Source: Paragordius varius
Taxonomy: Eukaryota; Animalia; Nematomorpha
Assembly: GCA_964247055.1 (NCBI GenBank)
Contig: OZ176051.1
Location: 10,602,001-10,666,000, forward strand
Reading direction: 5' to 3'
DNA length: 64,000 nt
Shown: positions 1-64,000 of the stretch, piece by piece
Position numbering within the stretch: position 1 is the first letter of the stretch
How the letters are laid out: every line of letters starts with the position of its first letter
Translations under genes and position numbers: made by a program
Notes under the pieces: generated by a model
What the model was told of the DNA's origin: nothing
Databases searched by the model: none
The model's input: the letters and a program-made list of their open reading frames with translations, nothing else

Positions 1-3000
1 GAAAAATCAGTTTTTAGCGGGTAGCTCCTTACCCAGCAGCTATCATCAAATAAACGGTGGACTATAATTTCTGCCTTTTAACAGGAAATACGTGGAATCT
101 TTATTGAATTTTTATGGTCTCATACCTAGGGCGAAAAATCGATTTAAAAAATTATTTTTGTGGACTTTGTTTTTTTTTTGAAAAAAATGGCATTTTACGG
201 GGGGAGCGGGTAAAAAGAGGGCCTAAATCAAAAAAGTGACTCGACTATGTTCGGCGCAATCGAAAATAAGTAAACAAAAATCATATTTGAAATTGAATGG
301 TCCAACACGTTCTCCAAAAAATTGACTTAACCCATTTTTCACACGGGGTGGGCCCAAACTGGGGACCTAATTCCAAAAAAGGGCGAAGCTATTGTCGGGG
401 CATTCATTAATTATTAAATTTTTTCGATGTTTGGATTTGAATGGGTTCACCGGTTTTCCGGAAACAGATCACAAAGTTATATGAAAAATCAGTTTTTAGC
501 GGGTAGCTCCTTACCCAGCAACTATCATCAAATAAACGGTGGACTATAATTTCTGCCTTTTAACAGGAAATACGTGGAATCTTTATTGAATTTTTACGGT
601 CTCATACCTAGGGCGAAAAATCGATTTAAAAAATTATTTTTGTGGACTTTGTTTTTTTTTTGAAAAAAATGGCATTTTACGGGGGGAGCGGGTAAAAAGA
701 GGGCCTAAATCAAAAAAGTGACTCGACTATGTTCGGCGCAATCGAAAATAAGTAAACAAAAATCATATTTGAAATTGAATGGTCCAACACGTTCTCCAAA
801 AAATTGACTTAACCCATTTTTCACACGGGGTGGGCCCAAACTGGGGACCTAATTCCAAAAGAAGCTATTGTCGGGGCATTCATTAATGATTAAATTTTTT
901 CGATGTTTGGATTTGAATGGGTTCACCGGTTTTCCGGAAACAGATCACAAAGTTATATGAAAAATCAGTTTTTAGCGGGTAGCTCCTTACCCAGCAACTA
1001 TCATCAAATAAACGGTGGACTATAATTTCTGCCTTTTAACAGGAAATACGTGGAATCTTTATTGAATTTTTATGGTCTCATACCTAGGGCGAAAAATCGA
1101 TTTAAAAAATTATTTTTGTGGACTTTTTTTTTTGAAAAAAATGGCATTTTACGGGGGGAGCGGGTAAAAAGAGGGCCTAAATCAAAAAAGTGACTCGACT
1201 ATGTTCGGCGCAATCGAAAATAAGTAAACAAAAATCATATTTGAAATTGAATGGTCCAACACGTTCTCCAAAAAATTGACTTAACCCATTTTTCACACGG
1301 GGTGGGCCCAAACTGGGGACCTAATTCCAAAAAAGGGCGAAGCTATTGTCGGGGCATTCATTAATGATTAAATTTTTTCGATGTTTGGATTTGAATGGGT
1401 TCACCGGTTTTCCGGAAACAGATCACAAAGTTATATGAAAAATCAGTTTTTAGCGGGTAGCTCCTTACCCAGCAGCTATCATCAAATAAACGGTGGACTA
1501 TAATTTCTGCCTTTTAACAGGAAATACGTGGATTCTTTATTGAATTTTTACGGTCTCATACCTAGGGCGAAAAATCGATTTAAAAAATTATTTTTGTGGA
1601 CTTTGTTTTTTTTTGAAAAAAATGGCATTTTACGGGGGGAGCGGGTAAAAAGAGGGCCTAAATCAAAAAAGTGACTCGACTATGTTCGGCGCAATCGAAA
1701 ATAAGTAAACAAAAATCATATTTGAAATTGAATGGTCCAACACGTTCTCCAAAAAATTGACTTAACCCATTTTTCACACGGGGTGGGCCCAAACTGGGGA
1801 CCTAATTCCAAAAAAGGGCGAAGCTATTGTCGGGGCATTCATTAATGATTAAATTTTTTCGATGTTTGGATTTGAATGGGTTCACCGGTTTTCCGGAAAC
1901 AGATCACAAAGTTATATGAAAAATCAGTTTTTAGCGGGTAGCTCCTTACCCAGCAGCTATCATCAAATAAACGGTGGACTATAATTTCTGCCTTTTAACA
2001 GGAAATACGTGGATTCTTTATTGAATTTTTACGGTCTCATACCTAGGGCGAAAAATCGATTTAAAAAATTATTTTTGTGGACTTTGTTTTTTTTTTGAAA
2101 AAAATGGCATTTTACGGGGGGAGCGGGTAAAAAGAGGGCCTAAATCAAAAAAGTGACTCGACTATGTTCGGCGCAATCGAAAATAAGTAAACAAAAATCA
2201 TATTTGAAATTGAATGGTCCAACACGTTCTCCAAAAAATTGACTTAACCCATTTTTCACACGGGGTGGGCCCAAACTGGGGACCTAATTCCAAAAAAGGG
2301 CGAAGCTATTGTCGGGGCATTCATTAATGATTAAATTTTTTCGATGTTTGGATTTGAATGGGTTCACCGGTTTTCCGGAAACAGATCACAAAGTTATATG
2401 AAAAATCAGTTTTTAGCGGGTAGCTCCTTACCCAGCAGCTATCATCAAATAAACGGTGGACTATAATTTCTGCCTTTTAACAGGAAATACGTGGAATCTT
2501 TATTGAATTTTTATGGTCTCATACCTAGGGCGAAAAATCGATTTAAAAAATTATTTTTGTGGACTTTGTTTTTTTTTTGAAAAAAATGGCATTTTACGGG
2601 GGGAGCGGGTAAAAAGAGGGCCTAAATCAAAAAAGTGACTCGACTATGTTCGGCGCAATCGAAAATAAGTAAACAAAAATCATATTTGAAATTGAATGGT
2701 CCAACACGTTCTCCAAAAAATTGACTTAACCCATTTTTCACACGGGGTGGGCCCAAACTGGGGACCTAATTCCAAAAAAGGGCGAAGCTATTGTCGGGGC
2801 ATTCATTAATTATTAAATTTTTTCGATGTTTGGATTTGAATGGGTTCACCGGTTTTCCGGAAACAGATCACAAAGTTATATGAAAAATCAGTTTTTAGCG
2901 GGTAGCTCCTTACCCAGCAACTATCATCAAATAAACGGTGGACTATAATTTCTGCCTTTTAACAGGAAATACGTGGAATCTTTATTGAATTTTTATGGTC

Positions 3001-6000
3001 TCATACCTAGGGCGAAAAATCGATTTAAAAAATTATTTTTGTGGACTTTTTTTTTTGAAAAAAATGGCATTTTACGGGGGGAGCGGGTAAAAAGAGGGCC
3101 TAAATCAAAAAAGTGACTCGACTATGTTCGGCGCAATCGAAAATAAGTAAACAAAAATCATATTTGAAATTGAATGGTCCAACACGTTCTCCAAAAAATT
3201 GACTTAACCCATTTTTCACACGGGGTGGGCCCAAACTGGGGACCTAATTCCAAAAAAGGGCGAAGCTATTGTCGGGGCATTCATTAATGATTAAATTTTT
3301 TCGATGTTTGGATTTGAATGGGTTCACCGGTTTTCCGGAAACAGATCACAAAGTTATATGAAAAATCAGTTTTTAGCGGGTAGCTCCTTACCCAGCAGCT
3401 ATCATCAAATAAACGGTGGACTATAATTTCTGCCTTTTAACAGGAAATACGTGGATTCTTTATTGAATTTTTACGGTCTCATACCTAGGGCGAAAAATCG
3501 ATTTAAAAAATTATTTTTGTGGACTTTGTTTTTTTTTGAAAAAAATGGCATTTTACGGGGGGAGCGGGTAAAAAGAGGGCCTAAATCAAAAAAGTGACTC
3601 GACTATGTTCGGCGCAATCGAAAATAAGTAAACAAAAATCATATTTGAAATTGAATGGTCCAACACGTTCTCCAAAAAATTGACTTAACCCATTTTTCAC
3701 ACGGGGTGGGCCCAAACTGGGGACCTAATTCCAAAAAAGGGCGAAGCTATTGTCGGGGCATTCATTAATGATTAAATTTTTTCGATGTTTGGATTTGAAT
3801 GGGTTCACCGGTTTTCCGGAAACAGATCACAAAGTTATATGAAAAATCAGTTTTTAGCGGGTAGCTCCTTACCCAGCAGCTATCATCAAATAAACGGTGG
3901 ACTATAATTTCTGCCTTTTAACAGGAAATACGTGGATTCTTTATTGAATTTTTACGGTCTCATACCTAGGGCGAAAAATCGATTTAAAAAATTATTTTTG
4001 TGGACTTTGTTTTTTTTTTGAAAAAAATGGCATTTTACGGGGGGAGCGGGTAAAAAGAGGGCCTAAATCAAAAAAGTGACTCGACTATGTTCGGCGCAAT
4101 CGAAAATAAGTAAACAAAAATCATATTTGAAATTGAATGGTCCAACACGTTCTCCAAAAAATTGACTTAACCCATTTTTCACACGGGGTGGGCCCAAACT
4201 GGGGACCTAATTCCAAAAAAGGGCGAAGCTATTGTCGGGGCATTCATTAATGATTAAATTTTTTCGATGTTTGGATTTGAATGGGTTCACCGGTTTTCCG
4301 GAAACAGATCACAAAGTTATATGAAAAATCAGTTTTTAGCGGGTAGCTCCTTACCCAGCAGCTATCATCAAATAAACGGTGGACTATAATTTCTGCCTTT
4401 TAACAGGAAATACGTGGATTCTTTATTGAATTTTTACGGTCTCATACCTAGGGCGAAAAATCGATTTAAAAAATTATTTTTGTGGACTTTGTTTTTTTTT
4501 TGAAAAAAATGGCATTTTACGGGGGGAGCGGGTAAAAAGAGGGCCTAAATCAAAAAAGTGACTCGACTATGTTCGGCGCAATCGAAAATAAGTAAACAAA
4601 AATCATATTTGAAATTGAATGGTCCAACACGTTCTCCAAAAAATTGACTTAACCCATTTTTCACACGGGGTGGGCCCAAACTGGGGACCTAATTCCAAAA
4701 AAGGGCGAAGCTATTGTCGGGGCATTCATTAATGATTAAATTTTTTCGATGTTTGGATTTGAATGGGTTCACCGGTTTTCCGGAAACAGATCACAAAGTT
4801 ATATGAAAAATCAGTTTTTAGCGGGTAGCTCCTTACCCAGCAGCTATCATCAAATAAACGGTGGACTATAATTTCTGCCTTTTAACAGGAAATACGTGGA
4901 TTCTTTATTGAATTTTTACGGTCTCATACCTAGGGCGAAAAATCGATTTAAAAAATTATTTTTGTGGACTTTGTTTTTTTTTTGAAAAAAATGGCATTTT
5001 ACGGGGGGAGCGGGTAAAAAGAGGGCCTAAATCAAAAAAGTGACTCGACTATGTTCGGCGCAATCGAAAATAAGTAAACAAAAATCATATTTGAAATTGA
5101 ATGGTCCAACACGTTCTCCAAAAAATTGACTTAACCCATTTTTCACACGGGGTGGGCCCAAACTGGGGACCTAATTCCAAAAAAGGGCGAAGCTATTGTC
5201 GGGGCATTCATTAATGATTAAATTTTTTCGATGTTTGGATTTGAATGGGTTCACCGGTTTTCCGGAAACAGATCACAAAGTTATATGAAAAATCAGTTTT
5301 TAGCGGGTAGCTCCTTACCCAGCAGCTATCATCAAATAAACGGTGGACTATAATTTCTGCCTTTTAACAGGAAATACGTGGATTCTTTATTGAATTTTTA
5401 CGGTCTCATACCTAGGGCGAAAAATCGATTTAAAAAATTATTTTTGTGGACTTTGTTTTTTTTTGAAAAAAATGGCATTTTACGGCGGGAGCGGGTAAAA
5501 AGAGGGCCTAAATCAAAAAAGTGACTCGACTATGTTCGGCGCAATCGAAAATAAGTAAACAAAAATCATATTTGAAATTGAATGGTCCAACACGTTCTCC
5601 AAAAAATTGACTTAACCCATTTTTCACACGGGGTGGGCCCAAACTGGGGACCTAATTCCAAAAAAGGGCGAAGCTATTGTCGGGGCATTCATTAATGATT
5701 AAATTTTTTCGATGTTTGGATTTGAATGGGTTCACCGGTTTTCCGGAAACAGATCACAAAGTTATATGAAAAATCAGTTTTTAGCGGGTAGCTCCTTACC
5801 CAGCAGCTATCATCAAATAAACGGTGGACTATAATTTCTGCCTTTTAACAGGAAATACGTGGATTCTTTATTGAATTTTTACGGTCTCATACCTAGGGCG
5901 AAAAATCGATTTAAAAAATTATTTTTGTGGACTTTGTTTTTTTTTTGAAAAAAATGGCATTTTACGGGGGGAGCGGGTAAAAAGAGGGCCTAAATCAAAA

Positions 6001-9000
6001 AAGTGACTCGACTATGTTCGGCGCAATCGAAAATAAGTAAACAAAAATCATATTTGAAATTGAATGGTCCAACACGTTCTCCAAAAAATTGACTTAACCC
6101 ATTTTTCACACGGGGTGGGCCCAAACTGGGGACCTAATTCCAAAAAAGGGCGAAGCTATTGTCGGGGCATTCATTAATGATTAAATTTTTTCGATGTTTG
6201 GATTTGAATGGGTTCACCGGTTTTCCGGAAACAGATCACAAAGTTATATGAAAAATCAGTTTTTAGCGGGTAGCTCCTTACCCAGCAGCTATCATCAAAT
6301 AAACGGTGGACTATAATTTCTGCCTTTTAACAGGAAATACGTGGATTCTTTATTGAATTTTTACGGTCTCATACCTAGGGCGAAAAATCGATTTAAAAAA
6401 TTATTTTTGTGGACTTTGTTTTTTTTTTGAAAAAAATGGCATTTTACGGGGGGAGCGGGTAAAAAGAGGGCCTAAATCAAAAAAGTGACTCGACTATGTT
6501 CGGCGCAATCGAAAATAAGTAAACAAAAATCATATTTGAAATTGAATGGTCCAACACGTTCTCCAAAAAATTGACTTAACCCATTTTTCACATGGGGTGG
6601 GCCCAAACTGGGGACCTAATTCCAAAAAAGGGCGAAGCTATTGTCGGGGCATTCATTAATTATTAAATTTTTTCGATGTTTGGATTTGAATGGGTTCACC
6701 GGTTTTCCGGAAACAGATCACAAAGTTATATGAAAAATCAGTTTTTAGCGGGTAGCTCCTTACCCAGCAGCTATCATCAAATAAACGGTGGACTATAATT
6801 TCTGCCTTTTAACAGGAAATACGTGGATTCTTTATTGAATTTTTACGGTCTCATACCTAGGGCGAAAAATCGATTTAAAAAATTATTTTTGTGGACTTTG
6901 TTTTTTTTTTGAAAAAAATGGCATTTTACGGGGGGAGCGGGTAAAAAGAGGGCCTAAATCAAAAAAGTGACTCGACTATGTTCGGCGCAATCGAAAATAA
7001 GTAAACAAAAATCATATTTGAAATTGAATGGTCCAACACGTTCTCCAAAAAATTGACTTAACCCATTTTTCACACGGGGTGGGCCCAAACTGGGGACCTA
7101 ATTCCAAAAAAGGGCGAAGCTATTGTCGGGGCATTCATTAATGATTAAATTTTTTCGATGTTTGGATTTGAATGGGTTCACCGGTTTTCCGGAAACAGAT
7201 CACAAAGTTATATGAAAAATCAGTTTTTAGCGGGTAGCTCCTTACCCAGCAGCTATCATCAAATAAACGGTGGACTATAATTTCTGCCTTTTAACAGGAA
7301 ATACGTGGATTCTTTATTGAATTTTTACGGTCTCATACCTAGGGCGAAAAATCGATTTAAAAAATTATTTTTGTGGACTTTGTTTTTTTTTGAAAAAAAT
7401 GGCATTTTACGGCGGGAGCGGGTAAAAAGAGGGCCTAAATCAAAAAAGTGACTCGACTATGTTCGGCGCAATCGAAAATAAGTAAACAAAAATCATATTT
7501 GAAATTGAATGGTCCAACACGTTCTCCAAAAAATTGACTTAACCCATTTTTCACACGGGGTGGGCCCAAACTGGGGACCTAATTCCAAAAAAGGGCGAAG
7601 CTATTGTCGGGGCATTCATTAATGATTAAATTTTTTCGATGTTTGGATTTGAATGGGTTCACCGGTTTTCCGGAAACAGATCACAAAGTTATATGAAAAA
7701 TCAGTTTTTAGCGGGTAGCTCCTTACCCAGCAGCTATCATCAAATAAACGGTGGACTATAATTTCTGCCTTTTAACAGGAAATACGTGGATTCTTTATTG
7801 AATTTTTACGGTCTCATACCTAGGGCGAAAAATCGATTTAAAAAATTATTTTTGTGGACTTTGTTTTTTTTTTGAAAAAAATGGCATTTTACGGGGGGAG
7901 CGGGTAAAAAGAGGGCCTAAATCAAAAAAGTGACTCGACTATGTTCGGCGCAATCGAAAATAAGTAAACAAAAATCATATTTGAAATTGAATGGTCCAAC
8001 ACGTTCTCCAAAAAATTGACTTAACCCATTTTTCACATGGGGTGGGCCCAAACTGGGGACCTAATTCCAAAAAAGGGCGAAGCTATTGTCGGGGCATTCA
8101 TTAATTATTAAATTTTTTCGATGTTTGGATTTGAATGGGTTCACCGGTTTTCCGGAAACAGATCACAAAGTTATATGAAAAATCAGTTTTTAGCGGGTAG
8201 CTCCTTACCCAGCAGCTATCATCAAATAAACGGTGGACTATAATTTCTGCCTTTTAACAGGAAATACGTGGATTCTTTATTGAATTTTTACGGTCTCATA
8301 CCTAGGGCGAAAAATCGATTTAAAAAATTATTTTTGTGGACTTTGTTTTTTTTTTGAAAAAAATGGCATTTTACGGGGGGAGCGGGTAAAAAGAGGGCCT
8401 AAATCAAAAAAGTGACTCGACTATGTTCGGCGCAATCGAAAATAAGTAAACAAAAATCATATTTGAAATTGAATGGTCCAACACGTTCTCCAAAAAATTG
8501 ACTTAACCCATTTTTCACACGGGGTGGGCCCAAACTGGGGACCTAATTCCAAAAAAGGGCGAAGCTATTGTCGGGGCATTCATTAATGATTAAATTTTTT
8601 CGATGTTTGGATTTGAATGGGTTCACCGGTTTTCCGGAAACAGATCACAAAGTTATATGAAAAATCAGTTTTTAGCGGGTAGCTCCTTACCCAGCAGCTA
8701 TCATCAAATAAACGGTGGACTATAATTTCTGCCTTTTAACAGGAAATACGTGGATTCTTTATTGAATTTTTACGGTCTCATACCTAGGGCGAAAAATCGA
8801 TTTAAAAAATTATTTTTGTGGACTTTGTTTTTTTTTGAAAAAAATGGCATTTTACGGCGGGAGCGGGTAAAAAGAGGGCCTAAATCAAAAAAGTGACTCG
8901 ACTATGTTCGGCGCAATCGAAAATAAGTAAACAAAAATCATATTTGAAATTGAATGGTCCAACACGTTCTCCAAAAAATTGACTTAACCCATTTTTCACA

Positions 9001-12000
9001 CGGGGTGGGCCCAAACTGGGGACCTAATTCCAAAAAAGGGCGAAGCTATTGTCGGGGCATTCATTAATGATTAAATTTTTTCGATGTTTGGATTTGAATG
9101 GGTTCACCGGTTTTCCGGAAACAGATCACAAAGTTATATGAAAAATCAGTTTTTAGCGGGTAGCTCCTTACCCAGCAGCTATCATCAAATAAACGGTGGA
9201 CTATAATTTCTGCCTTTTAACAGGAAATACGTGGAATCTTTATTGAATTTTTATGGTCTCATACCTAGGGCGAAAAATCGATTTAAAAAATTATTTTTGT
9301 GGACTTTGTTTTTTTTTTGAAAAAAATGGCATTTTACGGGGGGAGCGGGTAAAAAGAGGGCCTAAATCAAAAAAGTGACTCGACTATGTTCGGCGCAATC
9401 GAAAATAAGTAAACAAAAATCATATTTGAAATTGAATGGTCCAACACGTTCTCCAAAAAATTGACTTAACCCATTTTTCACACGGGGTGGGCCCAAACTG
9501 GGGACCTAATTCCAAAAAAGGGCGAAGCTATTGTCGGGGCATTCATTAATGATTAAATTTTTTCGATGTTTGGATTTGAATGGGTTCACCGGTTTTCCGG
9601 AAACAGATCACAAAGTTATATGAAAAATCAGTTTTTAGCGGGTAGCTCCTTACCCAGCAGCTATCATCAAATAAACGGTGGACTATAATTTCTGCCTTTT
9701 AACAGGAAATACGTGGAATCTTTATTGAATTTTTATGGTCTCATACCTAGGGCGAAAAATCGATTTAAAAAATTATTTTTGTGGACTTTGTTTTTTTTTT
9801 GAAAAAAATGGCATTTTACGGGGGGAGCGGGTAAAAAGAGGGCCTAAATCAAAAAAGTGACTCGACTATGTTCGGCGCAATCGAAAATAAGTAAACAAAA
9901 ATCATATTTGAAATTGAATGGTCCAACACGTTCTCCAAAAAATTGACTTAACCCATTTTTCACACGGGGTGGGCCCAAACTGGGGACCTAATTCCAAAAA
10001 AGGGCGAAGCTATTGTCGGGGCATTCATTAATGATTAAATTTTTTCGATGTTTGGATTTGAATGGGTTCACCGGTTTTCCGGAAACAGATCACAAAGTTA
10101 TATGAAAAATCAGTTTTTAGCGGGTAGCTCCTTACCCAGCAGCTATCATCAAATAAACGGTGGACTATAATTTCTGCCTTTTAACAGGAAATACGTGGAT
10201 TCTTTATTGAATTTTTACGGTCTCATACCTAGGGCGAAAAATCGATTTAAAAAATTATTTTTGTGGACTTTGTTTTTTTTTGAAAAAAATGGCATTTTAC
10301 GGCGGGAGCGGGTAAAAAGAGGGCCTAAATCAAAAAAGTGACTCGACTATGTTCGGCGCAATCGAAAATAAGTAAACAAAAATCATATTTGAAATTGAAT
10401 GGTCCAACACGTTCTCCAAAAAATTGACTTAACCCATTTTTCACACGGGGTGGGCCCAAACTGGGGACCTAATTCCAAAAAAGGGCGAAGCTATTGTCGG
10501 GGCATTCATTAATGATTAAATTTTTTCGATGTTTGGATTTGAATGGGTTCACCGGTTTTCCGGAAACAGATCACAAAGTTATATGAAAAATCAGTTTTTA
10601 GCGGGTAGCTCCTTACCCAGCAGCTATCATCAAATAAACGGTGGACTATAATTTCTGCCTTTTAACAGGAAATACGTGGAATCTTTATTGAATTTTTATG
10701 GTCTCATACCTAGGGCGAAAAATCGATTTAAAAAATTATTTTTGTGGACTTTGTTTTTTTTTTGAAAAAAATGGCATTTTACGGGGGGAGCGGGTAAAAA
10801 GAGGGCCTAAATCAAAAAAGTGACTCGACTATGTTCGGCGCAATCGAAAATAAGTAAACAAAAATCATATTTGAAATTGAATGGTCCAACACGTTCTCCA
10901 AAAAATTGACTTAACCCATTTTTCACACGGGGTGGGCCCAAACTGGGGACCTAATTCCAAAAAAGGGCGAAGCTATTGTCGGGGCATTCATTAATGATTA
11001 AATTTTTTCGATGTTTGGATTTGAATGGGTTCACCGGTTTTCCGGAAACAGATCACAAAGTTATATGAAAAATCAGTTTTTAGCGGGTAGCTCCTTACCC
11101 AGCAGCTATCATCAAATAAACGGTGGACTATAATTTCTGCCTTTTAACAGGAAATACGTGGAATCTTTATTGAATTTTTACGGTCTCATACCTAGGGCGA
11201 AAAATCGATTTAAAAAATTATTTTTGTGGACTTTGTTTTTTTTTTGAAAAAAATGGCATTTTACGGGGGGAGCGGGTAAAAAGAGGGCCTAAATCAAAAA
11301 AGTGACTCGACTATGTTCGGCGCAATCGAAAATAAGTAAACAAAAATCATATTTGAAATTGAATGGTCCAACACGTTCTCCAAAAAATTGACTTAACCCA
11401 TTTTTCACACGGGGTGGGCCCAAACTGGGGACCTAATTCCAAAAAAGGGCGAAGCTATTGTCGGGGCATTCATTAATGATTAAATTTTTTCGATGTTTGG
11501 ATTTGAATGGGTTCACCGGTTTTCCGGAAACAGATCACAAAGTTATATGAAAAATCAGTTTTTAGCGGGTAGCTCCTTACCCAGCAGCTATCATCAAATA
11601 AACGGTGGACTATAATTTCTGCCTTTTAACAGGAAATACGTGGAATCTTTATTGAATTTTTACGGTCTCATACCTAGGGCGAAAAATCGATTTAAAAAAT
11701 TATTTTTGTGGACTTTGTTTTTTTTTTGAAAAAAATGGCATTTTACGGGGGGAGCGGGTAAAAAGAGGGCCTAAATCAAAAAAGTGACTCGACTATGTTC
11801 GGCGCAATCGAAAATAAGTAAACAAAAATCATATTTGAAATTGAATGGTCCAACACGTTCTCCAAAAAATTGACTTAACCCATTTTTCACACGGGGTGGG
11901 CCCAAACTGGGGACCTAATTCCAAAAAAGGGCGAAGCTATTGTCGGGGCATTCATTAATGATTAAATTTTTTCGATGTTTGGATTTGAATGGGTTCACCG

Positions 12001-15000
12001 GTTTTCCGGAAACAGATCACAAAGTTATATGAAAAATCAGTTTTTAGCGGGTAGCTCCTTACCCAGCAGCTATCATCAAATAAACGGTGGACTATAATTT
12101 TTGCCTTTTAACAGGAAATACGTGGAATCTTTATTGAATTTTTTCGGTCTCATACCTAGGGCGAAAAATCGATTTAAAAAATTATTTTTGTGGACTTTTT
12201 TTTTTTTGAAAAAAATGGCATTTTACGGGGGGAGCGGGTAAAAAGTGGGCCTAAATCAAAAAAGTGACTCGACTATGTTCGGCGCAATCGAAAATAAGTA
12301 AACAAAAATCATATTTGAAATTGAATGGTCCAACACGTTCTCCAAAAAATTGACTTAACCCATTTTTCACACGGGGTGGGCCCAAACTGGGGACCTAATT
12401 CCAAAAAAGGGCGAAGCTATTGTCGGGGCATTCATTAATGATTAAATTTTTTCGATGTTTGGATTTGAATGGGTTCACCGGTTTTCCGGAAACAGATCAC
12501 AAAGTTATATGAAAAATCAGTTTTTAGCGGGTAGCTCCTTACCCAGCAGCTATCATCAAATAAACGGTGGACTATAATTTCTGCCTTTTAACAGGAAATA
12601 CGTGGATTCTTTATTGAATTTTTACGGTCTCATACCTAGGGCGAAAAATCGATTTAAAAAATTATTTTTGTGGACTTTGTTTTTTTTTGAAAAAAATGGC
12701 ATTTTACGGCGGGAGCGGGTAAAAAGAGGGCCTAAATCAAAAAAGTGACTCGACTATGTTCGGCGCAATCGTAAATAAGTAAACAAAAATCATATTTGAA
12801 ATTGAATGGTCCAACACGTTCTCCAAAAAATTGACTTAACCCATTTTTCACACGGGGTGGGCCCAAACTGGGGACCTAATTCCAAAAAAGGGCGAAGCTA
12901 TTGTCGGGGCATTCATTAATGATTAAATTTTTTCGATGTTTGGATTTGAATGGGTTCACCGGTTTTCCGGAAACAGATCACAAAGTTATATGAAAAATCA
13001 GTTTTTAGCGGGTAGCTCCTTACCCAGCAACTATCATCAAATAAACGGTGGACTATAATTTCTGCCTTTTAACAGGAAATACGTGGAATCTTTATTGAAT
13101 TTTTATGGTCTCATACCTAGGGCGAAAAATCGATTTAAAAAATTATTTTTGTGGACTTTTTTTTTTGAAAAAAATGGCATTTTACGGGGGGAGCGGGTAA
13201 AAAGAGGGCCTAAATCAAAAAAGTGACTCGACTATGTTCGGCGCAATCGAAAATAAGTAAACAAAAATCATATTTGAAATTGAATGGTCCAACACGTTCT
13301 CCAAAAAATTGACTTAACCCATTTTTCACACGGGGTGGGCCCAAACTGGGGACCTAATTCCAAAAAAGGGCGAAGCTATTGTCGGGGCATTCATTAATGA
13401 TTAAATTTTTTCGATGTTTGGATTTGAATGGGTTCACCGGTTTTCCGGAAACAGATCACAAAGTTATATGAAAAATCAGTTTTTAGCGGGTAGCTCCTTA
13501 CCCAGCAGCTATCATCAAATAAACGGTGGACTATAATTTCTGCCTTTTAACAGGAAATACGTGGAATCTTTATTGAATTTTTATGGTCTCATACCTAGGG
13601 CGAAAAATCGATTTAAAAAATTATTTTTGTGGACTTTGTTTTTTTTTTGAAAAAAATGGCATTTTACGGGGGGAGCGGGTAAAAAGAGGGCCTAAATCAA
13701 AAAAGTGACTCGACTATGTTCGGCGCAATCGAAAATAAGTAAACAAAAATCATATTTGAAATTGAATGGTCCAACACGTTCTCCAAAAAATTGACTTAAC
13801 CCATTTTTCACACGGGGTGGGCCCAAACTGGGGACCTAATTCCAAAAAAGGGCGAAGCTATTGTCGGGGCATTCATTAATGATTAAATTTTTTCGATGTT
13901 TGGATTTGAATGGGTTCACCGGTTTTCCGGAAACAGATCACAAAGTTATATGAAAAATCAGTTTTTAGCGGGTAGCTCCTTACCCAGCAGCTATCATCAA
14001 ATAAACGGTGGACTATAATTTCTGCCTTTTAACAGGAAATACGTGGAATCTTTATTGAATTTTTATGGTCTCATACCTAGGGCGAAAAATCGATTTAAAA
14101 AATTATTTTTGTGGACTTTGTTTTTTTTTTGAAAAAAATGGCATTTTACGGGGGGAGCGGGTAAAAAGAGGGCCTAAATCAAAAAAGTGACTCGACTATG
14201 TTCGGCGCAATCGAAAATAAGTAAACAAAAATCATATTTGAAATTGAATGGTCCAACACGTTCTCCAAAAAATTGACTTAACCCATTTTTCACACGGGGT
14301 GGGCCCAAACTGGGGACCTAATTCCAAAAAAGGGCGAAGCTATTGTCGGGGCATTCATTAATGATTAAATTTTTTCGATGTTTGGATTTGAATGGGTTCA
14401 CCGGTTTTCCGGAAACAGATCACAAAGTTATATGAAAAATCAGTTTTTAGCGGGTAGCTCCTTACCCAGCAGCTATCATCAAATAAACGGTGGACTATAA
14501 TTTCTGCCTTTTAACAGGAAATACGTGGAATCTTTATTGAATTTTTACGGTCTCATACCTAGGGCGAAAAATCGATTTAAAAAATTATTTTTGTGGACTT
14601 TGTTTTTTTTTTGAAAAAAATGGCATTTTACGGGGGGAGCGGGTAAAAAGAGGGCCTAAATCAAAAAAGTGACTCGACTATGTTCGGCGCAATCGAAAAT
14701 AAGTAAACAAAAATCATATTTGAAATTGAATGGTCCAACACGTTCTCCAAAAAATTGACTTAACCCATTTTTCACACGGGGTGGGCCCAAACTGGGGACC
14801 TAATTCCAAAAAAGGGCGAAGCTATTGTCGGGGCATTCATTAATGATTAAATTTTTTCGATGTTTGGATTTGAATGGGTTCACCGGTTTTCCGGAAACAG
14901 ATCACAAAGTTATATGAAAAATCAGTTTTTAGCGGGTAGCTCCTTACCCAGCAGCTATCATCAAATAAACGGTGGACTATAATTTCTGCCTTTTAACAGG

Positions 15001-18000
15001 AAATACGTGGAATCTTTATTGAATTTTTACGGTCTCATACCTAGGGCGAAAAATCGATTTAAAAAATTATTTTTGTGGACTTTGTTTTTTTTTTGAAAAA
15101 AATGGCATTTTACGGGGGGAGCGGGTAAAAAGAGGGCCTAAATCAAAAAAGTGACTCGACTATGTTCGGCGCAATCGAAAATAAGTAAACAAAAATCATA
15201 TTTGAAATTGAATGGTCCAACACGTTCTCCAAAAAATTGACTTAACCCATTTTTCACACGGGGTGGGCCCAAACTGGGGACCTAATTCCAAAAAAGGGCG
15301 AAGCTATTGTCGGGGCATTCATTAATGATTAAATTTTTTCGATGTTTGGATTTGAATGGGTTCACCGGTTTTCCGGAAACAGATCACAAAGTTATATGAA
15401 AAATCAGTTTTTAGCGGGTAGCTCCTTACCCAGCAGCTATCATCAAATAAACGGTGGACTATAATTTTTGCCTTTTAACAGGAAATACGTGGAATCTTTA
15501 TTGAATTTTTTCGGTCTCATACCTAGGGCGAAAAATCGATTTAAAAAATTATTTTTGTGGACTTTTTTTTTTGAAAAAAATGGCATTTTACGGGGGGAGC
15601 GGGTAAAAAGTGGGCCTAAATCAAAAAAGTGACTCGACTATGTTCGGCGCAATCGAAAATAAGTAAACAAAAATCATATTTGAAATTGAATGGTCCAACA
15701 CGTTCTCCAAAAAATTGACTTAACCCATTTTTCACACGGGGTGGGCCCAAACTGGGGACCTAATTCCAAAAAAGGGCGAAGCTATTGTCGGGGCATTCAT
15801 TAATGATTAAATTTTTTCGATGTTTGGATTTGAATGGGTTCACCGGTTTTCCGGAAACAGATCACAAAGTTATATGAAAAATCAGTTTTTAGCGGGTAGC
15901 TCCTTACCCAGCAGCTATCATCAAATAAACGGTGGACTATAATTTCTGCCTTTTAACAGGAAATACGTGGATTCTTTATTGAATTTTTACGGTCTCATAC
16001 CTAGGGCGAAAAATCGATTTAAAAAATTATTTTTGTGGACTTTGTTTTTTTTTGAAAAAAATGGCATTTTACGGCGGGAGCGGGTAAAAAGAGGGCCTAA
16101 ATCAAAAAAGTGACTCGACTATGTTCGGCGCAATCGTAAATAAGTAAACAAAAATCATATTTGAAATTGAATGGTCCAACACGTTCTCCAAAAAATTGAC
16201 TTAACCCATTTTTCACACGGGGTGGGCCCAAACTGGGGACCTAATTCCAAAAAAGGGCGAAGCTATTGTCGGGGCATTCATTAATGATTAAATTTTTTCG
16301 ATGTTTGGATTTGAATGGGTTCACCGGTTTTCCGGAAACAGATCACAAAGTTATATGAAAAATCAGTTTTTAGCGGGTAGCTCCTTACCCAGCAACTATC
16401 ATCAAATAAACGGTGGACTATAATTTCTGCCTTTTAACAGGAAATACGTGGAATCTTTATTGAATTTTTATGGTCTCATACCTAGGGCGAAAAATCGATT
16501 TAAAAAATTATTTTTGTGGACTTTTTTTTTTGAAAAAAATGGCATTTTACGGGGGGAGCGGGTAAAAAGAGGGCCTAAATCAAAAAAGTGACTCGACTAT
16601 GTTCGGCGCAATCGAAAATAAGTAAACAAAAATCATATTTGAAATTGAATGGTCCAACACGTTCTCCAAAAAATTGACTTAACCCATTTTTCACACGGGG
16701 TGGGCCCAAACTGGGGACCTAATTCCAAAAAAGGGCGAAGCTATTGTCGGGGCATTCATTAATGATTAAATTTTTTCGATGTTTGGATTTGAATGGGTTC
16801 ACCGGTTTTCCGGAAACAGATCACAAAGTTATATGAAAAATCAGTTTTTAGCGGGTAGCTCCTTACCCAGCAGCTATCATCAAATAAACGGTGGACTATA
16901 ATTTCTGCCTTTTAACAGGAAATACGTGGATTCTTTATTGAATTTTTACGGTCTCATACCTAGGGCGAAAAATCGATTTAAAAAATTATTTTTGTGGACT
17001 TTGTTTTTTTTTGAAAAAAATGGCATTTTACGGCGGGAGCGGGTAAAAAGAGGGCCTAAATTAAAAGACTCGACTATGTTCGGCGCAATCGTAAATAAGT
17101 AAACAAAAATCATATTTGAAATTGAATGGTCCAACACGTTCTCCAAAAAATTGACTTAACCCATTTTTCACACGGGGTGGGCCCAAACTGGGGACCTAAT
17201 TCCAAAAAAGGGCGAAGCTATTGTCGGGGCATTCATTAATGATAAAATTTTTTCGATGTTTGGATTTGAATGGGTTCACCGGTTTTCCGGAAACAGATCA
17301 CAAAGTTATATGAAAAATCAGTTTTTAGCGGGTAGCTCCTTACCCAGCAACTATCATCAAATAAACGGTGGACTATAATTTCTGCCTTTTAACAGGAAAT
17401 ACGTGGAATCTTTATTGAATTTTTATGGTCTCATACCTAGGGCGAAAAATCGATTTAAAAAATTATTTTTGTGGACTTTTTTTTTTGAAAAAAATGGCAT
17501 TTTACGGGGGGAGCGGGTAAAAAGAGGGCCTAAATCAAAAAAGTGACTCGACTATGTTCGGCGCAATCGAAAATAAGTAAACAAAAATCATATTTGAAAT
17601 TGAATGGTCCAACACGTTCTCCAAAAAATTGACTTAACCCATTTTTCACACGGGGTGGGCCCAAACTGGGGACCTAATTCCAAAAAAGGGCGAAGCTATT
17701 GTCGGGGCATTCATTAATGATTAAATTTTTTCGATGTTTGGATTTGAATGGGTTCACCGGTTTTCCGGAAACAGATCACAAAGTTATATGAAAAATCAGT
17801 TTTTAGCGGGTAGCTCCTTACCCAGCAGCTATCATCAAATAAACGGTGGACTATAATTTCTGCCTTTTAACAGGAAATACGTGGATTCTTTATTGAATTT
17901 TTACGGTCTCATACCTAGGGCGAAAAATCGATTTAAAAAATTATTTTTGTGGACTTTGTTTTTTTTTGAAAAAAATGGCATTTTACGGCGGGAGCGGGTA

Positions 18001-21000
18001 AAAAGAGGGCCTAAATTAAAAGACTCGACTATGTTCGGCGCAATCGTAAATAAGTAAACAAAAATCATATTTGAAATTGAATGGTCCAACACGTTCTCCA
18101 AAAAATTGACTTAACCCATTTTTCACACGGGGTGGGCCCAAACTGGGGACCTAATTCCAAAAAAGGGCGAAGCTATTGTCGGGGCATTCATTAATGATAA
18201 AATTTTTTCGATGTTTGGATTTGAATGGGTTCACCGGTTTTCCGGAAACAGATCACAAAGTTATATGAAAAATCAGTTTTTAGCGGGTAGCTCCTTACCC
18301 AGCAACTATCATCAAATAAACGGTGGACTATAATTTCTGCCTTTTAACAGGAAATACGTGGAATCTTTATTGAATTTTTATGGTCTCATACCTAGGGCGA
18401 AAAATCGATTTAAAAAATTATTTTTGTGGACTTTTTTTTTTGAAAAAAATGGCATTTTACGGGGGGAGCGGGTAAAAAGAGGGCCTAAATCAAAAAAGTG
18501 ACTCGACTATGTTCGGCGCAATCGAAAATAAGTAAACAAAAATCATATTTGAAATTGAATGGTCCAACACGTTCTCCAAAAAATTGACTTAACCCATTTT
18601 TCACACGGGGTGGGCCCAAACTGGGGACCTAATTCCAAAAAAGGGCGAAGCTATTGTCGGGGCATTCATTAATGATTAAATTTTTTCGATGTTTGGATTT
18701 GAATGGGTTCACCGGTTTTCCGGAAACAGATCACAAAGTTATATGAAAAATCAGTTTTTAGCGGGTAGCTCCTTACCCAGCAGCTATCATCAAATAAACG
18801 GTGGACTATAATTTCTGCCTTTTAACAGGAAATACGTGGATTCTTTATTGAATTTTTACGGTCTCATACCTAGGGCGAAAAATCGATTTAAAAAATTATT
18901 TTTGTGGACTTTGTTTTTTTTTGAAAAAAATGGCATTTTACGGCGGGAGCGGGTAAAAAGAGGGCCTAAATCAAAAAAGTGACTCGACTATGTTCGGCGC
19001 AATCGAAAATAAGTAAACAAAAATCATATTTGAAATTGAATGGTCCAACACGTTCTCCAAAAAATTGACTTAACCCATTTTTCACACGGGGTGGGCCCAA
19101 ACTGGGGACCTAATTCCAAAAAAGGGCGAAGCTATTGTCGGGGCATTCATTAATGATAAAATTTTTTCGATGTTTGGATTTGAATGGGTTCACCGGTTTT
19201 CCGGAAACAGATCACAAAGTTATATGAAAAATCAGTTTTTAGCGGGTAGCTCCTTACCCAGCAGCTATCATCAAATAAACGGTGGACTATAATTTTTGCC
19301 TTTTAACAGGAAATACGTGGAATCTTTATTGAATTTTTTCGGTCTCATACCTAGGGCGAAAAATCGATTTAAAAAATTATTTTTGTGGACTTTGTTTTTT
19401 TTTGAAAAAAATGGCATTTTACGGCGGGAGCGGGTAAAAAGAGGGCCTAAATTAAAAAAGTGACTCGACTATGTTCGGCGCAATCGAAAATAAGTAAACA
19501 AAAATCATATTTGAAATTGAATGGTCCAACACGTTCTCCAAAAAATTGACTTAACCCATTTTTCACACGGGGTGGGCCCAAACTGGGGACCTAATTCCAA
19601 AAAAGGGCGAAGCTATTGTCGGGGCATTCATTAATGATTAAATTTTTTCGATGTTTGGATTTGAATGGGTTCACCGGTTTTCCGGAAACAGATCACAAAG
19701 TTATATGAAAAATCAGTTTTTAGCGGGTAGCTCCTTACCCAGCAGCTATCATCAAATAAACGGTGGACTATAATTTCTGCCTTTTAACAGGAAATACGTG
19801 GATTCTTTATTGAATTTTTACGGTCTCATACCTAGGGCGAAAAATCGATTTAAAAAATTATTTTTGTGGACTTTGTTTTTTTTTGAAAAAAATGGCATTT
19901 TACGGCGGGAGCGGGTAAAAAGAGGGCCTAAATTAAAAAAGTGACTCGACTATGTTCGGCGCAATCGAAAATAAGTAAACAAAAATCATATTTGAAATTG
20001 AATGGTCCAACACGTTCTCCAAAAAATTGACTTAACCCATTTTTCACACGGGGTGGGCCCAAACTGGGGACCTAATTCCAAAAAAGGGCGAAGCTATTGT
20101 CGGGGCATTCATTAATGATTAAATTTTTTTGATGTTTGGATTTGAATGGGTTTACCGGTTTTCCGGAAACAGATCACAAAGTTATATGAAAAATCAGTTT
20201 TTAGCGGGTAGCTCCTTACCCAGCAGCTATCATCAAATAAACGGTGGACTATAATTTTTGCCTTTTAACAGGAAATACGTGGAATCTTTATTGAATTTTT
20301 TCGGTCTCATACCTAGGGCGAAAAATCGATTTAAAAAATTATTTTTGTGGACTTTGTTTTTTTTTGAAAAAATGGCATTTTACGGCGGGAGCGGGTAAAA
20401 AGAGGGCCTAAATCAAAAAAGTGACTCGACTATGTTCGGCGCAATCGAAAATAAGTAAACAAAAATCATATTTGAAATTGAATGGTCCAACACGTTCTCC
20501 AAAAAATTGACTTAACCCATTTTTCACACGGGGTGGGCCCAAACTGGGGACCTAATTCCAAAAAAGGGCGAAGCTATTGTCGGGGCATTCATTAATGATT
20601 AAATTTTTTCGATGTTTGGATTTGAATGGGTTCACCGGTTTTCCCGAAACAGATCACAAAGTTATATGAAAAATCAGTTTTTAGCGGGTAGCTCCTTACC
20701 CAGCAGCTATCATCAAATAAACGGTGGACTATAATTTCTGCCTTTTAACAGGAAATACGTGGATTCTTTATTGAATTTTTACGGTCTCATACCTAGGGCG
20801 AAAAATCGATTTAAAAAATTATTTTTGTGGACTTTGTTTTTTTTTGAAATAATGGCATTTTACGGCGGGAGCGGGTAAAAAGAGGGCCTAAATCAAAAAA
20901 GTGACTCGACTATGTTCGGCGCAATCGAAAATAAGTAAACAAAAATCATATTTGAAATTGAATGGTCCAACACGTTCTCCAAAAAATTGACTTAACCCAT

Positions 21001-24000
21001 TTTTCACACGGGGTGGGCCCAAACTGGGGACCTAATTCCAAAAGAAGCTATTGTCGGGGCATTCATTAATGATTAAATTTTTTCGATGTTTGGATTTGAA
21101 TGGGTTCACCGGTTTTCCGGAAACAGATCACAAAGTTATATGAAAAATCAGTTTTTAGCGGGTAGCTCCTTACCCAGCAGCTCTCATCAAATAAACGGTG
21201 GACTATAATTTTTGCCTTTTAACAGGAAATACGTGGAATCTTTATTGAATTTTTTCGGTCTCATACCTAGGGCGAAAAATCGATTTAAAAAATTATTTTT
21301 GTGGACTTTGTTTTTTTTTGAAAAAATGGCATTTTACGGCGGGAGCGGGTAAAAAGAGGGCCTAAATCAAAAAAGTGACTCGACTATGTTCGGCGCAATC
21401 GAAAATAAGTAAACAAAAATCATATTTGAAATTGAATGGTCCAACACGTTCTCCAAAAAATTGACTTAACCCATTTTTCACACGGGGTGGGCCCAAACTG
21501 GGGACCTAATTCCAAAAGAAGCTATTGTCGGGGCATTCATTAATGATTAAATTTTTTCGATGTTTGGATTTGAATGGGTTCACCGGTTTTCCGGAAACAG
21601 ATCACAAAGTTATATGAAAAATCAGTTTTTAGCGGGTAGCTCCTTACCCAGCAGCTATCATCAAATAAACGGTGGACTATAATTTCTGCCTTTTAACAGG
21701 AAATACGTGGAATCTTTATTGAATTTTTTCGGTCTCATACCTAGGGCGAAAAATCGATTTAAAAAATTATTTTTGTGGACTTTGTTTTTTTTTGAAAAAA
21801 TGGCATTTTACGGCGGGAGCGGGTAAAAAGAGGGCCTAAATCAAAAAAGTGACTCGACTATGTTCGGCGCAATCGAAAATAAGTAAACAAAAATCATATT
21901 TGAAATTGAATGGTCCAACACGTTCTCCAAAAAATTGACTTAACCCATTTTTCACACGGGGTGGGCCCAAACTGGGGACCTAATTCCAAAAAAGGGCGAA
22001 GCTATTGTCGGGGCATTCATTAATGATTAAATTTTTTCGATGTTTGGATTTGAATGGGTTCACCGGTTTTCCCGAAACAGATCACAAAGTTATATGAAAA
22101 ATCAGTTTTTAGCGGGTAGCTCCTTACCCAGCAGCTATCATCAAATAAACGGTGGACTATAATTTCTGCCTTTTAACAGGAAATACGTGGAATCTTTATT
22201 GAATTTTTACGGTCTCATACCTAGGGCGAAAAATCGATTTAAAAAATTATTTTTGTGGACTTTGTTTTTTTTTGAAAAAATGGCATTTTACGGCGGGAGC
22301 GGGTAAAAAGAGGGCCTAAATCAAAAAAGTGACTCGACTATGTTCGGCGCAATCGAAAATAAGTAAACAAAAATCATATTTGAAATTGAATGGTCCAACA
22401 CGTTCTCCAAAAAATTGACTTAACCCATTTTTCACACGGGGTGGGCCCAAACTGGGGACCTAATTCCAAAAGAAGCTATTGTCGGGGCATTCATTAATGA
22501 TTAAATTTTTTCGATGTTTGGATTTGAATGGGTTCACCGGTTTTCCGGAAACAGATCACAAAGTTATATGAAAAATCAGTTTTTAGCGGGTAGCTCCTTA
22601 CCCAGCAGCTCTCATCAAATAAACGGTGGACTATAATTTTTGCCTTTTAACAGGAAATACGTGGAATCTTTATTGAATTTTTTCGGTCTCATACCTAGGG
22701 CGAAAAATCGATTTAAAAAATTATTTTTGTGGACTTTGTTTTTTTTTGAAAAAATGGCATTTTACGGCGGGAGCGGGTAAAAAGAGGGCCTAAATCAAAA
22801 AAGTGACTCGACTATGTTCGGCGCAATCGAAAATAAGTAAACAAAAATCATATTTGAAATTGAATGGTCCAACACGTTCTCCAAAAAATTGACTTAACCC
22901 ATTTTTCACACGGGGTGGGCCCAAACTGGGGACCTAATTCCAAAAGAAGCTATTGTCGGGGCATTCATTAATGATTAAATTTTTTCGATGTTTGGATTTG
23001 AATGGGTTCACCGGTTTTCCGGAAACAGATCACAAAGTTATATGAAAAATCAGTTTTTAGCGGGTAGCTCCTTACCCAGCAGCTATCATCAAATAAACGG
23101 TGGACTATAATTTCTGCCTTTTAACAGGAAATACGTGGAATCTTTATTGAATTTTTTCGGTCTCATACCTAGGGCGAAAAATCGATTTAAAAAATTATTT
23201 TTGTGGACTTTGTTTTTTTTTGAAAAAATGGCATTTTACGGCGGGAGCGGGTAAAAAGAGGGCCTAAATCAAAAAAGTGACTCGACTATGTTCGGCGCAA
23301 TCGAAAATAAGTAAACAAAAATCATATTTGAAATTGAATGGTCCAACACGTTCTCCAAAAAATTGACTTAACCCATTTTTCACACGGGGTGGGCCCAAAC
23401 TGGGGACCTAATTCCAAAAAAGGGCGAAGCTATTGTCGGGGCATTCATTAATGATTAAATTTTTTCGATGTTTGGATTTGAATGGGTTCACCGGTTTTCC
23501 CGAAACAGATCACAAAGTTATATGAAAAATCAGTTTTTAGCGGGTAGCTCCTTACCCAGCAGCTATCATCAAATAAACGGTGGACTATAATTTCTGCCTT
23601 TTAACAGGAAATACGTGGAATCTTTATTGAATTTTTACGGTCTCATACCTAGGGCGAAAAATCGATTTAAAAAATTATTTTTGTGGACTTTGTTTTTTTT
23701 TGAAAAAAATGGCATTTTACGGCGGGAGCGGGTAAAAAGAGGGCCTAAATCAAAAAAGTGACTCGACTATGTTCGGCGCAATCGAAAATAAGTAAACAAA
23801 AATCATATTTGAAATTGAATGGTCCAACACGTTCTCCAAAAAATTGACTTAACCCATTTTTCACACGGGGTGGGCCCAAACTGGGGACCTAATTCCAAAA
23901 GAAGCTATTGTCGGGGCATTCATTAATGATTAAATTTTTTCGATGTTTGGATTTAAATGGGTTCACCGGTTTTCCGGAAACAGATCACAAAGTTATATGA

Positions 24001-25273
24001 AAAATCAGTTTTTAGCGGGTAGCTCCTTACCCAGCAGCTATCATCAAATAAACGGTGGACTATAATTTCTGCCTTTTAACAGGAAATACGTGGAATCTTT
24101 ATTGAATTTTTACGGTCTCATGCCTAGGGCGAAAAATCGATTTAAAAAATTATTTTTGTGGACTTTGTTTTTTTTGAAAAAAATGGCATTTTACGGCGGG
24201 AGCGGGTAAAAAGAGGGCCTAAATCAAAAAAGTGACTCGACTATGTTCGGCACAATCGAAAATAAGTAAACAAAAATCATATTTGAAATTGAATGGTCCA
24301 ACACGTTCTCCAAAAAATTGACTTAACCCATTTTTCACACGGGGTGGGCCCAAACTGGGGACCTAATTCCAAAAAAGGGCGAAGCTATTGTCGGGGCATT
24401 CATTAATGATTAAATTTTTTCGATGTTTGGATTTGAATGGGTTCACCGGTTTTCCGGAAACAGATCACAAAGTTATATGAAAAATCAGTTTTTAGCGGGT
24501 AGCTCCTTACCCAGCAGCTATCATCAAATAAACGGTGGACTATAATTTCTGCCTTTTAACAGGAAATACGTGGAATCTTTATTGAATTTTTACGGTCTCA
24601 TACCTAGGGCGAAAAATCGATTTAAAAAATTATTTTTGTGGACTTTGTTTTTTTTTTGAAAAAAATGGCATTTTACGGGGGGAGCGGGTAAAAAGAGGGC
24701 CTAAATCAAAAAAGTGACTCGACTATGTTCGGCGCAATCGAAAATAAGTAAACAAAAATCATATTTGAAATTGAATGGTCCAACACGTTCTCCAAAAAAT
24801 TGACTTAACCCATTTTTCACACGGGGTGGGCCCAAACTGGGGACCTAATTCCAAAAAAGGGCGAAGCTATTGTCGGGGCATTCATTAATGATTAAATTTT
24901 TTCGATGTTTGGATTTGAATGGGTTCACCGGTTTTCCCGAAACAGATCACAAAGTTATATGAAAAATCAGTTTTTAGCGGGTAGCTCCTTACCCAGCAGC
25001 TATCATCAAATAAACGGTGGACTATAATTTCTGCCTTTTAACAGGAAATACGTGGAATCTTTATTGAATTTTTACGGTCTCATGCCTAGGGCGAAAAATC
25101 GATTTAAAAAATTATTTTTGTGGACTTTGTTTTTTTTGAAAAAAATGGCATTTTACGGCGGGAGCGGGTAAAAAGAGGGCCTAAATCAAAAAAGTGACTC
25201 GACTATGTTCGGCACAATCGAAAATAAGTAAACAAAAATCATATTTGAAATTGAATGGTCCAACACGTTCTCC
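1..25273. repeat. Tandem satellite array, ~481-bp monomer, 52 full copies plus part of a 53rd; probably continues left of the window
   Basis: The motif gaaaaatcagtttttagcgggtagc recurs at 1, 483, 959, 1437, 1918, 2400 ... 23999, 24479, 24961. Periods are 474-482 bp. Copies differ only by a few SNPs, T-run length and 4-6 bp deletions. Monomer 1 is ~37% GC by manual count, higher than the AT-rich flank. Confidence 0.99.
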
Positions 25274-25462
25274 GGAAAATTGTCTGATTTTGTGGACTTC
25301 TGTTTTTAAAAAAAAACCCGTTTTTCATACGGGGTGGGCCCGAACCGGGAGCTTATTTCAAAAAAAGGGCGAAGCTATTGTCGGGACATTTATTAATGAT
25401 TATATTTTTTTGATATTTGGATTTGATTGGGTCTACCGGTTTTCTTGTACCAGATCACAAAG
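25274..25462. repeat. Diverged terminal satellite monomer at the array edge, with a 28-bp segment absent from the array copies
   Basis: Still aligns to the monomer (ggggtgggccc, aaaaaagggcgaagctattgtcggg, cagatcacaaag) but with many substitutions. caacacgttc to ggggtggg spans 70 bp here versus 42 bp in array copies. Confidence 0.9.
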
Positions 25463-26379
25463 CTAGCATTTTCCATTTTTATAAATATATAGATTAAAAA
25501 AATTATTTAACGTCATAAAGCGATATATATTATGGTTTTTTTAATGAGTTTAATAAATTACTGATTTTGTAAACATATCTCAATAGATTCTTTAGTTTTT
25601 CCCGGGCCGCACAAAAGACGCCTTACATGTTAAACCTGTATGATTGATTTTTAATTACGAAATCGACTATGAAAAAATGATACTTTAGAATGTTTGTGAT
25701 TTTCGGGATTCTTTATTTAAAAGTGAGAGGCCTCTTATTATTATGCAACTAATAAGGAAATTTTCTTTAAAACGTGATGATTTTACACAGCTAGCCAGAG
25801 AAGTAAACATATAAAGTTATTTCCACCATGATTCCATTTATTGAAGGTGAGATGTCTATATGTTAGAGAAAAAATTAAAAAAGAAAGCGTTTTTCGTTTG
25901 AAGTTCGAAAAGCGCTCAACTATGAATCTTTTTCTTGTTAGGACAAATACGGACCATTAAGTTCATATGTTCTTTTAAACTTTTTGCATAAAATTAGTTT
26001 TCAAATAATTATTTTATATGGCTTGTTTTTTGCAAAAATCGTAATTTTACTGAAGTAAATACAGAGGCCATTTTGATATTTGAGTCGACTTTCTTTTGAG
26101 CATTCACACATTAAAATTTTCTTTTTTAAGCCCCGTTTTCCACAAAATTGTTTTAAAGACGATTTTTGGGGATTTTTCTATACATTAAATATTACCCCCC
26201 AATTTTAACCAAAAGTAGGGCCCGACTACAGAGTTTATAAGTGAGTAGATTAGGATCGGTGTTTTCATAAATAGAAAAATAAAAAAATATCCTTCATTTC
26301 CAAATTGCTTAAAAGTCAAAATTCCACTTTTTTATAATTATATATAAATTTTTAAATTAAAAAATATGTGTTTATTCAT

Positions 26380-26414
26380 TTATTTAAACACTGCTATGCG
26401 GTTGGTTATAAAAC
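26380..26414 (-). CDS. Candidate terminal exon (FITNRIAVFK*) followed by AATAAA
   Basis: TTTTAG acceptor, phase-1 entry matching the module 9 last exon, TAA at 26382-26380, AATAAA a few nt downstream. An alternative terminal exon at 26662-26675 (VEVQ*) also fits. Confidence 0.4.
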
Positions 26415-29400
26415 CTAAAATATCAAAAATTAAAAATCCCATAAGGAATGGTGTTTGCATATAATTTGCATTGATGAATACATAAATTAATACATGTGTA
26501 AAGATATTAGCTTGATTGGAATTTAATTTCACAGAAACAATGGTAATCACAGGTTTTCATAAGTGGTGTTAAAAATGAATAAATTTATCAAAATTAATAT
26601 TGAAAATTATTTAAAATATCATGCTATGTTTTTTTTGTTGATCAAGCAAGGCGGGTGATTTTCATTGAACCTCAACTATAATAAAACATGTATAAGTTTA
26701 TGATAAGAATATTTTATATGATAATAAATTATATGATTTACCCCCGGCTAAAATATCACAATCCACGATTTCAAAGTGGAATTCATGAACGTTGCCTTGC
26801 AAATTTGATACTGTACCATTCAAACCTATAAGATAGCTGTCTTGTAGCGTTTGAATTATTGGTAAGTCATTAGTATATTGATTGATGGTAATGCTTGTTG
26901 GTAATTGACTAACCGAATTCTGGTGGGAGGATATTTGTTAAAATTTATATAAATATACCATTTACAGTTCAAATTCACCCCTGAACAATCCAAATTCACC
27001 CTAAAATAAATTAGGTGTTTTTAAGATCAAAAATGACCTTTATTTTATAATATTTTTAAAATATAAAATTCTGTTTAAAATTAATATAATGCTGAACAAA
27101 TAATAAACTATGGTCGTAAAAATATATTTCATATTAATGATGAGTTATATTTGCCCGAAAACAGATATCTTTATTTTGGGGTGAATTTGAATTGTTCGAG
27201 GGTGAATTCGAATTGTTCGAGGGTGAATTTGAATTGTAAATGGTATATTATATATATATATATATAAATCGGACAAAATATAAATATATTGCATACTTGA
27301 TGAGCAATAACTATTGGGTTGAAACAGTTAACGAATGGCGTGGTATTGGGTTTAAGAGTCATATAACACATTGTAAATTCACAGGTCTCATTACTGGCCC
27401 CAACGTTTGCGACATACTATAAATATTTATCAAAGAGAGGATTATCAATTATTTAAAAGTTTAAGTTAAAAATATTTATAATAATTAATAACAAAGTAAG
27501 AAATACTTGACTCAATACAGTCATTGGGTACTGTTTACCATACAAATAGGTGATTTGATTAATATCTGTTTTTGATATTACATGACCAACTTCGGATTTG
27601 TATATGTCGGAACCATCAACTCTAACAACTATTTTGTTGGATATTTTTGCCACTTCAATTTCATCGTAGCTGTTTATGTAAATGAGAATATAGTATATTA
27701 GTTATAATTAACTAGGTTGTATGATAAGTTTATGAAAACCAAAATCTTACAAATAGAATGGGATATCATTTCCAAGAATTCTAGTTGTGCTCATTTTAAT
27801 GAATTTTTCGGTTAGGCTTATATCCTCACAGATATCTAATATATGTTATATGATATGATATAATTTTAAAAAATATTATTAAAATTTAATTAATATAAGA
27901 TTGGTGGGTTCAGCTACCTGTTGTTTGAGTAGTTGTTGACATTAATACAATGGGTGTTGTGGATGAACCTTATTATATAAAAGAGTTTAAACAATATGAT
28001 GGTGTCCTAATGTTAAGTCAAAAACATAGTTATAAGCCTACTAATAATCTCGCAAATATAATTTTTGTGATACAGTTGTATCCTTTATTTTATTAAAAAT
28101 TTATTTTTTTCGTTAAATGTGTATAAATATTTAGTAAAGAATGGAAAAAAACAAGAGCTCTATGGTATTAATAACAATATCATATTCATTAAAAAAATAT
28201 TATACCATAAAGGTCTTGTTTTTTCCATTCTTTACCAAATATTTATACCCATTTAACGAAAAATAAATTTTTGATAAAATAAAGGATACATGACTGTATA
28301 TTAATAATTAAATAGTTCTTTGATATTTACCGATTGTAGTTGGTGTTGTTGTGGAAATGTCTCCTGAACCAGAACCTAAAACCAAAAAATGTGATGTCAT
28401 AAATTTTATAATTTTATTTTCATATCTCTATTTTATAATTTTATTGATAATTTATATGTTTTTAACGAAAATTTATTCATAAATTATAATTTTTGGTGAT
28501 GTATGTATCAAATTATTCTAAATATTTACTGAGAGCTATCCATAAATGTATTTTTAATTAAACAAAAAAAGTTATATAGCGATGTTTAAACCTGATTCTG
28601 CAGTCGTGGTGGCTTGAGTGGTAGTAGATGCTGCCATTATAATATAAACAGTTAAATATTAATTGTTAATATTTTGAATGTATAGATTTATATGTAAGAA
28701 GTTTTTTTATAATCAAAAATAATTGTTTAACATTATGCAATAAGAAATAAAGTTTTTTTGTTTTATTTAAATAATGTTCCTAAGTTAACTACTAAATAAT
28801 ATCCACAAGGGAAACATAATTTGCTATAGTTGTTTTTTCGCCTTTTACAGGTGTTAGCCAATAATAATAATAAAATGTTCTTTGCTGTATTTAATAAATT
28901 TGGCTTTAACTAAAGAAATAAAAGCACCTGTCGCAGAGGATGTGGTGTTAAATGGAACGCCTTCGGTAGTTTGGGTGTATAAAGAAGTGGTTGTATCTGA
29001 AATGAAAATTATTACAAATTTAAAATGGTTTTATCAAAAGTTAAGATGTGTTTTTGTTTCTAACATAACTCATTTCAAATCTTTGTGTAAAGGACCACAA
29101 ATATATAATGAATATATAAAACACTACCATATATCGGCATTTTATAGCGGGAAAATAATTTAACAATTAAATGATAAAACATATATAATGTATGTTATGC
29201 AAATGTAATGATTTGCTCTATTTTATAATGTGTTTTGAGTTATGTTTGACTTATCTTTCGTTGAGGCAAATTTATTCTTTGTTGATATATGAATTAAACC
29301 ACTTGGATTTTTATGACATCAACTAAACCAACAATCTTATGGATTACATTGCAATCGATTCTAATTTTTATTCCGGATTTGAATCGGAATCTTTTTGGTT

Positions 29401-32400
29401 AGGGCTCTAACCAGTTTCATTTCATATATTTAAAAAACGGCTTCCTTAGACTTTTGTTTTTATTTTTGGAAAAAAACCTACGTCATGTGTTAGTTTTTGC
29501 ATGTATACTTATGATATATAACCTTTCATAGATTTTCTCATATTTAAATATCATAGTAAAAAAATAAATTTATAATTCTATATAATAATTATGTCACTTT
29601 GTCCACAATCGGCAATAACGAAATCGACGGAGTGAGTGAACCCATGAACTTGCGTATTTCCCGTAATACTTCTGACCAGCGCATTCATAAATATTTTGGG
29701 TTCGAAAGCTTCGGCAGAAACAGATGTTACCACAACACTGTTGGTATTTTGAGTGATTGTAACCTATAATATATCCGTTAAAAGAATATATAATAAATTT
29801 TTTGAGGGAAAATACCAAATAAAATTTTAATATATAGTTTTTTGCTTTTAAAGAAAGTAATTAAATTTTACATTCATTTGCGAAAATTCGTTGTGACAAG
29901 ATGAACTTGTCCCCTCATCGGACGTTCTCATGTACTCTAAACACAAGGTTAAATCTTCCTTTTGGCCAGGGACGTATGTTGCAGAAGCCAATAACTATAG
30001 AAAAGATATTCATTTATTATTAAGCAGTATAGTATTAATGAATGAAAAGGCTCTTAAGGGCAAATATAACTGATAAATTACATCACTAAGTATTTCATAT
30101 TGAGTCGTTTGGAAGACAGTTTGAATTTGACCAAGATAGATATAGTTATTTTGGCTAATATTGTTTCTGTGACAAACTTGACAACCTATGCTGAAATCCT
30201 CTTGAGTGGCTGAAATTGTATTGAAGATTTCGAAAACATCGAAATTCAAAACTCTCTTATTATCCAAGGTCGATTTAATGTATATTTTTGGAGGTCTAGC
30301 GAAATTTAAAATATAAAAAAATATAATAAATATAATTTGTGATGGTCAAATGTTCCAAAAGATGGAATATAACAAATTAATCTAGGCCATTAGAAATATA
30401 ACAAGTAAAATACTTGGAAATAATAAATTATTAATTACAGATATGAGGTGGCAGCATTCAATCCTAATATCTTGACAATTTCGGTTGTTTCGTAATATTT
30501 TGATTCAGATACATAGTCACATATATTGTTAGGGGGACTCACTGTATGATATGAAATATTTAGCATTAGAATTAATTCTGAAAACTCAAAATGTTGCAAA
30601 AAATTAATAAAACTTTAAGTTACCTGTTGTTGCGGTTGTGTAACCAGAACCACTGCCTATAAAATAAATATATATTATTTTATAAAAATCCTCAAAAAAA
30701 ACAATTTTAAACCAATAAAGTATATTTACCAGATTGCGTGGTTGATGAGGGACCTGTTGTGCTTGATGATGCATTAGCGCTTGTCGTAGCTATTTATATA
30801 AAAAATCTTTTCGTGATTCATTTTATCGGTAATAATTTTTAGGATGAAAAAGAAATGACAATAAAAATATATTTTTATAGCTATAAATATGTAAATAAGC
30901 CGGAAAGGGACGACCGGAATGAAAATACCATTATGTCAATTTACTAGTCATATTTTTAAAAAATATTTATAAGATTGCTGCCCCTGACACCATTTAGATT
31001 CGGTATCGATGAATATTTTAAACACTAAACACAATTTATACTCCTAATTATTTACTTGTTTCAAGAGTGGTAGTTTCAACAGTAGTAGATTCAGATGATT
31101 TCGGCACTAATCATAAAATGATAATATTTTATTTATATATTTATTAAAATAAAAATATAATAGTAAAAAGGTTTTTTTACCTGTCGTTGTTGGGTACGTT
31201 ATTGAAGTTGTTGACATGTCTCCAGAACCGGAACCTTAAAACAAAGAATAATGTTTATAAAAAATAATTTTTTTGTTTAAAAAAAAAAGATTATAGTTTT
31301 TTAAACCTGATTCTGTGGTGGTAGAGGAGGCTTCAGTGGTAGTAGATGCTGGCACTATAAAATATTAATTTTATAATTAGTAATTTTATATAAAAATTCA
31401 ATGTTAAAGAAATATTTTTATGGTGATTAATGCTCACTTGTATCGCAGTCTGTGCTTGTTGTGGTTGGAATTGCTGTTAGGAAGATAAGATATTAATTTC
31501 AAAAATATTGATTGAAAAAAGTTAAGTGAATTTATTTAAAATAAACATGCCCTTAGACTCAGGAGTATCCAACCAAATGGCTTAGCGGGACGCATTCGTA
31601 AAATATATGGACTTTATTAAATATTTTAATTTTCTTAAATAAATCTGGTAAATACTATTTTATAATCAATTTTCACCTGTTCATTAAATTTGTTTAAGGA
31701 AAACAATCTAATTTATATTTGAAATTTCTCACAGGCGCCGCATGCAAACCGCGGGCCCTAAAATTATTATAAAATTTTATCAAATAAATTAGCATTATAA
31801 ATATGCCAAATTAATGGTATAGTTATGGATGAAATTTTATTACACAGCCAATAGTATATTCAATTTTAATCGTAGGCTATATTGTCACCATATGTTTGCA
31901 TTGTATTACTCATTGACATGCATTTTTGGAGCGTATGAGTTACTTTTTTTACAAATTAAAAACTCAACTCCTACACGCATTATTGATTTCAAGAAAAAAT
32001 GACCCAAATCTGTCATTTTTGGTAAAATATATTCTTCTATAAGGAAATGATTACATTAATTTTCTTTTTTTATTAATTTAATCAATTATCGTCATCACGC
32101 ATAAACAAATTTCTTGACTGCTTCAAAATTAAGTTGTATTTTGAAACAAAATAATTATAATCCTTTTTAACATTTTTTACGAGGTTGTCGAGTGCGTTTA
32201 GGTGGGACCTCCACCTATCAATTAATACTAAAATTATTTACTTGTTTCAAAAGGGGTAGTCTCAGCAGTAGTAGATTGAGTTGATTGTGATACTAAACAT
32301 AAATAGAAATAATTATTTTTATATATTTGTTAATATAATAGTAAATATAATTTTATGTTTTTTACCCGTAGTTGTTGGGTAAGTTACTGGAGTTGTTGAC

Positions 32401-35400
32401 ATTTCTCCAGAACCGGAACCTTAAAACAAAGAATAATGTTTATAAAAAATAATTTTTTTGTTTTGAAAAAAAAAGATTATAGTTTTTATAAACCTGATTC
32501 TGTGGTGGTAGAGGAGGCTTCAGTGGTAGTAGATGCTGGCACTATAAAATATATTATTTATAATTAGTTTTTTTATAAAAAAATTTAATGTTAAAGAAAT
32601 ATTTTTATGGTGAGTAATACTCACTTGTATCGCAGTCAGTGCTTGTTGTAGTTGGAATTGCTGTTAAAATAAATAATAATTTTAAAAATATTTATTGAAA
32701 ACTTTAAGTGGATATTTTATTCAAACAAACATGTCCTCAGACGCAGGAATGTCCAACACAAATGGCTTAGCGGGCCGCATTTTGATATCAAAAAAACCAA
32801 CGGACCGCAGTCTCAAAATATATGGACATAAATATTTTATTAAATTTCTTACCATAAATCTTTAAAAACTATTTTATAATCGATTTCACCTGTTCATTGC
32901 CGAAATTTAGAAAGATTTATTCAGAAAATTTGTTTAAGGAAAACAATTTATCTTAGATTTGGAAATTTATGTGTGTGCAGCATGCAGACCGCGGGGCCTT
33001 AAAGTAACATATACAATTATTATTATCAAAATTACAAATACATTAGCATTATAACAATGCCAAATTAATGGTATAGTTAAGGATGAAATTTCATTTCACA
33101 GCCAATAGTATTATTTAGTTTCAATCGTAAGCTATATTGTCACAATATGTTTGGATTGGATTACTTGACTGATATAAACCATGAATGACTGCATTTTTTA
33201 ACGTATCAGTTATTTTGTTTTACAAATTAAAAACCAACCCCTAACATTATTGATTTGCAAAACAATCACCCAAATCTGCCACTTTTAGTAAGATATCTAC
33301 TATTTACAATTCAAATTCACCAACAAAATAACTAAAATAAATCATGTGTTTTTTTAGGGAAAAAAATTACCTTTATTTTTTAATATTTTTAAACTGTTTA
33401 AAATTAATATATGGCTGAAAAAATAATAAATATTTTCATATTAATAATTAGTTATAATAGTCCGAAAATACATAATTTATTTTTTGTATCAATTTGATTG
33501 TTAAAGGGTGAATTTGATTTAAGAGTGTGAATTGTAAATTTAACTATAAGGAAATGGGTTTTTTAATTTGTATTTTATTAAATACATCATTTAAAAAGTC
33601 GTACTAAAAAAGGGTTCTAATGAATTTGGTGATCATCACACATTAACAAATTTCTTGACTCCTTTAAAATAAAGTTTTATTTTGCAAAATAATAATTATA
33701 ATCCTTTTTAACATTTTTTCAAGGGTTTCGAGTCCGTTTAGGTGGGACCTCCACCAATCAATTAATACCGAAAATTATTTACTTGTTTCGAAAGGGGTAG
33801 TCTCGGCCGTAGTAGATTGAGTTGATTGTGGTACTAAACATGGAAATAATTATTTATATATTTGTTATTAACATAAAAATATAATTTTGTATTGTTTTAC
33901 CTGTCGTTGTAGGGTAAGTTGTTGGAGTTGTTGACATGTCTCCAGAACCGGAACCTTAAAACAAAGAATAATGTTTATAAAAATATTTTTTTTGCTTTAA
34001 AAAAAAACAAAAAAATTATTATTTTAAAAAACCTGATTCTGTGGTCGTAGTTCCTTCAGTAGTAGTAGATGCTGGCACTATAAAATATATTTTATAAAAT
34101 TTTGTTTTAAAATTCAATGTTATAGAAATATTTTTATGGTGGTTAATGCTCACTTGTATCGCAGTCAGTGCTTGTTGTGGTTGGTATCGCTGTTAAAATA
34201 AATAATAATTTTAAAAATATTGATAACTTGGGATAAACATTCATTTAATTTATAGTTATCTTAGATAATTAATTGGTATATAAAATTTAAGCATATGTAT
34301 TAGCTTTTTAATTTAATAAATTATTTGAATCATAATAACAATATTAATATAATTTTGAGTAAAGGTTTGTATATATATAAACATGCTTTTTTCGCATTTG
34401 TATGACCGTCAATGACTGCATTTATGAGATGTGTGATTTTGTCAAATCAAAATGACAAATTTACCACAAGCTTTTTTTGTAATTAATGGTTGCGTTTGTT
34501 AAAAAGGAATATCTTGTAATTCATGCAAAATATTTTAAATTCATTTTTATATATGCCATTTACAATTCAAATTCACCCTTGCTCAATTCAAATCCACCCT
34601 CGAACAATTCAAATTCACTTTTAAGATTAAATATTACGTATATTTTTATATATTAAAAAAATGAAATTTTGTTTTTACAATAATACTGAAAAAAAACAAT
34701 AAACTATGATGTTATAAAAATATATTTTACATTAATAATGAGTTATATTAGTTCGAAAACACAATTTATTTTTAGGGTGAATTTGAATTTTTTAAGGGGT
34801 GAATTTAAACCATTTAAGTTTGGCCTCATCCACTGTGCATTTTATGATAAGTAAAAAGTATACTCAAAAGTATTTACTTGTTTCAAAAGGCGTAGTTTCT
34901 GCAGTAGTAGAAGATGAATCTGGTATCAAATACGAAAAATAAGAAAAGTTAGTTTTTTGTAGGTTAATTAATTTTTGAAATAAATATATTTTCATATATT
35001 TTTTATATACCGGTCGTTGTTGAATGTGTCATTGGAGTTGATTTAGATGTTGACATATCTCCAGAACCGGATCCTTAAATATAAAAAAATTATGATTTTA
35101 ACGATAAAAAAGAAAGATTATTTTTTTTATACAAACCTGATTCCGTGGTCGTAGATGATTGTGTTGCAGAGGTTGTTGTTGGCACTATAAATATATAAAG
35201 TATTTGCAGATAATATTCTAAAATATCTATATCAATATTTAGCATTAATCATCGTATTAGGTCATTTTAATTAAATTTTCCTTAATTGTTTCATTGTGAT
35301 TGGTAAAAATTAAGACCATATCAAACAATGCCTTTTTCCCAAAAAATAAAAAACCAGAGTCAAATTTTGTAGATGAAGTCACAAATTGAGAAGATAATGT

Positions 35401-38400
35401 AATTTCTATATAATCGAATTTATGCAAATAAAAAATATTTTATTCTATAAATCTCTCAGTAAAAAATTAATTTTAAAGAGAAATTTACCAGTCGTGGATG
35501 ATACTACGGTTGTGTTGTAAGCATCACCGGTAGTTGATTTTACATATACGGACGTGGTTGTTTCTATTGTCAAACAGTAGAGAAAAAGTATATATAAGTT
35601 ATTATTTCTTTAAGAATTATAATATGAGATTAGCTAAATTATTAAAACTATATAATCATTTTAAAAGCTAATTACATAACTTATACGATTGATTTTAAAT
35701 TGGTAATTCGTAAAATTTATCTATTATGATGTAAGTTTTGTTTTATAATATATTGATCAAAATTAAAGAGTTACCTTGTTGATCACCACATTCGGCAATA
35801 ACAAAATCGACAGAATGATAAAATCCATATATTTTGGTTTTTCCTGTAATGCTAATGATCAATGCATCTTCAAAAGTGATTGGTTCAGTTTGCGAGGACT
35901 CAGACCCCACTACGACACTATTTTTACCTTGAGTAATTGTAACCTATAACATTCATTTTTGTTAAAAAGAGAAGTTTTATTAATAATATAAATCAATTTT
36001 TAATTAAAGTGGATGATGATTTAATTAAAAAAAATACATTCATTTGGGAAAACTCTTTGGTACAAACAACATTATTCAACCCGTCGGCCGTTCTCAGGTA
36101 ATGTAAGCAAAGGCTTAAATCTTCTTTCTGGTTGGGTGTATATGTTGTCACAGCAAACAACTAAACAATAATTATATATGATATAAGAAATAAAATCAAT
36201 TGATAATATATATATATATATATATATATATAGTAAAATGGATGAAATAAACAACTTTACAAGAAATAAAGAAATAATTAACAAATTACATCACTAAGAA
36301 TATTGTATTGGGCGGTACCAAACACAGATTTAATTCCATTAAGATAACCATTCGTTATTTGACTAATATCATTTTTTTGAATATCTTGACAGCTCATAGA
36401 ACCAACGCCTCCGATACATCCTGGATAAATTGTGTTGAAAATTTCGGACATATCAAAACTTAAAATTCTCTTGTTATCCGTAGTGGGTATAATAAAGATT
36501 TGCTCAGGTCTGTATAATAACATAAAATTATATCAAAATTATATTGTTATTAGTCGTGTAGCTTACAAGGAAAATTAAGTCTTATAAAATCCTACCAAGA
36601 TTTAAGTGAGAAAGTTGAAAAATAGCGCTTTTGATATTAAATTATTTTATTTTTAAAAGTTTAAAAAAGTTCAGCCGTAATGTGTTATGTGGGATTAATT
36701 ATTTCATTATCAGTTTTTTTGGGATTACATTATATATCAAATATGTTTTGTTAAAATAATTGTAAAGGATGCCTTGTTGATTGACTCTAATGGAGTTAAA
36801 AAACTTATCTATGAATCTAGAAAAAAAGTTGAATTTTCAGCTGCGAAGACTTTCATTCATTTACTTTTATAATTTGTTATATTAAATGAATATGCATTCT
36901 ATCAAAAATAATATCATAATATGCCCTAATTGCGATATTGCGATATGTGATAAAGTAACAAATTCTTAAATAACCCAATTCTCATAACCTAAGGCCCTCT
37001 GTTTTGATATGTATTATGATTCTGTTTTTATCGTTTTAATCAAAGTGCCTAAAAATAATTAAAAAAACTTACAAGGAAAGTGTGGTTTCATTCAGTCCTA
37101 ACATTTTAAGAATTTCCAAGGTGTCGTAATTTTTTGCTTCGGATGTGAAGTCACATACGTTGGTGGGGGGTGTCGCTTTAAGATTTAAATATTTTTTAGT
37201 TAGAAAAAAAATAAATACCAAAGTATTTTAAAAAAGTAAGCAAAAATTACTTGTTGTTGTCGTAGATCCAGAACCACTACCTAAAAAATAAAAATATTGT
37301 AAAATTAGCATGGTATATATAAATGTATATATGAATAATATATTTAATGTTGATTTAAAATTTACCAGATTCCGTTGTAGTTGAGGGAGTTGATGAGCTT
37401 GTTGACTCAGTGCTTATGGTACCTACATATATAAAACAAAATATATACAAATTAAATTACATTGAAATAAGTAATTTCAGTGACAATTTTTTCTCACTTA
37501 ATGGACTGGTGAAACCTGATCCAGATCCGCCTGCAAAAGCAAAGAAAAGACATTAATAGATGTTTGTATATGGGTATATTTTTAACAATTAATTTTAATC
37601 ATAATCTAATTTACTTTGTGTCGTGTAAGCAGTAGGCGAAGTGGTAGGTATAACTAAAGCAATAGTAGGAAATTATATTTTAGTTATTTATGGAAAAATA
37701 TCATATTTTTAATATTAAATTATAATTAACGTTTTTATTGTTTTTACTTTCATCGCATTCTTTAATCACAATATTTGCCGTATGGTGATATCCATGAATG
37801 TTGTAAAAACCTCTCACTTCAGCAACAAAGGCATTCTTAGTCCTATTTATGCTCGGTTGTCCGTTAACATGTGTTATTACCGTAACATAATTTGGTTCTT
37901 GACGAATTGTTGCCTTTTATGTTTTATAATAAAAAATTTTAAATTTGTAAAAAATGAATTATGTATTGAAATCAGAAGAGTTTTTTTGGAAGAATTTTAG
38001 CTTAACATACTGTTTGAACCAAAAAATGGCCATTACGGTTTCAAATAATTTACTGAATCGTTTAAAATATTTTATATTTCGCAAAAAAGTGTTCAAACAA
38101 TAATATTTCCGTTCACACATTTAAATTTTTAGGACCGAAACCAATTGCCCATATTAGTTATTCTCAAAAAAATATTTGCAATCCAATTTTTGGAAGAACG
38201 TTTAAGGACCGAAAAAATCGGAGGTGCAACAAATTTCTGCATTATTACTCCCTTGCTTTTTAGTAGCGACCCACCTAAACCCCATAAAGGGAAAATGGAA
38301 CATTTTCCGTGTTATTATTTTCAAACTACTAATACAACAAAAAACGCATTTATGATTTTGGCCATATATGGAAATGGTATATTTTTACCCTTAAAATATA

Positions 38401-41400
38401 AAAAAATTGTTTGCTTAGCCAAGAGTTGGCCAAAGTTGATTTTGGTCTTAATGCAAACTAGGGTAATTCTAATAACTTAAATTTTGTACACTATAAATTG
38501 GGACAATAAAATAGGTGTTACATTTCTATATTCAGTCATGGGTGAAAAACATTTCGTTCGATGCGTGGTTTCATCACGATCAAGGAAGAATGTACAGATA
38601 AGTAATAAGGCTCTTCCCGTCATATTTTGTTCCACATATAGCTGCAAATAAAACAGGAATATTATTATAAATATATAAGAATTGTTGGTATGAAGAAATG
38701 TTTTTTCCTTATTTAAGAGACAAACAAACTTACATTGCTTTCTATGGTAACGTTTTGAGTTTGGAAGGTTCGTTGAACAAAAACTATTTCGTTCAATTTG
38801 AAACGGTCGACTTTGTTAATCAAAGATATACATTCAGGCCTATTGTGATAACAATCGATTGATGTATTATATATTTCTTTGGCATCAATGACCCAAGTCA
38901 GGGTAGTTCCGTCGCGACGGATAAATGTTTTTTCTGGCCTAAATGGATTTGAAAAATATAATAAGGAATTTTTTTCTAATATTTTAATAAAACTATTTTT
39001 GAAATAAATATAGGGGTAATAAAATTTACAAGTATTTTGGATAATTAGGGATATTAAGGACTTTTCTCATGTCGTACCATCCAGTTTCAGTAATCTCTTT
39101 GCATATATCGGTTGCTAAAAGATTAATATATACGCACAGTAATTAAATGAAATATATATAATTTAAAAATATGCTAAATATATTTTCATTCAAAAAAAAC
39201 AAGGTGTCTCTTTTCCTTTAAAGAAATAAATAGCATATTATAAATCTTTATTTAAATTTTTTGATATGGGTGACATCTAGTTTATATAGTTTTGATTACA
39301 GTATATAGCCATATCTCAATGGTTTCATAGGAATTTAAATTGCCAATAGGGAAAAATATCCAAGTTTGCTCATACATATATTTTAATTTTTATTCCTTCT
39401 TGGTAATTTAAAAGTAATATTAGCCAATATAGCTGTTTACTGTATTTATAAAATAAATAAATATGTTTACGTTGTTGGGTGGTGGTTGTAATAATAGATG
39501 GTGTGGTCGTACCTAAAATAGAAAATAATATTTTAATAATTTTATATATTAAAAACACTATATCTTAAAGTCATCATAACTAATGAAAATTAAAAAATCT
39601 TTTTAAAGGTAAATTATTATAACTATACTTTTGTATGGCGTGGTAGTTGAAATTGTCCCTGGTGTTGTACTTTCAGTTTTTACTAATTGAATAATTTATT
39701 AATTTGAAAAATTAATGCATAAAAAGGTCTGTTTTAATTTTTTGGAAAAAATGTTAATTTTAGCTCACTTGAAGGATCAGACACGGTGGATGATGTTGGG
39801 GTGACTGTAGTTGTGCTACTGCCTAATAAATTACATAATAATGTTGGTTGACAAATATAAAATTGTTATAATATTTTTTTATCTACAATTATTAATTTTT
39901 TTGAAAAAAAAATTAAAAAATTACCAGAAGAATCTATGGGTGTAGTTGTTTCAGTGGGAACTGTTGAAACAGTGGTGGATACTGTATATTAATAATTATA
40001 TTAGAATAAGAGTTGATTCGCATCTCCTAATTTAATCAAATAAATTTTGGGCTTAAAGGGGATTATTAATAAAATATTTTTCTATTCCATTTTTTATATA
40101 AAGAAACAGAAGTTTACAAATATAATTCAAATATAATAATTATTATTTATTATATTAATTATTGCTCTTAAGTAAATTAAATAATTATATTAATTGTAAA
40201 AAAGATATACCAGAGTCGACAGGGGTTGTAGTTTCAGTGGTAGGAGTTGTTGAAATGGTGGATACTAAAAATATTAGAGTCAAAATATAAAAACAAAAAG
40301 ACAAATATATTTTAAAAAAAAGACCGTTATATACATTCTTTAAAATAAAAACTGCAATGTATGAAATAGAAATGTCAATTTGTAACACAACCTATTAGAT
40401 AATTAACAATTGCAATAAAATGTTTATATAGTAAAATTAATGTTTAATTAATAAGAGAATTTAATTTTATAACATATTCCCCAAAAAGAAAGCCAGATAT
40501 ATGGCATAATAAATATTTTACCTGGAGCGCAATTATCAATGATAATACGAATGGAATGATATGCCCCATTTAAGTCATAAGAGCCTGAAGTTTTAGTTAC
40601 GAAAGCTAACGCTTTTCTATTTTGAATAGGTTCACCGTTTACAAGCATATCCATAAGTAATCCATCCGATTCTTGTTTAACATTCAACTAAAAATAAATT
40701 TAAATAATAAAAAATTAATAATGTTTTTTAGGTATTCTCTCCAAAAATTTATATAGCATGCAACATATAATAAAATTATTATTAGTATATTCAAATTTTC
40801 ATTACTATTTTCTCATTGGTTTCTGGGATATGACATGTTGAATAAAGACCTTCTGTAAGTTGGGAATAGCAAACGGTTAGTGTTGCTTTAGAAGTGGTAT
40901 TTTTATCATGTAGATCAAACTATATATATAAAAATAATTATAAAATTATTTACAATATAATTTATAAAAATGTCAGTCAGTTAGTTAAATGATAACTTAC
41001 ATCGCTAACAAACTCATAATCTTGCACGCCAAACGCATTTGTAACAAATCTTAAGGCTTGAACACCATATCTACGGACAGAATTTACAGCTGCATCGCAG
41101 TTTGGATCAAAAAGAGGGCAGATATTTTTATTTGCCTCATAGATTTCGGGGAAATCTAAGGTCCATACTAATTGGCCTTGAGGAGTTCGTTCAATGAATG
41201 GATTCATAGGTCTACACAAATATTTAGTGGAATTAAAAAAACGTTTTTTACCATTGTTTTCAGAATTCTGGTTCATTATAAAATTAATAACCTAATTACT
41301 TCTCTGATTTTAAATCAATGGCGCCCGAACCAACATAAATGGCTTTGCGGTGTTTATTTTCGATCAAAAAAAATAGGCGGCCTTCGAAATGTTTTAATAA

Positions 41401-44400
41401 AATTCCAGAAAACTTTTGAAAAATTTCGAACACAACATATGGACTATTTAATCCACCAATTGCAAGTTTCTATTTTAAAAATTTGAAAAAACTTATTAAT
41501 TTTACCAAGATTTATTATAATATCACAATATTTTTGCCTATATTTGTGGGTCACTCATGATTTAAATAATAAATTTGTTTTTAACACATTAGATAGGATG
41601 AAAAATAGGTATAAAGTGTTTAAATTCATACACATATGTGGGATAATTCTCAATTTTAAGGTATTGATTTATGTTATATCGACCAGACTGTTGAATCCAA
41701 TCGCAGATATCCTCGGGCATTGAAGCTAAAAAACAAAAATGTAATTTATATATCCATTATATATTAGCACAAAATGAATATAAATAAAGATAAATTGGTC
41801 TAAAATGATTTTTTTACTCGTTGTTTCCCGGGTTGTTGTAGTTATGGTACTACTCATAGGTGTTGTAGTTTCTATACATGAATTGATAGAAAAAATGACA
41901 ATTAATTTTAATTATTTAAATATATATAATTTTTTTATAATAAAAAATAAATATACCTTCTGATTCTTCGCAATCTTTGATGACAATTTTGAATTTGTGT
42001 CGATTACCGGACACTTCGAAGTTCCCAATCAAATAAGTAACGAAAGATTTCGTATAAATTTGGGAACTAATGGCCCCCGTTGTACCATATTCCTCCACAT
42101 ACACATTGACATTTTGTTGTATAACTTTGTTCTATACACAAAAAATCAAATTATTTTACAAAAATTTATTTACAAATTATATTTTCATATTTATAGTGTC
42201 AAACTTAGAGTAATTTTAAAAAACTTGGATATTTTTGCATAAATTTGCAGTTTTAACAAGCTGAAATAATAAAGGTCATGTTGCGTTAAAAGTAAAAAAA
42301 CTAATAAATAGAATAGTATAACCAGATAAAAGCCAAAATGAATATCATATAAACGAAATTAAAATGGAGAACTGTTCTCACGAAAAACATCGGATTGCGA
42401 CAAGGGTTTTATCGAAATTTAGCACCCAATGCTAGTTTCAATCCAAAAACCAAAATTTTAAAACTTTTGACTCAAATTTGCCATCAAACTTTGACATATA
42501 TCATATAAAACATATTAAAATATTGTGTTTGATAATGTAATAAAACTTAATTACTATTTTCGTTGTGGAAGCAGGTACGAAACAAACAACATTGGCAACA
42601 TCGTCATCAAAATGGAGACGACATAATTTCATCGGTTCTGTCACATAGGGTGAATCAAAAGATACCACAAGCTAAAATTTTATAAATAGATAAATGAATT
42701 AATTAATTTTATAAGATTATCAATATCAATACATGATTGACAAATTGAATTTGCTAATAAACTTACATCACTTTCTATGGTATAATTTCCTAGGACAGAA
42801 TCTTCCATATCCCTACGATATGTGTTATGAAGCCAAACAATTTCATTTCTTCTAGAGTCACCAACACCGGCTCCTTTAGATCCACCCATATCTTTTACGG
42901 TAAAGATTTGATTTCCGCTTACTACCCATGTGATAAGGCCATTTTTGCGCTCTAATTCAATCTTTTCTGGTCTAATATTTGTATATACGGACAATTATAA
43001 ATGCGGTTAAAAAATCTCGATTTTTATATCCCTAAATCAGTGGTGTTACCAGAAAGGGGGTATAGAAAATCTAAGGGGAGGGGGGGGGGGCGAATAATTA
43101 AGGAAAACGTAAATTTATGTTGATTGACATAATTTTTATTATTATTTTATTTAATTTAAATTAAATTTATAGTATTGGGAAGAATCATTGTTTGTTAACA
43201 CACATATTTCTCTAATCATTTTTTCTTACTAAATATTAAAAATAAAATAGCGTTTAAAAAGCTAAAAATAAAAATGTTTTAATAAATTTTGCATTTTTAT
43301 AGTCGTTTTTTTTGGAGAAGAGGAGTGCGGGGGGAGGCACAAGATTTTTTTCTCAATTGGTGGGATGAAAAAAAAACGGTTGGGAACCACTTCCCTAAAT
43401 GTTTTGACCAAAATGAATATTTATTTCAAATATTTTCATATCATTTTTTGCGTTAAGCAAATGTATTACATGAAATCCGGAATGGGTTCATCAATTACAT
43501 CTCTAATGGTATAATTTCCGGTTTCCGTTACTATATCACACATGTCTGGGATTGCTACATGTAAGTATATGTATATACAATATTTAATTCAAAATATATG
43601 AAAAAATAAATTATTTTCCAATGAATTTGTAATAAATATCTTTACGCATTGGGGTTGTGGTTAGCGTAGGGACAGTTGGAGTCGTAACTGTAGTTGTTTT
43701 TTCGGATGTTGCTAAAAAAATAATTGATTCAGAGAAAAGGTAAATTGCTTTTAACCTCTGTATTTTGAAAGCCTTATTAGGACAGTTACGGATTTATTAG
43801 TAAAAATATTTTAGTTAAATCTCAATGATTTCAACGTCTTTTTTATTCACTTTTATTTGCGGTTAGATCAATTATTTGGAAATATAACCATATGCATTTA
43901 TTTTGATTGAATAATTAACTTAAAATAAAATTTACTGCCAAATAAAATCACTTTAGAAGTGTAAGTTTATAAATATCCTGGTTTTGTAGATAATATTATT
44001 ATAGTAAAGTGTTGTGTTCAAGAACCCTGATCAATCGAATTTATATAAATGGAAAATTAGTTACTTGTTTGAGACGACGTAGTTTTAGATGGTTGGCTGG
44101 TTGAAGTTGTATCACCAGATCCTGAACCACTCACTGTAGTGGATTCTGTTTCAATAGTTGTCGATTCTAACATAAACCAATGACGCATTAAAAATTAAAA
44201 AAAAACTGTCCCACAAAATTATATTAATTAATGGGAATAAAACTTTCATTTGGAAATAATATTTTACCCGAAGATGATAAAGTGGTTGATTTTGGTGTGG
44301 TAGATTTCGTGTCAAACTCTGCCCCAGTAGTGGATTGCGTCTCTGTAATAGTAGGTGTTGGGGTGGTAACCGATGGTGTAGGCATAGTGGTTGTCGTAAC

Positions 44401-47325
44401 TTTAATGACAAAAAGAAAAGAAAACAAAATTTTAACATAAATGTTATTTGGGAAATTATTTATTATAATTAAAAGAAAAAAATAAAGCTATTTTGCATAC
44501 ATGGGGAGCATTCCTCCAATAAAATTTTGAATGTATGTTTCCCAGTTTTAACGATTCTGAAGTCGCCATAAATAAGCGTTATGAATTTTGGTAATATTTG
44601 GCCATTACTGCCAATTATTTGAATACCGTCCGTGCCTTGGACAATGGTATCCTATATAATAATAAAATAATAAATATATAAAAAACCCTTCACATAATTA
44701 ATTTAATTTTTCTCTGCTAAAATTATTTTTTTCAATAAATCCCTTTATCAAAAACCATTATAATGATTATATTAACAATTTTTACATCGATTTTAGTATT
44801 TATTTTAAAACATTGATCGTGCTTCTCAAGTTAAATCATTTAAAAACCAGAAAAATATTTGCCTAAACAACATCGCTACCCAAAGAGCCTAGTGTAATTA
44901 AGATACTTTTCTAAAGCAGATAACCTTATATTTAGGATGTTAAGCAAATACAATTTTTAGATTGTGTTACATAAATTATATAATTGATTCTCCATACATA
45001 CCTGGTTTAGAGTTGTCATAGGAATAAAGCATGTCACCGAAGGGGTAGACACTAATTCAACAGCGCAAAGTTCAATGGGGGAAACCATTGTATTGTTTAT
45101 AATTATTTTGAGCTGTGGAATATATATATATATAACTAAATATTCTGCTTTATGAGATACGGAATTAACTAACTTTTACTTTAAAAAATTTTAGATTTGT
45201 AATAAATAAAACAAAATCAGGTGTTCATATAAAAGCTACTTACATCACTTTCAATAACGGTATTATTGTATTTGTTATCAGCATTATTGTTTTTGTGCGT
45301 GAATGAAAATCGTTCTAGCCATACGATTTGATCTGTTTGAGTACTTGGTACTTCAGATAAGTTTTTCATTTTTGGAATGTAAATGTCTTCCGCTGATATG
45401 GGCCAATAAACTAGATCCATAGTGCGTTCAAGGTAGACTTGTTCCTCGCTATATAAAACAAAATAAATCGATAGTTATTTTTAGACTATGTAAATGTCAA
45501 GTATTTTCCTAAATTAGCGTATATGGTTTCAAAAAAGGAATTATATTCAAAACTTTATAAAAAGACCCGCAAGTTTTTAATTATTATATTTAATAAACGA
45601 TTAAAAATCTAAGCTAGAGCTACATTTTTTGACCTAAGAATAAGTTTCCAACTATTGCCGCTATCAAATTTATAATATTGTCCAAAATTTTGTTGTTCCG
45701 AAGTTAAATTCCAAAATTAATAAAATTCTTATGGTTGAAATCATAAAAGGTAAAAATATTAAAGAGACTTACAATATAGCAGGTAAGGGTTTAATAAAGT
45801 CCCTGATCTTGTAGAATCCGGATTCCGTTACAGTGATACAAATTTCTTTGTGATCTAAGAATGTTATCAAAAAATAAAAACAAATAAAAATAAAAAGTTA
45901 AAGTCTTAAAAAGTGGATAAAAAATTAATTTTCATACCAACAAAAATGGTGGTTTGAGTGGATTGTGTTGTCGTAATGGTTTCCAATGATGTGCCTAAAA
46001 AATTGTATTGAAATTTTTGTATAAATCTTATTAATTTTGCTCAATTTTTTTAAAAAAATAAAAAAAATACTTTGCGTTGTAGTTACGCTGGGAGTTGTTG
46101 AAAATCCAGAACCAGAGCCAGAGCCTAAGTAAGGGATAAAAATATTAAAAAAACTCAAAACAAATTTAGTTAATAAAAACGTAAAATGGGTTATTTTTAA
46201 TAAATATCTAAAAATCTTATTGTAAAGTAAGATGTAAACCTGTGGTGCTTGCACTGGAAGGTGTGGTTGAGAATCCTAAATCATACCGAAAAAAATATTT
46301 AATTGGAGCTAAACTATGCCAAAAATAAATTGAATATATATCAAACATTCTTTTAACTCAAAGTTTTTTATAAGTCTTAAAAAAATAAAAGTTAATGTTT
46401 TGAATGTTAATTATTACCAGTGGTTGTTGTATCCATTGAAATGGTAGTTTCTTCAGTTTTAACTGATGTTACAGTCGATTCCAAAGTTGTGGTGCCAGAT
46501 CCACTTTCTGTAAAATATTTAACATAATCAATATGTCTTTCTATAAACAGATTTTATAATTAATGTGATTTAATAAGTTATTTTATTAATTTGACACATA
46601 AATTTTATATTTCTTAATCATAGCCTTTAAAAAATGTTAGTTATTAAAATTCTTTGGGGCACATTGTCAAATACCTTTTTATACATACTAGTTAATCTCT
46701 AAATATCATTGGGTCAAAATTACCCCATATTCTTGCCAATGATAAAATTGTGGTCTTACATGTAATATTTATTCTGCTTAATATAGTTGTTTCAAATTTA
46801 TAAGTTAATGTGTAGACCTGTGGTGGTTGTATCAAATGGTGAAGGTGTCGTTTCTTGGGTTATAACTGATGTATCGGGTGATTCTTTGGTTGTGGTACCC
46901 GAGCCAGTTTCTAAAAAAATAATCGATAACATTATGAGTTGAACTATGAGAAAATTATCATTAGATATATCAATTAATGAGGCAAACAATCAAAAAATTA
47001 GGCTGGTCCAAATAAAAATCTTACTTTAAAAAATAAATTTTAAAAAACGGTTTATTATACGAGGAGATCATTTAAATAAATTTGATTATGTCTGAATTTC
47101 CATACTTTTAACTAAATATTTGTGTTTAAAAAAATTGCAAAAGTTTTAAACAAACCTTCAGTTGTTGTTGGGGTCGTGGTGGTCTCAACGGTGTCGGCTG
47201 AATAAGTCATAGTTGATTCAGTTGATGTCCCAGTGGTAGATTCTGATCCGGAACCAGATTCTAATGAATTTTATGAATTTTTTATTGCATAATTAATTTG
47301 TGGTTGAAAAAATATGGATTGCATA

Positions 47326-47359
<34 letters not shown>

Positions 47360-50300
47360 GTTAAGGTTATTCCTTTATTTGAATTTATATATAATAAGTT
47401 TAGGATCGTTTAAATAGTATGGTTGATATTTTTTTGAACAATCCTAAAACGCGTTTTATTACAAATAGATTTAGGTTTCGATCGAAATTAATACCATTCT
47501 ATAAAAACACCCAAATATACCAAAAATAATATGGTTTATTTCGATATGTCAGAAAATAGAGCTGAATTAATTAGCACTTATATACAATTATCTGGCTGAA
47601 TTTTAAGGGACCTTTAAAATATGGATAAGTTTTAACCATAATTAAAGGCCTTGCCAGTTTATATTTACTCTGCTTTTTTAAGTTGCTCCCATAAAAGAAA
47701 CTTTAAACTAAATCATTTTTAAATATTTCCAAAAAAGATTTAAAATTAATGGCAAATATTTATAAACCTTCAGTGGTTGTTGGACTAGTTGTGGTATCAA
47801 CGGTATCAGCTGAATAAGTCATCGTGGACTGAGTTGGTGTTACGCTTGTAGATTCAGATCCGGAGCCAGAATCTAATGAAATTTATATATTTTTTATTGC
47901 ATAATAAATTTGTGGTTAAAAAAATGGGATGCATTGCATAATTTTTTAATTGTTAAGGTTTCTGCTTTATAAATCATAAATTTAAGACCGTTTAAATAGA
48001 TCTATGGTTGATATTTTTTTAAACAATCCTAAAACGCGTTTTATTACAAATAGATGTAAGTTTCGATCAAATCAAATGCCATTCTATAAAAACACCCAAA
48101 TATAATAGAAATATGGTTATGAGATTTTGATATGTTAGCAAATAGACCTGAATCAATAATAACAATCTTATATAGATTTATTTGGAATGGATCTTTAAAA
48201 TATGCATAAGTTTTAAGCATAATTAAATGCTTTGCTAGTTTAAATTTACTATTTTATGCTACTTTAAAAAAAACTTCAAACTAAATTATTTTTATAAACC
48301 TTCAGTGGTTGTTGGGGTCGTTGTAGTATCAACGGTATCAGCTGAATAAGTCATGGTTGATGAAGTTGGCGTTCCGGTTGTGGATTCAGATCCAGAGCCA
48401 GATTCTGATTAGTTTATTAATTAATTTTGGTAAAATAATTTTTGTAAAATTCGCACTAATATATACAGTATGCATTTTAATGGTTGCTTATTTCACAATA
48501 TAGTTGGGCAATTCGCAACATAGTAGTGTATGGAAAAACAACAAAGTGTTGAATGAACAATTATTTTCTTTCTTTTTTCAATACACTACTGTGCTTTGCT
48601 ATAGTGTGAAATAAGCAACCATTGAAATCCATACTGTATTTAACGGTTGTGGAACGGGAATCGAAAATCTTTAATGATCCTTGCAAAAATATATTCTGGA
48701 AAGTTAAAGTTGTTAATTTATATGAGTTAATGATAGTTTTAGATCTATGTTAGATATATCCGATTTTTTTGAATAACATAGCTGTTGACAGCAACACATT
48801 TATTAGTAAAATATTGCAGCAAAAAACGATTATGTTTAATAAATTCATAGTATTAGGAATGTTCATGAAAATAAACCAGATAAATTTGAAGCATTTGCTT
48901 TAGATAACATGATCTAATTATTGACTGGATTATTAACGGATTAGTTTATAAATGCTATGCAATTTTGCATAAATTAATTTTTGTTGACATTACAAGTTAA
49001 ATATTCGGCTAAATAATATAATTAACTATAATCTTAATAATGATACATAAAACTTTTTCTATAACTAAAACACAATAACCTGGCAAAGTTTATACCTTCG
49101 GTCGTCGTTTGGGTCGTGGTCTCAACGGTATCAGCTGAATAAGTCATGGTTAATTGAGTTGGTGTTACGGTTGTCGACTCAGATCCGGAGCCAGATTCTA
49201 ATTGATTTATAATTTTAGCTGTTTTTTGTTAAATAACTTGACTAAAAAATAGGATGCTTTTTGTAAAAATTATCGGGGCCCAAATTTTAAATTACCTCCA
49301 AGTTTTTCGAAAGCCAAATTAAAGCCATATCAGTTCACAAAACCTTATCATTGTTAACATCATACCAATAATTTGTTACGAAATTTAATCCTACTGTTTT
49401 TAAAAAAGTACCGTATACATATCAAACTTCCTAGGTGGTATAACCTTAAAAAAGAGAGTAGAAGTAGAAATGGTTTATACCTTCAGTCGTGGTTGGGATA
49501 GTTGTGGTATCAACGGTGTCTGCTGAGTATGTCATGGTTGATTGAGTTGGTGTTGCGGTTGTTGATTCAGATCCAGATCCCGATTCTAAATATTTTAGAA
49601 TTTTAGCTTTTTTGTTAACTTGAAAAGCATGCTTTATAAAAATTAATCTCGAGCTCCGCAGTTTTAACGGATCTCAAGCTTCCCAAAAGCCAAATTAAAG
49701 CCATATCTTTCCTTTAAGATCCTAATTCTAAATAATTCTTACAAATTCGATTAATTCCTGGATTGAAATCTATTTTTCTTAGAAATTTGATTAATTCCTG
49801 GAATCCTTAAAAAAATAAAAAAATAGAGTTTTAACCTTCAGTAGTGGTTGGGATGGTTGTGGTATCAACGGTGTCTGCTGAGTATGTCATGGTTGATTGA
49901 GTTGGTGTTGCAGTTGTCGATTCAGATCCGGAGCCAGACTCTTAAATATGAACATTATTTAATGATTAACCGCATTTTATCAAGGGGGGGGGGGAATAAA
50001 AAATAGGTAAACATCCGATAGGGTTATATGAACAATTAAGAGTGTAAAAGTTAAGTTAATATTTATTTATGTTTTTAGTTTATAATTATTTTAAGATCTA
50101 TGTTTGCATTGGTTCATGGTTAACCTGAATTTAAATGGATGCTTTTACCAGTTTAAAATCATGCAATACAGCAAAAAACTACTAATTTTTTTACCTAAGA
50201 TAACTTCCATTTTTTAGAAAATTAAAACGTTAATTTTATTGCTTTGTATAACTCGTTAATAACAAGCTTTCTAAGTAGACTCAATTTTCACTCTTATCTT

Positions 50301-53300
50301 AAATGATTACAAAATATTGTTAATTTTCATTTTAAATGTATTGATAATCATTCCCAAAGCATTTTTTATTAAAATACCTATTAGATAACTTTTTGCTCCA
50401 AAAGTTAGACAATAACGCGAAAAAAAGTCGTTTCTCTATCAAAAATATAATGTATTTCCATTTGTCTTAAAATATTAATAGCCATTTTAAAAAAGTTACA
50501 AAAAAGGTCCAAAGTTTATACCTTCTGTGGTCGTGGGGGTCGTTGTGGTATCAACTGTATCAGCTGAGTATGTCATCGTTGATTCAGTTGGAGTGCCGGT
50601 TGTCGATTCAGATCCGGAGCCAGAATCTAATTCGTATAATAAATTTAGCTTTGTGTTTTTTACCCCACTGTTAATTTATTTAAACAGACCATTTAAAAGT
50701 TTATCAAAGGATAGAATAATAAAACAGTATATATTTTATTTGTCTAAAATTATATCATCATGAAACTCTAAATATATTGCTAAAACTTTATTAATTAATT
50801 TTTTTAAAAGATATTATATAAAACCCTAGACTCCTAGTTTATATCTTAGCATCTCCAAAAAACACTTAAATATCAAAGGATACCCTCTGTGGTCGTTGGG
50901 GTCGTTGTGGTATCAACGGTATCAGCTGAGTATGTCATCGTGGATTCAGTTGGTGTGCCGGTTGTCGATTCAGATCCAGAATCTATTTTAGAAAATAATA
51001 ATTTTATGTGGAAAATAGAAATCATTTAATAAATTATTGTATTGATGGCATGCGTGTTAAAAATAGATGGCGATGATTTTATCAATGCTTTTTAAGAAAA
51101 TGATAACTTTGTATAAAAACAAATCGATAGCTTTATATGTGTGAAATTAATGATTTAAGTATAAGCCCAATCAAGTGGAAAAAGTAATTTATTTTCAAAC
51201 CTGTCGTGGTTGTATCAAATGGTGAGGGAGTTGTACTTTCGGTTACAACTGATGTTTGAGGCGACTTCATAGTTGTGGAGCCAGACCCAGTTTCTATAAA
51301 AAATAACTTATTTATTAATTTTATTATGATTAAAATATCTTCTTGCAGTTTAAATAAGGGTTAAAAACCAAAGAGGTTATTATTGCGTTGGCATCCCTGC
51401 CTGCCACTACTTATAAGACCAGCCAAATACTTTTGATATGTTAATGAAGTGTTTACTTTATAAATATATGGTGTTAAATGAATTTTATCTTAAAAATCAT
51501 CAAATTAATTCAAACGGTTAACTTCATAATAACCACTTTCTTACATTTGTCTTAACGATGACAGTTTATGACCTCGTATGATGAAATTAAAAACCTTTTA
51601 ATATTTAATTTTCAACGCTTTATAAATTTAACCTTAATCGGAATCGAATTATACAAGAAATACTTATAATAATTTATAACCTTCAGTCGTGGTTGGGGTC
51701 GTTGTGGTATCAACGGTGTCAGCTGAATAGGTCATGGTTGATTGAGTTGGTGTTGCAGTTGTCGATTCAGATCCAGATCCAGATTCTAATTAGTTCAAAA
51801 TTTTAGCTTTATATTTGACTGGATAGCTTTTTTTAAACATATAATCGGGCCCAGCAAAATTTAAATGAAGATGTATATTTATTCAAAAACCAAGTTACAA
51901 CAATATCTCTTCATTTTCTTTTATATAAACTAACATAATTATTCTAAATATGTTGCTTAGAACTGTAATTTAACTGTTTTTTTGAGAAATTTAGCTTCCT
52001 AGCTATTAAAGCCTTAAAAGTCAAAAATAGAATTTTTTACCTTCTGTTGTTGTGGGGGTCGTTGTCGTATCAACGGTGGAAGAGTAGGTCGTGGTTGACT
52101 GAGTTGATGTTTCGGTTGTAGACTCAGATCCCGAGCCAGAATCTGTTAAATAAAATATATTGTAAAAATGAACATTAATTAAAGAACCAATTTAATAAAT
52201 GGTAGTGAAATTAAAAAGTTTTGGACGGTACACTTTTTGTTCGGTATAGTCTAACTTTATAAGTTTGCTTAGGATCATGAATCACTGCAATCATAGGTAG
52301 TCAGACCGGTTTTATCTTACCGGTAAAAAACCCAGCCTTACCCATAAAATTCTTAGCGGTGTTTATTTAATAATTTTTCCATATTTTCATAATCGGAATT
52401 TAAATGTATAGCAAAGATTGGTAACCTTCAGTCGTTGTTGGGGTCGTTGTGGTATCGGTGTCAGCTGAATATGTCATGGTTGACTGAGTTGGTGTTCCGG
52501 TTGTGGATTCAGATCCAGAACCAGATTCTATTTCAAAAACAAATTTATTAAAACTTAAACCATTATTTCACTACCAGTCCGGACTTTTAACATTCTTTTT
52601 ATTCATGCAAAAGCGAGTTTAAAATTTATAGTTTAGGTTTATAACCTTCAGTTGTCGTTAGGGTGGTTGTGGTATCAACGGTATCAGCCGAATATGTCAT
52701 GGTTGACTGAGTTGGTGTTCCGGTTGTGGATTCAGATCCAGAACCAGATTCTATTTCAAAAACAAGTTAATTAAAATTTAGTTAATGAATGTTATGTGAT
52801 GGCATAAATATTGAAAATTGTCAAAGATCCTTTCAAAACATATTGTGAAAAATGAGAGTTTGACTCTGCATAAAACCATTATTTCACTGACAGGCGGACT
52901 TTTTGAATTTTTTTTACTCACTCAAAAGAGTATTTAAAAATTTAGTAAAGGCTTATAACCTTCAGTTGTCGTTAGGGTGGTTGTGGTATCAACGGTATCA
53001 GCTGAATAAGTCATCGTTGATTGAGTTGGTGTTCCGGTTGTAGATTCAGAACCAGATCCGGACTCTAATTAATTTAATTTAAATAATAGTTATTGTCAAT
53101 TAATTCATTAATGATATTATAAAATATATTTTGTTATGTGGTGGCATGTATTTAAAATATTTATTTATAAAACAACGGTTCCCGGTTGCTTTACATATCA
53201 TTTCTTAATGAAACAGAACAATGTTATTAATAATGTAAATCGAAAAAGAGTTAATACAAATTTTATCGTACTAAAATTAGACTCTATCTAAATCAATCAT

Positions 53301-54131
53301 CGATTTTAATTCTAATTTATATAATTACCAGTTGTGGTTGAGGAGGCAAGAGGAGTTGTAGTAACAGGTTCAGCTAAAACAGTATAAAATGCTTATATTT
53401 GAGACCGTTATGGAATTAAAAAACCACAAATGCTTATTCGTTGGCATTGTGATGACTATAAATATTATTCGAAACAAAATAAATCCAAATTTATCTTTCT
53501 TATGGCTCTTGTAATATCTAAAATGATTTAATTATTTAATAAAATGCATCAGCTTTTATCATTTGAAAGGCAAAAAATAAAATTATTTTAAGGGTTTAAG
53601 TTTTAAGTCTTGTACATGTATCTGCTCGTTAGAAAGAAAATTGGTGTTTATACGCCATGATAGATAATGAATTCGCAGAATATTATGCTAGAAGATTTTA
53701 AATCGTAAAGTGAAATATATGCACCAAAAAATATAATGGATTAGTAATAAAATAGAAAAAATTAGCGATAAATCCAATTAAACTTTAAAATTAAAAGGTT
53801 GACGGTTTTTCTGAAATTTCAGATGAAATTACCAATAATTTTGAGTAATGTGTAATAGATAATAAATTTTTTAATAATAAAAAACCTTAAAGTATAGTCC
53901 TTTTTAAATTCATTAACTTTGTTTCCAGGTATAAGTGCATTTGGGAGAAAATAAAATTTTGCGGTTTTATCATGGATTAAAATATTTGAAAATAATTTTA
54001 TCATTCCATTGAGCATTGGATTAGTTATAAAAAGTATCATTAGGTGTATGCCACACACTTAGTTTGGAAAATATTTAGATAATCCCCTCAAAAATTTAAT
54101 AATGAGTTGAACATAGATAAATACCTTATGT

Positions 54132-54169
<38 letters not shown>

Positions 54170-57100
54170 AAAGTAATTAATAAGGGCTTCGCTACTTTAA
54201 AAATTCTAAATTTATTACATTTATTTGAAATTTCTTAAAAAGTTTTAAAATTAAATTTTAACAAAAACCTGGTGAGGATGTTGTTTCTTCAGTTATAACT
54301 GACGTTACAGGCGACTCCATTGTTGTTGACTCAGACCCAGCTATATTTATAATAAAAGTTTAACAATTGAGGTGTGGTTATTTATTAATTATTTTTACCT
54401 ATATTCAAAAATAAAATTGTCCTAAATATTAAATAATACCAGTTGTGGATGAAGATATGACTGGGGATGATGTTGTATCTCCAGATCCTGAATCTAATTG
54501 CACAATTATTAAAGATTAAAATAAGTAAAAGTCTAAGAGGTGGTGTATCATCTAATTTATATTTAAATTATATCAATCTTAATTTGCCATGCAAAATGAA
54601 GAGCAGACAAGTATTAAGCAACATAAGCTTAACCCATTTTTATTTGTGCTTTTTTGCTTATAACATTTAATAATTTTGGTTATAATTTGATATTATCTGA
54701 ACCAAGAACTCAATGAGAAATATTTTAGTCTATAGTTATAACTACTATAAACTGAAGACTGATACATGGTGTTATAATGTTAAGCGGATGCGAAATAGTT
54801 TTATTATTTAAAAGCTGGAATACCAGTTGTGGTTGTGTCAAGAGAAGGCGTGGTTCCTTCACTTCCTATTGTCGTTTCAGGGGTAGTTTCAATAGTTGTA
54901 CTTGTGGACCCTGACCCAGATTCTATTGTAAGTTTTGAATATTATTATACATTCTCATGTAATATATTTTGTCGATATAAAGTTTTTACTATGATATTAT
55001 AAATGATATACCATTTACAGTTCAAATTTACCCTTGAACAATTCAAATTCCCCTTCAAACAAAAATTCAAATTCACTCTAAAATTAAATTATGTGTTTTC
55101 AAACTAATATAACTCATTATTAATATAAAATATATTTTATGGCCTAATTAATTATGTTTTTAGTATTATTTTAATTTAAAACAAAAAATTTTATTTTTTT
55201 AAAATATATTAAAAAATAGGTAATTTTTAATCAAAAAACATGTTATTTATATGAGGGTGATTTTGAATTTGAATCAAGGGTGAATTTAAACTATAAATGG
55301 TACATTCTGCGAAAAAATAAATTTTAATAATTTACCTTCGGTTGTAGTTATAACAGAAGGAGTGGATGTCATTGTTGAGGCTGTGGAAGTTTCGGAACTA
55401 GTTGACGCTGAAACAGTTGAGGTGGAATCTATTGGCCCTAATAATGAATTTCTATAACATTGGCCAAATGCATTAAAGTATGAAGAACTATTTTTTAAAA
55501 TGCTGTTTTTCATTTTTTATTTTTAGATTATTATGCAATTATTCATAAAAGGTAATTCTTACAAATCATATAATCAAAGATTTGTTTAAATTTTGCGAAT
55601 TATACCTGTCGTTGTTGAGTTATATGATGCAGGTGTTGTATCTTCAGTAATGACGGATGTTTTTGGCGACGTTACAGTAGTTGTAGATAAGCCAGAACCT
55701 CCATCTATTACAAAAAATTATTTAAATATTCCCAATTTTTTTGAAAAATTTTTGACATTTTTTTATCAAGCAAACCTTGAGTTGTTGTGGACTCTTGGGA
55801 TACTGTTGTGGATTCAGAACCTAAAAATATTTATATCTTATTTAACCCTGTTAATGAAGAATTCTTTATAATATTTGTAATAATTTATCTTGTAAAAAAA
55901 ATAATAATCTTATTTTATTGCAAAACCATTTAGTCTGTCTCATTATCTAATAATTTATATTGTCAAAATCATTGTTTTGAGCTAACAGAATCATGTCGAA
56001 ATTTCAAAAAAACTACTAATCATTTGAGAAATTTGTATTAATAGAGTTAAACTATAAATATGCCAAATATTCCTAAAATATATTTTTTTATCAGATTTAA
56101 TAAAAAGCAGGATAATATTTTGCTTATAGTTACTCGGTACCACGGTGAAAATTAAAATTTATCCAAATTAACTGCTTTATATTTAAACTTTATTTTATTA
56201 TATTGTAAGGTTATAATCCGTTATATTCTTAATATATTTAATTCCATACTGCTTTCTGTGGTTGTCACTGTAATTGTTGAACTTTCTGTTGGGGAAACGG
56301 TGGTTGTACCTTTTTAATATAACATTATTTAAAATCATTCATATTTATTGATATAATTATATATCTATAAAATTCAATACTTTCGATAGATGGTGTGATT
56401 GGACAATCTGGGTTAGCTGTGGTTGTTTGAACAAAAGTAGTTGCTAAAAATATTTTTTATAAAATTAAGCGTACGATAATAATACAGTAAAAATAAAAAT
56501 TATACTATGGACAAAACGTAATAATACAAAAACAAATATTTTTTTTTAATAGACAACCCTACTTTTTTAACCTTAATTTTTCCTGACAACAATAAGTAAT
56601 AATTAAATAAATTGAATTTGAAAAAATATGGTTGTCTTGTAAAAAAATTTGTCCTTACATTTTTACATTTTCTCGGTATAATTCATTTTTTTAATAATTA
56701 CTTTCCACGGTTGAGGAAATTGTTGATTCTGTTGATGTTATGGGACTGGTCGTAGACGATTCCTCTTGTGGAGTTGTTGAAAGAGTTGTAGTATCTTCTG
56801 AAACTATAGATAAAAATACACGAATCATAATTATGACAATGTGCCAGTTTTGGGATATGTTTTAGAGACTCAAAATTATTTTTATATGAAATGAATGATA
56901 GCAATCAAATCAAATAAAATTTGGGAGGCCTAATAAAATAAAAATGTATTAAGCATCAGATGCATATCAACATTAATATATTAATACTCCTAACAATTTG
57001 GTTTTACTAAAAGGTAAATATTCAACATTTTTAATCTAAATCATGCAACATCGCTATGTAAGCTATTTGAATATCACTGATTTTCATAAAAGATCATCAA

Positions 57101-59888
57101 ATATTTTATGCTTACACCTGGTATAAAATACTTATAAAAAAATTTAAATTTAAACAAAATATAACCATACATCATATTTAAATAAATATAATATATAATA
57201 ATTATTAAAAATTACCCGTGGTGGTTGTTTCGAATCGTCCAGGGGTAGTCTTTTCCGTAATGACTGATGTGACAGGTGATGAAACTGTAGTTGTAGAGTC
57301 AGATTCCTCATCTATACAGAGCATAATTTCAAAATATAATATATATATAAATGTTAAATTCAGGAATCAAGATAACAAAAAATATTAAATGTGATAAAAC
57401 CTTTAGGTGTCGTAGACTCTACTGACATGGTTGTTGTAGATCCTGTGCATTAAAAATCAAATTATAAATAAATTGATCTCTATATTATACCATTTACAAT
57501 TCAAATACACCCTTGAACAATTCAAATCACCCTTGAACAATTCAAATTAACCCTAAAAATAAATTAAATGGTTTCGGGCTAATATAACTCATTATTAATA
57601 TGAAAGATATCTTGATGTCATAGTTTATTATTTTTTCATTACTATTTAAATTTTAAACAAAATTTCATTTTTTTCAAAATATAAAAAATATAAGTAATTT
57701 TAAATCTTAAAAAAAAACACTTAATTGAATTGTTCGAAGGTGAATTTGAATTGTTTAAGGGTGATTATGAATAAATGGTATATTTTTTTAGAAAGTTAAG
57801 TAAAGATTAGGTTCAAAATGATTTAAGGATATTTTACCGCTTCCGCCAGGAGTAACTGTTATTGTGGAACCTTCTGTGGTGGAAACCGTTGTGGTGCCTT
57901 AAAAAGTAGATTTAGGTTATTTTTGTATAGAGAGGATGACTGTCATTTTTTTATATAAATATTTAATATGGTTATGTTAGTTTACTTTCGATGGTTGGGG
58001 TTGTTGGACAATCTGGGTTAGCAGTGGTGGTTGTTTCCATAACTGGAGTTGTTGCTAACATTTAAAATATTATTTTAACACTTCGATTCAAATTGTGGTT
58101 AAATAACCCAGACTAATTTTGAGTTAAGATTTTTAAAAAACTACTGAATGAAACGGTCCCAATTTAAATTTATGCTTTTATCCTAATAAAATTATATAAA
58201 TATGTCAAATATCTAAATAAAATTTTGTTTTGAAAAAAAGTTCCATGTCAGACGCCATTTTTATTTCACAAAATTTTTGCAACATATCGTCTTCATTTAA
58301 TTTTAAGGGTAAAATTAAACCTAATTTTTTATTTAAATTACATCTAACATTGATAGAAATAGAAAAAGCGATTTGTATTTATTTTAATTTTACCATTGCA
58401 CACATGTCACGTTGACTAAATTTGTACCTTTCGGTCTTAGCTTAGAATAATTAATTAAGTATTTTTTAATAAAAAATTTTATATGTTATATAAGTACAAA
58501 ATTTTGCAATGGTTTTGATTCCTTCTATATATTTTAAAGAATTTTGAAACAGGCCTGGGGTATATAATACCCCAATTTAAATCGCCGGACTAAAATGAAT
58601 GTGTTATATCCAAGTGTTAATAAAATAAATATGGCCAATAAACTTGAAATTATTTTTAATTTTTAATATATATTACTTCTGCCACTTGAAGAAGTTGTTG
58701 TTGATTCTGAGGGGGTGGGACTAGTTGTGGATGTTTGATCTTTCTCAGTGGTGCTTGAAAGAGTTGTGGTACTTTCTGAACCAACTTTACATACATTTGA
58801 AAAAAATGTTTAAAATATCAACACAAGAAATAATTCATGTTGCACACATATACTATAAATAATTTAATATTTTTTGTTAGTAAACCTTATTTTATATCAT
58901 TTTTATGTTATATTTAGATTTTAATTTTTCAGAACTATACATAATGAAAATTTTACACTCTATACTTTTAGATTTTTGTAACATTAGACCCACATTGTAT
59001 AATAATGGGCTACACCCAAATTCAGCCATTTAAATGAAAAAGAATGGAAGCACAACCGAAACCATAATAAATTTGGCAAAAAATTCTTTGGATTTAAAAT
59101 GAACAATCCATGACGGAACTTAAAACTATTTTATTAATTTCTTTTGATCTAAATGCGAAATATTCATTTTGGCTCATAACGTATCAAATGATAGATGCAT
59201 AAACATAAACCTTATTTTACACCCCTTTTTTCATTATAACATATCTGTAAAGTAGTTGTAAATTAGTGAAAACCTTGAGGAGTAGTTGTGGTAGAAGAAT
59301 CTATGCTGGGAGTAGATCCAGCCGTACTTTTTACTGAAGAAGATGCCGTTGTTGAAAGCGGCGTGGATTTTGATGAGGTTTCTCGGGAAACGGTAGAGGT
59401 TTGGGCTGTACTAGAAACGGTTGAACTGGAATCGGTTTCTAAAATTATATAAAATACAGTAAAAATTTTAAAAAAAATATAAATATCAATTAAACTCTTA
59501 AATTTTCCTATAAAACAATTTACAATTTTATATTATATTTTATATAGAGAGTGCAAACATCTTCATTTACTATATTGCAACTCAAAACGATATGTAATAA
59601 TTAGAAATGGTAAAAAAAATTGGTTGTCTTTTTTTAGAAAAATTTTCTTCCTTTTTGTTTTGTCACTGCAATTTTAATTTTTATTTTTAATACCTTTAAA
59701 AATGTTATTTTATTTATGTTTCTAATTTTCAGATAACTAAAACTAATAATATCCATATTTTATCATTATTTGGTAAAAATTTAATATTTTATAGTATAAA
59801 CCTTGGGTAGTAGTTTCTTGCGTTGTGGATTGACTGGCCATTGTGGTATTATATTCTGAAGGCGTAGTTTTACCAGTTACAACTATTA

Positions 59889-59946
<58 letters not shown>

Positions 59947-62851
59947 AGACTTAAGACAGATATAATTTTTATGTTTGTTTATAAATATATATACCTTGAG
60001 TAGTTTCCGATGAACCAGTAGAACTAGTTGACAGGGTTGTGGCTAATATAATATAATCATAATTAAATATTATTGATAATAAAAAATATATGATGATGTA
60101 TAATAATATATTTTATTTCATACCCAAACAATCAATGAGTAAAAAGCTTAGGGAATGACGATTTCCATCACATTCAAAGATAGAAGGGTCGGCAAACATC
60201 AAAAACGAATTTGATAATTGTTTAGTTTCCCCATTTTTATACTGCATATATACGCCTTGTTCATTGGAAACGACAGTATCCTACGCATTTTTTGCAATAA
60301 AATATAATTAGATTATATATATGTAATAAATAGGTTCTAAATATAAAAATTAAAACCTTATATATCATTTTTAATAAATATTACCAGTTGTTGGAGGTTG
60401 GGTAGGAAAGGACATATTTTGCTTAAAACACCTGATTTTTCATTGTAATAACACAAAGTTGGTGTGTATATTGTTTTGGGGTTGATAACTTTGCATGTCA
60501 TCTGTGATAATAAGACAAGAAATTGAAAATAAAAGGACGTAAAAATATTTTTGATTGATAAAACAATATTGTAATTTTTTACAATTAATTTTTTACAGTT
60601 ACAATTTTCATTGCTTTATTAATTTCGCACCCAAAATCATAAGATACCTTTATAACAAGATTTAAAAAAATAGGTTTCTATAAACATCTGTCTTTTACTT
60701 TTTATGTTTTGTCTCTATTATTTTAATTTTTTCTGTATAAGAATTTAGAGTAAAATGAAATTTACCGTAATACTCACAAGATATAATTTTATTTTTTTTA
60801 GTTTTAAATTAGGCTATAACATGTATATCTTACATCACTGTTCATTGTCATATGCATGGGGTATAAACGTGAAAGCCATGTATATTCATCCATTAAGTTG
60901 GGATACCAATCTTGAGAACCGCCAGTAAGCATGCCCATATGCTGATAAACTGCATAAATCTTTTCATCTTCCGGAACTCTCATGAGCTCAACAGATCCCC
61001 TAAACAAAGAATTGAAATATATTTAGCCGAGTGATTTTGAGAAATAAGTGATAATTAATACTTTGCGGATGGTATTTCATTTCCAGTTAACATTTTTATA
61101 TCGTATGTCCCATTGGTTGAAACCATGTCACACAAAGCTTCTAAAAAATTTGGAATACATTTAATCAAAAAAATTATTCTAAATTTAATCTTATAGTAAA
61201 ACAACATCCACAATTTTATGCATTATTTACCTGGTGGGGCTGTTGTTGTTTCAATATCATCCGTCGTAGTTGTTTCTATTTCTATTATTAAATTTTAAAG
61301 AATTTTTTAAGTATATATTTATTTAAATTTATTTTATAAATTATTATATGAATATAATATACCATCAGTCGTAGTGGAGAAAAAGGTTGACAATGTTGTA
61401 CTGATAGGTTTAGTTGTAACGTCTAGAAATATATAATTATGTAGCAATTATTTTTAAACACAAAGATTTTACAAAAATATATTACCTGTGGGAGATGTGG
61501 TAGATAAACTTTGATCTATATCAAAATATATAATATATTAATATCATCTGGTATTAATTTAAATATTCTATCAACCCAATTTAACACAAAGGGTGGTCAA
61601 ACTTTCAACACTACTTTTTGAGAAAATTATACACTAACACATATTATTAATTAATTAACATGCATAAATTACTAAAAATGCTACGCATTAATTATCTGAC
61701 ATAACTAATCACCGCCTTTTATATAACTCAATAGGTGAAAAAGCCGGTGTTTCTCTATGCAAATTATGATATTTGATTATAGGTTTCGTATTATGTTTTT
61801 TCACCCGAAAATTTAAAATATTTAAATTAGATATCCTAAATCAGGTCTTAGTCTGGGCACCCTCGGGTCTAAAGAGAATCATAAAATTGAAACTTTATAG
61901 AAAAAAATAAAAATAATACCGCAATGTTTAAAGATGATTTTGAGTTTATGCATGCTTCCACGAATAGCAAAATCACCCATTATGTAGATGATAAAATGTC
62001 CTTCATTTTGACTGGGTACTTTGCCATCAATGCTAACACCAGTTGGTAATTGATTTATGGAAATCTAGTTGATAAGATGAAATACATTTTTATTATAAAA
62101 AGTGGTTAAAACAAAAATATATTTATATTTATTTTATCACAATAATTTAGATTAACATACATCATGTGACATTTCTGGAACAAAGCAAACGATAGGATTT
62201 GCTGTTTCATCAATGATGGCAGTGCACAACGTGGTTGGACAAGTTGGGCATTTTTTAAGATCGATTTGTAACTAAATACATTATATATCGAGATAAGAAA
62301 TAAATTTATTATGGTATTTCGCCAAATGAAAAGGATCATAGTTTTAACCCTTTTTTTACTATAATCAAACCCATTCGAGATCAATATACCTTGGTAAAAA
62401 ATTTCATTTCCAAGCGCTAAAACTAATGCGGACATAGAAATCCCTAAACAAAAATTTAAATTTAAATTCAGAAATTTATACATTTGTTTCAATTATCCTT
62501 CATCCGTAAAGATATATTTGGGATAGTCATTAACAGTTAGGGTAGAATTCAAGATATTAAGGAATAATTGCCAATATTTTTTTTTATGGAATAAACCAAA
62601 GCCTGGTCATGAAATATTTGAATAGTAATATCTTAACACTTACATTACTATCGATGAGAACATTCTTTCCTTTACCGTTTTTGGTGTTATTGGGTTTTAG
62701 CGATTGTAAAATGAGTAAATCCTTAACCAAACTGTTTTGAGCTGATCGACTGGGAAAACTCCAAGGGGCTCCGGATGGCAAATATAAATGCTTTCCCTCA
62801 ATTATCCACACTAATTTATCACCTTCACGGATGAATTTAACATTCTCCGAC
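26380..62851 (-). CDS. Giant multi-exon mucin/proteoglycan-like gene: ~110 exons, ~3,400 aa, nine copies of an unassigned Cys-containing module separated by PTS-rich cassette exons; 5' end not resolved
   Basis: Manual exon chaining from 62851 to 26742. Every exon is bounded by AG/GT on the minus strand (two use a shifted AG), phases are compatible and there are no in-frame stops. Summed length is ~10,230 nt: 35 module exons and 75 phase-1 exons, each a multiple of 3. Products are T/S/P-rich with SGSG motifs. The 3' coordinate assumes the candidate terminal exon at 26380-26414. Confidence 0.85.
26742..27835 (-). CDS. Globular module 9 (4 exons)
   Basis: Exons 27751-27835 (DICEDISLTEKFIKMSTTRILGNDIPFY), 27507-27669 (YDEIEVAKISNKIVVRVDG...PMTVLSQ), 27297-27416 (YVANVGASNETCEFTMCYMTLKPNTTPFVNCFNPIVIAHQ), 26742-26919 (NSVSQLPTSITIN...LQGNVHEFHFEIVDCDILAG). 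Phases 1-2-0-0-1. Confidence 0.8.
26956..27245. mobile_element. MITE family A copy 1 (~290 bp; TIR CCATTTACA(A/G)TTCAAATTCACCC, TA flanks, 21-bp subterminal repeats)
   Basis: TA-ccatttacagttcaaattcaccc ... gggtgaatttgaattgtaaatgg-TA. Non-coding interior, intronic, four more copies in the window. Confidence 0.85.
27918..28996 (-). CDS. Four phase-1 PTS cassette exons between modules 8 and 9
   Basis: 28928-28996 (69 nt), 28592-28630 (39 nt, shifted acceptor), 28331-28375 (45 nt, GSGSGDISTTTPTTI), 27918-27968 (51 nt). Confidence 0.75.
28071..28298. mobile_element. Foldback MITE, Tc1/mariner-type ends (TA|CAGT...ACTG|TA)
   Basis: About 100-bp arms are near-perfect inverted copies (tgtatcctttattttattaaaaatttattttttcgttaaatg / catttaacgaaaaataaatttttgataaaataaaggataca) around a ~25-bp loop, with TA on both sides. 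Confidence 0.8.
29598..30541 (-). CDS. Globular module 8 (4 exons)
   Basis: 30439-30541 (SPPNNICDYVSESKYYETTEIVKILGLNAATSY), 30082-30295 (PPKIYIKSTLDNKRVLNFDVFEIF...QYEILSD), 29872-29994 (LLASATYVPGQKEDLTLCLEYMRTSDEGTSSSCHNEFSQMN), 29598-29763 (VTITQNTNSVVV...HGFTHSVDFVIADCGQ). Confidence 0.85.
30624..35563 (-). CDS. 18 phase-1 PTS cassette exons, including a tandemly repeated 4-exon block
   Basis: Block exons: a (36 nt, IPTTTSTDCDT) 34154-34189, 32625-32660, 31438-31473; b (45-48 nt) 35137-35184, 34033-34077, 32494-32541, 31307-31354; c (54-63 nt, GSGSGDMSTT) 35011-35073, 33901-33954, 32366-32419, 31181-31234; d (42-51 nt, TTAETTPFET) 34878-34919, 33783-33833, 32242-32292, 31056-31106. Also 35489-35563, 30730-30789, 30624-30656. 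Confidence 0.85.
31560..31760. mobile_element. Degenerate hAT/Charlie-like MITE remnant, copy 1
   Basis: Starts caggagtatccaac, resembling Charlie-type CAGGGGTGTCCAA ends, and contains GC-rich gcgggacgcat / ccgcgggcc motifs. No right TIR or TSD seen. Confidence 0.45.
32744..33000. mobile_element. Degenerate hAT/Charlie-like MITE remnant, copy 2 (co-duplicated with the exon block)
   Basis: caggaatgtccaacacaaatggcttagcgggccgcat ... gcatgcagaccgcggggcc, at the equivalent intron position to copy 1. Confidence 0.45.
33298..33542. mobile_element. MITE family A copy 2 (degenerate)
   Basis: ctatttacaattcaaattcacc ... gggtgaatttgatt...gtgaattgtaaatt, with interior similar to copy 1 and in the same orientation. 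Confidence 0.7.
34554..34810. mobile_element. MITE family A copy 3
   Basis: ccatttacaattcaaattcaccc with three 21-bp subrepeats; right end gggtgaatttgaatt...ggggtgaattt is truncated. Confidence 0.75.
35775..37175 (-). CDS. Globular module 7 (4 exons), close paralog of module 8
   Basis: 37073-37175 (TPPTNVCDFTSEAKNYDTLEILKMLGLNETTLS), 36290-36509 (PEQIFIIPTTDNKRILSFDMSEIF...QYNILSD), 36038-36160 (LFAVTTYTPNQKEDLSLCLHYLRTADGLNNVVCTKEFSQMN), 35775-35943 (VTITQGKNSVVV...YGFYHSVDFVIAECGDQQ). Confidence 0.85.
36206..36232. repeat. (TA)n microsatellite, intronic
   Basis: Direct reading of the sequence. Confidence 0.9.
37251..37653 (-). CDS. Four phase-1 cassette exons (two with GSGSG)
   Basis: 37615-37653 (39 nt), 37498-37530 (33 nt, SGSGSGFTSPL), 37366-37422 (57 nt), 37251-37280 (30 nt, GSGSGSTTTT). 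Confidence 0.8.
37748..39114 (-). CDS. Globular module 6 (4 exons)
   Basis: 39030-39114 (TDICKEITETGWYDMRKVLNIPNYPKY), 38734-38938 (PEKTFIRRDGTTLTWVIDAKEIYNTSIDCYHNRPEC...NVTIESN), 38522-38641 (LYVEQNMTGRALLLICTFFLDRDETTHRTKCFSPMTEYRN), 37748-37913 (ATIRQEPNYVTV...RGFYNIHGYHHTANIVIKECDE). Confidence 0.85.
39471..40264 (-). CDS. Five phase-1 PTS cassette exons
   Basis: 40211-40264, 39925-39981, 39769-39822, 39629-39682, 39471-39512 (54, 57, 54, 54 and 42 nt). Confidence 0.8.
40522..41725 (-). CDS. Globular module 5 (4 exons)
   Basis: 41632-41725 (SMPEDICDWIQQSGRYNINQYLKIENYPTY), 41001-41211 (PMNPFIERTPQGQLVWTLDFPEIY...YEFVSD), 40806-40919 (FDLHDKNTTSKATLTVCYSQLTEGLYSTCHIPETNEKI), 40522-40687 (LNVKQESDGLL...SGSYDLNGAYHSIRIIIDNCAP). 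Confidence 0.85.
41818..41871 (-). CDS. Single phase-1 PTS linker exon between modules 4 and 5
   Basis: 54 nt, ETTTPMSSTITTTTRETT, AG/GT bounded. Confidence 0.8.
41957..43554 (-). CDS. Globular module 4 (4 exons)
   Basis: 43470-43554 (IPDMCDIVTETGNYTIRDVIDEPIPDF), 42767-42971 (PEKIELERKNGLITWVVSG...EIVWLHNTY...NYTIESD), 42555-42671 (LVVSFDSPYVTEPMKLCRLHFDDDVANVVCFVPASTTKI), 41957-42131 (NKVIQQNVNVYV...IGNFEVSGNRHKFKIVIKDCEESE). Confidence 0.85.
43038..43392. mobile_element. Non-autonomous hAT element with 8-bp TSD CCCTAAAT
   Basis: ccctaaat at 43030-43037 and 43393-43400 flanks ends CAGTGGTGTTACCA / TTGGGAACCACTT (imperfect TIR). An 8-bp TSD with central TA is typical of Buster/Charlie hAT elements. 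Confidence 0.8.
43646..44399 (-). CDS. Three phase-1 PTS exons between modules 3 and 4
   Basis: 44268-44399 (132 nt), 44065-44166 (102 nt, VSGSGSGDTT), 43646-43711 (66 nt). Confidence 0.8.
44501..45854 (-). CDS. Globular module 3 (4 exons)
   Basis: 45773-45854 (HKEICITVTESGFYKIRDFIKPLPAI), 45244-45448 (EEQVYLERTMDLVYWPISAEDIY...QIVWLERF...TVIESD), 45002-45112 (LKIIINNTMVSPIELCAVELVSTPSVTCFIPMTTLNQ), 44501-44651 (DTIVQGTDGIQI...YGDFRIVKTGKHTFKILLEECSP). Confidence 0.85.
45938..46910 (-). CDS. Five phase-1 PTS/SG cassette exons
   Basis: 46818-46910 (ETGSGTTTKESP), 46418-46507 (ESGSGTTTLES), 46240-46275, 46071-46124 (GSGSGSGFSTT), 45938-45994. Confidence 0.8.
47156..53064 (-). CDS. Array of 13 paralogous 99-105 nt exons (ESGSGSESTTxTPTQSTMTYSADTVDTTTTPTTTE) plus one 93-nt ETGSGS exon
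   Basis: 52960-53064, 52646-52750, 52426-52527, 52041-52142, 51681-51785, [51201-51293], 50884-50982, 50522-50626, 49836-49940, 49481-49585, 49096-49197, 48300-48404, 47768-47872, 47156-47260. All phase 1-1, open, AG/GT bounded. Confidence 0.92.
47329..47356. repeat. (TA)n microsatellite, intronic
   Basis: Direct reading of the sequence. Confidence 0.9.
48464..48638. mobile_element. Foldback MITE, Tc1/mariner-type ends (TA|CAGTATG...CATACTG|TA)
   Basis: The arm cagtatgcattttaatggttgcttatttcacaatatag matches the reverse complement of ctatagtgtgaaataagcaaccattgaaatccatactg. Inner arms (catagtagtgtat / atacactactgtg) also pair. TA flanks. Confidence 0.85.
53329..60042 (-). CDS. 18 phase-1 PTS cassette exons with diverged internal duplication
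   Basis: 59995-60042, 59802-59882, 59274-59438, 58677-58784, 57986-58054, 57838-57897, 57401-57442, 57216-57311, 56702-56803, 56381-56443, 56250-56309, 55776-55820, 55606-55704, 55336-55437, 54824-54922, 54440-54493, 54269-54340, 53329-53373. All are multiples of 3. The five exons 58784-57216 are paralogous to the five exons 56803-55606. Confidence 0.82.
54132..54160. repeat. (TA)n microsatellite, intronic
   Basis: Direct reading of the sequence. Confidence 0.9.
55009..55302. mobile_element. MITE family A copy 4 (interior inverted relative to copies 1-3)
   Basis: TA-ccatttacagttcaaatttaccc ... gggtgaatttaaactataaatgg-TA. Confidence 0.85.
57488..57780. mobile_element. MITE family A copy 5 (interior inverted relative to copies 1-3)
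   Basis: TA-ccatttacaattcaaatacaccc ... gggtgattatgaataaatgg-TA. Interior ttcgggctaatataactcattattaatatgaaa is approximately the reverse complement of the copy 1 interior. Confidence 0.85.
59895..59941. repeat. (TA)n microsatellite, intronic
   Basis: Direct reading of the sequence. Confidence 0.92.
60124..61140 (-). CDS. Globular module 2 (4 exons)
   Basis: 61062-61140 (ALCDMVSTNGTYDIKMLTGNEIPSA), 60834-60999 (GSVELMRVPEDEKIYAVY...EYTWLSRLY...TMNSD), 60385-60501 (MTCKVINPKTIYTPTLCYYNEKSGVLSKICPFLPNLQQL), 60124-60280 (DTVVSNEQGVYM...FECDGNRHSLSFLLIDCL). Confidence 0.8.
61231..61515 (-). CDS. Three phase-1 PTS exons between modules 1 and 2
   Basis: 61486-61515 (30 nt), 61363-61422 (60 nt), 61231-61281 (51 nt; an alternative in-frame acceptor gives 45 nt). 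Confidence 0.78.
61920..62851 (-). CDS. Globular module 1 (three exons found; first exon not identified)
   Basis: 62644-62851 (SENVKFIREGDKLVWIIEGKHLY...NVLIDSN), 62161-62271 (LQIDLKKCPTCPTTLCTAIIDETANPIVCFVPEMSHD), 61920-62064 (ISINQLPTGVSIDG...MGDFAIRGSMHKLKIIFKHC). Confidence 0.8.
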
Positions 62852-63740
62852 CTTAAATCATTGTATATTATTAACATTATGCAGGTATAATTCGAATTCT
62901 TTATAAAATATGTATTAAATATATTGTACCATGTACCAAGTTTTTGGACAAAAAATTTTAAGAATAAGATAGATAATTGGCATCGTAAATTTGAGGCAAT
63001 CAAATCTTAAGGGATTTTAAAAGTTAATTGTTAATGCAGAATACCGTGATTGCAAACGATGTCAAAGTTTTAAAAATAGCTAATGCCTTAGACTTCTAAT
63101 ATTAATCATTGCATTATATTTAAGAAAATTTTTTTATAATCTTATATATATGTAAAATGTATTTTCAATCATTATAATTATATCCATGTATTGAACCCCA
63201 ATGATATCCGCTATTTTTGGGATAATTGTGGATCAAATAAATAAGACCTGTAATGGGGCAACTCTCATAATCTAGTCTGGCTATCACTTTTGATTATTAC
63301 TTATAATTATATTCCGTTATTTTCTTACATACAGTCATGAATATTTTATTCTGGCAAGAATTTATTTTTGTTATTTGTGTATTTTTATTTGTTTAAGAAA
63401 AGAGCCCAATGGTATTAATCATATCATATTAATGTAAAAGAGGTGTGAGGGAAGGGCGTCGGAAATCTACGGTGAAAAAATGAAAAAACACTAACAACTA
63501 ACCCTTCACTATAAATTATTGTATAAAAGGGTTGGGAATCGACCACAATGAAATATATCTTGCTTTTTTACAACAATTATCACAGAACATTTAATAGGGT
63601 AAAATAGTAGAAAACTGGTATATTCATATGATTGTTTTTTAAATTTCCCAAAATTGAGCATTTTGAATGGATGAAACGTATTCAGTTTGGTAATACATTT
63701 TTTATAAACGCTATATAATCAATAAATTTCATATGTTTTC

Positions 63741-63743
<3 letters not shown>

Positions 63744-63775
<32 letters not shown>
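63744..63775. repeat. (TA)n microsatellite
   Basis: Direct reading of the sequence. Confidence 0.9.
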
Positions 63776-63778
<3 letters not shown>

Positions 63779-64000
63779 TTGATTACATCATTATATTTTT
63801 TCAGTTAAAATGTTTGTTTAATTAATTGTGATATCTATTAAATAAATAATAATATTTTTTTTTACCTATATATAAAAATTAATTTTTACGTGGCTAAAAT
63901 TCGAAAAAAATAGTAATAAAATTTTGCTAAAAAATTAACATTTTAAGATTAAGGGTTAGTTGTTAGCGTATTTTCATTTTCCAAAGATTTACGACGCCCT

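Follow-up and report, generated by a model that had tools for sequence, protein, structure and literature searches.

The repeat region of human MUC16 consists of repeated multi-exon units, each joining a module to a stretch rich in Pro, Thr and Ser (PTS). The CD44 variant exons and CD45 exons A-C encode a Ser/Thr-rich, O-glycosylated stalk and are symmetric and combinatorially spliced, titin PEVK relies on arrays of short symmetric exons for an extensible spacer, and SmPoMuc genes carry tandem small repeat exons. Here we describe a gene from the hairworm Paragordius varius (Nematomorpha), a relative of Gordionus, located in a stretch of 64,000 nucleotides analysed as a whole and hereafter called the window (contig OZ176051.1, positions 10,602,001 to 10,666,000). 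MUC16, CD44, CD45 and titin differ from the window gene in their domains (SEA, link, fibronectin type III and Ig) and in the taxa that carry them, and we know of none among them that pairs 76 PTS exons with the module found here.

Further systems resemble the locus in other respects. In chicken Muc13 the PTS domain is divided among numerous exons, with every exon specifying a single repeat unit, and control of PTS length by splicing was proposed in 2006 (PMC1552070). The window gene shares this organisation, with a PTS region split over 76 exons, among them 13 copies of one exon type of 99-105 nt and three to four copies of a four-exon unit. On the other hand, Muc13 is a transmembrane mucin that contains a single PTS block along with SEA and EGF domains, whereas the window gene has nine modules, eight PTS blocks and several exon families, lacks SEA, EGF and VWD domains and shows no homology to it. 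In DMBT1 (gp340, salivary agglutinin), globular domains are separated by short O-glycosylated spacers rich in Ser and Thr. Its units vary in number owing to copy-number change in the genome, and alternative splicing is also discussed (PMC3100851). A similar alternation of globular units and Ser/Thr-rich spacers is seen in the window gene. However, DMBT1 is a vertebrate protein combining SRCR units with CUB and ZP domains, its spacers are single SIDs of 20-24 residues as opposed to arrays of up to 37 exons, and the two are not homologous. Finally, schistosome micro-exon genes (MEGs) are characterised by symmetric exons of 3-81 bp (bioRxiv 10.1101/2023.06.21.545858). Like MEGs and SmPoMuc, the window gene has short symmetric exons. 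The schistosome proteins are released by a parasite and come in variants generated by exon skipping, as has been demonstrated there; for the window gene such variants would be hypothetical. MEGs, however, encode small proteins almost wholly from micro-exons separated by long introns, whereas the window gene is giant, has mostly short introns and bears no sequence relation to them. Assignment to the schistosome-type MEG class was rejected: 26 of the 76 PTS exons are longer than 81 nt, the longest reaching 165 nt; folded modules, with exons of 79-220 nt, account for half of the protein; and the product measures approximately 3,400 residues. An initial reading of the window from its letters alone (hereafter the sequence-only reading) had suggested an undescribed system, a suggestion that we do not uphold because both the multi-exon PTS region and the idea that splicing controls its length are already published for chicken Muc13, and the alternation of DMBT1 is also known.

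Exon structure of the locus

The gene occupies about 36 kb of the minus strand (26.7-62.9 kb). An independent rebuild yielded 111 exons, all bounded by AG and GT, of which 76 are PTS exons and 35 module exons, and their coding sequence of 10,268 nt (3,422 codons) contains no stop across the entire chain. Each of the 76 PTS exons is a multiple of 3 (30-165 nt, median 57) and starts and ends in phase 1, and they interleave with nine Cys-containing modules of approximately 190 residues. The sequence-only reading had arrived at nearly the same structure (about 110 exons in all, 75 of them PTS exons of 30-165 nt, and nine modules), the additional PTS exon being located at 35489-35563. Its view of the locus as a single long mucin/proteoglycan-like gene is likewise supported by the open, phase-continuous chain. 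The chain was curated: module exons were fixed by homology among the modules and one PTS exon was added afterwards. When the best-scoring AG and GT were instead chosen for each PTS-rich open stretch blind to phase, 65 of 81 stretches with sites had phase (1,1) (binomial p = 5e-47 against a chance of 1/9). The minus strand carried 78 open PTS-rich AG..GT loci in this phase and the plus strand 2; the shuffled control had 0. GC content was 0.41 in exons and 0.22 in introns, in DNA of 26% GC. The window also holds a 482-bp satellite; a search of the whole window against Rfam returned 0 matches, so the satellite is without a known RNA gene.

The nine modules (M1-M9) and eight linkers (L1-L8) follow one another along the minus strand, and the module exons A, B, C and D have phases 1>2, 2>0, 0>0 and 0>1. 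Three recognisable exons make up M1 (61920-62851), namely B (62644-62851, 2>0), C (62161-62271, 0>0) and D (61920-62064, 0>1). They are followed by L1 (61231-61515), with 3 PTS exons of 30, 60 and 45 nt in phase 1-1, and by M2 (60124-61140; A 61062-61140, B 60834-60999, C 60385-60501, D 60124-60280). L2 (45938-60042) harbors 37 PTS exons of 36-165 nt, again in phase 1-1, which encode 1,059 residues; the 13 copies of the 99-105-nt exon lie within it at 47156-53064. Downstream are M3 (44501-45854; A 45773-45854, B 45244-45448, C 45002-45112, D 44501-44651), L3 (43646-44399; 3 PTS exons of 132, 102 and 66 nt) and M4 (41957-43554; A 43470-43554, B 42767-42971, C 42555-42671, D 41957-42131). L4 (41818-41871) is a single PTS exon of 54 nt. 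M5 (40522-41725; A 41632-41725, B 41001-41211, C 40806-40919, D 40522-40687) precedes L5 (39471-40264; 5 PTS exons of 42-57 nt), and M6 (37748-39114; A 39030-39114, B 38734-38938, C 38522-38641, D 37748-37913), whose exon C donor was picked by homology over an alternative at 38492, precedes L6 (37251-37653; 4 PTS exons of 30-57 nt). Beyond M7 (35775-37175; A 37073-37175, B 36290-36509, C 36038-36160, D 35775-35943), L7 (30624-35563) contains 19 PTS exons of 33-75 nt. The remaining units are M8 (29598-30541; A 30439-30541, B 30082-30295, C 29872-29994, D 29598-29763), L8 (27918-28996; 4 PTS exons of 39-69 nt) and M9 (26742-27835; A 27751-27835, B 27507-27669, C 27297-27416, D 26742-26919), the last recognisable coding unit.

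Two options exist for the 3' end, as the final exon either uses a phase-1 donor at 26742 or continues in frame to a stop at 26701. At the 5' end, M1 yielded no exon A in a compatible phase, and an A-like open reading frame upstream of M1 exon B (63170-63293) has no phase-2 donor. A speculative candidate for the first exon lies at 62937-62983 on the minus strand, where an ATG opens a hydrophobic peptide of 15 residues that ends in a phase-2 donor fitting M1 exon B, but the true start of the gene may be situated outside the window. A search of protein collections with the 140-residue open stretch around M1 exon B gave no match.

Spacers, modules and hairworm relatives

The eight linkers total 1,717 residues (T 37%, S 20%, P 6%). 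T, S and P together account for 0.60-0.72 of every linker and repeated exon families are present, which places the protein among mucins in the broad sense of long PTS regions. Judging from this composition, heavy O-glycosylation of the spacers is expected. They also contain 25 SGSG motifs, mostly at exon starts and in 21 cases preceded by D or E; these acidic Ser-Gly-Ser-Gly motifs are candidate glycosaminoglycan attachment sites. The product is probably a glycoprotein of approximately 3,400 residues, presumably secreted. Searches of single exons and of whole Gordionus homologues against Pfam gave no match above cut-off to VWD, C8, TIL, CK or SEA domains, and the structure model of the module matched neither SEA nor VWD folds. 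A gel-forming mucin (MUC2/5/6) or an SEA-type transmembrane mucin (MUC1/13/16) was rejected, as these diagnostic domains were not found in the Pfam and fold searches.

The four exons of each module had been regarded as phase-locked together. The set of phases holds, but exon C (111-123 nt) is symmetric (0-0) in every module and the lock is therefore not complete. The description of the modules as nine copies of an unassigned domain, on the other hand, agrees with all our searches. Pfam yielded sub-threshold noise only for ten single module exons and whole Gordionus homologues, and a profile search of PDB sequences with the module returned 0 matches. For structural searches we used one Gordionus module (P0005:25-206) as a proxy for those in the window. 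Its AlphaFold model is confident (pLDDT 86, pTM 0.81) and consists mostly of a beta-sandwich. In Foldseek against PDB the best match was to galectin CRDs (E = 0.011, TM ~0.2), and in VIA-align, both in the wide search and in a second look, the best Z was 4.8, below the stated background of 7-8. A galectin or concanavalin-A-like lectin fold was rejected in the absence of a significant match in Foldseek, VIA-align or the PDB profile search, and a CUB-like domain formed by exons A and B was dropped because neither Pfam nor the fold searches supported it. We regard the modules as predicted disulfide-bonded beta-sandwich domains of a lineage-restricted family.

Module homologues were found in five proteins only, all from Gordionus (Gordionus sp. 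m RMFG-2023): XP_065322587.1 (annotated as 'mucin-22-like'), CAK9294258.1 and three others. A profile of exon B searched against 1.84 billion representatives had four matches, among them Gordionus P0002 (1.2e-13) and P0003 (5.8e-8); the other two, P0001 and P0004, are unrelated repeat proteins and were discarded as false. In tblastn, Gordionus modules were 31-60% identical to the copies in the window; for example, M3 matches P0002, and exon D of M4 is 49% identical to the P0002 module. P0005 starts with a signal-peptide-like exon. Evidence-guided Gordionus annotation gives the order signal peptide, A, B, C and D with phase 1 ahead of A, then 2, 0 and 0 at the successive inner boundaries and 1 after D, and modules are separated by a PTS exon of phase 1-1, identical to the arrangement in the window. 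The module phases agree at three Gordionus loci. Sequence homology and shared intron positions and phases thus make the window gene a member of a hairworm module family. The Gordionus proteins likewise have PTS/SG-rich linkers between four-exon modules, but they are shorter (324-1,090 residues) and some of their models are fragmentary. At the nucleotide level, the window and 92 kb of Gordionus loci covering three genes shared a single 37-nt match in blastn and no other similarity. The window therefore probably stems from another assembly region or species, and its gene is either a paralogue or that of a different hairworm.

To our knowledge, few animal phyla have been studied as little as hairworms, and their secreted matrix and coat proteins are uncharacterised. 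For a giant mucin/proteoglycan-like gene of a kind likely to be fragmented by standard annotation, the locus offers a model with good support. It also offers a lineage-restricted extracellular domain of approximately 190 residues whose structure is predicted with confidence and for which no relative is known.

Coding status, gene extent and exon skipping

Nine copies of the 105-nt exon are 0.84 identical to each other, compared with 0.61 for their flanking introns and 0.59 for a shuffled control. Differences among them fall 28/73/459 at codon positions 1/2/3 in the inferred frame, and this bias indicates purifying selection on the peptide of each copy. These exons are truly coding, while the introns around them have diverged to background. 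A decaying, unexpressed array of exons or a chance pattern in AT-rich DNA is strongly disfavoured by this distribution, and also by the 3,422 open codons in DNA of 26% GC, the GC difference between exons and introns, the strand and shuffle controls and the conservation of intron phases with annotated Gordionus genes; we consider it hardly credible. The possibility that the chain comprises several shorter genes of one family draws on the size of the annotated Gordionus relatives. Those short models look fragmentary, however, with several starting or ending inside a module, and all 111 exons lie on the same strand in a stop-free chain of continuous phase, every module ending in phase 1 and every following unit beginning in it; nor was a signal-peptide-like exon noticed inside the chain. 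A cluster of separate genes is therefore improbable.

A different question is whether the 76 symmetric PTS exons are cassettes, skipped in many combinations and thereby tuning spacer length and glycan load or producing a variable surface or secreted coat, for instance to evade the immunity of the insect host as with SmPoMuc and MEG products in schistosomes. Their uniform phase and length in multiples of 3 are what skipping would need. The sequence-only reading had held that any subset could be skipped in frame, and formally this applies to almost any: 99.7% of arbitrary joins are stop-free, but 23 of the 6,972 possible junction codons are stops. Moreover, 59 of the 84 exons ending in phase 1 finish in G, so that the residue at the junction is mostly fixed by the downstream exon alone, and the animal is a parasitoid. 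The same hypothesis has been raised for chicken Muc13 (PMC1552070), and symmetric micro-exons with splicing variation occur in schistosomes (bioRxiv 10.1101/2023.06.21.545858). Against cassettes, splice signals are equal in PTS and module exons (donor matches 5.73 vs 5.77, polypyrimidine 0.57 vs 0.61), and no conserved intron elements common to the exon copies flank them. Introns are also short, with 30 of the 67 between PTS exons at or below 130 nt and many flanking introns of 62-130 nt; introns of this size tend to be spliced by intron definition, a mode in which exons are seldom skipped. Free divergence at third positions together with a conserved peptide points to constitutive coding exons over rarely included cassettes, and the RefSeq names of the Gordionus proteins carry no isoform labels, a weak argument in the same direction. 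Overall, these sequence-level hints lean towards constitutive splicing, and we regard widespread skipping as doubtful. The more specific scenario, in which combinatorial inclusion of the PTS exons, and perhaps also of the symmetric exon C, would create a large repertoire of mucin isoforms varied in length and glycan load, and with it a variable coat or secretion that helps the parasitoid larva to escape encapsulation in its insect host, appears to us distinctly unlikely. If true, such a repertoire would be a convergent counterpart of SmPoMuc and MEG variation in schistosomes on a far larger scale; skipping as such would make the locus the most extensive array of interchangeable mucin exons known, and a ready place to test the 2006 hypothesis that splicing controls PTS length.

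Duplication of spacer exons

We favour, as the probable explanation, one real and translated hairworm gene in which nine modules are set on PTS spacers that have grown by exon duplication, with mostly constitutive splicing. Phase 1-1 would be uniform because the frame survives duplication only for symmetric exons that match the 1-1 phase of the flanking modules. The spacers would have grown as single exons and small groups of exons were duplicated in tandem time after time, by unequal recombination inside introns. The shared phase would then be a by-product of growth and no sign of regulated skipping. With most exons probably included constitutively, spacer length would be more likely to vary between alleles, by gain or loss of exon units, than through combinatorial splicing. 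The locus is an unusually clear case of a mucin spacer that appears to have grown as phase 1-1 exons were duplicated in tandem, every copy being kept under purifying selection. Duplication of exon groups is seen in L7, where the four-exon unit occurs in three to four tandem copies which, introns included, are 68-86% identical over 360-1,100 nt in self-blastn.

Gene model and reading frame

On the minus strand of the window, short open stretches with a high content of Thr, Ser and Pro are interleaved with longer ones in which a Cys-containing pattern recurs. We assigned splice phase with a phase-blind procedure, taking the best-scoring AG and GT near the ends of each Pro/Thr/Ser-rich (PTS) open stretch under generic splice scores. 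Phase 1 was found at both ends in 65 of the 81 stretches with sites (binomial p = 5e-47 against a chance of 1/9). When loci were required to contain an AG..GT segment that was open, PTS-rich and in phase (1,1), the minus strand yielded 78 and the plus strand 2, compared with 0 in shuffled sequence. The gene model was built as a dynamic-programming chain and then curated by inter-module homology, with one overlooked PTS exon added (35489-35563, minus strand). It comprises 111 exons (76 PTS and 35 module exons), every one bounded by AG/GT, and a stop-free coding sequence of 10,268 nt or 3,422 codons. All 76 PTS exons are multiples of 3 in phase 1-1 and measure 30-165 nt (median 57). Introns range from 62 to 1,122 nt (median 129) with a GC content of 0.22 versus 0.41 for exons. 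The model almost exactly reproduces the sequence-only reading, which gave nine modules and a total of about 110 exons, with 75 PTS exons measuring 30-165 nt. At the 3' end, the last module (M9) closes at a good phase-1 donor at 26742; alternatively, the frame runs open to a stop at 26701.

The strongest support for coding that sequence by itself offers comes from a family of 13 exon copies of 99-105 nt at 47.1-53.1 kb. In the inferred frame, its nine 105-nt copies show 28 differences at first, 73 at second and 459 at third codon positions, and identity across the whole family is 0.84 in exons, 0.61 in the 100 nt of intron on each side and 0.59 in a shuffled control. The codon-position skew and the excess of exon over intron identity show purifying selection on the peptide of each copy, next to introns that are fully diverged. 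Such selection fixes the reading frame, and it rules out a chance pattern or a dead exon array.

Growth and splicing of the spacers

The eight PTS linkers between modules total 1,717 aa, about half of the protein, and vary in length from 18 to 1,059 aa. They consist of 37% Thr, 20% Ser, 7% Glu, 6% Pro and 6% Gly, and contain 25 SGSG motifs, mostly at exon starts and preceded by Asp or Glu in 21 cases. From this composition the spacers would be predicted to be densely O-glycosylated, and they may also bear glycosaminoglycan chains. Some PTS exons also encode a single conserved Cys (minus strand, 31438-31473, 32625-32660, 34154-34189, 56381-56443 and 57986-58054), in peptides that include TSTDCDT and ANPDCP. 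These unpaired cysteines could form intermolecular disulfides.

Self-comparison revealed a four-exon unit at 31.0-35.2 kb in three to four copies that are 68-86% identical over 360-1,100 nt, and tandem units in the 47-53 kb block with 73-74% identity over 500-800 nt. As both sets of units still carry their introns, the spacers grew as single exons and groups of exons were duplicated in tandem. A duplicated unit would preserve the frame only when symmetric, and would fit between modules only when its phase equals theirs, i.e. 1-1; by this classical exon-shuffling argument, growth of this kind is by itself enough to account for a uniform phase 1-1.

It had been proposed that PTS exons can be omitted in any combination, and formally any subset can indeed be left out in frame, with stop codons arising at 23 of 6,972 possible junctions. 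The final base is G in 59 of the 84 exons ending in phase 1, so the junction residue is mostly set by the downstream exon. Regulated combinatorial skipping would be of high interest if true, but we consider it improbable. Exon symmetry is already accounted for by duplication, and PTS exons match the donor consensus as well as module exons do (5.73 versus 5.77 of 9 positions), with similar polypyrimidine content (0.57 versus 0.61). Introns between PTS exons are 130 nt or shorter in 30 of 67 cases, and short introns favor intron-definition splicing, in which exon skipping is uncommon. Moreover, flanking intron sequence is not conserved among exon copies, and the copies keep their peptide while synonymous sites drift freely. 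Together, these signs hint at constitutive splicing. We regard as the probable reading a real giant modular gene, mucin- or proteoglycan-like, in which phase 1-1 exons multiplied by tandem duplication to expand the spacers and are mostly spliced constitutively.

CD44, CD45, MUC16 and the PEVK region of titin are additional functional parallels. The suggestion that the gene represents an undescribed system does not hold, as the principle is already known. The view that vertebrate mucins typically encode their PTS region in one large exon has a published exception in chicken Muc13, where many exons of one repeat each make up the PTS domain and control of its length by splicing was proposed (PMC1552070). 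In DMBT1, globular SRCR domains alternate with O-glycosylated Ser/Thr spacers, and the number of units varies (PMC3100851). Schistosome micro-exon genes likewise use short symmetric exons (bioRxiv 10.1101/2023.06.21.545858). The novelty lies in the scale, with 76 exons spread over eight spacers, in the phylum of the host and in the unassigned module family.

Modules and their Gordionus homologues

Nine modules (M1-M9) were found on the minus strand at approximately 62.8, 61.0, 45.4, 42.9, 41.2, 38.9, 36.5, 30.3 and 27.6 kb, as had been proposed, except that M1 is without an exon A having a suitable donor. A module consists of exons A (~30 aa, one conserved Cys, phase 1 to 2), B (~70 aa, 2 to 0), C (~40 aa, two conserved Cys, 0 to 0) and D (~57 aa, a final Cys, 0 to 1). 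The four had been described as phase-locked together, which is not fully the case: exon C is symmetric by itself (111-123 nt). Exon B is merely 16-34% identical between copies, so the module repetition is old. Upstream of M1, an open frame at 63170-63293 (minus strand) bears the exon A signature (Cys, G.Y, Y-P) with no phase-2 GT donor; it could be an exon A that has decayed or that relies on an atypical splice site. A speculative start exon, with an ATG at 62983, a hydrophobic 15-mer and a phase-2 donor at 62937, would suit exon B of M1.

Pfam gave no match for single module exons and no domain in full-length Gordionus homologues. Among 1.84 billion representative proteins, a profile built from the nine B exons had only two true matches, both from Gordionus sp. 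m RMFG-2023: XP_065322587.1 ("mucin-22-like", 1,090 aa) and CAK9294258.1 (491 aa). Word-based searches added three Gordionus proteins and none from other organisms; the protein of the window's own gene was absent from the databases covered by the profile and homologue searches. Modules are 31-60% identical between the window and Gordionus, and at the nucleotide level 92 kb of Gordionus loci shared a single 37-nt match with the window. Taken together with the GC content, this places the gene in a hairworm related to Gordionus or makes it a distant paralogue within that species. In these relatives, modules likewise alternate with PTS and Ser-Gly-rich linkers, and one homologue, P0005, begins with a signal-peptide-like exon. 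Gordionus gene annotation was guided by RNA-seq (bioRxiv 10.1101/2023.06.26.546503). Its intron phases (signal peptide, 1, A, 2, B, 0, C, 0, D, 1, with the PTS linker on a separate phase 1-1 exon) exactly equal those inferred in the window, which independently supports the module exon structure.

Some annotated Gordionus modules lack exon C and pass from B directly to D (XP_065322587.1, residues 644-786; CAK9294258.1, residues 345-485; locus L002, 10495-11848), and in another model, P0007, an exon A is joined straight to a D-like exon. These may be annotation errors or genuine in-frame skipping. The RefSeq model XP_065322587.1 also has two near-identical halves (residues ~1-130 and ~690-790; blocks around 650 and 1005), as might result if that locus was duplicated in tandem very recently or was wrongly assembled or annotated.

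The AlphaFold model of a Gordionus module (P0005, residues 25-206) is confident (pLDDT 86, pTM 0.81) and predicts a beta-sandwich together with two helices, a short one at the N terminus and a long one. Its best Foldseek match in PDB was to galectin carbohydrate-recognition domains (E = 0.011, TM ~0.2). VIA-align gave a best Z of 4.8 (PL7 alginate lyase, galectins and Toxoplasma galectin-like domains), under the tool's stated background of 7-8, and a module profile had no matches among PDB sequences. The domain is therefore unassigned, and its fold can be described at most as a putative jelly-roll, lectin-like sandwich.

Flanking satellite and intronic repeats

Positions 1-25282 of the window are taken up by a tandem satellite with a 482-bp unit (52.7 copies with 98% matches, GC 0.37). 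It has no Rfam matches, and its edge lies 1.4 kb downstream of M9. The rest is animal DNA with a GC content of 26-27%, in agreement with the 26.93% of the Gordionus montsenyensis assembly (bioRxiv 10.1101/2023.06.26.546503). Introns of the gene also contain an interspersed repeat of ~300 bp in both orientations (26951-27265, 33295-33539, 34528-34808, 54994-55333 and 57468-57785). Its copies are 70-80% identical, contain short GGGTGAATT(T/C)GAATTG direct repeats and were not found in the 92 kb of Gordionus loci; the element is probably a non-autonomous transposon. Finally, self-blastn detected two intronic palindromes, one of ~260 bp at 28056-28313 (arms 81% complementary) and one of ~180 bp at 48460-48642 (71%).

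Follow-up and report, generated by a model that had tools for sequence, protein, structure and literature searches.

Nine four-exon modules on the minus strand

The window (the whole stretch of 64,000 nucleotides analysed here) carries nine homologous modules, M1 to M9, on the minus strand of positions 26742-62851, with exons rebuilt from GT/AG sites (Table 1). The first and last of these positions in the direction of the gene correspond to the first base of exon A of M1 (62851) and the last base of exon C of M9 (26742). A plus-strand reading was dropped, every module motif lying on the minus strand. The spliced modules encode 154-204 aa and consist of four exons (0, A, B and C) with intron phases 1|2|0|0|1, with the exception of M1, upstream of which a search of the window revealed no exon 0. 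The intron between exons 0 and A is in phase 2, the A/B and B/C introns are in phase 0, and the module borders are in phase 1, a phase-1 acceptor opening all eight modules that contain exon 0 and a phase-1 donor closing all nine. With phase-1 introns on both sides, the module is a class 1-1 exon-shuffling cassette. Its internal introns (phases 2, 0, 0) are not symmetric, and therefore the domain can only be skipped or kept whole.

In M1, the place of exon 0 is probably taken by a putative first coding exon, whose GT donor at 62936 would leave a phase-2 split codon (TG+G, Trp) and join exon A at 62851, in the phase that the exon 0/A intron has elsewhere in the array. At the opposite end of the array, the M9 frame either splices at a phase-1 GT at 26741 or continues for about 14 further codons to a stop near 26700.

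Table 1. Features of the window gene; exon coordinates are given in the direction of translation, and bit scores are those of the leave-one-out HMM.
Feature	Coordinates	Strand	Details
Putative first coding exon	62937..62983	-	Candidate ATG at 62983 plus 15 codons of hydrophobic leader; would replace exon 0 of M1
M1	61920..62851	-	A 62851-62644, B 62271-62161, C 62064-61920; no exon 0; 57.9 bits
M2	60124..61140	-	0 61140-61062, A 60999-60834, B 60501-60385, C 60280-60124; 41.8 bits; most divergent copy
Ser/Thr/Gly-rich (mucin-type) exon run, M2-M3	45938..60042	-	About 25 exons of 15-41 aa, phase 1-1, AG/GT flanks
M3	44501..45854	-	0 45854-45773, A 45448-45244, B 45112-45002, C 44651-44501; 82.1 bits
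M4	41957..43554	-	0 43554-43470, A 42971-42767, B 42671-42555, C 42131-41957; 120.0 bits
M5	40522..41725	-	0 41725-41632, A 41211-41001, B 40919-40806, C 40687-40522; 92.1 bits
M6	37748..39114	-	0 39114-39030, A 38938-38734, B 38641-38522, C 37913-37748; 126.7 bits
M7	35775..37175	-	0 37175-37073, A 36509-36290, B 36160-36038, C 35943-35775; 119.9 bits
Ser/Thr-rich exon run, M7-M8	30730..35563	-	About 10 exons of 16-24 aa, phase 1-1
M8	29598..30541	-	0 30541-30439, A 30295-30082, B 29994-29872, C 29763-29598; 124.9 bits; base-by-base reading
M9, last module	26742..27835	-	0 27835-27751, A 27669-27507, B 27416-27297, C 26919-26742; 58.1 bits

A preliminary description of this DNA had proposed nine copies of one module that are otherwise very divergent, and both points are borne out. 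HMMs built from eight copies recovered the ninth with 42-127 bits, and the copies have their exon plan and phases in common. Among the 2098 open frames of the window, exon-level HMMs picked out nine exons A, nine B, nine C and eight exons 0, none of them on the plus strand. Each of these reached E 2e-8 or better, and the next best frame E 0.06 or worse; because these HMMs include the copies themselves, they show the count of exactly nine and not its significance. Pairwise identity is 14-31%, with the exception of M7 and M8 (56%). An internal duplication of the module was considered and rejected, hhalign giving a probability of 0.2% when its N half was compared with its C half.

Mucin-type spacers and relatives in Gordionus

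Between the modules lie about 47 short phase 1-1 exons of 15-43 aa each, with at least 55% S/T/P/G and at least 40% S+T, which encode Pro/Thr/Ser-rich stretches of the mucin type. Many exons of the M2-M3 run open with SGSG(S)E and close with TTT(E/G), and several of the M7-M8 run open with SGSG(D/E)MST. Judging from their composition, the spacers are presumably O-glycosylated.

A profile search of 1.84 billion (1.84e9) proteins returned four true relatives, all from Gordionus sp. m RMFG-2023: XP_065322587.1 ('mucin-22-like', the RefSeq name of P0001), CAK9293091.1, CAK9294258.1 and CAK9298068.1. Word-indexed searches added only two further Gordionus paralogues (P0007 and P0008). The full-module HMM scores the Gordionus proteins at 113-250 bits. 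Two other matches of the profile search, P0005 (a bacterial repeat protein) and P0006 (Diversispora), were set aside as false or convergent hairpin matches. A word-indexed search with P0004 returned only P0004 itself, and one with the nine-module alignment gave no match in the 99-315 aa range, both being length-windowed and weak negatives. Judged by these searches, the module family has so far been found, besides the window gene, only in the horsehair worm Gordionus. The profile search recovered no protein from the window locus, and for this reason standard annotation appears to miss or fragment such genes.

The Gordionus homologues resemble the window gene in their four Cys and in their exon plan, and P0001 and P0008 also have Ser/Thr-rich linkers. 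Their modules are 13-32% identical to those of the window and number two to five per protein, fewer than in the window gene; in P0004, unlike the window gene, they follow one another with no mucin linkers in between. In P0007, a clear signal-peptide exon of 24 residues precedes two modules that have phase-1 borders and exon breaks at positions matching those of the window modules, and the protein ends exactly at the fourth conserved Cys. The closest relative of M9 (32%) is the C-terminal module of P0002. A secreted, extracellular protein, as originally suggested, fits the Ser/Thr-rich exons, the one to five N-x-S/T sequons in each module and the signal peptide of P0007. For the window gene itself, the only candidate for a signal peptide is a short putative leader of 15 hydrophobic codons (62983-62937).

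The array might instead be a decaying or never-expressed relic, with modules that have no present function. All sequencing runs found to contain the stretch are DNA contigs, and the single possible RNA run gave no match; the gene adjoins a 25-kb satellite, and its protein is missing from the library mentioned above. Four sequencing runs over 37700-43600 (5,901 letters) yielded contigs that cover introns and contain no splice joints, and these runs are DNA. Exonic polymorphisms are not depleted in a small, selected sample of 33 listed polymorphisms, of which 11 lie in module exons, 5 of them silent and 6 changing a residue. However, none of the 35 module exons is interrupted, their GT/AG sites are intact and their phases conserved, all listed variants preserve the frame, and the related Gordionus genes were annotated by RNA-guided prediction. 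M7 and M8 have a dN/dS of 0.25 despite saturated synonymous divergence. Taken with this evidence, a relic is very improbable.

Conserved residues

The module has four conserved Cys (C1-C4) in about 180 aa. Across 19 modules from the window and Gordionus, C3 and C4 are invariant, C2 is present in 18, and C1 occurs wherever exon 0 is present. The family pattern is C1...C2-x(11-14)-C3...[HY]-x8-C4, with S-[DNQ] at the end of exon A and intron phases 2/0/0.

Several of the motifs first described have been narrowed. At the A/B junction, [ILV]-x-S-[DNQ] had been read in all copies; S-[DNQ] does stand directly before the phase-0 GT in 9/9, but two positions ahead of Ser, M2 has M and M5 has F. The exon B motif C-x(11-14)-C-[FH]-x-P retains its Cys spacing throughout, but its C-[FH]-x-P end fails in M2, M7 and M8. 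An N-terminal Cys motif had also been proposed: an exon 0 with Cys is present in eight of nine modules, five of the eight having C-x6-G-x-[YF], but is absent from M1. In the C-terminal motif, H-x8-C closes exon C in every copy and G-x2-H is present in eight (M3 has G-x-H), as first described.

The Ser of the A/B junction and the His of H-x8-C had been called invariant, and a catalytic site had been suggested as one explanation. The invariance holds for 9/9 copies within the window gene, but not for Gordionus, where among ten complete or near-complete modules Ser is replaced by Lys in one and His by Tyr in three. Because of these replacements, a Ser/His catalytic site is unlikely on sequence grounds and that earlier suggestion is weakened, while a structural or binding role for the two residues is compatible with the data. 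An enzyme, active or degenerate, in which Ser and His act as the catalytic pair would agree with their conservation in the window, but the Ser is in no G-x-S-x-G or other nucleophile-elbow context and no hydrolase appeared in any search. To our knowledge, nine tandem catalytic domains split by mucin spacers would be unprecedented, and we consider an enzyme extremely unlikely.

Family searches and predicted fold

The module had not been recognized as SEA, VWD, CUB, MAM or CysD, and none of these was among the Pfam or structure-search matches; likewise, no significant hit to a known family over the module was obtained with Pfam, PDB sequence profiles or structure searches using Gordionus models. 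Pfam hmmscan of the window exons, six Gordionus proteins and the nine separate modules (E up to 1-10) gave nothing above cut-off, and the sub-threshold hits (DUF6081, FkbH_N and End_beta_barrel) were scattered and inconsistent and were discarded. PDB sequence profiles gave nothing below E 0.25, and the ESM Atlas contained no language-model neighbour of the module.

Two structures of confident-to-fair quality were predicted with AF2, both of Gordionus paralogues and not of a window copy. Whole window exons misaligned to Gordionus in the second half of exon A and in parts of exon B, and were trimmed to correctly aligning fragments, leaving a shallow alignment of 11 Gordionus modules plus window exon fragments, in which the second half of exon A is represented by Gordionus rows alone. 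Given this shallowness, the confident-looking fold may be partly wrong. The models predict 13-14 strands and one long helix, and structure searches with both gave no clear match.

The SEA domain is an alpha/beta sandwich of about 120 aa (beta-alpha-beta-beta-alpha-beta), often with a G/S-V-V-V self-cleavage hairpin. SEA (PF01390) gave no Pfam hit at E up to 1-10, and no SEA chain was in the top 50 of 48,161 representatives with either model; nor do the predicted 13-14 strands, the variable residue before Ser and the lack of a GSVVV motif agree with its architecture. MAM domains have four Cys with an N-terminal C-x-F-E. For VWD, CUB, MAM and CysD, neither Pfam (E up to 10) nor the structure searches gave a match, and the module has only four conserved Cys.

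In model 1, Ser is predicted at the end of a strand (86-90), followed by a two-residue turn and the next strand (93-95), a geometry like that of the SEA cleavage hairpin. This placement, the presence of Ser in 18 of the 19 modules and, by analogy, a beads-in-mucin plan resembling MUC16 with its SEA repeats would suit a module that cleaves itself like SEA or GAIN, in which Ser attacks the preceding peptide bond and the non-covalent halves part under force. The known self-cleaving modules, however, each depend on a fixed partner (G in SEA, H-L in GAIN, G-D in VWD), and the residue before Ser is not conserved here (D, E, K, L, N and V are all seen). There is no SEA or GAIN match by sequence or structure, and a C1-C4 clamp would keep the halves joined anyway. 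Self-cleavage is very improbable.

The predicted beta core (model residues about 47-170) shows a faint likeness to galectin and concanavalin-A-like sandwiches. The module could accordingly be a very diverged beta-sandwich of this kind, a lectin for the glycans of its own or neighbouring mucins, which we regard as doubtful. By analogy with galectin and concanavalin-A-like lectins, a glycan-binding role in the extracellular matrix may be possible for the module too.

Proposed structure and role

The reading that we favour, with a probability of roughly 0.6, is that the nine copies represent one real, previously undescribed extracellular domain, which serves as a binding or cross-linking bead, stapled by disulfides, within the secreted mucin or proteoglycan of a horsehair worm (Nematomorpha), probably Gordionus or a close relative. 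The cassettes are strung between the many short phase-1 exons encoding the Ser/Thr-rich spacers, and would belong to a large secreted protein. The domain is predicted to be compact and mainly antiparallel-beta, with a short N-terminal helix, a beta-hairpin carrying L-x-W-x-[IV]-D-G-x-x-I-[YF], a variable loop that often holds an extra Cys pair, one longer helix and eight strands. The four conserved Cys would form two disulfides: C1 (about residue 5) and C4 (third from the end) probably pair, tying the termini together, and C2 and C3 probably staple the exon B hairpin. Such clamped ends would yield a rigid, shear- and protease-resistant bead on a glycosylated thread, whose putative function is to bind a glycan or a second matrix protein non-covalently and in this way to cross-link or anchor the secreted gel. 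Ser (at the strand end and exon A/B junction) and His/Tyr (opening the last strand) would be fold-stabilizing or ligand-contact residues, and not a catalytic pair.

A bolder proposal is that the domain is a new fold confined to horsehair worms, with a functional site made up of Ser and His/Tyr. This site would be either a novel pocket for glycans or a self-processing hairpin that responds to force, and would control how the secreted gel of the egg strings, the larval cyst wall or the cuticle coat assembles. As a whole, this proposal is distinctly unlikely.

Comparison with known systems

Folded beads set between glycosylated spacers are a familiar feature of mucins. In MUC16 (CA125), SEA domains are repeated between Ser/Thr-rich stretches, each repeat extending over several exons. 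MUC16-type mucins and the window gene have in common a repeated folded domain of 120-200 aa between O-glycosylation-type spacers, a multi-exon cassette for each repeat, and a short Cys-Cys loop inside it. By contrast with the SEA of MUC16, the window module is larger and predicted to be mostly beta (13-14 strands), with four conserved Cys and no G/SVVV site, and the spacers of the window gene are themselves cut into dozens of micro-exons. The CysD domains of MUC2, MUC5AC and MUC5B offer a similar likeness, being Cys-containing globular domains that interrupt PTS regions and probably cross-link the mucin gel non-covalently. A CysD domain has ten conserved Cys in about 110 aa, together with a WxxW motif for C-mannosylation, whereas the window module has about 180 aa, four conserved Cys and no Pfam hit. 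The bead described here belongs to no described family, and none of the solved or Atlas structures clearly corresponds to its predicted structure. If this holds, an animal phylum that is among the least studied would contribute a new extracellular domain and possibly also a new fold. The exon-level profile C1...C2-x(11-14)-C3...[HY]-x8-C4 provides a handle for finding hairworm matrix and secretion genes.

The exon plan recalls the schistosome micro-exon genes (MEGs), with which the window gene shares long chains of very short symmetric phase-1 exons. Unlike in the MEGs, these chains are broken nine times by a four-exon folded domain, so that nature offers here a clear case of a micro-exon gene in which a class 1-1 cassette of four exons has multiplied. 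A blastn comparison of the window with 92 kb of the Gordionus montsenyensis genome gave no hit at E 1e-8. The GC content of the window, 26-27%, equals the 26.93% reported for that species and agrees with a host of this kind (bioRxiv 10.1101/2023.06.26.546503).

The module and its exon plan

The minus-strand gene carries a four-exon cassette with phase-1 borders, which occurs nine times (modules M1-M9 in gene order) amid mucin-type micro-exons, encodes four conserved Cys (C1 in exon 0, C2 and C3 in exon B, C4 in exon C), and has homologues in secreted proteins of Gordionus. The motifs named in the preliminary description all lie on the minus strand, with G-x2-H-x8-C at eight sites and H-x8-C at the ninth, and in the stop-to-stop frames of this strand the module pieces are interspersed with many short Ser/Thr-rich frames. 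Every GT and AG falling within an open frame was tabulated, and this, together with a base-by-base reading of M8, gave a common 0/A/B/C plan for every module save M1. In M1, exon 0 is replaced by an ATG and 15 mostly hydrophobic codons, and this ATG, judged from the sequence, is probably the gene start. The spliced modules measure 154-204 aa, and the whole predicted protein is estimated from module and spacer exons at ~2,800 aa.

Features of the window, the module exons, model 1 and the P0007 locus
Feature	Position or length	Details
Satellite, 482-bp unit	1-25282	52.7 head-to-tail copies, 98% identity, 36.7% GC
ATG preceding M1	62983	open up to GT at 62936, phase 2
M1 exon A acceptor	62851	exact end of the feature first described
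M9 exon C donor	26742	exact other end of that feature
Exon 0	~25-33 aa	phase-1 acceptor, phase-2 donor; N-terminal Cys
Exon A	54-73 aa	x-S-[D/N/Q] then directly GT(A/T), phase 0
Exon B	37-41 aa	phase 0 at both ends; two Cys spaced 11-14 residues
Exon C	48-59 aa	phase-1 donor just past H-x8-C
SGSG-type spacer exons	46000-55000, 31000-35100	minus strand
Near-identical spacer exons (examples)	52766-52629 and 52567-52403; 33954/32419/31234	
Model 1, helix	2-7	contains C1
Model 1, short strand and short helix		after helix 2-7
Model 1, hairpin	31-46	
Model 1, helix	67-80	
Model 1, strand	86-90	conserved Ser at its end, then two-residue turn
Model 1, eight more strands	last 169-177	last has His at its start, C4 after
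328-aa gene near P0007	L002 (P0007 locus region) 414-3672	OX940783.2, 90.55 Mb

The existence of nine related copies with these motifs was borne out in nearly every detail. Leave-one-out HMMs, built from eight modules and applied to the ninth, scored 42-127 bits, while exon C by itself scored 15-53 bits. Among the window's 2,098 open frames, all scanned with exon-level HMMs, exactly 9, 9, 9 and 8 pieces were found, on the minus strand only, the next best frame having an E value of 0.06 or worse. The leave-one-out scores place the copies beyond chance; the exon-level HMMs, which contain the copies themselves, give their number. The N and C halves of the module are unrelated to each other (hhalign probability 0.2%). 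Pairwise identity between modules is 14-31%, with the exception of M7 and M8 (56%), for which dN/dS is 0.25 at a saturated dS of 1.27; the copies have therefore been retained by selection, and that they are a silent relic is a very improbable reading.

A gap of ~1.4 kb separates the last module exon from the satellite downstream of it, on whose short open frames module HMMs gave chance-level scores only. GC content is 25-30% from ~26,000 to the window end; without the satellite, the window has 26-27% GC, equal to the 26.93% reported for Gordionus montsenyensis (bioRxiv 10.1101/2023.06.26.546503), and the host is accordingly taken to be a gordiid hairworm.

Relatives in Gordionus

A HMMER search of 1.84 billion representative proteins with a profile of the nine exons C gave six matches. 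Four of these are genuine relatives with several modules each, and all four come from the horsehair worm Gordionus sp. m RMFG-2023 (RefSeq name of one: 'mucin-22-like'); they score 113-250 bits with the full-module HMM. The bacterial repeat protein P0005 and the fungal P0006 (Diversispora epigaea RHZ71351.1, E 5.8e-6) were judged false or convergent. P0006 carries a twice-repeated stretch mimicking the G-x2-H-x8 hairpin and matches in the last hairpin alone; because the match is confined to HMM positions 132-179, the resemblance is probably due to chance or convergence.

A word-indexed search added two Gordionus proteins, P0007, consisting of a signal peptide and two modules with the C-terminus exactly at the last Cys, and P0008, containing two full modules flanked by Ser/Thr-rich linkers; two further protein searches for relatives returned nothing new. 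Mapped to its own locus, P0007 has a signal-peptide exon followed by 0, A, B and C twice, with breaks that match those of the window modules. On OX940783.2, the module-bearing P0003 lies 35 kb from P0007 and P0002 lies 17 Mb off on the same chromosome; the gene for P0004 (CAK9298068.1, 778 aa) is on a different one. P0004 comprises about four modules back to back, without Ser/Thr-rich linkers, the last being strongly diverged with a different tail. A gene of unannotated function (Table) lies 6 kb upstream of P0007 on the opposite strand. At the nucleotide level, the window had no match at E 1e-8 when compared by blastn with 92 kb of Gordionus genome sequence.

Conserved residues and predicted structure

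Conservation was assessed across 19 modules from the window and Gordionus. C3 and C4 are present in 19/19, C2 in 18/19, and C1 in all modules possessing exon 0; an additional Cys pair occurs in the exon A variable loop of M5-M8 and some Gordionus modules. C2 and C3 would form one disulfide, and a second, between C1 and C4, would clamp the termini and make each module a compact bead on a glycosylated thread. The most probable role of such a bead is to bind or cross-link a secreted gel or coat non-covalently.

The Ser ending exon A and the His of H-x8-C, previously described as invariant, are so within the window gene but not family-wide: Ser is kept in 18 of the 19 (Lys in P0007 module 2) and His in 16 (Tyr in three Gordionus modules). 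These replacements weaken the earlier suggestion of a catalytic site, and a Ser/His enzyme is a very improbable alternative. The His-to-Tyr exchange among family members suggests, from sequence, that the His side chain serves packing or hydrogen bonding rather than acting as a general base.

Structures were modelled from Gordionus modules rather than window copies; the underlying alignment combined 11 Gordionus modules with those window exon fragments that aligned correctly. Model 1 (P0007 27-206) has a mean pLDDT of 83.2 and pTM of 0.80, and is poor solely in variable loop 54-65. Model 2 (P0007 207-385; pLDDT 74, pTM 0.64) is 21% identical to the model 1 module, has neither Ser nor His, and shows the same order of elements. 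A SEA-like hairpin self-cleaving at the Ser is very unlikely.

The main reading of the preliminary description, an extracellular module of conserved fold that belongs to no assigned family, is supported. Pfam gave nothing above any cut-off (the weak matches being inconsistent), PDB sequence profiles no match, language-model features in the ESM Atlas no neighbour, and Foldseek of both models against the PDB no hit at E 0.001 or better. The best Foldseek rows were galectins (probability 0.5-0.69, TM at most 0.25), and a diverged galectin-like lectin sandwich is conceivable, if rather unlikely; shape search of the ESM Atlas gave top TM values of 0.37 and 0.36 for the two models. The gene type, a mucin with folded beads and micro-exon architecture, is already known. 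The bead itself is new and, on present evidence, restricted to hairworms; it likely represents a domain family of its own, and its fold may be new as well.

Spacer exons and polymorphism

Between the modules lie ~47 spacer exons of 15-43 aa, all phase 1-1 and at least 55% S/T/P/G. In many, SGSG(S/D/E) comes first and acidic residues come next, a start that we take to resemble sites of glycosaminoglycan attachment; the encoded protein may therefore be no less a proteoglycan than a mucin. Near-identical pairs (Table) point to recent local duplication of spacer exons.

The sequencing runs matching the stretch are DNA only: contigs of three runs span introns and have no splice joints, and the one possible RNA run had no match. 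The best DNA run contains two clearly different haplotypes over 37700-43600, with contigs showing 0 differences beside contigs showing 44 differences and 27 gap letters across the same 440 bases, and the gene is thus highly polymorphic. The 33 listed variants, too few to carry weight, include 11 located in module exons (silent, 5; replacing, 6), and the frame is intact in all. Contig depth rises 3- to 10-fold at 40261-40457 and 43216-43412 in two runs of one organism, and ~10- to 30-fold at 41837-42033 in a run of another, probably reflecting dispersed repeats in introns or a spacer exon.
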